64,000 bases of DNA from Methanotrichaceae archaeon (GCA_963748825.1 CAVVKN010000006.1:64001-128000), one strand, 5' to 3'; numbered from the stretch's first letter, positions 1 to 64,000 are shown. Numbers and translations: made by a program. Notes: a model not told the origin generated them from the letters alone.

Positions 1-99
1 TTTCCTGGGCCTTGTAGCAGTCCCGGATCGGATCCGCGAATCAATTAGCTAACATAACCTTTTTATGGTAAGCGATTATGCTTTAGAACAGGGATCTAA

Positions 100-1020
100 A
101 TGGCAAGGAATTTTCTGAAAATGGCTCTTCTGCTGATGGCGCTATTCGTTTTGTGCAGCGCCGTCGGGGCAGCTGAGGGTGAGAGGCTGAGGCTGGCTAC
201 TACTACCAGTCTGCAAGATACCGGTCTTTTGGACCTGATCAAAGACAAATTCGATGAGAAATACAACGTTGCATTAGACGTGGTCTCGGGCGGAACCGGC
301 ATCGCTATTCAGTATGCAGAGCGCGGCGACGTGGATGTCCTCATCGTCCATGACAAGGTGAGGGAGCTGAAATTCGTTCAGGACGGGCATGGTCTGGAGA
401 GAAGATGTATTGCCTACAACTACTTCTACCTGGTCGGACCAAAGGACGATCCGGCAGGTGTCAAGGGCATGAATGCCTCCCAGGCAATGGCAACAATCAT
501 GGAAAAAGGCAAAGCCGATCCGGCTAAGGTGATGTTCATCTCTCGGGGCGACAACTCCGGCACACATGCCCGCGAGAAGCTGCTCTGGAAGGGGGCGAAC
601 TATGACTACTCTGCCGTTAATTCTTCCGGTCCCTGGTATATCGAGGCCGGACAGGGCATGGGCGCAACCTTAAACATTGCCAATGAAAAGCAAGCCTACA
701 CCCTCTCCGATATGTCCACCTTCATGGCCTACCAGGGCAATCTGACCCTCGTTCCTCTCATTGAAGGCGGAGACGAACTGCTCAATGTTTATGTGGCCAT
801 GGCCGTGAATCCGAAGACGCATCCCGGCGTAAATTGCGAGCTGGCCAACGAGTTCATAAACTATCTGGTATCCGATGAGGGACAGGATCTGATTGCAGGC
901 TTCGGCAAAGAGAAATTCGGCACACCGCTCTTCTCGGCGGCCCGAGGAAACTGCGATCTGATCGGCTGCTCGGCTGCAGAGTGCGCCGTGCCCACCAGTG
1001 CCTCCTGCGCTGCGGCCTGA
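100..1020 (+). CDS. tupA: Tungstate ABC transporter substrate-binding protein
   Basis: Signal peptide; hallmark motifs ATTTSLQDTGLL, GTG.A, SRGDNSGTH.RE; followed by permease and ATPase. Confidence 0.93.
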   Translation: MARNFLKMALLLMALFVLCSAVGAAEGERLRLATTTSLQDTGLLDLIKDKFDEKYNVALDVVSGGTGIAIQYAERGDVDVLIVHDKVRELKFVQDGHGLERRCIAYNYFYLVGPKDDPAGVKGMNASQAMATIMEKGKADPAKVMFISRGDNSGTHAREKLLWKGANYDYSAVNSSGPWYIEAGQGMGATLNIANEKQAYTLSDMSTFMAYQGNLTLVPLIEGGDELLNVYVAMAVNPKTHPGVNCELANEFINYLVSDEGQDLIAGFGKEKFGTPLFSAARGNCDLIGCSAAECAVPTSASCAAA

Positions 1021-1099
1021 GTGAGACAATAGCAAAATGGCAAGATACAAAAAGGTCAAAGGGAAATAGATAAAAGATACCCTTTTTAGGTGAAATCGG

Positions 1100-1786
1100 T
1101 TGGAGGAGATCTATAGCGGCCTTCTGCGGGCCCTGGAGCTGATTGCAGCTAGAGACCCCCAGGTGGTCGAGATCACCTTGAGGTCCATCTTTATCTCGCT
1201 CTCTTCCGCCGCTTTAGCAGGAATCATCTGCATTCCCCTGGGAGGGATCATAGAGTTTCGTCAATTTCGAGGCAAGAGAGCGCTGATAAATTTAATTCAG
1301 ACCTTCTACAGCCTGCCTACGGTTACCGTGGGCCTGCTGGTCTTTTTGCTCATCTCCCGCTCCGGGCCTCTGGGAGGCCTCAACTTGCTCTTCAGCCCGA
1401 CCGGCATGATCTTCGGCCAGGCCATTCTCGTCAGCCCTGTTATGATTGGGCTGACCATTACTGCACTGGCGAGCGTCAGCCCCCAGATCAGGGACACGGC
1501 CCGGTCGCTGGGCGCGACGGAGGTGCAGATAATAATAACTGTAATAAAAGAGGCCCGCGTGGCGGTCATTGCTGCAGTGCTCCTGGGATTTGGCCGGGCA
1601 CTCTCCGAGGTGGGCGTGGCCATGATGATCGGTGGGAACATCCGGGGCTACACACGCGTTCTCACAACGGCCATCGCTTTGGAGACCTCTATGGGCAATT
1701 TAGAGCTGTCCATGGCTCTCGGAATAATTCTCATATCTATTTCGCTGGCCATCAACCTCTTGCTCAATAGATTTCAGGGGAAGTGA
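1100..1786 (+). CDS. tupB: Tungstate ABC transporter permease
   Basis: Hydrophobic; LPTVTVGL, FGRALSEVG, GGNIRGYTRVLTTAIALET. Confidence 0.92.
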   Translation: MEEIYSGLLRALELIAARDPQVVEITLRSIFISLSSAALAGIICIPLGGIIEFRQFRGKRALINLIQTFYSLPTVTVGLLVFLLISRSGPLGGLNLLFSPTGMIFGQAILVSPVMIGLTITALASVSPQIRDTARSLGATEVQIIITVIKEARVAVIAAVLLGFGRALSEVGVAMMIGGNIRGYTRVLTTAIALETSMGNLELSMALGIILISISLAINLLLNRFQGK

Positions 1787-2478
1787 GAATGCCGCTCCTG
1801 GAGATACGCTCTTTAAGCAAAAGCATTGGCCCAGCTGAGATTCTAAGGGACATCAACCTATCCTTCGAGCGGGGCGAGATCCTGGGGCTGATCGGGCCCA
1901 CCGGCTCGGGAAAGACGACATTGCTGCGGTTGGTCAATTTGCTTGATGAGCCGTCTTCGGGGAGTATCCTCTTCGATGGCTCACTGATTTCAGGAAGGCC
2001 GGAGAGGGAGAAGCTTGCCGTGCGGCGGAAAATGGCCATGGTCTTTCAAAAGCCGGTCATGTTCAAGGCCAGCGTGGCGGAGAATGTCTCCTTTGGCCTG
2101 AAGATGCGGGGGAGAGATGATGCAGAGGGGATGAGAGAGCGGGTAAAAGAGGCTCTGGCGGCGGTGGGGCTGTCTGGCTATGAGAGCCGCGATGCCAATA
2201 CCCTATCTGGTGGGGAAACTCAGAGAATTGCCCTGGCCAGAGCCATTATCCTGCAGCCGGAGCTTCTCCTTTTAGACGAGCCGACTGCGAATCTCGATCC
2301 CAGGAGCGCCGCCTCCATCGACAGCCTCCTGCAGAGCCTTGCAGGGAGCAGGACGGCGGTGATTTTAGCCACGCATAACATGCAGCAGTGCCGCAAGCTG
2401 GCCGACAGAGTAGCGGTGCTACAGGCGGGCAGGCTGGTGGCAGTGGGCAAAAGCAATGAGATAACTTTGCCCTGGTGA
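1783..2478 (+). CDS. tupC: Tungstate ABC transporter ATP-binding protein
   Basis: Walker A GPTGSGKT, LSGGE signature, LLLDEPT; overlaps tupB stop. Confidence 0.9.
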   Translation: MRMPLLEIRSLSKSIGPAEILRDINLSFERGEILGLIGPTGSGKTTLLRLVNLLDEPSSGSILFDGSLISGRPEREKLAVRRKMAMVFQKPVMFKASVAENVSFGLKMRGRDDAEGMRERVKEALAAVGLSGYESRDANTLSGGETQRIALARAIILQPELLLLDEPTANLDPRSAASIDSLLQSLAGSRTAVILATHNMQQCRKLADRVAVLQAGRLVAVGKSNEITLPW

Positions 2479-2534
2479 CTGCGGTGGAAGGATGCTTTTA
2501 TCTTCTTGTAAGACCATTTTGACCCTGCGACTAA

Positions 2535-3005
2535 ATGATGCCAGAAACAGCAGACGAAGAGAGCAAATCAGGAGATGAAGAATCCCTGGATTCATTTCTC
2601 ACGGAAAGGCAGCTCAAGGTGCTGAAGATGCGCCTTTCTGGCCGGTCCCAGCAGGATGTGGCAGACAGCTTCGGCACCACTCGATCCAACATCAGCATCC
2701 TTGAGAAGCGAGCCCATCAGAACATCGCCCGAGCAGAGCGAACGCTGCAGCAGTGGATGATGCTGCGCGCTCCCATATCCTTGGAGGCCAAAGAAGGAAC
2801 GGATGTCTTCGAGCTGCCCAAGATGATCTTTGCCGCGGCGGACGAAAAAGGGATGCGATTGCCCATCACCTCCCTGGATATTGTGGTGCAGCTTCGGCGA
2901 AAAGCTCCCCGGCTCTTCAAGAAAAGGGCGCTTGAGAGAGACGCCCGGATCTTTGTGACTGAAGAGGGAGAGATGCTTGTGGAAGGGCTGGAGAGTGATG
3001 ATTGA
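2535..3005 (+). CDS. tfx: Tfx family DNA-binding protein
   Basis: SFLTERQ.KVL..R..G.SQQDVA..FGTTRSNISILEKRA HTH plus Tfx C-terminal region. Confidence 0.88.
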   Translation: MMPETADEESKSGDEESLDSFLTERQLKVLKMRLSGRSQQDVADSFGTTRSNISILEKRAHQNIARAERTLQQWMMLRAPISLEAKEGTDVFELPKMIFAAADEKGMRLPITSLDIVVQLRRKAPRLFKKRALERDARIFVTEEGEMLVEGLESDD

Positions 3006-3469
3006 GCGGCTGCATCGAAGGATCAATTGGAAAAGATGCAAGGCCATGAGAGCAGAACGCGAGATCAGCTTTTTGCAGGGATGAGCAAAGCGGTATGCCC
3101 CCGAAGAGCCTCTATACTTGGGATGATGCCCTGGAAGCGCTCTAAAAGACAAATGAAGTCCTGATCGAGTGCCAAAAGCTTATTGAAACGCAAAATGGAT
3201 GTAATTGATCCCCGTGGACAAGAAAATGACCTGCCGTCATCTACTCCATCGTCGTCTCCTCGCCGCGTGGGCTCGCTGCCCCCGCTACCCGAAATCCCCC
3301 GCTGCTTCTCGTGATCCTGGAGGGCCGGGTCCCGGTGGCCTGTCTGCCGATTCGCGCCTGGGCTCCCGTTGTGGTGGCCAGCCGCAGTTGGGAGAGGCAG
3401 GTATGATAGTTGTGGATGTGACCCTCTCCGTTTCTGAAGATAGGCATAAGTAGAATTATTTGAGATGAT

Positions 3470-3733
3470 GTGACTGATGGTCATAAGGGAGGAAGCAAAA
3501 GAGTGCTGATCGAGGACATCAAGAAGCACATGCTGCTAGATAATTATATAATAACATTCCATGCTCATAGGAGGATGGATGAGAGAGGTATTTCCGTGCT
3601 CATAACTGGCATTGCTAGCTATCGGTGTTGTCATGCTGTGGTTGCGCTGTGCGAAAACCACTTACGTATTGTCACAGTCTACTGGCCGGAGGATGGAGAA
3701 TGGATAGATCATATGACGAGAAGAAAGAGTTGA
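3470..3733 (+). CDS. DUF4258-type putative toxin, possibly internally deleted
   Basis: TFHAHRRMDERGIS N-terminus and IVTVYWP...W C-terminus; stop overlaps the start of a YgiT-type gene. Confidence 0.6.
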   Translation: MTDGHKGGSKRVLIEDIKKHMLLDNYIITFHAHRRMDERGISVLITGIASYRCCHAVVALCENHLRIVTVYWPEDGEWIDHMTRRKS

Positions 3734-3987
3734 TCCCTGACACCTGCAACTGCGATCGAGGCAGATTGCATCGTGGCGTCACAGAATACGTCACTAAAGT
3801 CAATGGGGGCGTAGTGGTGATTAAGAACGTCCCGGCTCTGATTTGTGACCTTTGTGATGAGGCTTATCTCACACCGGAAGCGTCCAGAGAGATTGATAAG
3901 ATTGTAAAGGATTTTCGTGAAGGAAGGCTTCTGGCAAAGCCCATTGCGGCCGGCGAGGTCGAGCTTAAGATGAAGGAGACGGCTTGA
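3730..3987 (+). CDS. YgiT/MqsA-type zinc finger protein (putative antitoxin)
   Basis: TTG start overlapping upstream TGA; C.C...VIKNVPALICDLCDEAY signature. Confidence 0.8.
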   Translation: MIPDTCNCDRGRLHRGVTEYVTKVNGGVVVIKNVPALICDLCDEAYLTPEASREIDKIVKDFREGRLLAKPIAAGEVELKMKETA

Positions 3988-4172
3988 TAGGATTGATGTA
4001 CGCAATTGAGATATTTTACAGTGAGGAAGATGAGGGATTCATCGCCATTGTTCCGGAGCTTCCTGGCTGCTCAGCCTTTGGCGAGACGGAAGAACGAAGT
4101 CTTGTTGCAGGTCTTGCATAAAATAGAATTCTGTTATCTTAATAATGATTCGCTTTCAATGCTATTGATTCA

Positions 4173-4886
4173 TCAAAGAACATCCGAGAGAATCTGCCGG
4201 CGCGGCCCTTCCGAATCCCGCAAGAAGAATCTTGGTTTCAGCTTTCCTCTTACCCGAACTCTTGCATAGACGAGGGTTTTATCTTTCTTCTCGGACTTTT
4301 CCGCCAGCAGTGCCTCAAGAGTCTCCTTTTCGCTTTCGGACAGCTCGATCTCGCCCTCTCTGCCCGTTGACCAGTCAAAGATCCTGACCCGGTACTGGGT
4401 TTTGATATGCAAAAGAGTGCCCTTTTCTCGATCCTCAATCGATCGTATGCCGCAAGCATACTCCACAGGACTCTCGAAATTTTGGCATGCCTCATCCGGC
4501 CGGCACAGCCCCAGGTCGGCAATGCCAAGGTCCGGGTAGCCTCTGCTCTGCCGCTGCATAACCTTGCATTTGGGGCAGTGCATCTTCAAAAACCACTCCT
4601 CAAAGATCCGCTCTTCTGCAGATGCTACACCCGACCAGAGCTGCATTGCCTCCTGCCGGCGGTATCCTGCCTGTCCCAGGAATGCGGCCAGAATGGCGGC
4701 GATCCTGTGCTTGCCGCTCTCGCCAGCTGTCCTGGCCATTATGCCCTTGATACAGGGCGGAAAGGCCTGCTTCTCCGCAGGCTCATGGGCAGTCCAGAGC
4801 ATCTCCTCTCGTCGATCAATGGCCTGAACTGATATTGGTATCTCATTTCCCTCCGCGGGCAGAGGACCGTATCTTTTAGAGGGCAT
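4173..4886 (-). CDS. Protein resembling the C-terminal Fe-S domain of primase large subunit PriL plus an extra C-terminal domain
   Basis: FPPCI...H.....LAAFL, CPKC, LGLC.PDEAC....SP.EY pattern; no PriL N-terminal domain. Confidence 0.6.
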   Translation of the reverse strand: MPSKRYGPLPAEGNEIPISVQAIDRREEMLWTAHEPAEKQAFPPCIKGIMARTAGESGKHRIAAILAAFLGQAGYRRQEAMQLWSGVASAEERIFEEWFLKMHCPKCKVMQRQSRGYPDLGIADLGLCRPDEACQNFESPVEYACGIRSIEDREKGTLLHIKTQYRVRIFDWSTGREGEIELSESEKETLEALLAEKSEKKDKTLVYARVRVRGKLKPRFFLRDSEGPRRQILSDVL

Positions 4887-4888
4887 CT

Positions 4889-6409
4889 TTATGCTCTCTT
4901 GTGGCCTCCACCGAAATAAGCCTGTGTGTCCTTGTCCCCTCGCGCCTGCTGGGGCACAGGAGCTGCGCCCTTAGAAGACTCATAGTCCATTCTCTCTTTG
5001 AGTATGCACCTGCTGCCTCGCAGACCTCCTAACGGGTTCTTAGGTGTGCCCATGGAGTTCATGCAGCGGGCCATGACAGCCGCACCCCGGGCCAGGCCAT
5101 CGTCCACAAAGACCACATTCTTCTCCACTTGCTCGTACAGCCCCAGCTTCTCTATCTCTTCCAAAATAAGGGCGGGCTTGCCGCCGCTGATTCCCGCCCT
5201 TCCGGTTACTCCCAGTGCCGTATTCTTGGTGACGACACCCTCCTCGACACCCACCTGCACCAGCCGACGGGCCACGCGGGCCATGGCAATGTCCAGGGTG
5301 CCGAAAAGGATCTTCAGGTTCTTGGATTTGTAAAGATCGCCGCCAATTTTTGAGAGCTTGGAGAGGTCGCTGCCGTTCATTCCCACATCGCAGCCGATGA
5401 GAACGACGTTATTCAGGGCCGCAGCCTGCGGGCATACGGGCACGAGACCGTATTTGGTGCGGCTTGCCGGAACCTTCTCTATTACTACCAACTCGTCGAT
5501 CTGATCCGCGTACTGCCGAGCTTCTTTGCCGTAGTCCGGCTTGATATTGCTGTTAAAAATATCCAGTGTGGCTCCGGTCATCTTGTCCACCAGTCCCGTT
5601 CCCTGGACAACGGCATCGGGAATGGCCCCGGCCAGGCCGAGAAGATTGCCGATGGTATAGGCATAAGGAAGATCTCCACTGGTCACCCTGCCGTCCAGTG
5701 TGGTGCCGAAGTCCATGGAGAGGCAGGGATTTCTAAAGTCCACGTCCGTCCAGCGGCTGCCTTCCTTTATGCCGGCGGTGGCAAGTTCTCCCTCCATCTC
5801 GTTGGCCACTACCTCCACGCCGGTAGAGCCTTGCGGCGGAAAGCAAGAGGCCACGGCTCCCATGAATATCACCTTCTCAATCATGGTGTAGCGCTTGAAC
5901 TTTTCCAGTATGTTGTGGATGCTCATGGCGGGGGTCATGAGCCGGGGCGGAACGCCGGCATCGAGGCAGCCCTTGGCCAGGGCCTGAATGAAGGCGCCCA
6001 CCTGGTCGGGCGAGTCCAGCTCGGCCACCACGCCTGTGGAGCGTACCACGAAGTGCAGATCGGTCTTGATGTCCAGACGTGCTCTCTCGTGACTCTCAAT
6101 GAGGGTGTCTTTCACCAGTTCAGCAATAGACTCTCTGGTAAGCGGAGTGGCGTTGATGGTATGAGCGAAGATATCTTCTCCCGCTTTGGGCCTTCGCACA
6201 TCTCTTGTCATCTTTACGGTCTTATTGACGATGTAGGTCTTGCCGGTGTTCATGTCCGTGGCGGTGAGTATGCATTTGGTGGTGGTGTTGCCAACTTCTA
6301 CCGAGGCCACGATGTAAAATGGCTTGGTGTGAAGGTCAAGGTAGTTGAAGGACGGGCTACTGGCAATGCGAGGTGTGGGTTTGGACTTGAAGAGCCGACC
6401 GAAGTTCAT
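4889..6409 (-). CDS. Methanogenesis marker protein 14
   Basis: VASVEVGNTTTKCI, FVVRSTGVVA, DFGTTLDGR, DDGLARGAAVMARCMNS.GTP.NPLGG. Confidence 0.9.
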   Translation of the reverse strand: MNFGRLFKSKPTPRIASSPSFNYLDLHTKPFYIVASVEVGNTTTKCILTATDMNTGKTYIVNKTVKMTRDVRRPKAGEDIFAHTINATPLTRESIAELVKDTLIESHERARLDIKTDLHFVVRSTGVVAELDSPDQVGAFIQALAKGCLDAGVPPRLMTPAMSIHNILEKFKRYTMIEKVIFMGAVASCFPPQGSTGVEVVANEMEGELATAGIKEGSRWTDVDFRNPCLSMDFGTTLDGRVTSGDLPYAYTIGNLLGLAGAIPDAVVQGTGLVDKMTGATLDIFNSNIKPDYGKEARQYADQIDELVVIEKVPASRTKYGLVPVCPQAAALNNVVLIGCDVGMNGSDLSKLSKIGGDLYKSKNLKILFGTLDIAMARVARRLVQVGVEEGVVTKNTALGVTGRAGISGGKPALILEEIEKLGLYEQVEKNVVFVDDGLARGAAVMARCMNSMGTPKNPLGGLRGSRCILKERMDYESSKGAAPVPQQARGDKDTQAYFGGGHKRA

Positions 6410-6620
6410 GGTGAATGGAAAAGGAGGAGGTAAGATTAAAGCTTTGGGTGGGGCGATTCCATAAAATGGTCACCGAAGTAAACCGAGAGATAATTCATTT
6501 AACCCAACAATAGCCTTTAAATAGAATCATCTCCATTTAAAGTTTGAATATTTTCTGTTCGCGCATCTCCTCTCAACAGAAATTCATCCACTATTCAGGG
6601 AGAAATGTAAATCAGGTGAA

Positions 6621-6782
6621 ATGAGCATGGATCAACCAGGTATAGATCAAACAGAGAAGAAAAAGAATGAATCGGTAAATAAGTCAGGGCGCATGGCCAT
6701 ATTGGAAGAGGACAAAGCAAGAGAGGCCCGCCGGTGGCAGCGCAAAAGGGAGACTATCAAACGGTTCGCTGGGACTAAATAA
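6621..6782 (+). CDS. Small basic hypothetical protein (53 aa, below ORF-track cutoff)
   Basis: AGGTGA SD then ATG; MSMDQPGIDQTEKKKNE...RRWQRKRETIKRFAGTK; divergent from marker 14. Confidence 0.5.
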   Translation: MSMDQPGIDQTEKKKNESVNKSGRMAILEEDKAREARRWQRKRETIKRFAGTK

Positions 6783-7116
6783 GATACAGACAGCTTTTGC
6801 ATTAGCTCCTAATGATTGGATTGCCGAAATAGATTATCGCAATCATCTATATATATTGTGAATAGAACGGGAAGGCGGCGATCCGTGGCAAGATACTGTT
6901 TTATTCTCCCTCCTTTGCCAGGATCCCTCCTCTACTCATGCATGCATATTCCTATGCCCGTCTTCCATGCCTGCCATTGGGCCGTTTTGTGCTGCGATTA
7001 TCTACATAACAAAAGAAATATATATCTGATGTAACTATATGGTAATTGGTGAGGGGGCCTCAGTATCGAACAAGACCATAGTCCCTTCTAAGATGCCCTC
7101 ATCACCCATTCATCCT

Positions 7117-8093
7117 TTAATCTTTCAGCCCTTCCATGGTCACGGAGAAGACCGCTTCGCCGTCCGGCAGGTTGGGCGAGTCCACCAGGCGAGCAATCCG
7201 TTTTTCGCCCTTGGACTTTCGCAGGTACAGTCTGAAAGTAGACGTATGCCCCAGTACGTGCCCGCCCACTGGCTTGGTCGGATCGCCGAAGAATGTGTCC
7301 GGCTTGCTCATGACCTGATTGGTTACTAATATCAGGGCATTGTTCAGATCGCCAAAGCGCATCAGGTCGTGCAGGTGCTTGTTCAGCTTCTGCTGCCTGT
7401 TGGCGAGAGTGCCGCGTCCTACGTACTCCGCCCGGAAGTGGGCTGTCACCGAGTCGACTATGATCAGGCGCACGGGATATTCCGAGTCCCTGGCCTTTTC
7501 AGCCAGGTCCATGGCGCTCTCCGCCAGGAGGATCTGGTGATTGGAGTTGAAGGCTCTGGCCACGCTGATGTTTTTTAAGAAATCAGCCGGGTCCCAGTCC
7601 CGGCCATCCGGCGCAGGGGGCAGGCCCTTCACCATCTGAGCGATGCGCTCCGGCCGGAAGGTGTTCTCTGTGTCGATAATGATAGCAGAACCGTTCAGGC
7701 CGCCCATTTCCTTGGGCAGTTGCACGTTTATGGCCAGCTGGTGGGCCACCTGCGTCTTGCCCGAGCCAAACTCTCCGTATAGCTCCACTATGGACTGAGT
7801 CTCCATCCCCCCGCCCAATAGTTCATTGAAGCTCTTGCTGCTGGTAGTGATCTTGCCCACCAGCTTTCTGCGCTCTAAGATTCGGTCTCCCGTCTCAAAG
7901 CCGCCCACATCGGCCGCTTCCCTGGCCCCGGCAATGATCTTGGCCGCCGTGGCTTCCCCACCTCTGCCGCGGCCACGAGCTCGCCTGGAGAGGCAACAGC
8001 TATAGCTTCCACGGAGCTAAAGCCAGCCTCGCGCAGCTTTTCCGCAGTGGCCGGACCCACACCCGGCAGATCTTCCAGTAATTTTGTCGGCAT
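7117..8093 (-). CDS. radA: DNA repair and recombination protein RadA, split by a 1-nt frameshift in a G run near 7957
   Basis: N-terminal Hh[16 protein letters not shown] in one frame; [32 protein letters not shown] in another; adding one G gives ...[27 protein letters not shown]. Confidence 0.92.
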
Positions 8094-8151
8094 CTTCCTA
8101 GTTCCTTAGAATATTCCTCAGATGAATGTTCGCAGATCTGCTTTAACAACG

Positions 8152-9267
8152 TTATCCAGGCGGGGCGAAAGTAATCCTGGTGCGCCATCCACAAGAAAGC
8201 TCCAGTTCCTCGTTCCAGCCGCTCTTGGCCAGGGCATCGATCAGTTCTGCTTTATATCCCAGATCCAGGCCCTGCAAGAGATCTACATGCTCTGCCCAAA
8301 GAGCCACTTTGATGCGGCCCGTCTCATCGGAGATGTAGATATTGGCCACCCTTCCGGCTTTTCCGTCATCTCTTTGAAACTCTCGCACCTCTCCCAGACC
8401 CGTTACAAAGCCGGAAACGCTGCAGATCATGCCGGGCTTTAGCTCGGCTATGGGAGTCATCTTCTCGGAGAACGAAACCGTTTCATTGCTCTTTTTAACT
8501 GTGCTGTAGTTTCCCGTCTGAATCTCCAGCGATCCGTACCTCTCCCGGCATGAGCCGTTAATGACCTCTATTGTCTCGCCCTTCTCCAGAGCCATTGCAG
8601 CCTGCTCATTCCAGAGGGTAAGCCTGATCTTGCCCGTCTCGTCTCCCAAAAGCACTGTGCGAACCTGTCCTTTGCCTCCGTCTTTACGCAGGAACTCTCT
8701 GATCTCGCCTGGATCCACGACGGCGCCTAGAAGGCTGACCTCGCCCATGTCGCTCTTGATCTCCGCAATTTTATATGGCTCGGTCCTGGGCAATATGTCT
8801 AAATCCACTTCCTCGATGCCGCCGCTTCTGCCTAAGGTAACCTCAGTTCCCGCGTAGCCCTCTTTGGCCAGACCTCTCACCTTGAGGCACTGGCCCTCCT
8901 TCAGATCTCCGGAGCGGACCAGCTCTACCGTCTCATCCCAGAGAGCCACGCGCACAGATCCCGTCTCGTCGGCCAGCGTCAGGTTTGCGACCCGTCCCAT
9001 GGACCCATCAGAGCGGGGAAACTCGCGTATCTCGGAGACTGCGAGCACACGGCCCGTGAAGGTGACATTTCCCGTCTCCGGCCGGATGCTGCCAATCTTG
9101 GTCAGCACCTCGGATGCACCCAGGTCCCGGGCCACAAGCATGGCCGCAGTCCTGCCATCGCATAGCCCCGCCATGAGGGCTACCTTTTCCTCTACCCTCG
9201 CCTGGAAATCCTCCGGCGTGATCTGATCTGCCACCTGCCGGTAAATTTCCTCAACTTGCTCGTCCAT
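8152..9267 (-). CDS. rpa: Replication protein A (three OB folds)
   Basis: Three repeats of EIREF.R.DG..GRV..L.L.DETG.IR..LW. Confidence 0.9.
   Translation of the reverse strand: MDEQVEEIYRQVADQITPEDFQARVEEKVALMAGLCDGRTAAMLVARDLGASEVLTKIGSIRPETGNVTFTGRVLAVSEIREFPRSDGSMGRVANLTLADETGSVRVALWDETVELVRSGDLKEGQCLKVRGLAKEGYAGTEVTLGRSGGIEEVDLDILPRTEPYKIAEIKSDMGEVSLLGAVVDPGEIREFLRKDGGKGQVRTVLLGDETGKIRLTLWNEQAAMALEKGETIEVINGSCRERYGSLEIQTGNYSTVKKSNETVSFSEKMTPIAELKPGMICSVSGFVTGLGEVREFQRDDGKAGRVANIYISDETGRIKVALWAEHVDLLQGLDLGYKAELIDALAKSGWNEELELSCGWRTRITFAPPG
8160..8172 (-). promoter_or_regulatory. ACTTTCGCCCCGC motif upstream of radA (candidate DNA-damage operator)
   Basis: Identical 13-mer at 23617-23629, 32377-32389 and 43045-43057; 16 bp before TATA-like TTGTTAAA; lies inside the rpa 3' end. 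Confidence 0.5.
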
Positions 9268-9273
9268 TCCCGA

Positions 9274-11007
9274 TCATCCATGAACTTTATAGCGCTCTTC
9301 CAGGTACTTCAGATAGGGAGCATGGCAGGAGGCCAGGAAGGCGTTACAGACCGTTGCCGGATCCCCATCTGCTGCAATGGCTCCGTTCTCAATGAGCATG
9401 GCCCGATGGGAGATCTCCTTGACGAAATCAACATGGTGGCTGACAAGGATTATGGTGGTGCCAAGCTCTGCATTTATCTTCTTAATGGCGTTAGAGACCT
9501 CACGCATGGTGATCGGGTCGATATCACCGAAGGGCTCGTCCAGAATCAGGATCTTGGGCCTGGACGCCAGAATAATGGCTAAAGATGCTCTCACCAGCTC
9601 TCCGCCGCTCAGTTGCTCGGGCAGCTTCCACATGGCTTCTTGATCAAGGGAAATAAGATCAAAGATCGGCTCAGCATACTTGCGGGCCTCAGTCGTCGGA
9701 AAACGGGGAAACAGATCTTTGAATATGTCTCTGGTCAGTCCCAGTGACTCAAGGGCGGCTTTGGCGTCCTCTTCCGACATATCAGTCATTGCATAAATGA
9801 CATCAAGCACCTTGTCGCTTATGCCCAGCTCCTCTGCCACAGCCCGGGCATGGTCAATCACATCATTGCCCTTGATGCCCATTTTATAGGCAATCTGATC
9901 GAGAATGGTCTCTCCGGCATAAAGGGCGAACTCCTGATACATGATGCCTAAAGTGCGGCGCACATTCATTCTATCTGGCGAGTAGTTCATCATGTCTACC
10001 CATTTATCGCCGTACCGATAATACACGACCCCCTCGTCCGGCATCCTAACGCCCTGCATGATCTTGAGAAGAGTGGTCTTTCCCCCACCGCTGTTGCCGA
10101 TGATTGATGTGATCTCTCCTTCTAATATGTCGAAGTTGAGGTTCTTCATATTCAGGACATTCAGGACCTCTCCGGTGCAAATCTGGCAGCCCCTCTTGGA
10201 TATACCTCTCACTTTAATAAGAGGCTGGGCATTGGGCCAGGATGCAAGAGGCTCCATCTTTCCAATCCCTGCCATGAACTGGTCCAAGACCTGCCTCGGC
10301 TTCCCATCGGCTACTATCTTTCCCTTCTCCAGCCAAATCAGTCTATGTGCCAGATACTCATGAATCTCGGGCAGATGTGATACTACGATTATGGTCAGAT
10401 CCAGCTCCTTGTTCACGTTCTTGATGGCATCCAGCACTTCTTGCTTGGTGGCCGGACAGGCCATGGTGGCCGGCTCATCCAGCAGCAATATTTTGGGCTT
10501 CTTGGACAGTTGTCTGGCTATGAGCAGCCTTTGCTTCTCGCCGCCGCTGAGGATAGTGGCCAGATGCTGTGCTTTGTCCCCCAGGCCCACAAGTTGCAGG
10601 TAGTACATGGCCTCCTGGTACATCTCGTCATAGTCCCCGTCCGAGGGAATGGGCAGAACCTCATAGCCGGTTTTTCTGGCATGAATCCTTCGCACCACGT
10701 TTTTAAGGGCAGTCTCTGTCCAGAGTGCGAAGTCTCTTTGCAGATGTATGGCTGTAACGGCCATCTGCGCCCTTTTCACATCGTCGCTGGAATCGGGTGT
10801 GATGGTCAAGCCATCCAGGAGGATCTTGCCGGAATCAAAGCTCTCCATACCTCTCAGAATCTTCATGAGAGTGCTCTTGCCTCCCCCGCTCTTTCCCACC
10901 AATCCTAAAATCTCACCCGGCCTGGTTGTGAAGCTAACATTTTCAAGAGCCACAACATCTCTGTCCTTCACCCTGTATGTCTTGGACAGATTCTCAATCT
11001 GGAGCAA
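9274..11007 (-). CDS. atwA: Methyl-coenzyme M reductase system component A2 (double ABC ATPase)
   Basis: Two ABC domains (GKSGGGKS, GNSGGGKT); AIHLQRDFALW, DEPATMACP. Confidence 0.88.
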   Translation of the reverse strand: MLQIENLSKTYRVKDRDVVALENVSFTTRPGEILGLVGKSGGGKSTLMKILRGMESFDSGKILLDGLTITPDSSDDVKRAQMAVTAIHLQRDFALWTETALKNVVRRIHARKTGYEVLPIPSDGDYDEMYQEAMYYLQLVGLGDKAQHLATILSGGEKQRLLIARQLSKKPKILLLDEPATMACPATKQEVLDAIKNVNKELDLTIIVVSHLPEIHEYLAHRLIWLEKGKIVADGKPRQVLDQFMAGIGKMEPLASWPNAQPLIKVRGISKRGCQICTGEVLNVLNMKNLNFDILEGEITSIIGNSGGGKTTLLKIMQGVRMPDEGVVYYRYGDKWVDMMNYSPDRMNVRRTLGIMYQEFALYAGETILDQIAYKMGIKGNDVIDHARAVAEELGISDKVLDVIYAMTDMSEEDAKAALESLGLTRDIFKDLFPRFPTTEARKYAEPIFDLISLDQEAMWKLPEQLSGGELVRASLAIILASRPKILILDEPFGDIDPITMREVSNAIKKINAELGTTIILVSHHVDFVKEISHRAMLIENGAIAADGDPATVCNAFLASCHAPYLKYLEERYKVHG

Positions 11008-11019
11008 AATAAAAACCTC

Positions 11020-13038
11020 CTACCTTACCTTAGTTCCCGTTTCCACTGATTCACGAGGCCGGAGCAGTACGGCCTTGCCGGCTGCATCTGCGGCCAGAAG
11101 CATGGCTTGTGACTCGACGCCAAAGAGCTTGGTCGGCTTGAGATTGGCTAAAACGACCACCTGCGTGCCTACCAGCTCCTCTGCTGAGTAGCCCTCTGCA
11201 ATGCCTGCCACCACCTGACGAGTCTCGCTTCCGATATCGACCAGGAGCTTGAGCAGCTTCTTTGAGCCCTTAATGGGGCCGGCCTCCTTAATTTCGCCTA
11301 TACGTAGATCTAATGATCCAAAATCCTCAAAAGAGATCTCACCCTTCTTCTCGGCCGCTTTTTCCGCTGCCTTCCCCTTGACTTCGGCTTTTTCTACCCT
11401 CTCTTTAAAAATCCCGTCCAGTTCTTTGACGAATGCCTCTTCCATGCGTAAGAAGAGGATCTCGGGAGTGCCGAGCCGGCTCCCCTCGGCGAGAGGAATC
11501 AAAGCCTCCTGGAAGGATTTTTCCGCCACGGCTCCCTCCTGGCCCAGTTGCTTCCAGGCAGCCTCCATCTTTGTGGGCATGACCGGTTCCATGAAAAGGA
11601 CCAGCGCCTTGGCGATCTGCAGACAACTTCTCAGCACGACGCCGGCCGAGGCTTTATCGCTCTTGACCAGCTTCCAGGGTTCGTGGCTCTGGAAGTAGAT
11701 ATTGCCGTAGTCCGCTAGAGTCATCACGCTATCTGCAGCCTTCTTGAACTCGTACTCCTCCAGGCTGGATACGACTTCATTTAAGGTCTGCTTTATCCTG
11801 GCCATGACCTCCTGGTCAATCTCGCCCTGGGGGACTCTGCCCTCGAAGTTCTTCACTGTGAATGTCAAGGCGCGGTTAAGGAAGTTTCCAAACGCTCCCA
11901 CAAGCTCGGTGTTTACCTTATCGGCAAAGATCTTCCAGGCGAAGTTGACCTCCTTGTTGTGAGCGGTGTAGCTGGCCAGATAATAGCGCAGCAGATCGGG
12001 ATGAAGGCCCTTCTCCAGGTAATCGTCTTTGACCCAGATGACATTGCCCCGCGATTTGGAGAACTTCTTGTCATCGATCTTGAGCATGCCGCTGGCCACT
12101 ACTGCGGAAGGCAGGTTATACCCGGCTCCTTTGAGCATGGCCGGCCAGAAGATGCAGTGGTGGTAGACGATGTCCCCTCCGATGAAGTGTATGATCTTCG
12201 CCCCATCCTTCCAATAGCTCTGCCAGTCCCGGTCGTTCTTGGCACACCACTCCTCGGTGAAGGCGATGTAGCCGATGGGCGCATCCACCCAAACATAGAC
12301 CACCAGATCGTCGTGTCCGGGAAACTTCACGCCCCAGGACATATTGCGGGTTATGCACCAGTCCTTCAGCTCCTGGCGGACCCATTCCATAGCGTAATTG
12401 CGAGCCGATGTCGTTCCTCCTAAAGTCTCAAGATAATTAAGGAGAAAATCCTTGAATTCTGAGAGCTTAAAGAAATAATGGATCTGCTTGCGATACTCGG
12501 CCTTTCCGCCGCAGACCTTGCAGACTGCGTTTTTGATCTCCCCCGGCTCCAGATGGCGACCGCAGCCCATGTCGCACTCGTCGCCGCGTGCAGGCTTTCC
12601 GCAGTAGGGACATTCTCCCTCTACATACCTATCCGGCAAGAAACGTTCGCATTTGGGACAGTAGGCAAGTTCGATCTCTTTGGAATAAACGTGGCCTGCG
12701 TCCATGAGGGCACGGACCATCTCTTGCGTGCGATTGTGACAGGCGGGATCGTCGGTGTCGCCGAAGAAGTCGAAGTCGACGCCCATCCCTTTGAAGACAT
12801 CGTCAAAGTGCTGGTGATATCTGGCCACGAGAGCTTTCGGCGTCATCCCCAGGCCTTCGGCATTGACCACGATGGGAGTTCCGTGGGCGTCCGAACCACA
12901 GACGAAGAGCACATCTTTGCCCATCTTTTTCAATCCTCGAACGAAGATGTCCGCCGGTACGTAGGTTCTTAAATGGCCTAAATGACAGGGCCCATTGGCA
13001 TAGGGCAGGCCGCAGGTTACAAGGATAGGCGATGACAA
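11020..13038 (-). CDS. metG: Methionine--tRNA ligase
   Basis: [12 protein letters not shown], zinc knuckles, KFSKS, C-terminal tRNA-binding domain. Confidence 0.97.
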
Positions 13039-13236
13039 TCTAGAACACCGCTTCTGCTTATGATGAAACAGGCAGATATAGGTTTCCCAGCCTGGCGGTC
13101 TCGCCGGTTCCTATGAAAAAAGTTCTTGGATAAAATGTATATAATTGAATGGCAAATGCAGGCAATAGTATTAAATTCGCCATCACATGAGAGGAAAAAA
13201 GAAATTAGAGACAATAGATTTAACGGGGGTATTCAG

Positions 13237-14226
13237 ATGAAAATTATTGTTCTAGCCCTTCTGCTGGCTTTGGCCTTCGGGACTGCCCAGGCCGTGCCGC
13301 TGCAGGGCAGCGATGGAAACGCGACTGTGGTGCTCTTCGGAGCGACCAGGACGCCTCTGGCTGATGAAAATTCAACTCAGGAAATCCTAAAGGTTGATGT
13401 CGGTCTCATAGGGGCTGAGAATGCCACATATCAACTGGTGGATGCTGATAATAATATTTACCTGCCCGGCCTTTACAAGCCTCTATCTTCCGGAAAACAG
13501 ACTGTCTACTTCCTCACGACCAAAGACAGCCTCTTCAAGCTCCTCAATGTTACGCCTGAGGGAGGAAAGCCCATTTATATCAACTGGTGGGCGACACCCA
13601 AAGGCAGCAATGACAATCTGATAGTAAGGTACTACGGAATCACTGATTGGCTGATAAATCCCGATGAGCAGGGGATAGTAATTCAGGTACGCGTACAGAA
13701 TAACGGCACTCAAAAAATCATTGTCAGCCCGGAGAACTTCACTCTGATGGACCAGTGGGGCTGGCCCTACCGTCCTACCCTGGGCTTTGATCCGGAGATT
13801 GTCGAGCCTCAAAAAGCTACTACATCCCGTGTCTTGCTAGGCTTTACCGGTATCTCGCTTCTCAGCCGTCCTGCAGCCCTGGCATATGACAATGGGGCAC
13901 CCAACCAGATCATAATAATGTTTGAGAGAGACTATGTGCCGCTCTCAGATGAGCTGGTCTACGGCGCCAATGCCACAAAGAGCGCGGCCAGCGTAGAGCC
14001 GGCACCTGCTGCGGTCCAGCCGACCTCGAATCCGACAGAACAGAACGTGGCCGTGCAGGCTCCAGCTAGCGAGACGAAAGAGACCAAGAAACTCTCGATC
14101 AAGGATAAGTTAGAAGCCAGCAAGGCGAGGCTCGCAGCCACGAAAGCAAGTCTGGATGAAAAGACACCGGATACAAATAGCACATCAAGCAGCGCCTCGA
14201 ATAGCTCATCGAGCATTTCCGCCTAA
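13237..14226 (+). CDS. Secreted DUF4352-like (Ig-fold) protein
   Basis: Signal peptide MKIIVLALLLALAFGTAQA; VRVQNNG......NFTLMDQWGWPY; low-complexity tail. Confidence 0.65.
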   Translation: MKIIVLALLLALAFGTAQAVPLQGSDGNATVVLFGATRTPLADENSTQEILKVDVGLIGAENATYQLVDADNNIYLPGLYKPLSSGKQTVYFLTTKDSLFKLLNVTPEGGKPIYINWWATPKGSNDNLIVRYYGITDWLINPDEQGIVIQVRVQNNGTQKIIVSPENFTLMDQWGWPYRPTLGFDPEIVEPQKATTSRVLLGFTGISLLSRPAALAYDNGAPNQIIIMFERDYVPLSDELVYGANATKSAASVEPAPAAVQPTSNPTEQNVAVQAPASETKETKKLSIKDKLEASKARLAATKASLDEKTPDTNSTSSSASNSSSSISA

Positions 14227-14479
14227 CTTGACGGGTGGCTTTCCGGAGATATTGCATGCTGCCTGGGAATCTCCCAGGCATATCTTTTGAGAGGGGCTTT
14301 GACACCGGTGCTAGGGATTTGCATGGGTTTTATCATATATATAAATAAATTATATTATTATGTTATGCGCGGAGCGATTGTCTCAATAGCCAAGATTTAT
14401 GAATAACATCTATCTATTCTAGGCAAGGAACCAAAAAGGACCCAAAAGAATATATCATAACATCGGAGGTATGTTATAG

Positions 14480-15412
14480 ATGAGATGGCTGGCTCTGGCA
14501 TTGTTCATGATCCTATTACCAGGAATCGCCCAAGATTATCCTCTGCAAATGAACAACGGTGTCGTCAACTGCACCATATTCGGCTCCTTCAAGGATCCCG
14601 GATTTTCTGGGTCCTCTTATTCCGACTCATATTCAGTCCTGGTTGTAGACACTCGCCTGACCAGAATGAACGAGAGCGATAAAGCACCAATTCGTGCTGC
14701 CTATATCCTCACCGATGGAAACGACCGGGTTTTTCAGACCAGTGCTCAGAATATCAAAGAACTGCAGACAGGTCGCCGGCTGATTGGCTTTATCGTTCCC
14801 AAGGAGACTATTGCCAGAAGCTTGACTATAGATTTGTCCCAGGATAAAGCGGGAGGGGAGCAGTTCTCGGTTCGCTTTCCCGAGCTTGTCAACTCCAGCA
14901 ACGAAAATGTGACCTTGCTCTATTATGGAGTGCTTCGGTCCAGCATAAGCTCCTACAAGAAGACGATAGAATTGGATGTGGCGATAACCAATAACGGCAC
15001 GAAGAAGCTTTCCCTTGATGCCAATAACTTCACATTGAAGGACCAGTGGGGCTGGAAGTACGACAGCAAAGAGTATGATAACTACGGAAAGAAGGGAATG
15101 TCTGCGATGATGTTGGAGAAAAATGAGACCATTAGATCCGGCCTGATCTTCAACTCCGTCTCGCCACTCAGCAGACCGGTGGAACTTGTCTACAGGTATT
15201 CCAATAACAGCTCCCTGACAATGAATATAGATCCAGAGGCGGGCCTGGGCTACTCCATTCCAGATAAGAAGGAATGCGTTGATTGTGAGAGCCCAAAGGA
15301 AGACGCCTCCAGCCTGGCCGGCTCCATCAAGGCCACCAAAGCCCGGCTGGCCAAAGTCAAGAAGATAAACAGCACAGCAGAGAGCGCTCCCAAAGGGCGA
15401 GATGAGCTTTGA
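14480..15412 (+). CDS. Secreted DUF4352-like protein, paralog of upstream gene
   Basis: Signal peptide; ITNNG......NFTLKDQWGWKY; SPLSRP shared with 13237 gene. Confidence 0.65.
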   Translation: MRWLALALFMILLPGIAQDYPLQMNNGVVNCTIFGSFKDPGFSGSSYSDSYSVLVVDTRLTRMNESDKAPIRAAYILTDGNDRVFQTSAQNIKELQTGRRLIGFIVPKETIARSLTIDLSQDKAGGEQFSVRFPELVNSSNENVTLLYYGVLRSSISSYKKTIELDVAITNNGTKKLSLDANNFTLKDQWGWKYDSKEYDNYGKKGMSAMMLEKNETIRSGLIFNSVSPLSRPVELVYRYSNNSSLTMNIDPEAGLGYSIPDKKECVDCESPKEDASSLAGSIKATKARLAKVKKINSTAESAPKGRDEL

Positions 15413-16442
15413 GGGAAGGTACAGGATGGTTTTTTCCCTCTGGCACCTTCTTCCTTCTGCACTCTCTGCCCTCCTGATAATTGCACTGGCCTTCCTGGGA
15501 AGGCGGGGCGGGCAGGGCAATTCTCACAAGAGATTGAGCTTTGTAATGGTCCTGTTTGCAGCTCTTGGGCTGGCGGGCTATCTCAATCAGGGAAATTTTA
15601 TCTTCTTTCCTTTGGATCAACATGTCCTGCACTCCGCTCTGGGCTTGATCGCTTTTATGCTCTCGGTTTCTCTTTTTGTGGATGCAATGATATCTCACAG
15701 ACTGGCAAGAAAAGCGCATTGCAGGATAGGCTACGCCGCGGCTGCTTTCGCCTTGCTGGCCCTTTTGAGCGGCCTTCTCCTGCTTTCGGGAGGGCTCTTG
15801 AGTCAGGATGAACCCACAAACCCATCTTTGCCCGCAACGCCCAATTCTAATCTTCAAGAGAATACCTCCAGCATCCTGCCGGAGAAAGAAGCCAGCGAAT
15901 ACCGGGGCAAGAGGCTGGTGCCTATATCCGAGCAGGGAAACAATGCCCTCTCCGGCACGCAGCATCTCGACCGGGAGGCATTGCGTCTGAATGTCACGGG
16001 ACTGGTTAGGAAAGATTTGAGCCTCAGCTACGAGGAAATGCTCGCGCTTCCGGCTTACACCGAGCTTGCCTATATGCCCTGCGTGGAAGGATGGGGATTT
16101 GATGCCAAATGGACCGGCTTTCGGGTGTCGGATCTGCTCAATATGTCCGGCCTTTTGCCGCAAGCAAGCTACGTGGTATTTCACAGCGCAGATGGCTACT
16201 CCACCGGCCTGCCCCTAGACTATTTGCAGGAAAATCAGATCCTGCTGGCATATGGCATCAATGATGTTACGCTGCCGGCTGAGCGGGGCTTTCCCCTGCA
16301 ACTGGTTGCCAAGAGTCGATACGGCTACAAATGGGGCAAATGGATAACCAGTATCGAGGTAGTGGATAGAGAGGTGAGAGGCTACTGGGAATCAAGGGGC
16401 TACAGCAACAGCGCCAAAGTGGGCGAGCTTGCTTTTGGGTGA
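15402..16442 (+). CDS. Molybdopterin-dependent oxidoreductase (sulfite oxidase/MsrP-like) with N-terminal membrane domain
   Basis: PCVEGW, WTG, DGYSTGLPL, LPAERGFPL.LV....YGYKW.KW, GYWESRGY; four N-terminal TM segments. Confidence 0.85.
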   Translation: MSFEGRYRMVFSLWHLLPSALSALLIIALAFLGRRGGQGNSHKRLSFVMVLFAALGLAGYLNQGNFIFFPLDQHVLHSALGLIAFMLSVSLFVDAMISHRLARKAHCRIGYAAAAFALLALLSGLLLLSGGLLSQDEPTNPSLPATPNSNLQENTSSILPEKEASEYRGKRLVPISEQGNNALSGTQHLDREALRLNVTGLVRKDLSLSYEEMLALPAYTELAYMPCVEGWGFDAKWTGFRVSDLLNMSGLLPQASYVVFHSADGYSTGLPLDYLQENQILLAYGINDVTLPAERGFPLQLVAKSRYGYKWGKWITSIEVVDREVRGYWESRGYSNSAKVGELAFG

Positions 16443-16461
16443 CTAAAATCAAATTATCAAA

Positions 16462-16556
16462 TGTGAACTACCGCGTACTGAAGACCACCCTGAAGGATTG
16501 GGGACTTACCGATGTTTCGACTTCTCGCCGAAACTCTCGCTGACCCGCGGTCAGCG
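16462..16556. mobile_element. Possible non-autonomous IS200/IS605-type end remnant
   Basis: TGTGAACTACC...CCACCCTGAAGGATTGGGG resembles IS605-type terminal hairpins (recalled pattern); second hairpin CGCTGACC-CGC-GGTCAGCG. Confidence 0.35.
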
Positions 16557-16594
16557 ATATTCGTCCTTCACAATCCTACAAGTTATTTTTTTAT

Positions 16595-17260
16595 TTACTC
16601 CACGCCGCGAGCAGTTAGGCGGAAATCCGCCGCAATCCCCTCCGGGGAAGAGCGGTGCTTCATGAGCCGGGCGCTACGCACCCCCTCTCCTTTCTTCTCC
16701 AAAAAGAGAATGGCTTTGCATATGTGCTCCAGGCCTGTGCCCCCCATTGGCCGCAGAGAATTGTTCTCAATGTCCATGTAGACCTGATTGGTTATTACAA
16801 CGGGAATCCTGTGCCTTCGAGCAATTTCCTGCAGCTCGGAGAGCTGGACGGTTAAAGTTCGGCGAATAGAACGGTTATCCTCCGCCTCCAGAAGCACGCG
16901 ATAAAGGGATGTGGCCGAATCGAGAATTATCAGGCCTAAATCCCGGCCGGCGATCTTGGCGGCCTCGCGAATGGCTATTGCCTGCTGCTCCAGGCTCATG
17001 GGCTCAAATATCATGATCTTCGCGGCCATCTCTTCTGCGCCGGGGCCGGCGATCTGCTTGAACCTTTCCGCGGAAAAGCCCTCCGTATCTATGAATATGA
17101 CGCGCAGACCTCGAGCTACGGCCTGCACTGCCAGTTGCATGACAATGTTGCTTTTTCCCGTGCCTGCCTCCCCGTAAAGCTGGGTTATTATGCCCGATTC
17201 AAATCCCCCGCTTAAGAGAAGATCCAGGCTCTGGCAACCGGAAGGCAAACGGTCAAGCAT
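16595..17260 (-). CDS. radB: DNA repair and recombination protein RadB
   Basis: GEAGTGKS, IDTEGFSAERF, ITNQVY, KHRS C-terminal motif typical of RadB. Confidence 0.92.
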   Translation of the reverse strand: MLDRLPSGCQSLDLLLSGGFESGIITQLYGEAGTGKSNIVMQLAVQAVARGLRVIFIDTEGFSAERFKQIAGPGAEEMAAKIMIFEPMSLEQQAIAIREAAKIAGRDLGLIILDSATSLYRVLLEAEDNRSIRRTLTVQLSELQEIARRHRIPVVITNQVYMDIENNSLRPMGGTGLEHICKAILFLEKKGEGVRSARLMKHRSSPEGIAADFRLTARGVE

Positions 17261-17278
17261 GAGCGATCACATGAATCA

Positions 17279-17872
17279 CTATCGTATATGAGTAAAGCTA
17301 TCGATCCTTTCCATAAGCCGGTCCATGGCCTCCCGTTCCCTGGGACCGCCACAGCGGTCGATGATCCTTTGCATCTTCATCAGCTCCATGAAATAGGAAT
17401 CGGTGCGAAGAGCCAGATACCTGGTGGCAGCAACAGCCGCTTCAATTACAAGATTTGCCCCCCGGTTGCAGGCGCGAAAGTCCTTTCTTAAGACCTCGCC
17501 CTTGACCAGCTCTACCTTGGCGATGATGATATCCGTGGCAAAGGCCTCACATTTGAAGAGCCCCCAGGCTTCTGCCTCTTTTAGCACAGGCAGATCTTCC
17601 CGGCGCGTGAAATATTCCGGGTCAAGGTCCTCTAGGGCTGTCTCCGCGAAGAGCCAGGCGTCATGGCTGATGTTGGCCACAAACCACCCTTTGGTCAGTA
17701 TGTTTTCATAGGTATGAGTTCCTAAGAAGAGTCGCACAAAGAGGCTATCTCCATCTCTGACGATGCCCAGAGGCGCGGCATTGATCCTCCCGGAACTCTC
17801 GGTAGTTGCGATTACCTCGTTTATGCCGTCTTGTATTCCCAGCTCATCTAAAGCGTCATTTCCATAAAGCAT
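17279..17872 (-). CDS. DUF447 family protein
   Basis: EVIATT, NAAPLGI, HTYENI, NRGANLVIEAAVAATR; usual neighbour of citG. Confidence 0.8.
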   Translation of the reverse strand: MLYGNDALDELGIQDGINEVIATTESSGRINAAPLGIVRDGDSLFVRLFLGTHTYENILTKGWFVANISHDAWLFAETALEDLDPEYFTRREDLPVLKEAEAWGLFKCEAFATDIIIAKVELVKGEVLRKDFRACNRGANLVIEAAVAATRYLALRTDSYFMELMKMQRIIDRCGGPREREAMDRLMERIDSFTHIR

Positions 17873-17874
17873 TA

Positions 17875-18729
17875 TTAAAACCTCAAACCCCTCAGAATGG
17901 AGATAAATAAAGATGCTGCAATCAGGTCTGCCGTGGACCCGGGATTGATGTCCTGCGCCAGAAGATCGTGGTCCAGTTCATGAGCCTTGCCAAGGGTGGC
18001 ATCAAGAAGCGCCTCGCCTGCCCGCTCTGAGACCTGATTGGCCAACTCTCCCCCAAATTTGGCGCAAATCAGGCTGTCGGGCACCTCTGACAGCGCCTCC
18101 AGGAAGGTTCTGACCACACCGTCGTTCAGGCCCCATCTGCCGATTTGCTCGGCCAATCTTTCCGCGAGCAGAAATGAGCGCTCATAATTGGTGGACCATT
18201 CGCGAGCAACAATGTCGTGCTTAGTGGAGAGCCTCATCAGCTCCAACAGAGTCTGGCCGCTGCCCCGAACGGCTTTTTGCCAGTTCTTGTCATTCAAGCT
18301 GAAACTGTCCACCTCGGCAACTCTGGCTTTGGCTTTCTCGAAGGCTCTGTAAAAGTCGATGGCGTCGATTACGGTGGTCTTTTCCAGGACCTCTCTTAGC
18401 TCCGCCTGCAATTCACCAGGCCTTCCCGCGGCGATAGCTATGGGGATCATGAGGACCAGAGAGCCGAAATGAGTGTTGCTGTTCAAATTCCAGGTCTGCC
18501 AGGCTAGGACCCCCTCTAAAATGAGCGAGCCCACACTTCCTTTGCCCTGGGCGGCTTTGCGAAAAACGGGATAAGCTGAAACGGCACTGGTCAGGAAATG
18601 ATGAAAGCCGATATCAGAAAAATCATGACAGCGATCGACATTGCCTGGCTTGGGACTGGAAGAGAGCTCAAAGAGCATAGCCAGCATTGCGCTTTGGGCC
18701 ACGCGATCGGAACTTAGGTCAGGGCTCAT
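17875..18729 (-). CDS. citG: Triphosphoribosyl-dephospho-CoA synthase family protein
   Basis: PKPGNVDR, NTHFG, PDSLI..KFG, INPGSTADL. Confidence 0.88.
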   Translation of the reverse strand: MSPDLSSDRVAQSAMLAMLFELSSSPKPGNVDRCHDFSDIGFHHFLTSAVSAYPVFRKAAQGKGSVGSLILEGVLAWQTWNLNSNTHFGSLVLMIPIAIAAGRPGELQAELREVLEKTTVIDAIDFYRAFEKAKARVAEVDSFSLNDKNWQKAVRGSGQTLLELMRLSTKHDIVAREWSTNYERSFLLAERLAEQIGRWGLNDGVVRTFLEALSEVPDSLICAKFGGELANQVSERAGEALLDATLGKAHELDHDLLAQDINPGSTADLIAASLFISILRGLRF

Positions 18730-18735
18730 GACTTA

Positions 18736-19716
18736 TCAGGAGGTTTTGGAAAGAAGCTCTTCTGCCAGCTTCTTTTTCAGCCCCATATACTCCTTTGCCG
18801 AAAGCCCGATTTTGGCCATTGCTGCATCTCGCAAATAGCACATCTTGCTCTTCTTGCAGCACCACACAAGGCTTCCAAAGCAAGTTCCATCGCCCTTCTC
18901 CAGTGGGGTGCCCTTGGCAAAGGATAGCTTCTTATGTACAAACTCCTCCGGCGTCATGCCTGCTTTTTTAAGGGCGCCGAGGACCGGACAGTTCTTGACG
19001 GGAGGGCAGCAGAAGGCCAGGCCGCGCAGGTCGCCGCCCGCACAGATGTGCTTGGGTGCATTGCACCAGCCGCTCAAAGAGTCGTACTCCTGCATGGCCC
19101 CTGAGAGCCACTGGGCAAACTCGGGGTCCGCCCCCCGCAAAGACACAACGTCCGCACCCATGGCCAGCAGATTCTTGGCATCTTCAAATTCACCAATATC
19201 TGCCAGGGCCATGATAACTGGGCCTCTGCTATCTTTTGCCTTCTTGACCATTTTTGGTCCGGCTCCGTTCAGGCCGCGCAGGTCAAGGTGAATTATGTCC
19301 AGCTCGCTCTCATTGAGCTTTTCTAAGAGGGCATTGGATAGGTCTTCCGGTCTTATCCTCAGGGAGAGGGTGACGCCGCAACGCTTTAAGCGAGGAATTA
19401 GTTCCAGAAGGCGGATCGGGTCGCGAATCTTGGAAAGTTTCAGATCGAGAAGGCAGAGATTTCGGCTCGCGAGCCGGGCTGCCTCCAGGAGGGGCTCATC
19501 CCTGGAACAGGTGGCGGACAGTCCGAAGGCTCCTGTTCCTTCCCTGGCATTCTGGCTGATTGTTTCTAAACTGGCCTGCATCTCTTCGAGAGGAACCTCA
19601 TCCAGATCGAAGTCATCCAGCAAGAGCAAGCCCGCCGCATCGTTAAAGTCGGGCTTGTTATGTGAAGAAATAACGGCAATGGGATTATCGATATGCAGAT
19701 ATCCTACTTCAAGCAT
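18736..19716 (-). CDS. Methanogenesis marker 9 domain protein
   Basis: C-terminal NAPKHIC.GGDLRGLAFCCPPVK.C...TCFGSLVWCCK..K.C..RD; TIM-barrel-like N-terminus. Confidence 0.85.
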   Translation of the reverse strand: MLEVGYLHIDNPIAVISSHNKPDFNDAAGLLLLDDFDLDEVPLEEMQASLETISQNAREGTGAFGLSATCSRDEPLLEAARLASRNLCLLDLKLSKIRDPIRLLELIPRLKRCGVTLSLRIRPEDLSNALLEKLNESELDIIHLDLRGLNGAGPKMVKKAKDSRGPVIMALADIGEFEDAKNLLAMGADVVSLRGADPEFAQWLSGAMQEYDSLSGWCNAPKHICAGGDLRGLAFCCPPVKNCPVLGALKKAGMTPEEFVHKKLSFAKGTPLEKGDGTCFGSLVWCCKKSKMCYLRDAAMAKIGLSAKEYMGLKKKLAEELLSKTS

Positions 19717-19864
19717 CGGAACGTAATGTCGTCCATGAAGATATCAGCCTTTCGCTGCTAATATTTTGAATTATATTTTATTTATCAGGTTAACCTTTGC
19801 AGGGTAGCTCGATCCTCTGCCATTCTTTATATCCAAGAAAATCCTAAGGCTTTACGATGATATC

Positions 19865-20311
19865 ATGGTGACCTTTAAAGTAGATGCAGACGCGCGGGCA
19901 ACAATCCAGGGATCGGAGGACCAAGAGAAGCACCCAATAGTGGCCAAGGTTAAGGGAACGGGAAAGGATGGGGCTTTGAGCGTGCAGGTCTCCGGGGAAG
20001 ATAGCAGTCCCATATCGGCACGGATATCGGGCGATTCCAAGAGTCCCATCGCCGTGGGGCCCATAGAGGTTGCACCCATCACCATAATTCCTGATTTAGA
20101 ATCGGTAGCAAAGACCATTGATTTCGGCGCTCTTATCGGCGCTTTCACAAAATTGTCCCAAGGGATTAAGGTGGAGGTGGAGGTCGCCAATTCTGGCGCG
20201 CCCCTGTCCATAGCTCTCGGGAAAATCCCCGTGGATTTGACTATCTCCGTTTCTTCTCCTTCCCAGGAGGCCGTCTTCAAGGTGGAGATCAAAGGGACTG
20301 TAGGTGAGTAA
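19865..20311 (+). CDS. Hypothetical protein (beta-rich)
   Basis: 148-aa ORF after TATA-like TTTATA; no family recognised. Confidence 0.6.
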   Translation: MVTFKVDADARATIQGSEDQEKHPIVAKVKGTGKDGALSVQVSGEDSSPISARISGDSKSPIAVGPIEVAPITIIPDLESVAKTIDFGALIGAFTKLSQGIKVEVEVANSGAPLSIALGKIPVDLTISVSSPSQEAVFKVEIKGTVGE

Positions 20312-20362
20312 AAATTATTTTTAGTCGTAATCACATAGTAGCGGCCATGAGGTGGTCGTGAG

Positions 20363-20833
20363 GTGGCCCTTGTTCTTCCGGCGTGGCTGATAACTCTGAT
20401 GGCGGCGGCTCTTCCCGTCTCCGAGGTTCGAGGCGCTATACCGCTGGCCATAGGTGTTTACGGATACACGCCCTGGCAGGCCTATCTCCTATCCGTCTTT
20501 GGAAACCTCCTGCCTATAATCCCCCTGCTCCTCTTTCTGGGGCCCGTCTCAGATTACCTGAGGCGTTTTAGCTGGGGTGACAGATTTTTTTCCTGGCTTT
20601 TTGCCCGCACCCGCAAAAAGTACATTCAAGAGCATGAGAACTTCGGGCTGACGGCCCTGGTCCTCTTCGTGGCCATACCGTTGCCCATGACCGGGGCCTG
20701 GACAGGCTGTGCCATTGCCTTCTTGCTTGGATTTCGCTTCTGGCCGGCGTTCGCGGCCATCGTGGCAGGCGTTCTCCTCGCTGGAGTCATAGTCACGGCC
20801 ACAGTGGTAGGCGTGCAGTGGCTGGCATTATGA
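20363..20833 (+). CDS. Small multidrug export family membrane protein (COG2426)
   Basis: LPVSEVRGAIP, LFVAIPLPMTGAWTG. Confidence 0.88.
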   Translation: MALVLPAWLITLMAAALPVSEVRGAIPLAIGVYGYTPWQAYLLSVFGNLLPIIPLLLFLGPVSDYLRRFSWGDRFFSWLFARTRKKYIQEHENFGLTALVLFVAIPLPMTGAWTGCAIAFLLGFRFWPAFAAIVAGVLLAGVIVTATVVGVQWLAL

Positions 20834-21293
20834 GGAGGCTCTCGGTCACCTGTACCGGGGGGGCAGCTCAAAGTACTTTTTGCAGGAGTACTGCCCAAAG
20901 GCATGTGTTTCGAGTTGCTTTGAGAATCAGAGATGGACAAGCGAACAACTATCCATATCTGTATCGCTCCTGTAATCACTCATCATCTCCAAGACGATCC
21001 GCCTAATTTCGTTTGATGGATGAGAATATTTTTGGCGATCGATACCGCAAATCAGAAATTGCTTGGAATTGAATGCGTTTAGCTTAAGTGAAAACTAATC
21101 GGAATTTGCCCGGGTTCTTTGAATAGTCTAAAAAATATAATATTTTATTATAAAATATATTCTGAAAACGTATCCTGCATTAAGCATAACTTAGCTTGTA
21201 TCTACTACCAAAAAATATAAATAATATCAAAGGTTACATTAGTTTAAATTAAAGAATGTATGGGGTGAGATTATCAAAAAAAATGGCGCTATA

Positions 21294-21710
21294 TTGGTGT
21301 TGGCCATAGCTATGCTATATGTTCCTGCGATGTCTCAGGATTATGGATTAGCAGGCAATGGTGGAGTAGATATACTTGGAACTGGTATTTTTGAGACAGA
21401 TGGAGCTGCCTTCAGGTTCCCATCAATGCAGGATACCAACATCGACAGTCTGGATGTAGGCAATGATAAGGCACTGGCCTTTGGGAATATTTGGCAAAAA
21501 ACTCCCATCGCCACCGCTACCAACAACCTAGAGATCAAGAAGAATCAGGATTCCGGGGAGTGCAACAGAATAATCGATAATGTTTCTCCCTGCCAAGACT
21601 GCTGTATCAAGGTCAATTTGGAGCAGATCAATGTAGGCAATAGGGAGGCCATAGCTTTCGGACCAGCTTCTGCCGCCAACTACATTAAGATAGTAACCAA
21701 TCAGCAGTAG
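21294..21710 (+). CDS. Secreted hypothetical protein; true start probably near 21265-21273
   Basis: Signal-peptide-like N-terminus; internal repeat VGNDKALAFG / VGNREAIAFG; Cys cluster. Confidence 0.7.
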   Translation: MVLAIAMLYVPAMSQDYGLAGNGGVDILGTGIFETDGAAFRFPSMQDTNIDSLDVGNDKALAFGNIWQKTPIATATNNLEIKKNQDSGECNRIIDNVSPCQDCCIKVNLEQINVGNREAIAFGPASAANYIKIVTNQQ

Positions 21711-22109
21711 CATTATGGATATTGATCTGATGTGGTTTAAAATTAATAGATACTGACGAAACCCACTAACAGAGTGTTAGTGGTGTCTCTATTAATTTTA
21801 TGATCTATAAAACGGCGGGTAGTGGTCAAATAAGAGGTTGGAGTTTTTTAAACTCGTTTGCGGAGCGTGATTCCATGAACGTCCCCCCTTGATCCTGCAG
21901 TAGATCAAATACCAACCCGTAGATTATTGACGACCAAGCGGTGATTCAATGCAAGTTTTAATAGTCTTCCTGAGATGGAGTCCCGGATAATAATTCAAGA
22001 ATTGATATTATTAAACCTTGCTCCTTATCCACTCAGAACAACGAGGGATCGATGTCATTTTGGACTCGATCCAGGAAATATATATAAAAGAATGATTTCC
22101 TCATCTAAC

Positions 22110-22391
22110 TCATGAATTAATTACCTCTGTAATCGGGCTAACCAATGGATTCCATTGATTGTGGTAATAAAAGGAAGATCCAGTTTGCAAAGATATTAGA
22201 AATTTCAATTCGCCGGAAAGGCCATTAAGAATATCACATCCAACCGCTTGATTTCTTACAAGCACCAATTGCTCATTGCACTCGGTACAGCGACCATCTC
22301 TCGAAGTAGAGTGATCACTGCCACAATGCGGGCAACAGAACCATTTCAGCCATGACTGTGACGCTAGAGTTAGAACGAATTCCGCATCCAT
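22110..22391 (-). CDS. Small zinc-ribbon protein
   Basis: GGAGGT SD before ATG; CPHCG...CTEC. Confidence 0.55.
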   Translation of the reverse strand: MDAEFVLTLASQSWLKWFCCPHCGSDHSTSRDGRCTECNEQLVLVRNQAVGCDILNGLSGELKFLISLQTGSSFYYHNQWNPLVSPITEVINS

Positions 22392-22707
22392 TTAGTACCT
22401 CCAAATGTTCCGTGAGATAGATCCGTAACTGTGAGGACCTACTTTTTACTACTTATACTTTCTAGTGCACTATATTAAGATTGTTTTCTCATGTAATTAA
22501 TTACTAATCTCAAGTATGCTTGCTGGTTGAGGGATTTATGCCAGGATGATTTCGCTATTTTCTTTCTGCATCTAATTTTCTTGTTATCTGTGCTAATCCG
22601 GCAGATCCTCAATAATATTCAAAGAAGGGCGTTCTCTTCTCCTAAATGCCAGAGCAACAATACGGATCTTATCAAATTTGAAAGTTAGAACAAAGATCAG
22701 GATCATG

Positions 22708-22779
22708 TGCGGCTGCCGGGATTCGAACCCGGGTTACAGGCTTGGGAAGCCTATGTCATAACCACTGGACCACAGCCGC
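22708..22779 (-). tRNA. tRNA-Gly (anticodon CCC)
   Basis: GCGGCTG/CAGCCGC acceptor stem, anticodon loop TTCCCAA, T-loop GGTTCGAATCC; no encoded CCA. Confidence 0.95.
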
Positions 22780-23127
22780 TCTATGTACTTGATTTCCACT
22801 TCGAATATTTAAAGGTTATAGGATCGATCGCCGTCCCTGGCGGGAAGAATCTCAAGATCAAAATCGAGCCAATTCCCCTTTTTGCCGCTCCCTCCGCCCA
22901 TGCGCGCGAGCCCGCCGGAGAGCAGCGTCTGCGGGAGGGGCGCCGGGCTTTTGGTAACCCCCCAGACTCTATTCTGCTCTTCGCTGTATGTGGGGCAATG
23001 GCAGACTTTAGGGGCTATTTCAGGAGATTTCAAAGCCTTCTAGTATCCAATTTTAAACCATGTGCTTGCCAGTTTTCACCCCAAAGATCGCAATGAGCAC
23101 AAAGGACCGACAAAGAATGGCGAGCTT

Positions 23128-23481
23128 TCATCTTCTCTTCAGCACTATCCGATCTCCTGCGGCCACGCTCTTAAATATCTCCAGCCCCTCTGTGACCTTC
23201 CCGATATGGTTCACAGACGAATAAGGCTGGGTCTTGCCAAAGAAGATGCAGAAGGCCGGGCCTGGCGACCAATAACAAATGTCGCCCGCGGCTGCAGAGG
23301 GCGATGGATTCTCATTGTCCATCTGCAAAGGCACATCGAAGTAGACCTCTTCGCCCCAGAGGTTGGCTATGCCCTCCAAGGGCAGCGCCTTAAAGAATGC
23401 CTCTCTTATCTTGGGATTCCTTTCGTCCAGCTTTGCCAGTGCCTTTCCCTTTCCCGTAATCTCGATCTCTATGGTTCTCAT
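23128..23481 (-). CDS. Cyclophilin-like fold protein (DUF369/TM1367 type)
   Basis: LWGEEVYF, GDICYWSPGPAFCIFFGKTQP, VNHIGKV; GGAGG SD. Confidence 0.85.
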   Translation of the reverse strand: MRTIEIEITGKGKALAKLDERNPKIREAFFKALPLEGIANLWGEEVYFDVPLQMDNENPSPSAAAGDICYWSPGPAFCIFFGKTQPYSSVNHIGKVTEGLEIFKSVAAGDRIVLKRR

Positions 23482-23825
23482 GAATTTCAGCCTCCTTGAT
23501 CGACATTTGCTCTTTATCCGGGGAATGGCGGGCATGAGGGATAATTTTTTGGGTTCTGCACAAAACCGCCAGAGGTCAATTATTCCTGGCAAGCCTCTCT
23601 CAGAAGCTGGCCGGTTACTTTCGCCCCGCGCGGCAAATCTACTCATAGCCGCTGGTACTACTATGATTTAGACCGCCCAGCCTAACTCTTTTGACTACTC
23701 CCGGTGGGCGGATCCATCCCCTCAAGGATCGAAGATCTATCTATATGCGACTATTTTATAAAGGTGCGGTGCTCTATTAGAATATAATGGGGCAATTTTT
23801 CAGCTCCGGTAGGTGAGGCTAGAGA

Positions 23826-24497
23826 ATGGCGAAGCTGGAGGAAAAGGGAATTCTGGGAATCAAGGGAATTATATTCGACCTTTATAACACCTTGATTGAC
23901 ATCCATACCGATGAGGAGAGCATCAATACCTATGAGGCTGTCAGCAAGTGGCTGATCTATCAGGGTGTTAAGATCCCGGCAGAGGATCTGAAGAATGATT
24001 ACAGGCGGATGGCTAAAGAGGGGATGGAAGCCAAGTGGGAGAAGCATCCTGAGATCCGGGTGGAGGATATCTTCGGCAGGATCTGCAAGAGCCATGCCCT
24101 CAGGGATATAGACGAGGTGCGGCTGGGAGTAGAGACGGCTCGCGCTTTTCGGGCCGGATCACTACGCCGGTTGAAGCTCTTTCCTCAAAGCCTCCAATTA
24201 TTGCAGAGGCTGAAAAGCTACCCAAAGGTCATTGTCTCCAACGGCCAGAGATCGTTCTCGGAGCAGGAGATGAGATATTTCGGCCTTTACGAGCAGTTCA
24301 CTCATGTGATTTTCTCCTCAGACTTCGGCCATAAAAAGCCCGACCCCAGGATCTTCCTGGAGGCGGCCAAGCTGATGGGCAATGAGCCGGAGGAGGTCAT
24401 GTGCATCGGCGACAGCTTCGAGAATGACATAGCTGCGTCCTCTCGGTTGGGCATGAGGGCTATGCATATCGAAGAGGCCTGGAGACTGTTAGGCTGA
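23826..24497 (+). CDS. HAD-superfamily hydrolase
   Basis: FDLYNTL, VSNGQ, KKPDPRIF, IGDSFENDI. Confidence 0.9.
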   Translation: MAKLEEKGILGIKGIIFDLYNTLIDIHTDEESINTYEAVSKWLIYQGVKIPAEDLKNDYRRMAKEGMEAKWEKHPEIRVEDIFGRICKSHALRDIDEVRLGVETARAFRAGSLRRLKLFPQSLQLLQRLKSYPKVIVSNGQRSFSEQEMRYFGLYEQFTHVIFSSDFGHKKPDPRIFLEAAKLMGNEPEEVMCIGDSFENDIAASSRLGMRAMHIEEAWRLLG

Positions 24498-24514
24498 AAT
24501 GAGATTGGAGACAA

Positions 24515-25465
24515 ATGGCAAGAGAAAAGTATGTAGACACATTGGGTCCTGGAAACGCCTTTCGGGAATGGCTGGTGCAGGTGCTGGGCGAAAGGATAGA
24601 CGACCGGAGCGGCAAAGTCAATGTCTACAGGGTCATGCCCGCTTCGCATACCGTCTGTCGCTATGAATTTAAGGCTTCAGGATTAAGTGTTGTGGCCAAG
24701 TTCTACAGTGAGCATTTGAGCGGTACAAGGAAGTACGATCCAGTCCAGGCCATGGAAAATGAGTTTTATACTCTCAAGAAAATCGAGCCGCTGGTAGATA
24801 TTCCCAGGCCCCTGGCCATGCATAGGGATTTCCACTGTGCCTTGCTTACGGAATATATTCAGGGCCGATCCTTCTACAAATACTTGAAGAGGGATGACGG
24901 ACTGTACGATCGGCTCACGGCTATCGCATCACTTCAAAGAAGGCTGCATGATCAAACAGGATGCGAATACAGGAAAGAAAAGGCATTCGCAAGGTTTCAT
25001 AAAAACTTAGATCAGCTTCGTCTGGACAATACAACCAGAACCAAATATAACTGTCTTCTGGGGGAATGGTGGCATAGCCCGTTTCTGGACAGGTCCCATG
25101 GCTGCCGGGTGCATGGTGACGCAAATCCCATGAATTACCTGTTCAGCCAGAACAAGGTCTATATGCTGGACTTGGAAAGCTCAAGGGAGTACGCCAATCC
25201 CGTGCATGACCTGGGCATTGTTGCCGCCGAGCTCAAGTTTTATTTTGCCGTTCACCGGGGAGATGGGAGGATGGCGGAGCCTTACATCGGCCATTATCTC
25301 TGGCGATACAGCCGCAATGAACCGGAGTTCTATGCCATCACCCGCGCCCTCCCCTTCTTCATGAGCCAGGGGCTGCTGAGGATGGCAAGGCTAAGGCTGG
25401 GATCAGATGAAAGGGCCTTTGTATTTCGTGAGGCAGAAGCGTGCTTAGAGAGCATTCGAGGCTAA
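24515..25465 (+). CDS. Aminoglycoside phosphotransferase/kinase-like protein
   Basis: VVAKFY, HGDANPMN, MLDLE, HDLG motifs. Confidence 0.8.
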   Translation: MAREKYVDTLGPGNAFREWLVQVLGERIDDRSGKVNVYRVMPASHTVCRYEFKASGLSVVAKFYSEHLSGTRKYDPVQAMENEFYTLKKIEPLVDIPRPLAMHRDFHCALLTEYIQGRSFYKYLKRDDGLYDRLTAIASLQRRLHDQTGCEYRKEKAFARFHKNLDQLRLDNTTRTKYNCLLGEWWHSPFLDRSHGCRVHGDANPMNYLFSQNKVYMLDLESSREYANPVHDLGIVAAELKFYFAVHRGDGRMAEPYIGHYLWRYSRNEPEFYAITRALPFFMSQGLLRMARLRLGSDERAFVFREAEACLESIRG

Positions 25466-25474
25466 GGACACATT

Positions 25475-26074
25475 CTATCTTCTTCTCAGCCTGATATGCA
25501 ACCGGTCGGAGTAGTTGACGCCGAGATGCATAGACAGATCCCAGGCCTCCCGAGCTCCCTGCATATCCTGGTCTGTGCCGTAGGCCATAATCCAAACCCT
25601 GTCCTTTGCCAGAGCAGGGACAAGATCCTCCAAGAGTCCAGAGGTCCAGCACCAGGGAGCTTTGCCCAATACAAATTTGAGGTGGACGTTCTCTTTGCCG
25701 ACCCAAAAGTCGAGATGGAAATTCGATCCTAGCTTGGGGCTGACTACCGCGTAGTGAATTTTTTCCAGGATCTCTTCAGGAATGGGGTTGGTGCCATTAG
25801 TCTCGATGTGAATCTCCTTTCCACGAGTATGCAGCAGAGATATCAATTCCGATAGCTCCTTCATCTGCAGAGTGGGCTCTCCTCCTGTGATGACCACTCT
25901 TCCACCTTGAATGCTCTCCAGCACATCGGCAATGGATAATTCCCGGCATGGCCTATCGTCTGTGTCGCATCCCTGGCAACGAAGGTTGCAGCCGGCCAGC
26001 CGAACGAAGGTGGCCGGCCTTCCCATGGCCGGGCCCTCGCCTTGCATGGAGTAAAATATCTCTATCAGGCGCAT
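25475..26074 (-). CDS. queE: 7-carboxy-7-deazaguanine synthase (radical SAM)
   Basis: EIFYSMQGEG, CNLRCQGCDT, ITGGEP, IETNG, SPK, RLH. Confidence 0.85.
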   Translation of the reverse strand: MRLIEIFYSMQGEGPAMGRPATFVRLAGCNLRCQGCDTDDRPCRELSIADVLESIQGGRVVITGGEPTLQMKELSELISLLHTRGKEIHIETNGTNPIPEEILEKIHYAVVSPKLGSNFHLDFWVGKENVHLKFVLGKAPWCWTSGLLEDLVPALAKDRVWIMAYGTDQDMQGAREAWDLSMHLGVNYSDRLHIRLRRR

Positions 26075-26274
26075 TTGGCTTCCTTCTCTTTCCAACTGAG
26101 ATAAATGCTCTCTTATCTGCTTTGTATCTTAGTAAATTTATGGATAATTTTTTAAAAAATTGTTAAAATAATAATTTATTTACTTTTGGTGTCTGGGCCA
26201 AAAAATATATAAATCATAAATAGTAACTATTTAACATTATACTTGAAAAGCCTGCGTAAAGTCGGTTGGGTCGG

Positions 26275-26673
26275 ATGAGTATGATACGCATTGGAATTGA
26301 AGTCAGCAGAAGAAATCTGCGCTGTGACCTCCTTGAGCACCCGGAAAGGTACTTTTTCATCCTGCAGGGAGGCAGCCGGGCCTCTCTATGCATTCGAACC
26401 TGTGACTCTCGGGGTGAGAATATTCAGGCTCACATCATCGACGGCTTTTCTTTAAACGAGGATGGAAAACTCAATTCGGTCTTCGAAGACGCCATCAATG
26501 ATGCTATTTTGGAGCGGCACGACAGGATAAGCCATTCAAGTGAGGGAGAAGAATATCTCCTGTCCTATCATCTGGTGCATATGATTTCCAGGATGCCTGA
26601 TCTGGTGGATTGGATCGTCTCATCAATTCTCTCGAATGAAAAAAATCTGGTCATTCATTCTGCGGATTTTTAA
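26275..26673 (+). CDS. Hypothetical protein
   Basis: Open frame downstream of AT-rich promoter region; no family recognised. Confidence 0.55.
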   Translation: MSMIRIGIEVSRRNLRCDLLEHPERYFFILQGGSRASLCIRTCDSRGENIQAHIIDGFSLNEDGKLNSVFEDAINDAILERHDRISHSSEGEEYLLSYHLVHMISRMPDLVDWIVSSILSNEKNLVIHSADF

Positions 26674-26826
26674 CTTTAAAAAATTAAAAATATATCTATC
26701 GAAGTTTTAGGGTCTATGTAAGTTGCCGGGGCACATCTGATGTAAGTCGAAAGTGCTCGGATAAAAATCTCCTTGTAGTAGTAATGGCAAATAGTGTGCG
26801 ATGAGCAAAAGAAGGTGGTCCCGAAA

Positions 26827-27231
26827 ATGTTCATAAAAGATTTGGCAAAATGCAGATACTTTCAGGCGGCGGATAATACATGTATTTGCGAGCTTCTTCA
26901 TCCTGGCCGGGATGGGCTGGACCTTCCTTTCAGCATCGCCCACGCCATATTGCAGCCCGGCGCTGCATCTCTCTCTCATAAGCTGAAAACCTCCTCTGAG
27001 GTGTACTTCATCCTGGAAGGTGAGGGTGAGATGCACATCGATTCCGAGAAGGCAGCGGTTAGAGCTGGCCAGGCTATCTTAATTCCGCCCGGCTCCTGGC
27101 AGCATATCCGAAATACGGGAAGCTTTTCCCTAAAATTTATTTGCATAGTCAACCCCTTTTGGCGTGCAGATGATGAAGAGGTTGAAGAAGATAAAGGGAT
27201 TGATAAGGTTAAAAAGGCTGAAAATATTTGA
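26827..27231 (+). CDS. Cupin domain protein
   Basis: H.L..SSEVYFILEGEG, IPPGSWQHIRN. Confidence 0.88.
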   Translation: MFIKDLAKCRYFQAADNTCICELLHPGRDGLDLPFSIAHAILQPGAASLSHKLKTSSEVYFILEGEGEMHIDSEKAAVRAGQAILIPPGSWQHIRNTGSFSLKFICIVNPFWRADDEEVEEDKGIDKVKKAENI

Positions 27232-27309
27232 TTGAATTAGAGGACGTCAAAAAAAAATGGGGGGACGAAATGAGCTAAATCATAAGGATATTGGAAACAA
27301 CTTGCATCT

Positions 27310-27561
27310 TCATAATTCGGAAAGCTGGCTATCAATGTGCTTGAAGTCATCCAGCAGATTTATGCCTCTATCGGTTGTTTCGTATAATATGGTCTTACCT
27401 TGCTTGACCTCTATTAGATTGTTCTTTATCAGCAGATCTATATAAGGATCTACAGTTCTGAAGTTGAGGTTTGCCTGGTACACAATTCTCGTCTTGTTGG
27501 CGCCGTTCTGGCATATGTCCAGTATTCTCGAAATGATTACGTGCTTGCTTCTTTTCATCAT
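27310..27561 (-). CDS. Winged helix-turn-helix protein (archaeal HTH_45 type), paralog 1
   Basis: KRS...IIS.IL.IC..GANKTRIVYQANLNF...YETT.RG. Confidence 0.85.
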   Translation of the reverse strand: MMKRSKHVIISRILDICQNGANKTRIVYQANLNFRTVDPYIDLLIKNNLIEVKQGKTILYETTDRGINLLDDFKHIDSQLSEL

Positions 27562-28817
27562 CTCTTTCTCCATTATGATAGTATCTGCCTGGTCTAAAGA
27601 TATTCTTGATCTAAGCAATGCTAATTAGATCGTCTAAGCATTAAGGTTTAGCGAACCTCCTGTTAGTATCCATGGTAATAATCTACGATATTCTATTTTA
27701 TCAAAAGAAATGCATTATAAATAAACATATCAAATTTATAATGGATCAATTGTAATTATATCCAACCATAGAGGTCGATTATTCCAAGCTTATAACAATC
27801 TTTTTTATTAATTTTGAATCTGTATATTATATTAGTTATCTTGCATAGCTATTAATAAGTTGCAGATGAATTTCTCCGATTAAATCCTGTCACGCGATGA
27901 AAAATTACTATTGCGGATTTGGAAAAGATATTGTTCACCCATTGTGGCGCAAAGAAGAATGAAACTTGGGAATGACATTGAAATGACGGGCAATAATTCC
28001 AGGCCAGTGATTCCTGATCCGGGTCTTGGGGATCCAGACGTTCGAAAGGATATGCAAAATAGCGATGAAAATTTGAGAAGAGAGGCGCCCCGTGTCAGGA
28101 ATGAGCGAGATAGCCTGGGTCTGGTGGGACTTGTGGGCGGCCTTCAGTTTCAGGAGGCTTTTTGGAAGCCGAATCTGCAAAAGCTGCCGCCGGGGAGCTA
28201 ATCAGATATAGCGGCCTTCAGTTCAGGAGGCAGAAGAAAAAAGGGAGGCTTTTTGGATACAACGCATAAAACCTGTGTTCTCAAAGTCCCAGGCTCGGCC
28301 AAGTTTCGCTCGGCAGACTTCCTCATCCGCTCCAGGCTAAAGGGCAGCAATCCCTTTCAGGAAGTCAATGTCGCCCCGTGCTCCCGTGATTTGCCCAAGA
28401 CTCGTCTGGAGGCCTTCGTCTTTGAGACCTCTGATATTGAGTGTTATGTATCCTGCAAAGCCAGGCAAATATAAAATTCCAGAGCGACATACTTGATTTT
28501 GAAAACTACTATTTTATCCAGACAATGCCTTCCAAGTTTACCGGAAACTCGCTGCGATTCATCAATGGAAGGGCGAGAGGGGCGTCTATTCTTCTCTGAA
28601 TTTGAAAAGCCAAAACCTAGACAGGAATATAAAAAAGCCCTTCTCATCCGCCAGCTCTTCTCATCACACGAATATCCGTTGGCTGGACCACGCTGCCACC
28701 CGGGCGGCCATGCGCCCGCCTGCCCGCGCGCGCAGGAGCCAGGCACATCGGAAATACTTGCTATCCAGAAGGTGGAACAATGAAGGCTGAATCTGGCAAT
28801 TTTGACCTTATCTCGAA

Positions 28818-28973
28818 CTAGATTTCGATCTTTACGTTGTGCCTCTCAAAGAACTCTTTTAGGGCTTCTTCTACAACTTCGCTTTGGGCACGCAGGCTGC
28901 TCTTTGTTTTTGCCGTATAGATCTTTAGAGTTTTGGCAATAGGCTCGGATAAGGTCAATGTAGTTTTGGGCAT
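28818..28973 (-). CDS. Ribbon-helix-helix (CopG-like) protein, 51 aa, not in ORF track
   Basis: MPKTTLTLSEPIAKTLKIYTA...QSEVVEEALKEFFERH: alternating beta strand plus two helices; AGGA SD. Confidence 0.7.
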   Translation of the reverse strand: MPKTTLTLSEPIAKTLKIYTAKTKSSLRAQSEVVEEALKEFFERHNVKIEI

Positions 28974-29100
28974 TAATCCTTACTGAACAGGATATTATAT
29001 ATATAGATTATGACACATATCTATTTATGTGCCAAAAGCTTTATATTTAAAAATATTGTATTAAGCCAATCTCAGAATAAGTTTAAATGGAGAATTAAAA

Positions 29101-29268
29101 ATGCAAAATAAAAAAGATAAGAGAACAAAGGGTGTTGCAGTGAAAGCAACGTCTGGTGTAGGGAAGACAGTGACGTCTGGAAGCTCAGATACAAAGAAAG
29201 GGGCAGTGGATTCGGGGAAGAAAGTGACACCTGGAAAAGGTGACGCAAGAAAAGGGTGGAAAAAGTAG
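29101..29268 (+). CDS. Small Lys/Gly-rich peptide (55 aa), not in ORF track
   Basis: GGAG SD; MQNKKDKRTKGVAVKATSGVGK...GKKVTPGKGDARKGWKK; downstream hairpin TAGCGGTCT...AGACCGCTA. Confidence 0.55.
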   Translation: MQNKKDKRTKGVAVKATSGVGKTVTSGSSDTKKGAVDSGKKVTPGKGDARKGWKK

Positions 29269-29502
29269 GGAATAACTGCATTCATGCAATAGCGGTCTGA
29301 TGGGTGAGTTACAAAAGACCGCTAACAATTGACTCGATGAGGCTTCTTGCGGTAGTTTCTTGCCAGCTATCGATTCTTGAGATTTCTTTCAATGGTCATA
29401 ATGTTTATCTAGAATTGAACAGTTAATGTTAATTAAATCGCATGGATGAACGCCGCAGATTTTATATTATCTTCGCAGCTGGCTTCGTTGACCCTGGCTA
29501 AG

Positions 29503-29897
29503 CCTGGGTCGGCCGGCTCGGTCATCTTCTGCAGGTGAGGGTCCAGCGCCGGCGCGTAGAGCGGGATGGTCGCCTGTCTGGAGGTCTGCTTCAGATCCTG
29601 GGCCACGTACGCATCATCTCCTCGGCATCCTCGTGGAACAGGGTCATGCCCCACGACCAGGAAGCTGTGGTGGTTCTCCTCCTAGATAGTCATGAGCTGG
29701 AAGAGGGTGTTGGCGCGGCGCACTTCCAGCTCCGTGAAGTTGCGGTTCAGCTGGCTGAGGATGCAGGAGTAGTTGCCACAGATGAAGAGGATCTTGTAGT
29801 GCTGCAGTTCCAGGTGGCTGCACCGGGCTTTGGCCAGCAGCTCCAAGGGGGGATGAGGAGGCTGTTGGTCTCGGGGAGCAGGGAGATGGTAGGGTAG
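29503..29897 (-). pseudogene. Decayed copy (B) of the RadA-like first gene of the PolB2 cassette
   Basis: Translates to PTISLLPE...LELQHYKILFICGNYS.ILS.LNRNF.ELEVRRA.TLFQLMTI*EE.HH, homologous to 42490-43002; frameshifts and TAG. Confidence 0.85.
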
Positions 29898-30080
29898 AAA
29901 AAGCAGGTGGCCCCAAGAAATTATTTGAGTGGTCTGGAAGTGGGGCGTCAAACATTTCCGCCATTGAATTCATGAATTGATCCCCTAACGAACATGTTCG
30001 TCGCCTCAACCTAATAATGGCTAATCAAATATGCTGCCAAAGAGTTCAGCGTCTTGTCCGATGGTAGGAAGGTTATAAGA

Positions 30081-31379
30081 ATGACATTGGAAAAAAGCAA
30101 AGTGAAGAAAGTCCTGAGCTACCGATGGGCGGTGTTCGGGATCCTGGCCTTCGCTTACTTCTTTGTATACTTCCACAGGGTGTCCTCGGCAGTCGTGTCT
30201 ACCGACCTGCAGATCACCTTCGGAGTGAGCACGGCCGCCTCCATCGCACTTTTGAGCTCTGTGTATTTCTACGCCTACACTATCATGCAGTTGCCGTCTG
30301 GATTATTGACAGACAACTGGGGGCCACGCAAAACGGTCAGCTTCTTCACGCTTGTAGCCGCGGCCGGCGCGATCCTAACCGGGATCGCATCTACGTTCGA
30401 GACGGTCATCGCAGGACGATTGTTGATCGGCATAGGCGTGGCCATGGTTTACATCCCCACCATGAAGATCTTGGCCGCCTGGTATCGCAAGAATGAGTTC
30501 GCTTCTCTTTCTGGTATCCTGCTAGCGGTGGGCAACATCGGAGCCCTGAGCGCCGCTGGCCCTTTGGCCTTGATGTCCGACGCCCTAGGCTGGCAGCAGG
30601 TCTTCATCATACTGGGCGTGATCACGCTCGTCCTGGCGGCTTTAGCCTGGATGATCACTCGGGACCGTCCCTCCGACATGAACCTTCCCAGTATCCAGGA
30701 GATCGAGGCCATGGAGTTGGGCGAGTTGGCCCCTGAGGTCAAGACTATGGAGAAGATCCCCATGGGCAGGGCTCTCAAGATGACTTTCGGGGCAGGAATG
30801 AAGTTCTGGCCCCTAGCCATATGGTTTTTCTTCATGTACGGCAGCATCATGGTCTATCAAGGACTGTGGGCGGGACCGTTTTTCCATGACATCCTGGGAT
30901 GGGACAGGCCCACCTACGGGCTGGTGCTAACCTTCATCGGGATAGGCATGATCTTCGGCTGCCCTACTGCCGGGTACATCTCTGATAAGATCCTAAAGTC
31001 CCGCAAGAAGGTGCTCATAATAGGGACCGTGGTGTATACGATCATCTGGGCGATAATATGGATAACCGCCGGGCATATCACCAGTACTGAGACCTATATG
31101 GCGATAAACTTCGCCTTCGGCTTCTTCGGCGGGTTCTTCGTGGTAAGCTTCGCTCAGATCAAAGAGCTGTTTCCAATAAGCATCGTGGGGACGAGCACCG
31201 CGGCTCTCAACATATTCCCCTTCGCCGGCGGGGCCATTCTGCAGCAGGTCTCCGGCCTGATGCTGGCCACCAGGTCCCTGGAATCCTACCAGGGCTTATG
31301 GCTGTTCATGCTGATATGCATGATTATCGCTACGGTGGCGGCCTTCCTATCCAAAGAGAAGGAACCAGGCAAAAGCTAG
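30081..31379 (+). CDS. MFS transporter
   Basis: About 12 TM segments; QLPSGLLTDNWGPRK, GRLLIGIG motifs. Confidence 0.92.
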   Translation: MTLEKSKVKKVLSYRWAVFGILAFAYFFVYFHRVSSAVVSTDLQITFGVSTAASIALLSSVYFYAYTIMQLPSGLLTDNWGPRKTVSFFTLVAAAGAILTGIASTFETVIAGRLLIGIGVAMVYIPTMKILAAWYRKNEFASLSGILLAVGNIGALSAAGPLALMSDALGWQQVFIILGVITLVLAALAWMITRDRPSDMNLPSIQEIEAMELGELAPEVKTMEKIPMGRALKMTFGAGMKFWPLAIWFFFMYGSIMVYQGLWAGPFFHDILGWDRPTYGLVLTFIGIGMIFGCPTAGYISDKILKSRKKVLIIGTVVYTIIWAIIWITAGHITSTETYMAINFAFGFFGGFFVVSFAQIKELFPISIVGTSTAALNIFPFAGGAILQQVSGLMLATRSLESYQGLWLFMLICMIIATVAAFLSKEKEPGKS

Positions 31380-31624
31380 GGATAGATATCCGGGGCCTAG
31401 CTTAAAGTGCGAAGGGTTTTAGGGGACTAATCGCCCTTGCCGCCGATCCCAGGAATGGGACGGACTGGCCGAGCGCAGCTGCCCTCAGGCATATGCTCGA
31501 ACGAGTTAAGCAGAGGCACTTCTTAAAGCTCACAAACGAGGGCCGATGGTCGAGAAACATAATCCACCCCTACCTTCATCTCGACCTGAGCCAGCTACAT
31601 GGTATAGAGCAGCTCTGCGGTTGC

Positions 31625-31807
31625 TCAAGGCTTAATATAAGCATTCAATCCGATGGTGATCGGCTTATCATTAACTTTAGCGGTAGTAACGATATTCCCA
31701 TGTGTACTTGCAACAACAAGGGTTTTACCGGATGACGATGGGGTTGGTTCTTCCAGGTCAATTTCTATGAATAGCTTGTTATCCTTGATTTCTACTTTCA
31801 TAGTCAT
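31625..31807 (-). CDS. Small conserved hypothetical protein (SSSGKTLVVASTHGN family)
   Basis: AGGAG SD; 60 aa; motif recalled as a widespread uncharacterised family. Confidence 0.7.
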   Translation of the reverse strand: MTMKVEIKDNKLFIEIDLEEPTPSSSGKTLVVASTHGNIVTTAKVNDKPITIGLNAYIKP

Positions 31808-32114
31808 ACGAGTTCTCCTATTGGCCATTTTTTCGACATGCTCATCTATTACCCTTTCCCTGAGAGATCCTCAGACATTTTTCGATGATTTTCGCGTTGC
31901 AACCATTTATTACTTTTCCTGTGGGTCTCTTTTTCTTTAGCGGTTGAGAAATCGTTAGCGGCGTGTTCGGGTCGTTGCCTCCAGAAGGATAACCCTCCAC
32001 CCAGTAATTCATTTCATACTATTCTCGCAGATCCTCAATGTTTCAAATGTGGCAGTCCCAATGTCTTTTGGTCCGCTTTTCATCCAGCCAACGAATTCCT
32101 TGGCGATCTGGCTT

Positions 32115-32232
32115 GGCGGGAAGTCGCTGCAGGAGATCCAGGAGATCACCTTCGAGATCGGCATGCCGGGCAAGTACGGGCTGGATATCAATGATCCCCA
32201 GGAGAGCCACGTCCTGCGAGCACTGCCGGGAA
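32115..32232 (+). pseudogene. Fragment of TPR-protein C-terminal domain
   Basis: GC-rich; GKSLQEIQEITFEIGMPGKYGLDINDPQESHVLRALPG; fits the part missing from 34255-34707 (recalled family architecture). Confidence 0.5.
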
Positions 32233-32390
32233 GTGGCTGTTCAGGGCATCGGCCAGCAGCTCCACGGGGGCGACCAGGACGCTGAAGGTTTCGGGGAGCA
32301 GGGAGACGGTCGGGTGGAGATCGATATCCATGATAGGATATGGGTGGCTCTGGGGATATGAGGGCGAGGCAAGGGGGCGGGGCGAAAGTG
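32232..32390 (-). pseudogene. Copy (C): promoter and 5' end of the PolB2-cassette first gene
   Basis: MDIDLHPTVSLLPETFSVLVAP matches MDFELLPTVSLRSRSFNALTAP; upstream GGGGATATGAGGGCGAG...GCGGGGCGAAAGTG shared with 43022-43058. Confidence 0.85.
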
Positions 32391-32469
32391 AACGGGACGC
32401 TGTTAGTTATTCTTGTCTCAATACTACGATAAAAAGAGCCAGCTCATCGCTGGCGTTTTCAAATATCTA

Positions 32470-34161
32470 TCAATCAGACTTAAGATTTGCAGCTTGATTC
32501 ACCTGCCTCCCGCCTATATAAGTCGCTAAGACCTTTGGGTTGTCTTTGGAAAATTTATCCAATGGCACAGAATAAAGATCCTGGTCGTACACAACTATAT
32601 CGGCTTTATAGCCAGGATATAGAACGCCGGTATCGTTTCTCGATGTGGTGGCCGTGCTGCCGATAGTGAAGCCGTGAACGACCTCTCTGACACTGAGGGG
32701 CAAGTGCATTTTCGGATCTCCTCCGCCAGTTACTGCAACACTGATCACCATCGTGGCTGGAGAATATTCGGGAGGAGAAACGCTAAAATCTGTGCTGATT
32801 CCGACTGGGATTCCGCTATCGATAAGTTTTTTTATGGGATACGCCTGTTCATTGTGTTTTCCGTAATAATAGGCAGTATCGTCTTCTACAGACCAAAACG
32901 CAGGCTGGACAGTCATAGCGACATGGCCATCGAATTTTTTGATCCTTTCGATTTGCTCATCGTTAGGGAATCCCATATGTATCAGGGTATGAACTCCTGT
33001 GAGCTTACCTTTTTCGGCTACTACTTTATCGAGCGCGTCAAGTACCGCCTCGATAGCCAGGTCTCCCTGCACATGGTAGTGCATGTTCATCCCGTACTCT
33101 TCAACTTTCTCGACTATGCGTGTGAGGTTCTTCTCCGGTCCGCCTGTATCATTGGTATAAATTTCCTGAATACCATGGTTGCCCTGAAGATTTTGCCAGC
33201 TGGTCCAGGCTTGGCCTCCGGCAAAAGCTCCATCCACAAAGATCTTGCAGCCCAGAAATCGTACCATGTCGGTATCATTGCCTCTGTATTTTGCAGCGTC
33301 ATCTACATCACTCAAGTTAAATATCGTATAGCAGTAGTTGATCCGCAACGGCAGAGTTCCTTCTTTTTCCATCTCATAAAAAAGCTCGGGTCTCATAAAC
33401 CGCACGCCAGTTGCACCCATCAGGTCTACTGCCCCCGTATAACCGAGGGAGGACCAGCGTTTTAGCAGAAGAAGCGTACCTTTCTTTATGTCTTCACCAT
33501 CGAACATGGCGAACATTTTATTCCACGGCAGTATCATGGAAGATTCCCGTAGCATACCTGTAAGCCTGCCATCTTCTACACCCATCTTTCCTCCAATCGG
33601 CACGTTGGTAGCCGGAGTGAGCCCGATCAAGTTCATCGCAGCAGTATTAATGACCGCGTTATGTCCGAGTTTATCACCCAGGAATGCTGGCCGGTTGCCG
33701 GTCACTTTATCTATTTTAGCGAGATCTTCAAGAGACCAATTATCGTAATCTTGGAGAGAGAAGCCTGCCCCAAGGATCGTTCTGTTTCCCGGAATGGATT
33801 TGACTTTATCCGCCAGGACCTTTGCTATAGAATTCGAATCGTTGCAGCCTATCAGGTTCGCTCCCACATAGAAGAAGTACCCCGTTTCCATCAAGTGCAC
33901 GTGGCTATCAATAAAACCGGGATACGCAGCGGACCCATTTAGATCAATGATTGAAGCATCTTTATGCTGCTCTGCGCTGGCATTTATTGCTTTGACCACG
34001 CCGTTTATCACTAGAAGATTATCTACTTTTTTTTCTTCATCAATATAAATTGATCCGTTGGTGAAAAGCTGAACACTGTCATGCTCTGCGGCATTTCCGA
34101 GAAAAGGCCACAAGAAAAACAGGACTAAAATAATACTAAGAAAGCTCTCAATTTTTTTCAT
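32470..34161 (-). CDS. Secreted amidohydrolase 3 family (YtcJ-like) protein
   Basis: Signal peptide; PGFIDSHVH, KIFVDG, HVQGD.A, STDFSV, G.L.PGYKAD. Confidence 0.88.
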   Translation of the reverse strand: MKKIESFLSIILVLFFLWPFLGNAAEHDSVQLFTNGSIYIDEEKKVDNLLVINGVVKAINASAEQHKDASIIDLNGSAAYPGFIDSHVHLMETGYFFYVGANLIGCNDSNSIAKVLADKVKSIPGNRTILGAGFSLQDYDNWSLEDLAKIDKVTGNRPAFLGDKLGHNAVINTAAMNLIGLTPATNVPIGGKMGVEDGRLTGMLRESSMILPWNKMFAMFDGEDIKKGTLLLLKRWSSLGYTGAVDLMGATGVRFMRPELFYEMEKEGTLPLRINYCYTIFNLSDVDDAAKYRGNDTDMVRFLGCKIFVDGAFAGGQAWTSWQNLQGNHGIQEIYTNDTGGPEKNLTRIVEKVEEYGMNMHYHVQGDLAIEAVLDALDKVVAEKGKLTGVHTLIHMGFPNDEQIERIKKFDGHVAMTVQPAFWSVEDDTAYYYGKHNEQAYPIKKLIDSGIPVGISTDFSVSPPEYSPATMVISVAVTGGGDPKMHLPLSVREVVHGFTIGSTATTSRNDTGVLYPGYKADIVVYDQDLYSVPLDKFSKDNPKVLATYIGGRQVNQAANLKSD

Positions 34162-34254
34162 GTTTTAAGTTTTCCCTCCTTGCTTAACTTAATTAATTTG
34201 TGGTTAATGTATTTAACTTTATCAGATCAGACCAATCCTTGAAAAATCTACCCG

Positions 34255-34707
34255 AAACCATCCAGCTCGTCCCCGTACCACGTAGCCCTGGCGCTCGGCT
34301 ACCTGCGGGCGGGCGACCTGCTGCGGGCCAAGGAGTACACCATGCAGGCTCTTGCCGCCGATCCCAGGAATCCCGTGGCCCTCAAAAACCTGGGCGCCAT
34401 CCTCGGCAAGGAAGGCAACAGCCTGCGGGCTCTCTACTATCTGCGCCGCTCCTACGAGATCGATCCCCTGGACCCGCAGACCGTGTACGGCCTCGCCTTC
34501 GCCCGTTGAACCGGAGACATGGAGCCGGCCCAGAAGCATTTCCAAAAGGTGCTGGAGATGGAGGCACCCGAGGAGCTGCGCGTTCTGGCCAGAGATGCAC
34601 TGCGCAAGATTGCGGCGCGAGAGTTCAAGGCCAGGGGGCCACGCATGGATATCGGGGTGGATCTGGGCGAGGAATGGGGGATGGCGGAGAGGCTGTTGCC
34701 GAAATAG
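34255..34707 (+). pseudogene. TPR protein remnant (5'-truncated, internal stop/frameshift and deletion)
   Basis: HVALALGYLRAG...ALAADPRNPVALKNLGAILGKEG...DPLDPQTVYGLA, then KHFQKVLEM...RMDIGVDLGEEWGMAERL. Confidence 0.7.
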
Positions 34708-34779
34708 TTGCATCTTGCTTACGGGTATCCGCTGAAGTGCCGAAAGTTATATCTGCTTTACAATCTTTACAAGATCACC

Positions 34780-34965
34780 ATGCTTGCCACAAAGCGAGTA
34801 GCAGTTACTGAGCCTGTATGGGCCGAGCTATCCGATCTCAGGAAACCGGGGGAGACCTTCAACCAGCTCCTCGCAGAGATGATCGAACGAGAAAAGAAGG
34901 CTCGTTTGATCGAGCGTCTGTTGCAGATTGCCGATGAAGGCGACTATGTGGAGTTGCCTCCTTGA
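34780..34965 (+). CDS. Putative antitoxin
   Basis: TKRVAVTEPVWAELSDLRKPGETFNQLL; BRE/TATA CGAAAGTTATAT upstream; overlaps toxin start. Confidence 0.75.
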   Translation: MLATKRVAVTEPVWAELSDLRKPGETFNQLLAEMIEREKKARLIERLLQIADEGDYVELPP

Positions 34966-35252
34966 GCCGCAAGGTGGTTATCGATAGAAAGACTCTGTTA
35001 TATCTATCAGAGCTCCCAGAGAAGAGCCAGCGGCTTATTAAAGAGAAGTGCCACGCCCTTGCCGAAGATCCCTTCCCAGGCCAGGGAGGTGATAAGGAGC
35101 TGCTGCATCTCGAATTCAAATTCTATCGATTGCATATTGGTCGATCGTTCACTGTGTTTTATCAAATCTGCGAGGAGGAGGAGCTTGTCAAGATCCTAGA
35201 GATCGTGACTATCGACAAAGCACACAAGCTTTACAAGCATTTCGAGGGGTGA
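34962..35252 (+). CDS. RelE/ParE family toxin
   Basis: LAEDPFPG, YRLHIGRSFTVFYQI, AHK.Y. Confidence 0.8.
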   Translation: MSRKVVIDRKTLLYLSELPEKSQRLIKEKCHALAEDPFPGQGGDKELLHLEFKFYRLHIGRSFTVFYQICEEEELVKILEIVTIDKAHKLYKHFEG

Positions 35253-35358
35253 TGCATGCGCATAGACGCCGCTTATTCTCTTCAATCCGGGTGCGCCTTT
35301 TATCTACCTTTTTAATATTCTATTTCCTGTGGAAACCGGAATCAGACGGCTCAAAGCA

Positions 35359-35402
35359 GTTCTATGATATTATTAAGAGTCTTAAGTAAGATGCCATAGA
35401 AC
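35359..35402. repeat. Inverted repeat GTTCTATG-N28-CATAGAAC in the promoter of the 126-aa gene
   Basis: Same arms and spacing at 50218-50261. Confidence 0.7.
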
Positions 35403-35410
35403 TATATTGC

Positions 35411-35791
35411 ATGCACCGTACCCCCTCCGGCGATCGCCGCCAGGCCCTCCAGAAGGAAGCCCGGGAGCTGGCCAGGGACGCCCGAATCCTGCAGAAGGTC
35501 GCCCGTGCACCCGCGGCCCGCAGGGAGGCAGAGAGGCTGCAAGGAGAGGCGGAGGCGGCCCTGGCAGAGGCCGAGGCCCTCAAGCACCAGGCCAGGCTGG
35601 AGGATCTCACAGTATGGAAGATGGAGAAGGTCAAGCAGAGCCGAAAGGGCTCCAAGACCTACACCTACTGGATGGCCTCCTGGCGCGAGGACGGCAAGAC
35701 GCGCAATGTGCACCTGGGGAGCGCCAGGAAGATGGATGCCGAGGCGGCAAGGCAGAAGGCCAGGAAGATGAAGGCGGAAGCATTAGGATAG
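35411..35791 (+). CDS. 126-aa coiled-coil plus putative beta-sheet DNA-binding protein
   Basis: Ala/Glu/Arg helix, then KTYTYWMASWREDGKTRNVHLG, similar to the IS1634 transposase N-terminus in this window. Confidence 0.75.
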   Translation: MHRTPSGDRRQALQKEARELARDARILQKVARAPAARREAERLQGEAEAALAEAEALKHQARLEDLTVWKMEKVKQSRKGSKTYTYWMASWREDGKTRNVHLGSARKMDAEAARQKARKMKAEALG

Positions 35792-35831
35792 CAAGCCAAA
35801 GAATAGACAGCGGGATAGATTCAAGAAGAGG

Positions 35832-36383
35832 TTAAAGCAGTCCCATGTTCTCAAGCTGCATCCTGACGATCCGTGCCCCTTCTTCGCACTCCTCCGGCGA
35901 TTTGCCGCCCGTGATCACCAGTTTGCCGGAGCTGAAGATGAGCACTACCACTTTGGGCACCTTGATCCTGTAGACCAGCCCAGGAAACTGCTCCGGCTCG
36001 TACTCGATGTTCTCCAGGCCCAGGCCCAGGGCGACGGCGTTTAAGTTCAAGTCCGACTTCAGGTCTGCGGAGGCCACAATATTCTGAACGTGGATCTCAG
36101 GCTCCATATCGATCTTCTCGAAGCCCATGGACTTGAGCGTCTTGGCCAGGGTGGCGATGACCATGCGAACATCCTCGACGTTCTTGGATCCGGTGCATAC
36201 TACCTTGCCGGAAGTGAATATGAGAAAAGCAGCTTTAGGGGCCTTGACTCTGTAGATGAGACCGGGAAACTTCTCCTTGTTATAATCGGCGCCCTCCAGC
36301 TCGGCTTCGATCTTGGGCAGATCGAACGCATCCGCCAGCTTGGTGGATGCCACCACGTTCACGATATCTATTGTGGACTTCAT
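35832..36383 (-). CDS. tbp: TATA-box-binding protein (island-borne copy)
   Basis: Two TBP repeats: [23 protein letters not shown]; [29 protein letters not shown]. Confidence 0.95.
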
Positions 36384-36775
36384 ATGCACGTATGTCTCTA
36401 AACCTCTCTTTATATAGTCCGGCATTGGGCCTGTGGTGGGCCCTGAAAAATGCCGCCGGCATCAAACGGAGGATTCATTTCGCAAATCTGGCCAACGTCG
36501 CTTTCCTGCGCGTCCATTTCTGCGACTCACGCTGTAGATCTTCTTGCTCTATTGCTTGCCGGCCCGCCCTGCCAACCAAGTTGTCTCTGTTTTTCCTGGG
36601 ACGCCCCATACTCATCCCCACTGATATAATATACTCTAATTTGATTTCTACATTTGAATTCAGAACTATACACTTGCATTATGTTAATATTATATAAATC
36701 TAATGGTTTGGTCTACATTGCACGATTTGTTCCGGTTCCGTTTAACGATAACTTGGTTTTTAAGAAATTATTTAT

Positions 36776-37192
36776 ATGATTATGATATTTGTCAGAAGCG
36801 TAGGAGGAAGCATCATCAGAGAAGTTACTATCAAGGTCGCAGACAAAAAGGACTTGGAGTTCATGCTGGGCCTGGAGAGCCTGGGCATGAAAAGAACCGT
36901 GGCCTGCGTCATAGCATTTCTCAAGGATCAGAAAGAGAGATCTGCCAGGGATATCGAGGTGGCCACCGGCCTGAGGCAGCCGGAAGTCAGCATTGCCATG
37001 CAAACCCTGAGGGAAAGGGACTGGCTCACTGAGCATGAGATCAAGAGCAGCGGAAAAGGCAGACCCTTGAAAATCTATGCTTTACGAGCGACCATCGATG
37101 AAATCATAAATTATTGCGAAGCTGAGAAAAGCAGGGAATCTGCCAGGTTCTCTGAGGCCATCCAGAGGCTGAAGGAACTGAGCTCGGCATAA
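36776..37192 (+). CDS. Predicted transcriptional regulator (COG4738/ArsR-like HTH), copy 1
   Basis: RDIEVATGLRQPEVSIAM, GKGRPLKIYAL; start may be ATC at 36812/36815. Confidence 0.85.
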   Translation: MIMIFVRSVGGSIIREVTIKVADKKDLEFMLGLESLGMKRTVACVIAFLKDQKERSARDIEVATGLRQPEVSIAMQTLRERDWLTEHEIKSSGKGRPLKIYALRATIDEIINYCEAEKSRESARFSEAIQRLKELSSA

Positions 37193-37289
37193 GCTCAGAA
37201 GGAGATCACTCCTTCGTGGATCTTCGCGCCCAGGCCCACCGCCTCCTCGACTGCTGCCAGGTCCTTCATCAAAAGTAAAAGAGATGACT

Positions 37290-37388
37290 GGAGCCAGCCA
37301 TAAAGGGAGTATACGGGGTGACTGCCTCCAATTAACAAGTAGTAGTAATAGTTAAAAAGGATCATCCGCGCGCCGCGAAAGTGATTTC
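37290..37388. repeat. About 100-bp repeated element, copy 1 (copy 2 at 39204-39304)
   Basis: GGAGCCAGCC...GGGAGTA...TAGTAGTAATAGTTAAAAAGGATCA...GCGAAAGTGATTTC shared by both. Confidence 0.8.
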
Positions 37389-37445
37389 AATGCTCACATT
37401 TGATTCTGCTCATGCAGATTACTTGGTCTTTAAGAAATTATTTAT

Positions 37446-37859
37446 ATGATTGTAATATTTATCAGATATATAGGAGGAAGCATCATCAAAGAAGTTACTA
37501 TCAGGGTTGCTGAAAAGGACATGGAGTTCGTGCAAGGACTGGAGAGCCTGGGCATGAAAAGAACCGTGGCCTGCGTCATAACATTCCTCAAAGATCAAAA
37601 CGAGAGATTTTTCAAAGAAATCGAAACGGCTACGAGACTGAGACAGCCGGAAATCAGCAGAGCCATGCAAATCTTGCGAGAAAATGGCTGGCTTACTGAG
37701 CATTATATTAAGGGCAACGGAAATGGCAGACCCTTGAAAATCTATGCATTACAAGCTACCATCGATGAGATCATAAATTATTACGAAGCTGAGAAAAGCA
37801 GGGAATCTACCATAACCTCTGAGGCAATCCAGAGGCTGAAGGAACTAAGCTCTGCATAA
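37446..37859 (+). CDS. Predicted transcriptional regulator, copy 2 (tandem duplicate)
   Basis: Near-identical to copy 1; duplicated unit 36751-37271 vs 37421-37937. Confidence 0.85.
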   Translation: MIVIFIRYIGGSIIKEVTIRVAEKDMEFVQGLESLGMKRTVACVITFLKDQNERFFKEIETATRLRQPEISRAMQILRENGWLTEHYIKGNGNGRPLKIYALQATIDEIINYYEAEKSRESTITSEAIQRLKELSSA

Positions 37860-37860
37860 A

Positions 37861-38268
37861 TCAGAAGGAGATCTCTCCTTCGTGGATCTTCGCGCCCAGG
37901 CCCACCGCCTCCTCGACTGCTGCCAGGTCCTTCATCAGGAATATCCTCTCGTTCGCAGCCTCCTTGAAGGCCACGGAGTTTTTCAGGATCTGCGCATACT
38001 TGGCGTGTTTGGGGAGCTGGACAACGTAGCCCTTCAGATCCTCCACCAGGTCGTAGTCGAAGCCATTTCGCTCCAGGAGCTTGAGAGCATTGTTCCTTGC
38101 GCCGATGGATTTGAACTCGAAGCGGTATAGGTTTTTGTTGTAATAGTCCAGCAACGCATTGAATAGCTCATGGTTATCGAAGAACTGCTTGAAGACCCAG
38201 AGCTTGCCGAGCTTGAAAAATGTGATAAGCTTACGCCTCTCTATCAAGTCGAAGGTATTGGCCTGCAT
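37861..38268 (-). CDS. Conserved hypothetical protein
   Basis: GAGGAG SD; its 3' end is duplicated at 37195-37271. Confidence 0.75.
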   Translation of the reverse strand: MQANTFDLIERRKLITFFKLGKLWVFKQFFDNHELFNALLDYYNKNLYRFEFKSIGARNNALKLLERNGFDYDLVEDLKGYVVQLPKHAKYAQILKNSVAFKEAANERIFLMKDLAAVEEAVGLGAKIHEGEISF

Positions 38269-38494
38269 GGGGAGCTCTCCTCGGCGTAATTATCACATTA
38301 ATTCGCGATAAATCTATGGGTAACTCATTGCCTATTGATTAGTACTATTACACCCCAGAAGCGAATCTTCGTGGACCAGCCTGCAAAAGTACTGATAAAT
38401 GGTAAGTAAAATAGTTTCGATAGGATCTGTCCAGTATTATTGTCAGATCTATACGTAATCGTCTATATGATTCTTAAAGGGTGTATTATGTTCT

Positions 38495-38767
38495 ATGAGA
38501 TATCTGCTCCCAATCATGGCCGCTTGCATCCTGATGGCCTTCATGAACACGGCCTTTGCCATGGGCGAAGATATTTCGGATTTGGAGAAACTTATCTCCG
38601 GCAATGAAGATACGCGCATGAATGCCCAGGATCTGGCTTTCTTCCTTGCCACTCATAATTACAACGCTATGCCAAGGGATGGCTATGTGGAGCTGAATCT
38701 GAACTGCATAATCTACAAACTCATCCCCAACAGCGAAAAACCAGGATTATGTGACATAGAATACTGA
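38495..38767 (+). CDS. Small secreted protein, copy 1
   Basis: Signal peptide ending TAFA; NED.RMN.QDLAFFLATHNY...DGYV...KPGLCD. Confidence 0.8.
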   Translation: MRYLLPIMAACILMAFMNTAFAMGEDISDLEKLISGNEDTRMNAQDLAFFLATHNYNAMPRDGYVELNLNCIIYKLIPNSEKPGLCDIEY

Positions 38768-38788
38768 ACTGGCAATTTGGAGGGATAT

Positions 38789-39064
38789 ATGATGACATCA
38801 AAAAGAAGGACTAACGACTTAATTGTATCGCAAATTTTGAAACTATGCGTGCCTGGTGCGAGCAAAACAAGGGTTGTGTATCAGGCCAATCTGAACTTCT
38901 TGACGGTAAATCCATATTTAAATAATTTGATAAAAAATGAATGCATTGAGGCAGTGCATGAGGGCTCCAGGGTTGTCTATAAAACTACGCCAAAAGGGAT
39001 GGATCTGAAAGAGAGATTTGAGCAGTTTCAGAGCGCGATAGGTGAGCTGTATGCATGTGTTTGA
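38789..39064 (+). CDS. Winged helix-turn-helix protein, paralog 2
   Basis: GASKTRVVYQANLNF...YKTTPKG. Confidence 0.85.
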   Translation: MMTSKRRTNDLIVSQILKLCVPGASKTRVVYQANLNFLTVNPYLNNLIKNECIEAVHEGSRVVYKTTPKGMDLKERFEQFQSAIGELYACV

Positions 39065-39203
39065 AGCCTGAGACCCTATGGAGCGAGAGTGCTGGTATAA
39101 TAGCAGTAACCAGCCGTTCTTGAGCTCCAATCCAAACCCACCTTCTTTTCTCCAACAGCTTACTTCATCAGGAATACCCTACGCCAGTGTAAAAAGAATA
39201 GCA

Positions 39204-39304
39204 GGAGCCAGCCGCAAAGGGAGTACGAGGGGGAGGCTGTCTCCATTCGAACAAATAGTAGTAATAGTTAAAAAGGATCACCCGTGCGTAGCGAAAGTGA
39301 TTTC
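39204..39304. repeat. About 100-bp repeated element, copy 2
   Basis: Matches 37290-37388. Confidence 0.8.
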
Positions 39305-39504
39305 TAGCATCTTCCGCCGCCTTCTCCTCCAATGGGATGCCACGAAAGCCCGCCAGAAGTTCCCTAACAGAAAAATCTTTCCTTAATCCTATATAAAAAT
39401 ACTAATCAATGTTAAGGATAATTGTTTCGATAGGATCTGTCTATTATCCTGATCAGATCTAGACGTAATCATCTATATGATCCTCAAAGAGTACATTGTA
39501 CTCT

Positions 39505-39789
39505 ATGAGAGGGAACACGAAATATCTGCTGGCAATCATGGCCGCTTGCATCCTAATGGCCTTCATGAACACGGCCTTCGCCATGAATGAAGATATTTCG
39601 GATTTGAAGAAACTTATCTCTGTCAACGAAGATATTCGCATGAATTCCCAGGACCTGGCCTTCTTCCTTGCTACCCATAATTACAGCACCGTTCCCAAAG
39701 ATGGTTATGTAAATGTAGATCTGAACGGCAAGATCTGTAGACTCGTTCCCAATGGCGATAAGCCGGGATTATGCGATACATCATTCTAG
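39505..39789 (+). CDS. Small secreted protein, copy 2
   Basis: Paralog of 38495-38767 with conserved upstream region. Confidence 0.8.
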   Translation: MRGNTKYLLAIMAACILMAFMNTAFAMNEDISDLKKLISVNEDIRMNSQDLAFFLATHNYSTVPKDGYVNVDLNGKICRLVPNGDKPGLCDTSF

Positions 39790-39805
39790 TCCAAGGAGCG
39801 GAATA

Positions 39806-40054
39806 ATGAAGAGAAACCGACAGGAAATAATCTCGCAAATACTGGAAATATGCATTAATGGAGCCAGTAAGACCAGAATTGTGTATCAGGCTAACCTCAA
39901 CTTCAAAATGGTAAATCCCTATCTGGATCTTCTGATTAAAAATGAGATGATACAGGTCAACGAAAAACAGGTTACGCTATACGAAACTACGCTGAAGGGC
40001 AAAAGTCTGCTGGAAAAAATGCAAAAAGTCCATGGTGAGCTATCTGAGTTGTGA
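39806..40054 (+). CDS. Winged helix-turn-helix protein, paralog 3
   Basis: MKRNRQEIISQILEICINGASKTRIVYQANLNF; very close to 27310 paralog. Confidence 0.85.
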   Translation: MKRNRQEIISQILEICINGASKTRIVYQANLNFKMVNPYLDLLIKNEMIQVNEKQVTLYETTLKGKSLLEKMQKVHGELSEL

Positions 40055-40087
40055 AGACCGGATCACTCACCAACCCACGCCGTCTCC

Positions 40088-42034
40088 CTATCCCGCTCCG
40101 AAAACAAACCCCACTTCCTTCCACGCCTTCTCCAGCAGCTTCCCGTAATACCCGGCATCGAACACCGACGCCGTCCTCTCCGGCTCCACCTCCCACTTTT
40201 TGGCATCCTTTATCACGTAGCCTATCTCCATTCCCGGTGCCAGGGGAATCCCTTGCTTCAGGTGAGCCTGCACCGCCGAGGCTTCAGCACACCTGCGAGA
40301 ATAGCTCAGCCTGCTAACCCTGCGATGAATGGCCAGCTCCCGGACGTCAGCCTCTCCCAGTTCCGCCATGTACCTTCTGGCAACGCCTCGGGCCCTGGGC
40401 TCTATCCACTTCAGCTCCTCCCGGCTCCTCGCTTCACCCAGGACCTCGAACAGCTCTTTCTGCATGCGGAGCACATATTCGGGCGTGTCTCCCTTGCGGG
40501 CCATCACGCCCCGGATCTTCATCTTGCCCGTGTCCAGCCGCCCAAAGTAGCGGTTGTAGGCACCCGAACCGTCAGCCATGGGCAGGAAGGCGATCCAGTC
40601 GTAGGAGTCCACCTCCGTCAGGATGCCTGTCTCCCTCTCCACGGTCTCCTTGAAGCTCGCTATGGGCTCGCCTATAACCCATAAACAGTCCACAATGCCA
40701 TGCAGAACCTCAAAGTTAATGTCCTCAGCCAGTTCCTTGATCTGCATGAGCAGCTCCCTGGAGATGCCTGTGATCCTCTCATGCACCTGTATCTGGCCGA
40801 ACTTGGCGTTCCTGTAGCCGGTGTAGCCGAAACAGGTTACCAGCATCCATTTCAGGACCGAGTCTATGCCGGCGTAATCCGGGTTGGTCTTCTTCAGCCT
40901 CTTGGTCTCAATGCGCAAATTGAGCAGCGAGGAGAGCACGGTGCTGAGAAAGCCCTTCAGCTCCGGGTGTTCGATGGTTTCTGGGGAGAGGTTGTACTTC
41001 ACGATGATCGAGGGGTACAGGGAGGTGAAGTCGATCTGGTGGACCTTCTCGTACACGCCCGGTTCAGGCTGGAAGATCATGCCTCCCTTGTCGCAGGCCC
41101 TCAGCTCGGAGATATTCCTCAGGCCCTCTGCGTCCCGTTTCCGAAAGGGCACGGCCACGCCCCGACGCAGCGCCTCGAAGACCTCGTAGCTGGAGATGAG
41201 CGTGCCTGGAGTGAAGCGGGAGGTGAGATTCGGGGAGAGGCCGGAGAGCCGGGAGGCCATGAGGACGCCCTTCAGGCCGCTCTCGGCATAGACGAAGCTC
41301 TTGGAGGTGTCTATCAGCACCCTGCCCTCGGGGATGAGAGCGCCGTCCTTATGGTTGACTTTTCCATAGCTCCAATAGGATTTGGAGGCCATCGGCTTGA
41401 AGAAGCCAGTGCGGCTGATGGTCGGCTCCAGGCCGTACCTCCTGGCCTTGCGAACTATGAGCGGAATCCAGGTATCGGCATTGGGGCAGAGAATCAAATC
41501 CGGATCATGGGCCTTGATCAGCTCCAGGAGATCGGAGAGGACCTGTCTCTCAGATCCTTCCAGCCTCCGCTTGCGGCCATTGAGGACCTCGACACGGGAG
41601 ATCTCTCTAGGCATAGAAGGATCTCCGGCCACCTTAAGCTCAAGGCTGGTCAGAGGGATCTCAAAATCTGGCGAGAACCGGGACTCGTCTCTGTCTCCAC
41701 AGGGGAAGAGGTCGTGCTCGGCCATGTAGCGCTGGTCCTGGCGGACGTCCACGTTATAGAGCTCGACCTGATGGTGGGTTTGGATCTCGATCTTCTCGGC
41801 TACTTTGCGGCTGGCGTAGATTCTGTGGCCCTGGAAGGTGCCGAAGATGGTTCTGAAGCTGCACTCCTCCGCCTTGAAGCGGTTCTCCAGGGCCTCGATC
41901 ATCTCCCTGTGAGCAGAAGGGTCCTTGAGGTGCATGTAGAACGAGGGAGGATAGGCGGCGCTGGCTTTGGTTAGTCCTCTCTCCCGGCCCCACAGCTCCA
42001 CACAGCCCTTGTAGTAAGAGTCGAAAATCCACAT
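40088..42034 (-). CDS. polB2: Family B DNA polymerase, PolB2 group
   Basis: Motif A DFTSLYPSII, motif B KWMLVTCFGYTG, altered motif C HGIVDCLW, degenerate exonuclease; DKGGMIFQPEPG. Confidence 0.92.
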   Translation of the reverse strand: MWIFDSYYKGCVELWGRERGLTKASAAYPPSFYMHLKDPSAHREMIEALENRFKAEECSFRTIFGTFQGHRIYASRKVAEKIEIQTHHQVELYNVDVRQDQRYMAEHDLFPCGDRDESRFSPDFEIPLTSLELKVAGDPSMPREISRVEVLNGRKRRLEGSERQVLSDLLELIKAHDPDLILCPNADTWIPLIVRKARRYGLEPTISRTGFFKPMASKSYWSYGKVNHKDGALIPEGRVLIDTSKSFVYAESGLKGVLMASRLSGLSPNLTSRFTPGTLISSYEVFEALRRGVAVPFRKRDAEGLRNISELRACDKGGMIFQPEPGVYEKVHQIDFTSLYPSIIVKYNLSPETIEHPELKGFLSTVLSSLLNLRIETKRLKKTNPDYAGIDSVLKWMLVTCFGYTGYRNAKFGQIQVHERITGISRELLMQIKELAEDINFEVLHGIVDCLWVIGEPIASFKETVERETGILTEVDSYDWIAFLPMADGSGAYNRYFGRLDTGKMKIRGVMARKGDTPEYVLRMQKELFEVLGEARSREELKWIEPRARGVARRYMAELGEADVRELAIHRRVSRLSYSRRCAEASAVQAHLKQGIPLAPGMEIGYVIKDAKKWEVEPERTASVFDAGYYGKLLEKAWKEVGFVFGAG

Positions 42035-42038
42035 ATGT

Positions 42039-42272
42039 CTATTTTTCTCGCCCCATCTCTAGCTCCCTCAACAGCTCCACCAGCACCGAAAACACAGCCG
42101 CCTCCAGCGGGTCATCAAGTGCATAGAAAGCCTCACTGGAGTGCTTCTTGGCCATCTCTGCCACCTTTTGCCCGTAAACCTGGTCCTCCTTCTTCAGGGC
42201 CCGGCTGGCCTTCAGCCATCTGGCAGAGACATCCTTCACGCCCATCCTCACGCTCTCGAAACTTCGTCCCAT
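42039..42272 (-). CDS. Small helical PolB2-associated protein (arCOG07300/PPB2-like)
   Basis: MGRSFESVR...W....RALKKEDQ...A..H.......DPLEAAVFS.L.E directly upstream of polB2. Confidence 0.8.
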   Translation of the reverse strand: MGRSFESVRMGVKDVSARWLKASRALKKEDQVYGQKVAEMAKKHSSEAFYALDDPLEAAVFSVLVELLRELEMGREK

Positions 42273-42274
42273 AG

Positions 42275-42493
42275 CTACTCCCCCAGGCAGAACGTCGCCG
42301 GCCACCGCCCTTCCTCGCGCGCCTCGTGCCCGCTCTCCTCCAGCCTGCTTTTTATCATCTCTTCCACCTCTCCTGGCCGAGCGTGGAAGACCTCCGCCAG
42401 TATCTCCTTGGCCGTCTCCAGCTCCTGGGCTCTGACACTGATCGCCCGCCTGGGCTCAATCGGCCGGGCCTGCTGCTTCCAGGGCCACCTCAT
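42275..42493 (-). CDS. 72-aa unknown protein within the PolB2 operon
   Basis: ATGA overlap with upstream stop; conserved paralog at 50614-50853. Confidence 0.75.
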   Translation of the reverse strand: MRWPWKQQARPIEPRRAISVRAQELETAKEILAEVFHARPGEVEEMIKSRLEESGHEAREEGRWPATFCLGE

Positions 42494-43002
42494 GAGTAAG
42501 CCTCCAGCGTTCTCTGGTTCTCCCTCGCCCGCGGGTGGGCTTTGGCCACCAGCCGTGGAGTTTCACGGGGGCCTTCTTCAAAGTAGAACACCCGGTCGGC
42601 ATTCTGCACCAGGTCCTCGAAGAAAGGGTCAATCCCCGGGGCGTAGAGCAGCACGGCGGCCTCTTTTGCGGCATCGCTCAGTGCATGGGAGACGTACTCG
42701 GTCATCTCTCGGGCATCCTCGTAGAGGAGAGGGTCATGCTCGATGAGAATCAACGAATGATGGGCCTCCTCCAGGATGGTCATGAGCTGGAAGACGGTAA
42801 ATCCCCGGCGGATTTCCAGGACCTCAAACCTGCGGTCCAGCCTGGAAAGGATGGCGGAGGAGTTGCCGGTGACGTAGAGCACCTTGAACCGTTGCAGGTT
42901 AAGGTTGCGATTCAGGGCCTGGATGAACATCTCCCTGGGAGCCGTCAGGGCATTGAAGGACCGGGACCGGAGGGAGACCGTGGGAAGAAGCTCGAAGTCC
43001 AT
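42490..43002 (-). CDS. Truncated, inactivated RadA/RecA-like protein (iRadA-like) heading the PolB2 operon
   Basis: VLYVTGN, IRRGFTVFQL, LILIEHDP, ADRVFYF resemble the RecA core without Walker A; known PolB2 neighbourhood. Confidence 0.7.
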   Translation of the reverse strand: MDFELLPTVSLRSRSFNALTAPREMFIQALNRNLNLQRFKVLYVTGNSSAILSRLDRRFEVLEIRRGFTVFQLMTILEEAHHSLILIEHDPLLYEDAREMTEYVSHALSDAAKEAAVLLYAPGIDPFFEDLVQNADRVFYFEEGPRETPRLVAKAHPRARENQRTLEAYS

Positions 43003-43044
43003 GCTTAAAGGCTGGAGCTACGGGGATATGAGGGCGAGCCGGGA

Positions 43045-43057
43045 GCGGGGCGAAAGT
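43045..43057 (-). promoter_or_regulatory. ACTTTCGCCCCGC motif upstream of the PolB2 operon
   Basis: 43 bp upstream of ATG; identical to the motif upstream of radA. Confidence 0.55.
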
Positions 43058-43215
43058 GTATATGAATGCAGGTGGGGAAATATCAATTCACGCTCGGGGA
43101 GTTTTAGCCGTGTTGAGGCGTTAGGAGCGAAGAGAAAGATCACCTAAACACAAACGCCACACCCTATCATGCCTTCTCCAGTATAACAGTCGAAAAACCT
43201 CTTTTCACTAGATTC

Positions 43216-44604
43216 CTAAAGTGTGCCCTTTGGTGGCCCTGAGTCCTTCGTCTTCAGGACCAGCATGGCCTCTTTGATTGATTCCAGGTCCCTTTGCGCC
43301 TGCTCATGATAGAGCGGGTAGCTCTCCTCGGTGTAAATCTGAAGAGCATCCTGGCAGGACGAAAGCGCCATTTCCAAGTTTTTCTCCCCATCCAGAACGG
43401 CGGCCAAAGCCTGGTAGGCTTTCGCCAGGTTAATCTTCAGATTGGCATAGTCCAATGGGTACTCTTCCAGGTTGTACACCTGAAGCGCCTCCAAAGAAGC
43501 GGCGATTGACTTTTCCAGGCTCTCCTCGGGATCAATAATCTCAGATTGCAGCAGGTAGACATAGCCCAGATTGACCTGGACGGTGGCCCGAGCGAGAGGG
43601 TACTTGTCCGAATCGAAAATCTTGAGGGCCTCCGTGTAGGAGATAAGTGCCCTGTTCAGGTTCGCCTCCCGATCCCTGGCCTCGGAGAGGTAGGTGTATG
43701 AGATGCCCAGGTTGATTTGGATATCGGCATAATCGCGAGGATATGTCTCCAGGGTTCTAATCTCCAGGGCCTTCTGGTAGGCCAGGATAGACAGGTTCAG
43801 GTTCGCCTCCCGATCTCTGACCTCCGAGAGAATCTGATAGGCGCTGCCGAGGTTATACTGAATGTTCGCAAAATCCTCAGGGTATCTCTCCAGAGTGTAT
43901 ATTTTAAGCGCCTCGCCATAGGCCTGCACGGATCTGTTGAGGTTATGCTCCTTGTTCCTCACCTCAGAAAGGAGCTGGTAGGCGCTTCCCAGGTTGTTCT
44001 GAACAGAGGCATGTTCTATTGGATGACTTTTTGGATCGAGAGCTGAAAGGGCATGCAGGAAATGATCAATGGCAAGGTCCAGGTTCGCCTGCTTTTCCCT
44101 CACATCTGCTAGGTACATGTAGGCTTTCCCGAGGTCGTTTTCACAATTCGCATGCTCTGCAGACATTACCTTCTGCCCATGGCCTGAGAAGGCATCAAGC
44201 GCATCCTCATAGCAGAATATGGATTTCCGCATATTTAGTTCAGTATCGCGAATGCTGGACAGAAAGCAGTAGGCGTTTCCCATTGTCTGGTACAATTTGC
44301 CATATCCTATAGGTGCTCTGGATTTCAGGTTTGGCTCCTGTTTAAGTGCCTCTTCGCAAAATTTTATGGATTCCTCATACTCTCCAGATTCAAGAAGGAA
44401 GTTCGCACGCTCTATAAGAGAAGCCATCTGTTCCTCTAGCTTCTGTTTATCTGCATCCTGCGAGTTCATGATCATCGTCTGATTTAGCAAGATGCCGCCT
44501 ATCAACGAAGTGATTAGGCCTATCCAGAAAGCGTTGCCCGCAACCTTTCTTCTGGTCTGGAGCAGATATGATGAAAGCTTAAGGATCTCTTCCCAGGCAA
44601 GCAT
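43216..44604 (-). CDS. Membrane-anchored tetratricopeptide repeat protein
   Basis: N-terminal TM helix; ~47-aa repeats YP.DYA..Q.NLG.AY..LSEVRD.E.NL..S...Y..AL. Confidence 0.88.
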   Translation of the reverse strand: MLAWEEILKLSSYLLQTRRKVAGNAFWIGLITSLIGGILLNQTMIMNSQDADKQKLEEQMASLIERANFLLESGEYEESIKFCEEALKQEPNLKSRAPIGYGKLYQTMGNAYCFLSSIRDTELNMRKSIFCYEDALDAFSGHGQKVMSAEHANCENDLGKAYMYLADVREKQANLDLAIDHFLHALSALDPKSHPIEHASVQNNLGSAYQLLSEVRNKEHNLNRSVQAYGEALKIYTLERYPEDFANIQYNLGSAYQILSEVRDREANLNLSILAYQKALEIRTLETYPRDYADIQINLGISYTYLSEARDREANLNRALISYTEALKIFDSDKYPLARATVQVNLGYVYLLQSEIIDPEESLEKSIAASLEALQVYNLEEYPLDYANLKINLAKAYQALAAVLDGEKNLEMALSSCQDALQIYTEESYPLYHEQAQRDLESIKEAMLVLKTKDSGPPKGTL

Positions 44605-44814
44605 GGTTTCCTACAGGCACATTTTTATTATCATGATCATTCTTGATGAAACTATATAATTTTTAGCTTGAGGAGGAGGCAAAATATTAAATACATTTAA
44701 TCAAAAAAATTGCAAGATATCACTTTATACTTTGGGGCAGCCCATTTCAGAGGATTCCAATTAACTTCTAATTTTACTACATCTTTATAAATTATATATA
44801 TGATATACTCTGAT

Positions 44815-45171
44815 TTAGCCCATTTTGGATGGATTTTTGGAAGGCTTCTTCGTAGTTCCCTTCAATGGTCGCTTCTTGCAAGGCCGTCCTGCTAAACCGA
44901 ACATCAGCGTCAAAACTCCTTCTTCAGAATATTCCCACTTAAAACTCTCATCCCCCAGATCTGTCTCCACAGGAAACGACATATCCCAAGGCTCCAATCC
45001 TGGCCCGCTAATGCAGAGGCCAGTAGGATATTGCATGAGTTCAAGATCTTCCAAATTAAAGCCTGGAAGGTCCAGTTGGACTATGTATTCCCCCTCCGTG
45101 CAATATTTTCTGATAATCTTTATTTTCTTGAGCTTTTTAACAATCCTTTTCACTTTTTCAGCCTCGGCCAT
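44815..45171 (-). CDS. Divergent Hsp20/alpha-crystallin-like protein
   Basis: YIVQLDLPGF..EDLEL, Y..GVLTL; basic tail. Confidence 0.55.
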   Translation of the reverse strand: MAEAEKVKRIVKKLKKIKIIRKYCTEGEYIVQLDLPGFNLEDLELMQYPTGLCISGPGLEPWDMSFPVETDLGDESFKWEYSEEGVLTLMFGLAGRPCKKRPLKGTTKKPSKNPSKMG

Positions 45172-45224
45172 AGAAACACCATGATTGTATATGATATTCC
45201 CTTTAAAGCTTTTTTGTCTTAGAA

Positions 45225-47282
45225 CCCATCTTCGTCAGATTCAAACCAAAAACGCTAGCTATAAAACCTACGCTTTTTTAAGGTCTGTTCTACATCCCCT
45301 CCGCACCGATTGATCTCAAGTAGCTACTCTGTGCTAGATAGCTACAATTAAATAGTTCCATTATTCTCTTTTGATCAGATGTTAGAGGCATGAGTCTTAT
45401 TCCGCTGCGGTTTGTACCATTTATACTCACTTTCCCCAGTTCGCATCTACTCAGTGTTTTGTGAACTTTTCTCGCGCTGCCAACCTCATCGATCGGTCTT
45501 TCTCTGAGCTTGTTTGTGATGGTCATATCCAACAAATAGGATAGGATGCATATCGTGTAGTGAGCGCGAACATGCTCGTCGGTGTAGACAAAAGTCGGCT
45601 GGAACTTAAGAAATGATTTAACTTCTTTAAACGCCTCTTCGATTTGATTCTTGCCCCGATAAGCAGAAATGAGTTCCTCCGGACCAAGCCGACACTCTTC
45701 AGGTCCTACAGTGTCGGAGATGTTTGTAACGATCATCCAGATTCCATCCCTCAGTTGAGCCTTTTGAATATCGTTTGTCTTTCTCCAGTATTCGAGGTTA
45801 AAACTCGATACTTGTGAGTTATTTTTCCCATCAAGATTTTCATTTTCAAGGCTGTATCCCACATAACTTCTCATCTTTAGCTTCTCAAGTTTTTCATCGA
45901 TCCTCTGTTCGGTAGGCTTCAGCCTCCTGCTTTTCTTTGCGTTCAGAAGTTCTTCTTTTTCCTTCTTCAGATCCTCAAACGCTATTTCGATGAGCTTTTG
46001 CCTTGTCTTTCGCTGCGCCCTAAGAAGATCCAAATTGAAGACCAATACATGGCGCCTGCCACTGCAATCCACTCCCAGATCTTCATAGTATGTGGAATCG
46101 TCATATCTGGACAGACCCTTCGAAACAATCTCCTCTTTTGTAGTATCCTCTGAAAAACTCTCGAACCTCCCCAGGTTGGCGCCATCGATTCCAGCAAGCT
46201 GGTCCTTGTCCAACGCGGTGATGTAAAGATAATTGTCGCTCTCCTCTAGATACCGGAGATTTTCGTCAGAGACCATTCCGCGATCAAAAACCATGATGAG
46301 TCTCGGAAACTTGAACCGTTGCATCCACCGGATGGCGTTTCCCTTTAGCGTTCTGACATCGGATGTGTAATCCTCAAGGATGTCCCAGGAAAACGGATAT
46401 CCTTCAGAGTTGACGAGCAGGGAAAGAATAATCCGCTTTTCCTTGAATCCATGGGCCTTAGTTCGACCTGGTTTCGCAAGCGAACACTCTTGCCCCTCAA
46501 AATATGAGTCAGAGAGATCGAAAAAGATAATTCGCATGCTTTCTTCGGATCGGTCCATCAGCTTCTGGTAAAGCCACTGCTCAATCGCTTCCTTTTGCTG
46601 CTCAATCGCGGTGAGTTCTCGATAAATCCGGGATTCGTTGAAATACCCCCCATCTATCCCGATAATGCTGTCACAAGCAGTTGTTCCAAGCCATTCCACT
46701 GCAGATAAATAACTTCCAGGGTCTAGGCATCTGTAAATAGTGAGAATTTTGGCTACATCGGCAGTAGAAATTCCCTTCCTCCGGGTTTTGCTTGTCTCTT
46801 CGGGTAACGGGAATATACTCGATAGACCCCATTCTTTATCCCATAAATGGTTCAGAAAAGCCACATCAAGATAACGCCAATGGTCTTCGAAGAGCAGTTC
46901 ATCAAGTGAGACAACAAATGTGTCTGCGGATTGTGTAATTTTTAGGGCATTGCGTATCTGCTGAGCTTGCTGCGGTGTGAGACATCCAAGATAAGATAGC
47001 ACTTTCTTTTTATTCTTTCCATCCTCTCGATAGGACTCTGCAATGGAATAGTACGTGTAAGTTTTTTCGTCCTTCTTCCGTGAGTGTGATTGTAGGTACA
47101 TGGTCTGTTCTCACTTATTGGTTTGTAACAGCATGTATAAATGCTTTTCTGTTAAAAGTCTGTTCTACAAAATTTTTTTTAATGATTATTTTTTAAAAGA
47201 GAATTCGATAGCTTCAAAGACATTGGGCGGCTATTAAAACACAAAAAATTAGTAATCTACGCGGGAATCTGGAGAACATGGG
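45225..47282 (-). mobile_element. IS1634-family insertion sequence
   Basis: Terminal IRs CCCATCTTCGTCAGATTC / revcomp CCCATGTTCTCCAGATTC (15/18); 6-bp TSD TTAGAA at 45219-45224 and 47283-47288. Confidence 0.9.
45290..47101 (-). CDS. IS1634 family DDE transposase
   Basis: FFDLSDSYFEG, VFDRGMVS..N, Y.....IEEAFK..K, HVRAH..IC.L. Confidence 0.92.
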   Translation of the reverse strand: MYLQSHSRKKDEKTYTYYSIAESYREDGKNKKKVLSYLGCLTPQQAQQIRNALKITQSADTFVVSLDELLFEDHWRYLDVAFLNHLWDKEWGLSSIFPLPEETSKTRRKGISTADVAKILTIYRCLDPGSYLSAVEWLGTTACDSIIGIDGGYFNESRIYRELTAIEQQKEAIEQWLYQKLMDRSEESMRIIFFDLSDSYFEGQECSLAKPGRTKAHGFKEKRIILSLLVNSEGYPFSWDILEDYTSDVRTLKGNAIRWMQRFKFPRLIMVFDRGMVSDENLRYLEESDNYLYITALDKDQLAGIDGANLGRFESFSEDTTKEEIVSKGLSRYDDSTYYEDLGVDCSGRRHVLVFNLDLLRAQRKTRQKLIEIAFEDLKKEKEELLNAKKSRRLKPTEQRIDEKLEKLKMRSYVGYSLENENLDGKNNSQVSSFNLEYWRKTNDIQKAQLRDGIWMIVTNISDTVGPEECRLGPEELISAYRGKNQIEEAFKEVKSFLKFQPTFVYTDEHVRAHYTICILSYLLDMTITNKLRERPIDEVGSARKVHKTLSRCELGKVSINGTNRSGIRLMPLTSDQKRIMELFNCSYLAQSSYLRSIGAEGM

Positions 47283-47315
47283 TTAGAAGGACGAGCTTGT
47301 GGCGAGAGGCTGACT

Positions 47316-48017
47316 ATGGAGTACGGGAAGGGCTTTCGCCGCAGCAATGTGTTTCACATGATCCGTTTTGCCGAGGTCTTCGATGATGCCAGGATAGTCC
47401 AGACACTGTCTGGACTGTTGCCTTGGTCCCATTTCATCGAAATCATTTATCAGAAGGACCCTCTGCAGCGCCAGTTTTACGCCGAGATGGCCGGGGTGGA
47501 ACGCTGGAGCGTGCGAACGCTGCGCCAGAAGATCCAGGGCATGCTTTACGAGCGCACTGCCATCTCCCGCAAGCCGGAGGTGCTGGCCAGGCAGGAGCTG
47601 GAGAGGTTCCTGCTGGAGCTGGGCACAGACTTCTCCTTCATAGCCCGTCAGAAGCGCATGACCATGGGCGACCGGGACTTCTACCTCGACCTGCTTTTCT
47701 ACCACCGCAGCCTGCGCCGATTGGTGGCCATTGAGCTGAAGCTGGGCAGCTTCGATCCAGCCAACAAGGGCCAGATGGAGCTCTATTTGCGCTGGCTGGA
47801 CAGGTATGAGCGCCGGCCGGGAGAGGATATGCCCATAGGACTGATCCTGTGTGGCGAGAAGAACCGGGAGCAGATAGAGCTGTTGCAGCTTGATCGGGGC
47901 GAGATCAGGGTGGCCGAGTACCTGGTGGAGCTGCCGCCCAGGGAGATGCTGGAGGCGAAGCTGCATGAGGCCATACGGCTGGCGAGAGGGCAGGTGGAAA
48001 GGGGCGTAGAGAGCTGA
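47316..48017 (+). pseudogene. DUF1016/YhcG PD-(D/E)XK nuclease, 5'-truncated and internally deleted
   Basis: EYGKGF, LPWSHF, WSVRTL, FLLELG..F.F, DLLFYHR.LRRLVAIELK, GQMELYL; lacks N-terminus and the usual DPY..DFL segment. Confidence 0.75.
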
Positions 48018-48571
48018 AGGAGGATGCCTGAGCCCTGTAGTCAAGGCCAGGCTGTGCGATGGAAACGCCCTTCAGGAGGTTCTTGCAGTTTCCTGGCCTG
48101 CGCCCCCTCAGGATTACTGACGGCATCGGTCTCCCGCCGCCGGGTGTCATGTTTTTGGGAACTACTGAACCCGTTTCTAAGAGACGCCACGTGAGTTCTA
48201 CTTAGAGTAACTCAATAATCAGGTCTATAAAGATGAACATGAATTGAGTACTAGAAGTAATTGAGGAGGAACGCAATTGATTAACAAATTTGTTTTAACC
48301 GGAATATTGTTTTGCCTTCTACTACTGCCTTGCGCTTACGGTTTAAGTGAAAGGATGAATTTAAATTATTATATTGACCATCTAAATGATGATAATCTAA
48401 CTCGAATAGAAGCTATAACCCATATAGGCGACCTAGGTGACGTTCGAGGTACAGATGCATTAATTATTTCTCTTCGATCGGACGGAGATTGGAGGGTTAG
48501 GTCTGCCGCTGCAAGAACTCTTGGGAAGATTAGCGATAAAAACGCAGTTGAGCCTTTGATCTATTCACTTA

Positions 48572-49878
48572 GGGGTTGACGCAAAATAATTTACCTAAAA
48601 GTTCTTGATTCCGGCAAGGTTACACGCGGCTTAATTGAATAATTCCAATTAGGATGTAATTCATGAAATATAATTTTTAGTTCTGCCATATCTTCATCCG
48701 AGATCCTTTTTCCTTTTTCATAGTCTCTTTCATCCAAGCGAGCCTCTACTTTAAGTCCTTTCTTTGTCTTGGTTGCACCGATTAGCTTGATAATCGTTTC
48801 ATAGCTGGCCAACGGCTTTCCACGCCAATTCATGCTTATGAATGAGAACATGCAATGCTCAATCTTATTCCATTTGCTTGTTCCCGGCGGAAAATGACAG
48901 ACTGTTATTGTCACTCCAATTTTGTCCGCCAAATCCTGCAAAAAGAATTTCCAGCTTCTGTTTCGGCTTCCATTGCTTCCCCCTCCATCCGCACAGATAA
49001 GCAAATTTTTACATTCTACATAATTGTATTTTCCAATCATATTCCACCATTGTCGGATGCTTTCAACGGCGAACTCCGCAGTGTTATAGCTCTTGCCCAC
49101 ATTAACCAAGCCATCATTTCGTTTGAGATCATAAATTCCATAAGGTATCGCAGAGCCTATCGCTAACGATGGAAAATCATACACATTTACCTCTTCGGGA
49201 TCGCCTATTTGCCTCCAAGTTCTACCTGAGTTCTTAAAATCGCCAATGCTCTCTTTTTTCTTTGCGTCTACAGAAATTACAGGATCGCCATTATCTATGA
49301 ATTTGGCTGCCTGTGTATTAATATAACGAAACTGACTATCTCTCTCAGGAACTGATTTGCCTTCTAATGTTTTTTTATTGGCTTGAAGCGAATAGCCACT
49401 TTCTTTCAAGAGACGTCCTACCGTATCGTGGCTCACATCATGCCCTTTTAACTGTAGCTCTTCGGCTATGGCATAGGTCGATTTATATGTCCATTTAAGA
49501 AGGCTCATTGGATCGCCTGCCGTGCTTTCTTTCATGAGATCTTCCAGGTCACTCATAAGAGATGGGTCCGTGTTTTTAGCCTTCTTCCGTCCGCCACCTG
49601 GCTTGCGGAGCCTCTCCGGCGGCTTCAATTCATCTTCGTTCTCAAGCTCTTGAACGCCCTTATCGATGGTCTTTCTGGATAATCCAGTTATGGCAGAGAC
49701 TTTTGAGACACCACCCCGACCGATCTCAAGGGCTTTGGCCGCTGCAAATCGCCTTGCTTGGACGGAATCAGCACCTGACATAGCTTTTAAAAAGGGTCCA
49801 TATTTAGCATCGTCATCCATAATTATAAAGACAACGTTCTACAATATAAGTTTGTGCATTTTATTCTGCGTCAACTCC
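48572..49878 (-). mobile_element. ISAzo13-family insertion sequence
   Basis: IRs GGGGTTGACGCAAAATAA / GGAGTTGACGCAGAATAA; 3-bp TSD TTA. Confidence 0.92.
48591..49820 (-). CDS. ISAzo13 family transposase
   Basis: GDPMS.LKWT.KS, ISVDAKKKE, ADGGGSN, HFPPGTSKWNKIEH, WNY.I.P. Confidence 0.93.
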   Translation of the reverse strand: MDDDAKYGPFLKAMSGADSVQARRFAAAKALEIGRGGVSKVSAITGLSRKTIDKGVQELENEDELKPPERLRKPGGGRKKAKNTDPSLMSDLEDLMKESTAGDPMSLLKWTYKSTYAIAEELQLKGHDVSHDTVGRLLKESGYSLQANKKTLEGKSVPERDSQFRYINTQAAKFIDNGDPVISVDAKKKESIGDFKNSGRTWRQIGDPEEVNVYDFPSLAIGSAIPYGIYDLKRNDGLVNVGKSYNTAEFAVESIRQWWNMIGKYNYVECKNLLICADGGGSNGSRNRSWKFFLQDLADKIGVTITVCHFPPGTSKWNKIEHCMFSFISMNWRGKPLASYETIIKLIGATKTKKGLKVEARLDERDYEKGKRISDEDMAELKIIFHELHPNWNYSIKPRVTLPESRTFR

Positions 49879-50155
49879 TTAGTTCGGATACGAACGAATA
49901 TGTCAGATCGGATGCCGCTTGGGCTCTTGGGGCTCTTAATAGTACCAAAGCCATAGGTCCCTTGACAGAAGCACTTAAGGATGTAGATCCCAGCGTTAGA
50001 TCTTCGGCCGCATATGCATTGGGAAAATTCAGCGCTGGAAGAGAAGCTTTGCTTAATTCTCTCAACGACGAAGATGCTAACGTGCGACTTGCTGCCAATT
50101 GGTCTTTAGAGAGAGTTAATCAAACATCCAGCTCAGAATAACTTTCACCTCTGTC

Positions 50156-50181
50156 AAGGGGAGCTTATGCCCCCTCTTTTT
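50156..50181 (+). terminator. Putative hairpin/T-tract terminator after the HEAT gene
   Basis: GGGGAGC-TTAT-GCCCCC followed by TTTTT. Confidence 0.4.
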
Positions 50182-50217
50182 AGTTTCACCATTGCAGCGA
50201 AAGCACATCCTAGCTTG

Positions 50218-50315
50218 GTTCTATGACATTATAAAAAGTTCTAAGTAAAATGCCATAGAACTATCTCCCATTCACCGAACCACCGCAAGCGAGTGCAAGA
50301 AGGCCCTGCTGAGGA
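50218..50315 (+). pseudogene. Remnant of the 126-aa gene with its palindromic promoter
   Basis: GTTCTATG-N28-CATAGAAC then ATT CAC CGA ACC...AAG GCC CTG, matching 35359-35455. Confidence 0.7.
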
Positions 50316-50613
50316 TTTGCCAGTGCGCATCTCCACAGGCCCCACTATCAATTTTAAGCCACGATCTCAGCCCAAAAGATAATAGGACCCCTATAAGATC
50401 ACAAAGATCAAACTATCGTAGCCATAGAATATGATCTTAAGGGTGCTGTAAGGGAATAGAAGGGAGGGAGAGCCAACAAGTCACAGAAAAGGTAGGAGGG
50501 AACATGCTCTTATCGACTCTCACCAATATTCATGTAGACATGTAACGAAATAAACGAGTTTGGATTATGTGAGGGCTATGTAACCTAAAGATGAATCTAG
50601 GAGCTTGGGTAGG

Positions 50614-51150
50614 CTAATCGAATCTCCGCCTCACAGCTGCCCCTCCCAGGCAGAACGTCGCCGGCCACCGCCCCACCTCGCGCGCCTCGTGCCCGCTCTC
50701 CTCCAGCCTCCTCTTTATCATCTCCTCCACCTCGCCGGGCCGGGTGTGGAAGACCTCTGCCAGGATCTCCTTGGCGGTCTGCAGCTCGATGACCCTGCTT
50801 ACCATCGGCCTGGGCTCGATTGGCCTGGCCTGCCGTCTCCAGGGCCACCTCATGAGTATGCCTCCAGCGTCCTCTGCGCTCCCGGCATCCTCGCCTCGGC
50901 CTTCCTGACTTTGGCCGGAGCCTGCTCGCCGTAGATGCAGAACACCAGGGTCGGCCAGCTCGGTCAGCTTCTGCAGGTGGGGGTCCAGCACCGGCGCGTA
51001 GAGCAGGATGGTGGCCTCCCTGGAGGTCTGCCTGAAGGCCTGGGCCAGGTACTCGACCATTCTCCGCCGGCATCCTCGTAGAGCAGGGGGTCGTGCTCCA
51101 CGATCGGGAAGCTGTGGTGGTTCTCCTGTAGGAATGGTCATGAGCTGGTA
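50614..51150 (-). pseudogene. Copy (D) of the PolB2-cassette front: decayed iRadA-like 3' half plus near-intact 72-aa gene paralog (50614-50853)
   Basis: LLYAP.LDP, then MRWPWRRQARPIEPR...AKEILAEVFH.RPGEVEEMI..RLEESGHEARE.GRWPATFCLG. Confidence 0.88.
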
Positions 51151-51277
51151 GACTGAGGGAGAACATGTAAAAGTATTTATTTATGTAAGATGACTAGAAC
51201 AAGCAAAGATACAGGACCAGGATGAATTTATAGAAAATTCGGCACACTACCTGGATGATTAACGATGGAGGGGTTTT

Positions 51278-52972
51278 GTGAAACCATTATGTTTAGTCTT
51301 TTTAATAGGCATGCTGATTTTATCTTCATCAGGATGCTCAAAAAGTATCGACAAAAATCAAAGTCAGCTCGAAGGATACCCGATTGCTTCCGATGTTTTT
51401 ACGACGCTCCAGATGACGGTCGTGCCTGACTTAATACCTTCGGGTTCGGAGACGGTTCTTCCTTATGAGATTTCAAAATACAAGCAAAACGGCTATGCTA
51501 ACTGGAGTTATGGACCCGGCATCGATTCTGTAAAGCGGCTCGACATTATGCCGACTAATTATAGTGGTGCATCAGCCACTAATTCTACAAGACTTTTGAG
51601 TTTCTTTGCCATAACCGACATCCATATCACCGACAAAGAATCTCCTGCTCAAGCGATCTACGAGGGCTACAAAGGCGGTTCTTCTTCGGCATATTCACCG
51701 GTCATGCTGTATACAACTCAGGTTCTCAACGCAGCCGTCCAGACGATAAACGCCATTCACAAACAAAATCCTTTTGATTTCGGTATATCTCTGGGCGATA
51801 CATGCAACAGCATTCAGTACAACGAACTAAGATGGTATATCGATGTCCTTGACGGCAAGAATATAAATCCTGATTCCGGTGCCAAGGATGATCCAATCCC
51901 GGGACCTTATAACGATTATCAGGACGAATACAAGGCAGCAGGGCTTAATAAGACGATCAATTGGTATCAGACTCTCGGCAACCACGATCATTTCTGGATG
52001 GGCTTTTTGCCGCCCAATGATTATCTCCGACAGAATGTAACCGGTAAAGATATACTCAACCTAGGTAATCCGTTCATCGACCCTCTCGGCCTGGATAGTC
52101 GAGGCTTTTACATGGGCTCAATAGACGGCCGGTCGCCTTACGGTGACATTATTGGTATTGGGCCTGCCAAAGACTTCACAATACCTCCGAAGGTACTTGT
52201 GGCCGATCCGAACCGCCGTTCACTATCGAGAGAAGAGTGGATAAGCGAATTTTTTAATACTTCTTCAAGTCCGAAGGGACATGGATTCAATCAATCTAAC
52301 GTAAAAACGGGATTCGCATGCTATACTTTTGAGCCGAACTCGACGAATTTACCGATCAAGGTTATCGTGCTCGACGATACCCAAAGGAACGATGACCCCA
52401 ACGATCCCGATACGCTCGGCTATGGAAATGGCTCTCTCGGCTATGGGCACGGTTCTCTTGACAGTGAGCGCTATAACTGGCTCGTAAGTGAACTTGATAA
52501 GGGTCAGACTGAAGGTAAGCTTATGATCATCGCTGCGCACATACCTATAGGCGTCGAACCAGCAGGTTCCATGATGGGTTGGAACCCAGCCGCTGAAGCA
52601 GAGCTGATTGCCAAACTGCATACATATCCGAATCTAATCATGTGGATCGCAGGACATCGTCATCTCAATACTGTTACCGCATTTAAATCACCGGATGATG
52701 CCCGTCCTGAACTCGGATTCTGGGAGATTGAAACCTCATCATTAAGGGATTTCCCTCAGCAGTTGCGCACTTTCGAGATTGTCCGCAACAGCGATAATAC
52801 GGTTTCAATCTTTACGACAGACGTTGATCCAGCGGTCAAAGACGGGTCGCTTGCTGCGATATCGCGTTCTTATGCTGTCGCGGCTCAGCAGCTATTCAAC
52901 AATTCGATAGGTCTGCTGCCTACTGGTTCGTACAATGCAGAGCTTGTCAAGCAATTGCCTCCGGAAATATAA
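51278..52972 (+). CDS. Secreted metallophosphoesterase (TIGR03768/RPA4764-like), probable lipoprotein
   Basis: SSGC lipobox-like; TDIHITDKESP, LGD, GNHDH, AAHIP, AGHRH, ETSSLRDFPQQ. Confidence 0.85.
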   Translation: MKPLCLVFLIGMLILSSSGCSKSIDKNQSQLEGYPIASDVFTTLQMTVVPDLIPSGSETVLPYEISKYKQNGYANWSYGPGIDSVKRLDIMPTNYSGASATNSTRLLSFFAITDIHITDKESPAQAIYEGYKGGSSSAYSPVMLYTTQVLNAAVQTINAIHKQNPFDFGISLGDTCNSIQYNELRWYIDVLDGKNINPDSGAKDDPIPGPYNDYQDEYKAAGLNKTINWYQTLGNHDHFWMGFLPPNDYLRQNVTGKDILNLGNPFIDPLGLDSRGFYMGSIDGRSPYGDIIGIGPAKDFTIPPKVLVADPNRRSLSREEWISEFFNTSSSPKGHGFNQSNVKTGFACYTFEPNSTNLPIKVIVLDDTQRNDDPNDPDTLGYGNGSLGYGHGSLDSERYNWLVSELDKGQTEGKLMIIAAHIPIGVEPAGSMMGWNPAAEAELIAKLHTYPNLIMWIAGHRHLNTVTAFKSPDDARPELGFWEIETSSLRDFPQQLRTFEIVRNSDNTVSIFTTDVDPAVKDGSLAAISRSYAVAAQQLFNNSIGLLPTGSYNAELVKQLPPEI

Positions 52973-53004
52973 GAAAAATTTAGGTGAGGAACAAGTCAAT
53001 AGGC

Positions 53005-53366
53005 TGACCACCGCCCGGCCGGGCTCGATCGCTCTCCGCAGCCTCCAGGGCCACCTCATGAGTATGCCTCCAGCGTCCTCTGCGCTCCCGGCATCCTCGC
53101 CTCGGCCTTCCGGGCTTTGGCCGGCTCACTGTAGATGCAGAACACCAGGGTTAGCCAGCTCCATCATCTTCTGCAGGTGAGGGTCCAGCGCCGGCGCGTA
53201 GAGCGGGATGGTCGCCTCCCTGGAGGTCTGATTCAGATCCTGGGCCACGTACGCATCATCTCTCCGGCATCCTCGTAGAGCAACGGGTCATGCCCCACGA
53301 CCAGGAAGCTGTGGTGGTTCTCCTCCTAGATAGTCATGAGCTGGAAGAGGGTGTTGGCGCGGCGCA
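53005..53366 (-). pseudogene. Copy (E) of the PolB2-cassette front
   Basis: Near-identical to 29522-29722 including the same in-frame TAG, and to 50840-50950. Confidence 0.88.
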
Positions 53367-53846
53367 ATGAAAGTGCTGGTATCCAGAAACCATGCGCCTG
53401 TGATCAAACGCACAACTAGAAACAAGTCCTTTAATCCCATTTCAACCGAAAACTGTATTATCTATAACGATCAGATAGATAGATTGCTGCGAGATAAGGC
53501 TGTAGCCGATTAAGCTCCGAGAATTGGGCACCTCGCTTAAATGCGAAGTCTTCGGTGAATGCGAGAATCTGTGGTACCTCGATCAGTTCTTATATGAGCG
53601 CGGCAAGAATCGAAATGTGTGCAGGCGAAGCGGGAGCAGGCTCTTCATCTCTGATGACGTGTCCCTGTAAGAAGGGCGCTGTGTCAAAATCCAGTGCTGC
53701 CTCGTCGTTGCCTGTGTGATGGCGCAGGGCGGGCTCAAGGCCGCCACTACGGTGGTTGGTCCCTTTGAGAAGGGCATTGTGGATCGGTGCTTGACTCGCC
53801 TAAAACATCACTGTATTATCGCACTATTCTTTGGCTCCGAGGTGCG

Positions 53847-54785
53847 CTATTTGAAAACCATGCTCTTCAGCTCTTCTTCGATTGCCTCGTTCATCTCCGG
53901 GCAGTATCCGTGCACTTTGCATCCCACCGTGTGCAATCTCTTCGGCTGCATTCCCCGGGCATAGGTCTGCTCTGCCAACTGGTAAGGTATGATGGTATCA
54001 TTGCGGGAATGAATCATGACCAGCGGTCGAGGTGCGATCCAGCGGAGATAAGTCTCAGGGTCGACGGATCGATAGAATCGGACCATATTCTTATCCACTA
54101 CACCAGCCGAAGCGATGGCAGCATCAGTTCCGTAGCCGCAGGTGCTGATGGCCAAAACGCCCTTGGCAGCAATGTCTAGGGCACAGGCCATGATGGCAAA
54201 GCGGCCTCCATTGCTCTCCCCGGCATAGATGATGCGTTTAGGGTCGATCTCGGGCCGGCTGCGCAGTATCTCGGCTGCGGCCATGGCATCATAAACCATC
54301 TTGTGCTCCGTCGGCTCTTCTCCCCTTAAAAACATCTGCAGATCACCTTGTGCATCGACTCCCCCCAGATTTCTCTGGTCAAGGGTGATGCTGGCAAATC
54401 CCAGATCTGCCAGATGTTTGGCCAGCTTCTGCTCCCGCTCTTTGCTGACGGTGGCTCCGGGCAAGAGCACAATGCCGGGAATGCTTCCATTCTTGCCATC
54501 TGCATCTGGCACGGGGATTCTCAGAAGCGCTGTGATTTTCGCATCACGGCTTTGGAACTGGACTGCAGAAAGGGTGCTGTTGCCGTCATCCTCAGGCGGG
54601 CTCAGATTGTATTGGGGCATGGAGACTTTGTACTCTAAAATTCCCTCATCGGATACTTTCCAGTCCCTGTCGTTTACTGCGGATGTGCTATCCGAAAAAA
54701 AATGCCATCCCAAGAGCAGAGCGATGACTCCAACCAGAACCATCAATCCAGTGCCCTTCCTGCGCTCCAGCATTTTTAAATGCAC
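53847..54785 (-). CDS. Membrane-anchored alpha/beta hydrolase
   Basis: GESNGG nucleophile elbow, HSRND, terminal His; N-terminal TM. Confidence 0.85.
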   Translation of the reverse strand: MHLKMLERRKGTGLMVLVGVIALLLGWHFFSDSTSAVNDRDWKVSDEGILEYKVSMPQYNLSPPEDDGNSTLSAVQFQSRDAKITALLRIPVPDADGKNGSIPGIVLLPGATVSKEREQKLAKHLADLGFASITLDQRNLGGVDAQGDLQMFLRGEEPTEHKMVYDAMAAAEILRSRPEIDPKRIIYAGESNGGRFAIMACALDIAAKGVLAISTCGYGTDAAIASAGVVDKNMVRFYRSVDPETYLRWIAPRPLVMIHSRNDTIIPYQLAEQTYARGMQPKRLHTVGCKVHGYCPEMNEAIEEELKSMVFK

Positions 54786-54789
54786 CTCT

Positions 54790-55098
54790 TCAGATGCTTG
54801 GCTCCCATTGTTGATCTGCCAATTTGGTCAGGCTGCCGTTTTTATTCAATTCATAGCCTATGGGAATTTTTCCCCAGCTCCACAGGCCCGTTGTAGCATC
54901 ATTGGTTGAGTTATTAGTCTGTGTCTGGTTGGTTTGATTCTGGGTGATCGTGGCGTTCTCTGATTGATTGGCTGAACTGCTTGTGAAGTTGGCCAGGATT
55001 GTCATACCGCTTTCCTGGCTGATCTTAATAGGCTCCAGTGACTGAGAGCTGCATGCCAGCGCAAAAAGGATTAGAGCTGAAATTATCAATTTTCTCAT
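54790..55098 (-). CDS. Secreted hypothetical protein (Asn/Gln/Thr-rich)
   Basis: Signal peptide; LWSWGKIPIGY motif. Confidence 0.7.
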   Translation of the reverse strand: MRKLIISALILFALACSSQSLEPIKISQESGMTILANFTSSSANQSENATITQNQTNQTQTNNSTNDATTGLWSWGKIPIGYELNKNGSLTKLADQQWEPSI

Positions 55099-55353
55099 AC
55101 CATATTCTCCTATTAGCCTTTTCAAACCCTTGTGTCAGCATTCGTAATTTTGCCCGCTCATTCTCGAACTAGGGCGTTTTCTGTTTTAGGCTGATCATTT
55201 CCTATGATAGTATCCTATTTCTATACCTTTCCTTTCTGACTAAAAGAATGATTCGCAGGGTGGTGCAAAAAAAACTGGGCTTAACAGTTTTCGCCAGCCT
55301 GCAGGGTTCTTGAGTTTTCTTTATATTATTTGCGTTCAAAGGAGATCATCGCA

Positions 55354-55644
55354 ATGAAGATTAACGAAAGAGCCCCGGTTATTGCATCTGGTGAGATCGA
55401 GGTCGCAGCCGATGCCAGTATTATTTGGGAGCTGATGTCCTCCATCGACCACTGGCCGGAATGGAATGCAGATGTGTTGTCCGCCTCTTTGCAGGGAGAA
55501 TTGGCTCCCGGATCGAAGTTCATCTGGAGGGCAGGACACACAACAATCACCTCCACAATCTCGCAGGTGGAGTCTCTCTTTGAGATCTTCCTGGAAAAGC
55601 TAAACACAGATCAAATAAGCATCAGGCTTCTCTTTTCCAGATAG
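55354..55644 (+). pseudogene. SRPBCC/polyketide cyclase family fragment
   Basis: EIEVAA....IWE.MSSIDHWPEWN, G..F.W; truncated and runs into the convergent HD gene. Confidence 0.6.
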
Positions 55645-56402
55645 GCCTGCAAGGAGTCTCTCACATGGATAATTTCCGGTTCCAAAGAGAGGTCGGCCAG
55701 CAGCCTTTCCAGGTAGCCTCTCTCTTTTACGCAGGCAAGTGTGATGGGAAAGTTGATGTCAAAGATCCAGCTCGAGTACATCAAACGCATGTCGCCCAAG
55801 GTTTTTAATGTGGCAATCCTCACCATCTTTCCCTGCAAAATGTCCGCGACCGCTTCATCAGTTAGCCCCAGCTCATCGGTCTGACCGAAGTCGAGTGCCT
55901 GGTTAGGATTCTGATCTCTTGTCTCAAAATGCTCAGTGACAATTCTCAGTATGTCCAGCTTGTCGGCATCCCTGATCAATTTCGAGAAGAGAGTAACGTC
56001 GGCCTTTTCAGTAACCGGTATCTTGTACTTGTTGTGATGCCAGATGCTCTTTCTAATTATGTTTCTCTCTCTTTTCGGCAGGCAGGAAAGGACCCCTGAT
56101 CTGTTGATAACCTTGAGGCCGAGAAGGGCATGATCCACAGTCAGGCTGTCATTGAAGGAGCCAAAGCCCCGCAGCTGCTCGAATCGGCCCACATCGTGAA
56201 AAAGGGCTAGCGCCTTCGCAAGGGCCACATCCTCTTCCTTCATGCTCAGAGATCTGGCGATTACTGTGATGTTCTCGCAGACTCGGTAGGTATGTCGAAG
56301 CTTGAGAATTATGTTCTGTTCAATTTCTGCATCCTGGCAATGGAAGCGGCTGGTATAATCTTCAAACCATTTGTGGCAGGAAAAAAGGTGTTTTCTATCC
56401 AT
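55611..56402 (-). CDS. HD domain phosphohydrolase
   Basis: LK..HT.RV, LFHDVGRFEQ, DHA, HHN, RDADKLD. Confidence 0.88.
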   Translation of the reverse strand: MDRKHLFSCHKWFEDYTSRFHCQDAEIEQNIILKLRHTYRVCENITVIARSLSMKEEDVALAKALALFHDVGRFEQLRGFGSFNDSLTVDHALLGLKVINRSGVLSCLPKRERNIIRKSIWHHNKYKIPVTEKADVTLFSKLIRDADKLDILRIVTEHFETRDQNPNQALDFGQTDELGLTDEAVADILQGKMVRIATLKTLGDMRLMYSSWIFDINFPITLACVKERGYLERLLADLSLEPEIIHVRDSLQAYLEKRSLMLI

Positions 56403-56403
56403 G

Positions 56404-56739
56404 TCAGGCTTTTAGGCACGAATCGTTCTTGAACGCGAATTTCATATCCGAGCTGTCCACTTGCCATGCTCCCATACTCTCGTCCTTTAGAAAGCCCATG
56501 GAAAGCCATAGCCCTCCCGGAAATGTACTCTCTCCTGGGTGCTCTTCATTGAACAGGCAGAAGAGATCATAGATGGCATGCCATCCCTCTGCTCCCATGT
56601 GCGGCCTGCCCTCCAGAACATATTCCACCTCATCCCAGTTGGGGACGACGATTTTTAAGAGAGCAATGAGTACATCGCATTCATTCTGGCAGGAGGAGAA
56701 GACGGCTCTTACCTGTTCTTCGCTTAAGATCGATTTCAT
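56404..56739 (-). CDS. Hypothetical protein
   Basis: 111-aa ORF in co-oriented cluster. Confidence 0.65.
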   Translation of the reverse strand: MKSILSEEQVRAVFSSCQNECDVLIALLKIVVPNWDEVEYVLEGRPHMGAEGWHAIYDLFCLFNEEHPGESTFPGGLWLSMGFLKDESMGAWQVDSSDMKFAFKNDSCLKA

Positions 56740-56760
56740 AAGAAAATTGAATTTAGGATT

Positions 56761-56979
56761 TCAGTGATGCGCTCCATGCGCATCCCCGTGCGCGCCGTGG
56801 GGCGCGGCATCGGATCCCGCTTTGACAGCCAGGAAATCCTTATCGATATAAGCTTGATGGGCCAGATCCAGGCACTCCTTGCACAGATTGAACATTTCAT
56901 CCTTGGGGCCGTGAATAGTAGCCAAATTGAGCTTGATAGGTACAGTCTCCTTCTCAACAAGACACAGCGCGCACTTCAT
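56761..56979 (-). CDS. Small metal-binding protein (CxxC...CxxC, His-rich tail)
   Basis: AGGTGA SD; CALC, CKEC, HGAHGDAHGAHH. Confidence 0.7.
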   Translation of the reverse strand: MKCALCLVEKETVPIKLNLATIHGPKDEMFNLCKECLDLAHQAYIDKDFLAVKAGSDAAPHGAHGDAHGAHH

Positions 56980-57014
56980 TTAATTCACCTTGTCTGCTGC
57001 TCTGATTCAAACGG

Positions 57015-57590
57015 TTATAAGCATTTCCTTTCAAGCGTTCCTTTCCACCGGCGGTAAAGATCGTTCTCTACTCCGAGAAGATCGAGCACCCGGCCCACCA
57101 GCACATCCACCAGATCATCCAGGCTCCGGGGCCGGGAGTAGAAGGCAGGGCAGGCCGGCAGGACAACCGCCCCCGCCTCGGCAGCAGCAACCATGTTGCG
57201 CAGCCCTACCAGGCTCAAGGGAGTTTCTCTGGGAACTATTATCAGCCTCCTTTTCTCTTTGAGGCAGACGTCCGCGGCCCGAGTGATGAGGGTGTCCGAG
57301 GAGCCGCAAGCAATTGCCGAGAGCGTTCCCATGCTGCAGGGGATGACAACCATGGCATGGAAGAGATGCGAGCCGCTGGCTATGGGCGCGGCAAAGTCGC
57401 GGGGCGCGTAAACGTGGTCTGCCAGATCCTGCACATCCTTTAGCAGATAATTCGTCTCAATTTCAATGATCTTTGCAGCCGAATCGGTTATTACCAGATG
57501 GGTAATGCAGCCCTTCTCCCGCAGGACTTGCAGGAGACGAATGCCATACGCCGCCCCCGATGCCCCGCTTATACCCACAACGATTTCCAC
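57015..57590 (-). CDS. ubiX: Flavin prenyltransferase
   Basis: GISGASG, ASGS, PCSMGTL, RAADVCLKE.R, RETP, PAFY. Confidence 0.95.
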   Translation of the reverse strand: MEIVVGISGASGAAYGIRLLQVLREKGCITHLVITDSAAKIIEIETNYLLKDVQDLADHVYAPRDFAAPIASGSHLFHAMVVIPCSMGTLSAIACGSSDTLITRAADVCLKEKRRLIIVPRETPLSLVGLRNMVAAAEAGAVVLPACPAFYSRPRSLDDLVDVLVGRVLDLLGVENDLYRRWKGTLERKCL

Positions 57591-57663
57591 ATAGATCTCC
57601 TCATTTATTATCGTATATCAATTTCTGTTCTATTTAATATCAAGCCTCTCTCGCGCAAGGCTC

Positions 57664-58344
57664 TCATCCACTTGCCATCTCCTCCATCCGCAGCCGCAAT
57701 AGAAGCTCACGAAAAGCATTCTCGTCGGGCCTGTCCGGCAAGGGGCTGGCCTCATATGCCTTTTCCAGTTGGCGCATCTTTTCCATGACTTCTTCGGCTC
57801 CAGGGTTATGCAAAACCGGCGCAAAGCAAATCCTGCCCTCCGAGAGGAGCTTTATTCCAAAATTGATCGTCCTCAAAGCCGTCCTGTAGCCTTTGCCCGC
57901 TATTTTGGCCGGCTTTTCTTCGGATTTGATCTGGCTTTCCGCCATCCCTTTTATGGAGTGATATGTCTGCCGGCAGAGGTTGGCCTGCACCAGGGCCGAT
58001 AGCTCCTCCTGGATAGAAGAGGGCTTAATGACGAGCGGGCTTGTGACATACCAGATAGCATTGACGTTTCCCTTGATGAGCTGATTTATGAGGTGGCCGA
58101 TCTCCCAGCCGAGGGTGTCATAAATCTCTCCTCCTCGGGCCGTTATCTCCTGGCGAACCGTGGGCGAAATCCTCTCGCCTCGCAGGAGGGCCCTGGTGGG
58201 TGCGACATAGATCATAACCAGGTCTATATCGCTCTCCTCGTTTTGCATGCCCCACATGTGCGAGCCGACGCAACTGATAAACATGGTTTTCATCCTGTTG
58301 TTGCTTATTTCTGCCAATTCTTGCAGATCAACGCACAGTTTCAT
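57664..58344 (-). CDS. Nucleotidyltransferase domain protein (YcgL/Pol-beta superfamily)
   Basis: GSHMWG....ESDID, KGNVN. Confidence 0.8.
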   Translation of the reverse strand: MKLCVDLQELAEISNNRMKTMFISCVGSHMWGMQNEESDIDLVMIYVAPTRALLRGERISPTVRQEITARGGEIYDTLGWEIGHLINQLIKGNVNAIWYVTSPLVIKPSSIQEELSALVQANLCRQTYHSIKGMAESQIKSEEKPAKIAGKGYRTALRTINFGIKLLSEGRICFAPVLHNPGAEEVMEKMRQLEKAYEASPLPDRPDENAFRELLLRLRMEEMASG

Positions 58345-58370
58345 CTTCTTGCACCAAGCAGAATCATCTG

Positions 58371-59282
58371 CTATTTCTTTAGCCGCTCCATCGTCGCCGC
58401 CACCATCATGGGCAAGGTAATAGTTGCATCGCCGTAAACTGTAACGAATTTCGCGTTTTCCGATATCTTTCCCCAGGAGACTGCCTCGGAGAGGGTGGCA
58501 CCGGATAGACCCCCGTTCTCAGGTGTGTCTGTAGTGAGCTGGATCGCGAGGTCAAAGCTATTAGGGGTGACGAGCATGGACTGCAGAGCGAAGTTCTTGG
58601 GAGCGCCCCCGCCAACTATTACTATTCCTGATCTCTCGCATCCATAGCAGATGTCCACAATCTCCTTGATATCAGCAAAAGCATCTACAGTAAGCTTTTT
58701 TGTCTGGCTGAACATCCAGGCCTGCAGGCCGATCATGGAGTCGGGAAGCGCCGGGCAGAAGACGGGCACTTTCATCTCGTAGGCCGAGCGCAGGATGGAT
58801 CTTTCGTCATTTATTTGACTGCCTAAAATGCTCATCAGCTCTCTTCCGGAAAGAGTCTCCTCTCTATCGGGCATGATTCTTTGCATCAGCTCCTCAAATG
58901 CGGCAAAGTCCTCATCCCTCAGAAATACATCATAAATGCGGCTTTTTCCTTCCGCCCGCAGCGCCGCATCATCAGACTCGGCCTTCCCTAGGCAGTGGCA
59001 GCCGAAGGACTCAATTATGTCATGGACAAGATTGGCTCCTGTGATTACCAGCACATCCACATGGCCTTTTCTGATCAGATCGGAGACGACAATTCTCATG
59101 CCCGCCGGAACCATCGCGCCGGAGAGGGTCAAGAATTTGGTGAAATCTCCAGAAAGCATTTTTTCATAAATAGCCGTAGCTTCTGCCAGTCTTCTGGCTC
59201 CAAAGCCGCAATGGCTCATTCTCTCTACCAGGGCATTTACACTCATCCCCGGCTCGATCTCCAGTTGGTGCACTACATCCAT
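58371..59282 (-). CDS. dys: Deoxyhypusine synthase
   Basis: SGAMVPAG, TGANLVHD, GGGAPKN, GGLSGATLSEAVSWGK, GDATI. Confidence 0.92.
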   Translation of the reverse strand: MDVVHQLEIEPGMSVNALVERMSHCGFGARRLAEATAIYEKMLSGDFTKFLTLSGAMVPAGMRIVVSDLIRKGHVDVLVITGANLVHDIIESFGCHCLGKAESDDAALRAEGKSRIYDVFLRDEDFAAFEELMQRIMPDREETLSGRELMSILGSQINDERSILRSAYEMKVPVFCPALPDSMIGLQAWMFSQTKKLTVDAFADIKEIVDICYGCERSGIVIVGGGAPKNFALQSMLVTPNSFDLAIQLTTDTPENGGLSGATLSEAVSWGKISENAKFVTVYGDATITLPMMVAATMERLKK

Positions 59283-59414
59283 TTAATCACCTTAATGATG
59301 ATAATATTCTTCAGATAGTCCCCGAAAATTGTGATTGAACTTATGCAACGCGAAATTTTTTCTCATAAACCTTTTATACCAGGCCTTATGTTTAGCTTTT
59401 ACGGAGGGTAAACA

Positions 59415-59819
59415 ATGGCCGGCGAACCGATGGCAGTGGTTAATTATATACCACTTATTATATTCTTGATAATGGGAGCTATAGTGCCCATTGCGGCTTT
59501 GGCTGCTATTAAGGTAATAGCGCCCAATAGGCCAAAGCGCCAAAAGCTATCGACATACGAAGGTGGGCTGAAGCCTATCCGCGACGCCAAGATCCAGTAT
59601 AGCGTTCAATATTACCTTTTCGCAATCGTTTTTGTTATATTCGATGTTGAGGTTTTATTCTTATATCCCTGGATCTATGTCTACGCGAATAAGGCAATGC
59701 AGCAGTTCATGATCTTCGGACTCATGAACTACGCCGTCTTCGAGATGCTCCTATTCATCGTTGTACTGCTGGTAGGACTTATCTATGCTATCAAGAAGGA
59801 GGCTTTGCGTTGGGTATAA
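59415..59819 (+). CDS. fpoA: Fpo complex subunit A
   Basis: TYEGG..P, YYLFAIVFVIFDVE..FLYPW, K.ALRW. Confidence 0.93.
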   Translation: MAGEPMAVVNYIPLIIFLIMGAIVPIAALAAIKVIAPNRPKRQKLSTYEGGLKPIRDAKIQYSVQYYLFAIVFVIFDVEVLFLYPWIYVYANKAMQQFMIFGLMNYAVFEMLLFIVVLLVGLIYAIKKEALRWV

Positions 59820-60382
59820 GCGATGTCATACCCGTACCCGTAGCAATCGATGAGGAGATTGAGAAGTGGACCGTATTCGGCCGACCTGTGGCTGAGGTCT
59901 GGTTCACAACTACGGAGAAGATCCATCAAATAATCGAGATGGGACCTATTAAGAATATCTTCAACTGGGGCAGAAAAAATTCGGTATACTTTTTGATGCA
60001 GCCCATGGGGTGCTGTGGTGTGGAGATGTTCGTTTTTGGAGCTGCGCCCTATGACAGCGACAGATTTGGGTGCATTCCGAGAAACACACCCCGTCAAACG
60101 GATGTAATGATCATCTCTGGCTACTTAACCAGGAAGTACCTGCCGGTATTTAAGAATCTCTGGGAGCAGATGCCTGAGCCCAAATGGTGCATAGCCATTG
60201 GCGAGTGCGCTATTTCGGGCGGACCTTTCTATGATTCCTATAATATCATCCAAAACACAGGCGATTACTTCCCCATTGATGTCTTCATACCGGGATGTCC
60301 ACCCCGGCCCGAACAGTTCCTTGAGGGCCTCATCAATCTCCAGGAAAAGATCAAGCAACGCAAGGACAAGCGAGACTACTAA
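59810..60382 (+). CDS. fpoB: Fpo complex subunit B
   Basis: GCCGVEM, PRQTD, GECAISGG, IPGCPPRPE. Confidence 0.94.
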   Translation: MGISDVIPVPVAIDEEIEKWTVFGRPVAEVWFTTTEKIHQIIEMGPIKNIFNWGRKNSVYFLMQPMGCCGVEMFVFGAAPYDSDRFGCIPRNTPRQTDVMIISGYLTRKYLPVFKNLWEQMPEPKWCIAIGECAISGGPFYDSYNIIQNTGDYFPIDVFIPGCPPRPEQFLEGLINLQEKIKQRKDKRDY

Positions 60383-60396
60383 GGAGGGATCTTTTC

Positions 60397-62109
60397 TTGA
60401 TAACAGCAAGCGAGGTCTTAAGTTCCATCCAGTCCGCATTTCCTGGAGCCGTCCAAGACTCCAGGGTGGAATCGGACCGGAGGCTTTGGGCCACAATTGA
60501 CTCTAATAAGATTTTGGATGTCTGCAAACACCTCAGTTCTAAGCATAGCTTTGATCACTACTCTGGTTCTGCAGGTGTGGACTGGATAGCCAGAAAGGAG
60601 ATGGAAGTGGTAGCGATCATGGCCAGCCACGGTGCACATCAGGTTGTGGCCATGCTGAAAATAAAGACACCCCGCGAAAATCCTTCCGTCAAGTCCTTGA
60701 CCGGGCTGTACTGGAATGCCAGCTGGTATGAGCGAGAGATCTGGGAGATGCTTGGCATCAATTTCGAGGGCCATCCCGAGCTTTATCCTTTACTCCTATC
60801 TGATGAGTTGATGGGGGCCTGGCCCTGGAGAAAGGATTACAAGGGCTATCCCGATCTTACCACGGGCGAAAGAGCGGTAGAAATCACCACTCCGGAGGGC
60901 TATACGGAATACCACATTCCTCCCACCCCTGCGGAGATCGAGGCGGGAACTGTGGTTGTAGAGCGGCCCAAGTACCCAACCTTCCGGGAGAGGGAGGAAA
61001 TGGCAATCACCTCGGACTCCGAGATGATTATGCACCTGGGTCCTCAACATGCCATGGTCCCCGGACCCTTCTTGCTGGATATACTGGTGGAAGGTGAAAG
61101 GGTAAAGAAGGCCTTCCTTGATCTAGGGTACATTCACAAAGGCATCGAAAAGATCATGGAGAACAGAACCTGGCTGCAGGGCATAACCTATACGGACAGA
61201 ATGTGCTACGTGGCCTCACTCTCCAACAACGAGTGCTACTGTGGTGCCGTGGAGAAGATCCTGGGCCTGGAAGTTCCAGAGAGGGCGCAGTACATCCGAG
61301 TCATCCTAGAAGAGCTTTCCAGAATTCAAAGCCACCTCATAGGAACAGGCGAGTTCCTGACGCTCGTCGCAGGTGTCGGTTACGCACCATGGCAGTACAT
61401 GATCATGGACAGAGAGAAGATCATCTCTCTGATTGAGAGCGTTACCGGGGCCAGGCTGACTCATACCTTCGTGCGCTTTGGAGGGGTTCGTAACGACCTT
61501 CCGGAAGGCTTCGCCGAGCAATGCCGAAAGGTTTTGCCCTACATGAAGTCCAGGACGGAGGAATTCATTGAGCTATTTGCCCAGGATCCAATTTACCATG
61601 CCAGGATGGAGAATATAGGTTGCATCTCACCTGAGACTGCCAAGCGCATGGGATGCGCAGGGCGGGTGCTGAGGGCGGCGGGCGTGGCCTATGATATGCG
61701 AAAAGAAGACCCCATACTGGTCTATCCCGATCTTGACTTCAAGGTCATAACTGGGACGAGAGGAGACTCTGCCGACAGAATCGACGTCACGCTGAGAGAG
61801 ATATTGGAGAGCATTCACATCATCGAGCAATGTCTGGACAGAATTCCATCCGGACCCATCAAGACCGAGGCAAAGATTCCCAAGAAGGTTCCGGCGGGCG
61901 AGGCCTACTACCGGGTTGAGGATCCCAGAGGCGAGATGGGAATGTATGTGATCAGTGATGGTGGAGACAAGCCCTATCGGGTAAAGGTCAGAGGGCCATT
62001 CTACGCTACCTTCCAGACTTTGACTCCGCTCTTAGAGGGTGTCTACATTGCAGATGCAGTAGCCATTGCCGGTAGCATGGACGGCTGCCCATCTGAGTCG
62101 GACAGATAG
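60397..62109 (+). CDS. fpoCD: Fpo complex fused subunit C/D
   Basis: NuoC-like WYEREIWEMLGI.FEGHP, then NuoD-like GPQH, GYIHKGIEK, DR.CY, EDPRGE, SESDR. Confidence 0.93.
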   Translation: MITASEVLSSIQSAFPGAVQDSRVESDRRLWATIDSNKILDVCKHLSSKHSFDHYSGSAGVDWIARKEMEVVAIMASHGAHQVVAMLKIKTPRENPSVKSLTGLYWNASWYEREIWEMLGINFEGHPELYPLLLSDELMGAWPWRKDYKGYPDLTTGERAVEITTPEGYTEYHIPPTPAEIEAGTVVVERPKYPTFREREEMAITSDSEMIMHLGPQHAMVPGPFLLDILVEGERVKKAFLDLGYIHKGIEKIMENRTWLQGITYTDRMCYVASLSNNECYCGAVEKILGLEVPERAQYIRVILEELSRIQSHLIGTGEFLTLVAGVGYAPWQYMIMDREKIISLIESVTGARLTHTFVRFGGVRNDLPEGFAEQCRKVLPYMKSRTEEFIELFAQDPIYHARMENIGCISPETAKRMGCAGRVLRAAGVAYDMRKEDPILVYPDLDFKVITGTRGDSADRIDVTLREILESIHIIEQCLDRIPSGPIKTEAKIPKKVPAGEAYYRVEDPRGEMGMYVISDGGDKPYRVKVRGPFYATFQTLTPLLEGVYIADAVAIAGSMDGCPSESDR

Positions 62110-62121
62110 GAGGGAGAGGAT

Positions 62122-63174
62122 TTGGACGGAATAATAGAGATCATCACAAAATTCGCTGCCCAGGAGCCGGCAATATTCGCCCTGATCATCGGCATTATCG
62201 GTGCTGCGGTAATCTCTGGTGTGGTCAACGTTGGAGCCATGCTAGTGATCTGGGGCGAGAGAAAGGTACTGAGTGATTTCTGCAATAGGTATGGTCCCAA
62301 TCGTGTGGGCGGAAGATGGGGCATATTGCAGCTGGGTGCCGATGCTATTAAGCTCTTCACCAAAGAGGATATCATCCCTGGTGATGCAGATAAGGCAGTC
62401 TATGTCTGGGCACCGATAGTGGCCTCCATGGCTACCATGCTCGTGGCAGCGGCCATTCCTTTTGGGGCACTACACATCGGCGGCAAGAATGTACCGCTGG
62501 TAGTGGCCAATATGGATATCAGTGCCTTCTATGTAGAGGCAGCCTTGAGCCTGATGGCCATAGCCGTTTTCATGGCAGGCTACAGCTCCAACAATAAGTA
62601 CTCAATTCTGGGTGCCTTCCGAGGCATTGCCAGAATGATCGCTTACGAGGTTCCCATGGGTGTCTGCGTCATATCCGTAGCAGTCATGGCTCACAGCCTC
62701 AACCTGGTGGAGATCGTAGAGAGCCAAACGGTTTGGTACGCCTTCGCTCAGCCTCTGGGATTTGCCATTTTCGTTATAGCCCTGATCACAGATTTGGGAA
62801 GAATTCCCTTCGATCAGAGCGAGGCAGAAGAAGAGATCATATCCGGTTACAATACCGAGTACAGCGGAATTCGCTGGGGTCTGCTCTACTTCCAGGAATA
62901 CAATAACGCGCTCTTGGGATCCATACTGCTGACACTCTTATTCCTGGGTGGCTGGCATGGACCGATCATACCCATACCGATCCTGGACATAATCTCTCCT
63001 TTGATCTGGCTTTTCATGAAGGTAGTAATCGTACTGTGGTTCTTCATTTGGGTCAGAAGCTCGCTCTTCCGTCTGCGCATCGATCAGGTAACTGACTTCG
63101 GATGGAAGTGGATGCTGCCGCTCTCCCTGCTTAATTTGGGATGGGCAGTCCTAATCGGGTCTTACTTTGCATGA
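62122..63174 (+). CDS. fpoH: Fpo complex subunit H
   Basis: ERK, GPNRVG, ADAIKLFTKE, RIPFD..EAE.E, RLRIDQ...GWK. Confidence 0.94.
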   Translation: MDGIIEIITKFAAQEPAIFALIIGIIGAAVISGVVNVGAMLVIWGERKVLSDFCNRYGPNRVGGRWGILQLGADAIKLFTKEDIIPGDADKAVYVWAPIVASMATMLVAAAIPFGALHIGGKNVPLVVANMDISAFYVEAALSLMAIAVFMAGYSSNNKYSILGAFRGIARMIAYEVPMGVCVISVAVMAHSLNLVEIVESQTVWYAFAQPLGFAIFVIALITDLGRIPFDQSEAEEEIISGYNTEYSGIRWGLLYFQEYNNALLGSILLTLLFLGGWHGPIIPIPILDIISPLIWLFMKVVIVLWFFIWVRSSLFRLRIDQVTDFGWKWMLPLSLLNLGWAVLIGSYFA

Positions 63175-63186
63175 GGTGGCATTGAG

Positions 63187-63786
63187 ATGTTGAAGATAAA
63201 GTTATTAAAGAACTTCAGCTGGCCTTTGAAGATCGCCACGCAGGAAATCGAGATTACAAGGCTCTATCCTGAAAAAATGATGGAGCTACCTGCCGCGGAG
63301 AGAGGCATTCACGAGCTGGATGCCACCATATGCATCGGTTGTGGGACCTGCGCCAGGGTCTGCCCCAATAGCTGCATTGAGATGGTCCATTACAAGTATG
63401 GAAGTCCTCTCAAGAACAAGAAGATGCAGTTTCCGCAAATTGACTTTGGAAGGTGTATGTTCTGCGGCCTATGCGTGGACGATTGCCCGGTGGAATGCTT
63501 GAAGATGGGCAAAAAGGTCATAATGGCCGGCTGGGAGCGCAAAGACATTATAAAGGGCCCTGACTTCCTGGCGACAAAGAAGTTCTCTGCCAAAGAGGTT
63601 GCAGATCTCGAGGCTGAGGCCAAGAGGATTGCCGCTGAAAAGGCTGCAGCCAAGAAAGCAGCTGATGCCAAGAAGGCGGCTGATGCCAAAAAGCCGGCGA
63701 AAGAAGGAGATGCTGCTGCCAATGGTGCAGCCAAGAAGAAAGGAGCTGCAGCAGAGGCCAAGCCTAAGGAGGGAGGTGCTGCATGA
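63187..63786 (+). CDS. fpoI: Fpo complex subunit I with Lys/Ala-rich tail
   Basis: CIGCGTCARVCP and CMFCGLCVDDCP ferredoxin motifs. Confidence 0.93.
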   Translation: MLKIKLLKNFSWPLKIATQEIEITRLYPEKMMELPAAERGIHELDATICIGCGTCARVCPNSCIEMVHYKYGSPLKNKKMQFPQIDFGRCMFCGLCVDDCPVECLKMGKKVIMAGWERKDIIKGPDFLATKKFSAKEVADLEAEAKRIAAEKAAAKKAADAKKAADAKKPAKEGDAAANGAAKKKGAAAEAKPKEGGAA

Positions 63787-64000
63787 TGTCGGAAAAGTCG
63801 GGCACAAATGTCATTCGGACAATCTTCGAGCTATTGGTTTTGCTCTTAGCTCTGGGTGTGATCTTCGGTGGCCTGGCGTTGGTTGTTCTTCTGTCGCCCT
63901 GGTCGCAAACGGTCTTGGATAAGCTATTGGCCTACGACATACGATTTGCCATTGAGCTTGTGGCCTTCCTGACCATTGCTGCAATCATCGTGCTTTTATC
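63783..64000 (+). CDS. fpoJ: Probable Fpo subunit J (partial, runs off the window)
   Basis: ATGA overlap with fpoI stop; hydrophobic MMSEKSGTNVIRTIFELLVLLLALGVIF...; operon position. Confidence 0.65.
   Translation, partial: MMSEKSGTNVIRTIFELLVLLLALGVIFGGLALVVLLSPWSQTVLDKLLAYDIRFAIELVAFLTIAAIIVLL

Follow-up and report, generated by a model that had tools for sequence, protein, structure and literature searches.

The 13-nt sequence ACTTTCGCCCCGC stands ahead of both radA and an operon for a PolB2-type DNA polymerase in the 64,000-nt stretch of Methanotrichaceae DNA that was analyzed (the window), which raises the question of whether it is a control element shared by these genes and, if so, which factor would read it.

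The 13-mer at radA and the PolB2 operon

The first-pass annotation had placed the 13-mer at four positions, each followed by a TATA-like box, and its core in two 100-bp repeats. All four were recovered as exact matches, the boxes were present downstream of each element as described, and the core TCACTTTCGC was confirmed in both repeats, at 37375 and 39291; a third core lies at 32382 (all on the minus strand; 0.15 expected). The features of the window are as follows.

7117-8093, minus: radA (Rad51/HhH; Pfam Rad51 3e-83 and HHH_5)
8142-8149, minus: TATA-like box TTGTTAAA, 10 nt past the radA element
8152-9267, minus: rpa, replication factor A, 371 aa (Pfam OB folds; NCBIfam NF012035, 412.6 bits)
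8160-8172, minus: 13-mer element of the radA promoter, exact match, overlapping the last rpa codons
23617-23629, plus: 13-mer element, exact match
23640-23647, plus: TATA-like box TACTCATA, following the 23617 element
23826-24497, plus: HAD-IA hydrolase gene (Pfam and NCBIfam), with a conserved leader between promoter and gene
32355-32362, minus: TATA-like box CTCATATC of a decayed iRadA copy
32377-32389, minus: 13-mer element before the decayed iRadA copy, exact match
37351-37358 and 39267-39274, minus: TATA-like box TTTTTAAC, behind the variant elements
37370-37382, minus: variant element ACTTTCGCGGCGC, inside a duplicated 55-100-nt block (repeat family D14)
39286-39298, minus: variant element ACTTTCGCTACGC, homologous copy of the 37370 site
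40088-42034, minus: PolB2-type family B DNA polymerase, 648 aa (NCBIfam NF004416; Pfam DNA_pol_B)
42039-42305, minus: ORF, 88-aa small protein, candidate PPB2
42275-42493, minus: ORF, 72 aa, paralogous to the p67 family of stand-alone small regulon proteins
42490-43002, minus: iRadA, 170 aa, predicted RecA/Rad51 fold, degenerate P-loop, operon gene 1
43025-43032, minus: TATA-like box CTCATATC of the PolB2 operon
43045-43057, minus: 13-mer element of the PolB2 (mutasome) operon promoter, exact match

Another four sites, those at 37370 and 39286 (both minus) among them, differ from ACTTTCGCCCCGC at two positions. With up to two mismatches allowed, the window holds eight matches compared with 1.44 expected, and none of 100 shuffles reached eight. 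The distances to the start codons are 66 nt to the radA ATG (8093) and 42 nt to the first gene of the PolB2 operon (43002), in agreement with the earlier description. Its two cautions were also correct: the radA element falls within the final codons of rpa (ORF 8152-9267; …ITFAPPG, then the stop), and the promoters with the 43045 and 32377 sites are paralogs of each other. Apart from this pair and the pair at 37370 and 39286, the flanks are unrelated between gene families and only the motif is common to them. The rpa gene, whose 3′ end holds the element, adjoins radA on its upstream side, and a 1-nt deletion splits radA itself into two reading frames in this sequence (7875-8093 and 7117-7908). 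The gene is intact in relatives (325 aa), and the missing base is present in contigs of four public runs.

The iRadA-PPB2-PolB2 mutasome operon has been described by Timinskas et al. 2025 (PMC11791011), where damage-inducibility of such operons is reported for other archaea; the word "promoter" is absent from the main text of that paper. The order found here, an inactive RadA-like protein, small protein(s) and PolB2, is the same. The polymerase scored 884 bits against NF004416 (cut-off 516). The AlphaFold2 model of the 170-aa protein (pLDDT 89.1, pTM 0.80) had RadA, Rad51 paralogs and RecA as its top Foldseek matches (E 8e-5 and up, TMq about 0.55), and the family alignment consensus, read by eye, has CGNYSR at the P-loop position as opposed to GxxxxGK[ST]. 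By this model and alignment, the protein matches the iRadA of PMC11791011 in its RadA/Rad51 fold and degenerate ATPase site. The 88-aa protein, homologs of which follow the motif in two other genomes, may be PPB2, as its place in the gene order suggests. Neither it nor the 72-aa protein matched a Pfam or NCBIfam family; the latter has the stretch ELETAKEIL..EVF…EVEEMI (by eye) in common with the stand-alone small protein. Unlike the published operon, the one found here has the additional 72-aa gene, and four decayed or truncated iRadA copies are also present in the window. The copy behind the 32377 element has its ATG at 32331, 45 nt past the element, and a stop after 47 codons, and no intact gene follows the variant element at 37370. 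The operon was reportedly also described by Makarova et al. 2014.

Conservation and promoter geometry in Methanothrix

A genome-wide search gave 11 exact copies of ACTTTCGCCCCGC in the 2.88-Mb genome G000 compared with about 0.09 expected from genome size, which bears out the supposed enrichment. Among the 41 genomes searched, the motif was found in 25, namely G000 and 24 of 24 congeners (3-10 copies each), and in none of the 16 from sister families; a reversed control pattern gave three matches in all 41. ACTTTC is invariant at 144/144 sites in the genus, and the preceding A, T/a and Y are conserved too, so that the extended element reads g-A-T/a-Y-ACTTTCGCCCCGC. It is asymmetric and non-palindromic, with an orientation that is fixed relative to the TATA-like box. 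Nearly every copy lies close to a promoter: 81% of the 144 sites have a TATA-like box 9-12 nt downstream, compared with 13% of 5000 random positions, and the modal offset is 10 nt (72/144 sites).

Recurrent promoter families account for 133 of the 144 sites, and as many as 17 of the 25 genomes have the site at the same orthologous promoter. The expected recurrence before rpa, the PolB2 operon and further repair genes was found: radA (17 sites), the PolB2 operon in the same promoter arrangement (17), RPA (16), p154 (16), a small RNA/ABC family (16), radical-SAM (12), Nre (10), HAD with its conserved downstream sequence (9), p67 (7), NrdD (3), DUF2188 (3) and others, with one site each ahead of XseA and Cas1. 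The ABC ATPase and the HAD hydrolase are members with no obvious repair role, which counts against a repair regulon. Variant sites also lie ahead of IS200/IS605 TnpB-like genes.

The congeneric radA loci with upstream sequence (n = 29) provide an unbiased test of conservation. The element was present within one mismatch in 29/29 and was exact in 21. Where it overlaps rpa, three of the four internal wobble positions are invariant across 28 genomes while the neighbouring wobbles vary, and the sole variable position is the wobble base of an Ala codon. Both the conservation ahead of radA and the synonymous-site constraint in the rpa 3′ end, raised as checks by the first-pass annotation, were thus observed.

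Judged from these sequence comparisons, ACTTTCGCCCCGC is a genuine control element ahead of Methanothrix DNA-repair promoters, among them those of radA, RPA and the PolB2 mutasome operon. In the best reading, which we consider likely, it would be a transcription factor site upstream of the TATA box that defines a genus-wide Methanothrix regulon for repair and damage tolerance. Degenerate copies are nearly absent from G000 (11 exact, 6 with one mismatch); such scarcity within one genome is unusual for a factor site and counts against this explanation.

Relation to known archaeal damage-response elements

Variants that begin ACTTTCA precede radA in the Methanosarcinaceae, Methanocellales, haloarchaea and other lineages, including 12 of 13 sister-family radA promoters. 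The sister-family pattern TACTTTCACNNCGC had 40 matches in 13 genomes compared with 0 for its control. The 30 of these 40 that were fetched lie at radA (4), radical-SAM (5), RPA (1), UvrA (2), the same small RNA as in Methanothrix (8), a 26-aa ORF (4) and others (6). In named genomes, A[CT]TTTC[AG] occurred at most 200 nt upstream in 47 of the 78 radA loci with upstream sequence (about 4 expected), and 43 of the 47 also had a TATA-like box. Two genomes of family f10, which have many Orc paralogs and are probably haloarchaea, carry ATTTTCACTTTCA and ACTTTCACTAGGG at radA. As part of the best reading and with the same likelihood, ACTTTCGCCCCGC would be the Methanothrix version of a more widespread element, A[C/T]TTTC[A/G]…, found ahead of radA in a large part of the Halobacteriota. 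This wider element looks like the counterpart of the Halobacterium UV-response motif, and it resembles the damage element bound by Orc1-2 in Sulfolobus.

The ANTTTC hexamer of Sulfolobus is said to have been first described by Le et al. 2017. Both precedents that the first-pass annotation had named are documented. As reported in PMC6061795, Orc1-2 binds the ANTTTC element (consensus AATAGTTTCRG…), which is needed for induction, and mutation of the element abolishes it; the targets include dpo2 (PolB2), homologous recombination genes and orc1-2 itself, and Orc1-2 activates some genes and represses others. The Methanothrix element has the core A-N-TTTC-R in common with this Sulfolobales element (ANTTTC within AATAGTTTCRGWDTACTCWS), and the sister-family form gAATACTTTCAC fits AAT-A[G/C]TTTC-[A/G] over 10 positions. 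Like its Sulfolobales counterpart, it is promoter-proximal, with the PolB2 operon and homologous recombination genes among its targets. In contrast, its GC-rich 3′ half, GCCCCGC, is specific to the lineage, and ups, ced and tfb3 are absent from the Methanothrix regulon, which instead has RPA, Nre, radical-SAM repair, NrdD and the small RNA.

In Halobacterium sp. NRC-1, the UV-induced genes radA1, top6B, vng17 and vng280 have the 11-bp UV motif TTTCACTTTCA ahead of their TATA boxes (Boubriak et al. 2008, PMC2556686). That account also notes that the radA promoter of Methanospirillum has a similar sequence and that a UV-induced transposase gene is preceded by a near-match, and it names no regulator of the motif. 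The Methanothrix element likewise lies upstream of the radA TATA box, with ACTTTC(A) in common, but it consists of one TTTC unit followed by GCCCCGC with no TTTCA direct repeat, which was found only in G091 (f10) and G109 (f20), and its gene set differs from top6B, vng17 and vng280.

By analogy with the bacterial SOS response, one short sequence would tie together a recombinase, an SSB-type protein, a translesion polymerase cassette and nucleotide-excision genes. Unlike a LexA box, the Methanothrix element is non-palindromic, lies upstream of the core promoter and serves archaeal transcription machinery. An SOS box read by LexA is ruled out by the asymmetric site 10 nt upstream of TATA and by the missing repressor: no LexA/S24 protein scored above cut-off in G000 (best Peptidase_S24 match, 17.3 bits).

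The candidate factor and the sign of regulation

The leading candidate to read the element would be a second, non-origin Orc1/Cdc6 paralog (G000 contig 4, 377 aa). G000 has two such paralogs, in separate NCBIfam families (NF001624/NF001626 and NF001625). ORB repeats cluster at the contig-24 paralog and none lie near the contig-4 paralog, so that Methanothrix, like the Sulfolobales, has an Orc1/Cdc6 paralog away from origins. Of the families with an ortholog of the candidate (at least 286 bits), 12/12 have the motif at radA, and of the eight that lack an ortholog, seven also lack the motif, a pattern that fits 19 of 20 families; five of the motif-bearing and two of the motif-less families were scored only once the prediction had been made. 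Since the families are phylogenetically related, the co-occurrence represents few independent events. Many clade-specific genes would show the same pattern, which counts against the Orc paralog.

That the site is genuine but read by another DNA-binding protein is possible, if somewhat doubtful. Family f13, the exception, has the radA motif in two of three genomes but no close ortholog of the paralog, its extra Orc homologs scoring only 87-109 bits. Unlike Sulfolobus orc1-2, the Methanothrix paralog gene has no such element (no motif within 220-340 nt upstream in G000, G020 and G005), and in a comparison with solved structures the candidate scored higher against the Orc1-1-type chain 2qby_A (131 bits) than against 1w5s, the Orc1-2-type A. 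pernix ORC2 (65 bits). The uncharacterised proteins that are always linked to the motif, p154 and p67/p72, could also be regulators. However, p154 has no recognisable DNA-binding family, the presence or absence of the paralog agrees with that of the motif in 19/20 families, and the motif resembles the Orc1-2 site. In G110, G082, G114 and G081 the paralog's own promoter has the element, and in G110 an identical 18-mer stands at radA and at the paralog gene. The neighbourhoods of archaeal polB2 genes are, moreover, enriched in orc1/cdc6 genes (PMC11791011).

Whichever protein binds, the sign of regulation is probably activating. Archaeal activators (Ptr2, Sta1, TFB-RF1) usually bind upstream of BRE/TATA, and most repressor sites overlap TATA, BRE or the start site. 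A repressor operator, the site of a functional LexA analogue released upon damage, is unlikely, given an asymmetric site with fixed orientation in the usual place of an activator. The TATA boxes of RPA, Nre and DUF2188 are near-consensus (7.9-8 of 8), so activation should be unneeded there; in G079 and G099, the Orc-paralog gene has inverted copies of the element downstream of its TATA box and ahead of its start; and the dual role of Sulfolobus Orc1-2 would also allow repression. Against this, the boxes of PolB2 and radA (6.1) and HAD (5.4) are poor, the mutated Sulfolobus element loses induction, and G000 has no S24/LexA-type protein above cut-off.

A box coupled to the cell cycle or replication (S phase, dNTP demand) rather than a damage switch is quite improbable. 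In eukaryotes, RPA, NrdD and RadA also count among the S-phase genes, and the TTTCGC core is superficially like E2F sites. However, no strong G000 site precedes MCM, PCNA, primase, PolD or Orc1-1, the members are repair and tolerance genes (the PolB2 mutasome, Nre, XseA and, in the sister family, UvrA), and the haloarchaeal homolog of the element stands at UV-induced genes (PMC2556686). An E2F/DP box proper (TTTSSCGC with an E2F_TDP protein) is ruled out: no E2F_TDP protein scored above cut-off (best E 0.0475), and sister lineages have A at position 7 (TTTCAC) and therefore do not fit an E2F site.

A non-regulatory 13-mer, whether left behind by a mobile element or recombination site or, at radA, arising from coding constraint on the RPA tail, is very improbable, since the unusually exact copies, the two paralogous window sites and the coding radA copy with its variable Ala wobble are outweighed by the orthologous promoters, the 29/29 radA conservation, the fixed orientation and TATA spacing, the unrelated flanks, the non-coding position of every other site and the three invariant wobbles among variable neighbours.

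In the preferred reading of a factor-bound activating site, the element would be an oriented, non-palindromic site approximately one turn of the helix ahead of the TATA box, at roughly -53 to -41 if that box lies at the usual -30 to -23. The regulon would comprise radA, the zinc-finger RPA, the iRadA-PPB2-PolB2 translesion mutasome operon, a radical-SAM/DUF4130 repair pair, Nre and NrdD, together with the HAD hydrolase, two uncharacterised small proteins and a small structured RNA. The predicted factor would activate these promoters in Methanothrix upon DNA damage or replication stress.

The element and its promoter setting in Methanothrix

The exact 13-mer ACTTTCGCCCCGC, with the core ACTTTC, was found in the window at each of the four positions where the first-pass annotation had placed it, and the start-codon distances and TATA-like boxes claimed there were both correct on checking:

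8160, minus strand, exact match
23617, plus strand, exact match
32377, minus strand, exact match
43045, minus strand, exact match

When up to two mismatches to the 13-mer were allowed, eight sites were present in the window against 1.44 expected, a number reached in 0 of 100 shuffles, and TCACTTTCGC occurred at 32382, 37375 and 39291 (0.15 expected). Alignment of six site flanks left only the motif invariant, except in the paralogous pairs 43045/32377 and 37370/39286, the first of which bears out an earlier caveat that two of the sites are homologous copies. The proposed genome-wide enrichment was also observed, as the 2.88-Mb assembly of the source genome (G000), in which the window is positions 64001–128000 of contig 6, holds 11 exact, 6 one-mismatch and 85 two-mismatch copies where about 0.09, 3.4 and 60 are expected. 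Each of the 24 sampled congeners (24/24) carries 3–10 exact copies, and the exact 13-mer was absent from all 16 genomes sampled in two further families of the class. The control, a reversed pattern, gave three matches in total over 41 genomes.

All 144 exact 13-mers of the 25 genomes (G000 and its congeners) were fetched as loci and sorted by TATA spacing and by downstream-ORF families. A TATA-like octamer, defined by at least six of eight matches to YTTWWAWW, was located 9–12 nt past the motif at 81% of the 144 sites; for 5000 random positions the figure was 13%. The highest-scoring box lay at the modal offset of 10 at 72 of the 144 sites, in agreement with the predicted fixed spacing, and at offset 12–14 in the promoters of the PolB2 operon and of the membrane protein. 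Consensus sequences drawn up one per promoter family (26 families) extended the motif upstream to g-A-(T/a)-Y and showed C to be favoured as the second base past it. The site is asymmetric, and its orientation is always toward the TATA box. Comparison among genomes defines the element as a site of conserved sequence and constant orientation that lies at a set distance upstream of TATA boxes and before a coherent set of repair genes.

The relaxed pattern ACTTTC[GA][CA]NNNGC had 31 matches in G000, 19 of them with a TATA-like box, while the reversed pattern had 11 and 2. A recognisable DNA-binding protein was encoded behind 0 of these 19 sites. The additional sites recovered with this pattern stand before IS200/IS605 TnpB-like genes. 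Variant elements (ACTTTCACGCCGC, ACTTTCGCTCTGC, ACTTTCGCTACGC and ACTTTCGCGTCGC) with good TATA boxes were seen on contigs 3, 4, 9 and 21 of G000, at C3:55695(+), C4:80635(-), C9:261623(+), C21:17765(+) and C21:73798(+), and the genes behind these five sites are, judging from their N-terminal sequence, presumably IS200/IS605 TnpB.

Genes and RNAs downstream of the element

Downstream ORFs were grouped by BLAST. The resulting counts per family are lower bounds, since many of the genomes are 56–90% complete and only exact 13-mers were included.

Table. Genes and RNAs behind exact 13-mers (sites; genomes where counted)
radA: 17 sites; 17 genomes
PolB2 operon, including decayed copies: 17 sites
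411-aa RPA (NF005553), followed by a 282-aa gene: 16 sites; 16 genomes
p154, a 154-aa protein: 16 sites; 15 genomes
Structured leader or small RNA, mostly ahead of a NitT/TauT-type ABC ATPase: 16 sites
Radical-SAM + HhH protein (TIGR03916, 335 bits, slightly below cut-off) with DUF4130/TIGR03915: 12 sites; 12 genomes
Nre (Nre_N + Nre_C): 10 sites; 10 genomes
Conserved leader + HAD-IA hydrolase (window site 23617): 9 sites
p67, a 67–77-aa protein: 7 sites; 7 genomes
NrdD: 3 sites; 3 genomes
DUF2188: 3 sites; 3 genomes
Membrane protein, 73–85 aa: 3 sites; 3 genomes
88-aa family: 2 sites; 2 genomes
267-aa protein, weak HhH match only: 2 sites; 2 genomes
Singles, including XseA, Cas1 and PolB immediately after the motif: 11 sites; 11 genomes

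A RadA search in 59 genomes of the genus found the protein in 56, and the promoter test used the 30 best loci of these 56, of which 29 had upstream sequence. Twenty-one of the 29 congeneric loci had the exact 13-mer, five had ACTTTCGCTCCGC, two had ACTTTCGCGCCGC and one had ACTTTCACCCCGC, so that the exact or a variant element is conserved upstream of radA at 29/29 of the best loci with upstream sequence. The site is located in the final codons of RPA (…ITFAPPG*), as the first-pass annotation had cautioned. The ninth motif base, the variable one, is the wobble base of an Ala codon in the RPA tail; the remaining three wobble bases within the motif are invariant in 28 genomes, whereas those of the 12 codons ahead of it deviate from the consensus in 0–16 genomes. 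This pattern at synonymous sites indicates constraint beyond coding.

In the window itself, radA is in two frames (7941–7975, minus strand), with a 1-nt deletion in a G run that reads G4 as against G5 in relatives. The extra base was present at 7955–7959 in contigs of 4/4 public RNA-library runs compared over 6900–9400; these data are assembled contigs, which carry no information on transcript starts or levels and in which the low cover at 7992–8159 in two runs has no meaning. The frame split reflects an assembly error in the homopolymer or, alternatively, a pseudogene specific to this strain.

The PolB2 operon behind the 43045 site, and four further copies of its first gene, have the following layout, all on the minus strand:

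42490–43002, operon gene 1, iRadA, an inactive RadA-like protein (170 aa)
42275–42493, operon gene 2, 72-aa protein
42039–42305, operon gene 3, 88-aa protein
40088–42034, PolB2 (NF004416, 884 bits)
29433–30009, decayed/5'-truncated iRadA copy
31900–32331, decayed iRadA copy, promoter element kept
50597–51166, decayed/5'-truncated iRadA copy
52935–53400, decayed/5'-truncated iRadA copy

The 170-aa protein has 683 representative relatives, and its predicted model, built from a 31-sequence alignment, has a confident fold (pLDDT 89.1, pTM 0.80) similar to those of RecA, RadA and the Rad51 paralogs (E 8e-5 and up, TMq about 0.55). Because this fold is combined with a P-loop that is degenerate in the family consensus, the modelled protein is identified as the iRadA of the published operon. 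The copies at about 30009, 51166 and 53400 are 5'-truncated and without the motif, and only the copy at 32331 has the element; together, the four copies suggest that the PolB2 cassette has been duplicated or has decayed here more than once.

The island between the PolB2-operon copies (34900–40100) contains several regulatory-type genes, namely a TBP gene (35832–36425; NF001599, 328 bits), a ParE-like toxin gene (34962–35252), two MarR-like genes and three HTH_45 winged-helix genes, and it has tandem duplications of about 667 bp (36747–38268) and about 1 kb (38385–39945). Further along the window, a DDE transposase is encoded at 45290–47101, and a HEAT-repeat gene (48277–50141) is seemingly split by a second, ISAzo13-type transposase gene at 48591–49820 (DDE_Tnp_ISAZ013, 1.6e-141).

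Two small proteins recur behind the element. The exact motif precedes p154, a helical 154-aa protein (G000 contig 22, about 199540–200003, minus strand; locus L138:4539–5003), in 15 of 25 genomes, as often as it precedes RPA. Pfam and NCBIfam gave no family for p154 and the protein atlas no usable match, and the protein is a candidate for a new factor in repair or the damage response. The p67-type family (67–77 aa, conserved ELETAKEIL..EVF…EVEEMI), to which Pfam and NCBIfam assigned no family, occurs inside the PolB2 operon (42275–42493, minus strand) and as a stand-alone gene with its own motif copy in 7 genomes (G000 contig 23, 188464–188667, plus strand; L139:965–1168); by eye, the 72-aa operon protein and stand-alone p67 have a conserved stretch in common. 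In one congener (G008), an exact motif followed by a TATA-like box lies 78 nt ahead of a Cas1 gene (Pfam 5e-83; L035:479–1522, minus strand).

Structured transcripts are also predicted behind the element. An RNA of about 100 nt directly follows the motif and TATA box on G000 contig 9 (about 139480–139590, minus strand; L135 about 4500–4590, minus strand), with homologs in loci L164, L165, L172, L174, L178, L184, L185 and L188. It forms a long hairpin with a conserved apical loop, UACA(C/A)G(C/U)UUC, followed by a UCAYCCC tail and then mostly a U-rich stretch. It is kept in Methanothrix (11 sequences), where it lies ahead of an ABC ATPase gene, and in the sister family (7 sequences), where it stands alone, with three compensatory pairs in each set. 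An Rfam search of the leader behind G000 contig 9:139612 returned nothing above chance. The predicted transcript of the 23617 promoter (23640–23760, plus strand) opens with a sequence (…GGTACTACTATGATTTAGACCGCCC…) that is conserved at 9 sites of the 25 genomes and contains a CCGCCCA/TGGGCGG hairpin upstream of the HAD hydrolase gene; given this hairpin and conservation, a small RNA or a leader may be made here. The longest cyclophilin-like ORF on the opposite strand (23128–23646) has a 5' end that overlaps with the motif at 23617.

Spread of the element and the candidate regulator

In the sister family (f3), which the evidence points to being Methanosarcinaceae, 12 of 13 radA promoters read (g)AATACTTTCA(C/A)…CGC, with a TATA box about 10 nt further; this type of element was found in 0 of 3 radA promoters of family f2. 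The pattern TACTTTCACNNCGC had 40 matches in 12 of 13 f3 genomes and none in the control, and 30 of these loci had downstream of them radA (4), radical-SAM (5), RPA (1), UvrA (2, by Pfam), a 26-aa ORF (4), the small RNA (8) or others (6). In four sister-family genomes (L159, L161, L169 and L187), the ACTTTCAC-type element is followed by a conserved ORF of 26–27 codons whose ribosome-binding site is strong; this ORF may encode a damage-induced micro-protein.

In a sample of the phylum, the element was present at radA in f11 (4/4), f6 (4/4) and f7 (6/6) and also in f8 and f17, and it was not seen at radA in f5, f9, f12, f15 and f19. Among named genomes, A[CT]TTTC[AG] occurred within 200 nt upstream in 47 of the 78 radA loci that had upstream sequence, 43 of them with a TATA-like box. 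Those with the element include Methanothrix, Ca. Methanocrinis, Ca. Methanoperedens, Methanolobus, Methanosarcina, Methanimicrococcus, one ANME-2 genome, Methanocellales and a few Thermoplasmata and Archaeoglobi, and those without it ANME-1/Methanophagales, Syntrophoarchaeum and most Archaeoglobi. Such comparison shows that the element is conserved between species and that variants of it extend over much of the phylum.

G000 has two Orc1/Cdc6 genes. The one on contig 24 clearly encodes an Orc1-1 (NCBIfam NF001625; 395 bits to 2qby_A) and adjoins three ORB-plus-G-string repeats. These ORB-like repeats (TCCAYTGGAAAT…GGGG) flank the gene at 39940–41830 and likely mark the replication origin; another is at contig 21, 45707. 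The gene on contig 4 (NF001624/NF001626; 377 aa) is divergent and sits after a coding region, with no ORB in its vicinity; among solved structures, its product scores higher with Orc1-1-type chains (131 bits, 2qby_A) than with the Orc1-2-type A. pernix ORC2 (65 bits, 1w5s). When its product was searched in 51 genomes of 20 families, orthologs (286–785 bits, 46–93% identity) were found in f1 (the family of G000), f3, f4, f6, f7, f8, f10, f11, f14, f16, f17 and f20, while f2, f5, f9, f12, f13, f15, f18 and f19 gave just 114–175-bit matches, the level of the Orc1-1 cross-match. In the 13 families whose radA promoter had been scored beforehand, ortholog and element agreed in 13/13 (7 with both, 6 with neither). 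The element was then predicted, and found on scoring, at radA in 5/5 further ortholog families (f4, f10, f14, f16 and f20; 8/8 genomes), and f18 and three further f5 genomes were without it. The exception was f13, which has the element in 2 of 3 genomes and no contig-4 ortholog. Co-occurrence thus fits 19 of 20 families, although these are related and independent events are few; f2, of the same class as f1 and f3, represents one clear independent loss of both.

Among 20 orthologs, the promoter of the paralog gene itself has the element at the usual TATA spacing in four genomes (G110, G082, G114 and G081), with an identical 18-mer at this gene and at radA in G110. In G079 and G099 an inverted element lies between the TATA box and the start codon, and no element was found upstream of the gene in f1, f6, f4, f14 and f20.

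Three other identities for the site were rejected: a LexA-like repressor site, as no S24 match was above cut-off; an E2F-like box, as there is no E2F_TDP domain and position 7 is A in sister lineages; and an ORB, as the GAAA and G-string parts are in reversed order relative to the ORB copies of G000.

Relation to published motifs and meaning

Both motifs named in the first-pass annotation are borne out by the published accounts. In Halobacterium, TTTCACTTTCA is described ahead of the TATA box at four UV-B-induced genes including radA1, and sequences resembling it were noted at the radA genes of further haloarchaea and of Methanospirillum, along with a near-match ahead of a transposase gene that UV induces; the account of the motif named no regulator (Boubriak et al. 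2008, PMC2556686). The Methanothrix variant elements before TnpB-like genes parallel this transposase gene. In Sulfolobus, a set of 21 induced promoters yielded AATAGTTTCRGWDTACTCWS; induction is lost when ANTTTC is mutated, the element is footprinted by Orc1-2, and the targets include dpo2, genes of HR and the orc1-2 gene (Sun et al. 2018, PMC6061795). Over 10 positions, the f3 form AATACTTTCA(C) differs from this Sulfolobus consensus nowhere but at the N, which leaves 9 that are the same. The iRadA-PPB2-PolB2 operon has been described, together with an enrichment of orc1/cdc6 in archaeal polB2 neighbourhoods, in a paper whose main text does not use the word 'promoter' (Timinskas et al. 2025, PMC11791011). 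Whether a coordinated DNA-damage response exists in archaea, and what controls it, was posed as an open question in the Sulfolobus paper (PMC6061795), and a 2026 Haloferax paper still calls the damage-response roles of Orc paralogs a knowledge gap (PMC12890983). The literature searched, which lay outside subscription journals, contained no description of the Methanothrix motif or its regulator. The kind of element and the PolB2 operon were therefore already known; new are the Methanothrix form, its regulon, its spread among lineages of methanogens and ANME-2, the connection drawn from one published motif to the other and the co-occurrence with one Orc1/Cdc6 paralog.

The motif finding is real, and its earlier interpretation was essentially right. 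The element is very probably the regulatory site of a repair regulon. It is likely to be damage-responsive, the signal being DNA damage or replication stress, as suggested by the gene content and the Halobacterium UV data. An activating role is somewhat favoured by the position of the site, the precedent in Sulfolobus and the weakness of several TATA boxes: the factor would bind the element, contact the pre-initiation complex from the upstream side and activate transcription. There is an even chance that this factor is the non-origin Orc1/Cdc6 paralog, to which motif likeness, co-occurrence, the sites at its own gene in some lineages and the published linkage of polB2 with orc genes all point.

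More tentatively, A[C/T]TTTC[A/G] and a fast-evolving, non-initiator Orc1/Cdc6 paralog could form one ancient archaeal DNA-damage circuit shared by Thermoproteota, with the Sulfolobus DDRE and Orc1-2, and Halobacteriota, with methanogens, ANME-2, Methanocellales and haloarchaea. The Halobacterium UV motif of 2008 would then be an Orc-paralog site, and the SOS-like regulon of the methanogens would turn on the PolB2 mutasome, RadA, RPA, NER genes, the small RNA and even IS200/IS605 transposase genes. ANME-1, Syntrophoarchaeum-like groups and most sampled Archaeoglobi-like families would have lost the element along with the paralog.

For an acetoclastic methanogen of global importance, these results provide a sequence-defined regulon in which the element connects the mutagenic PolB2 complex with recombination and RPA genes, and they flag p154, p67/p72 (the stand-alone and operon forms) and the small RNA as candidate repair or damage-response factors. 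They also name one testable regulator and connect the Orc1-2 system of Sulfolobus with the Halobacterium motif, until now an orphan.
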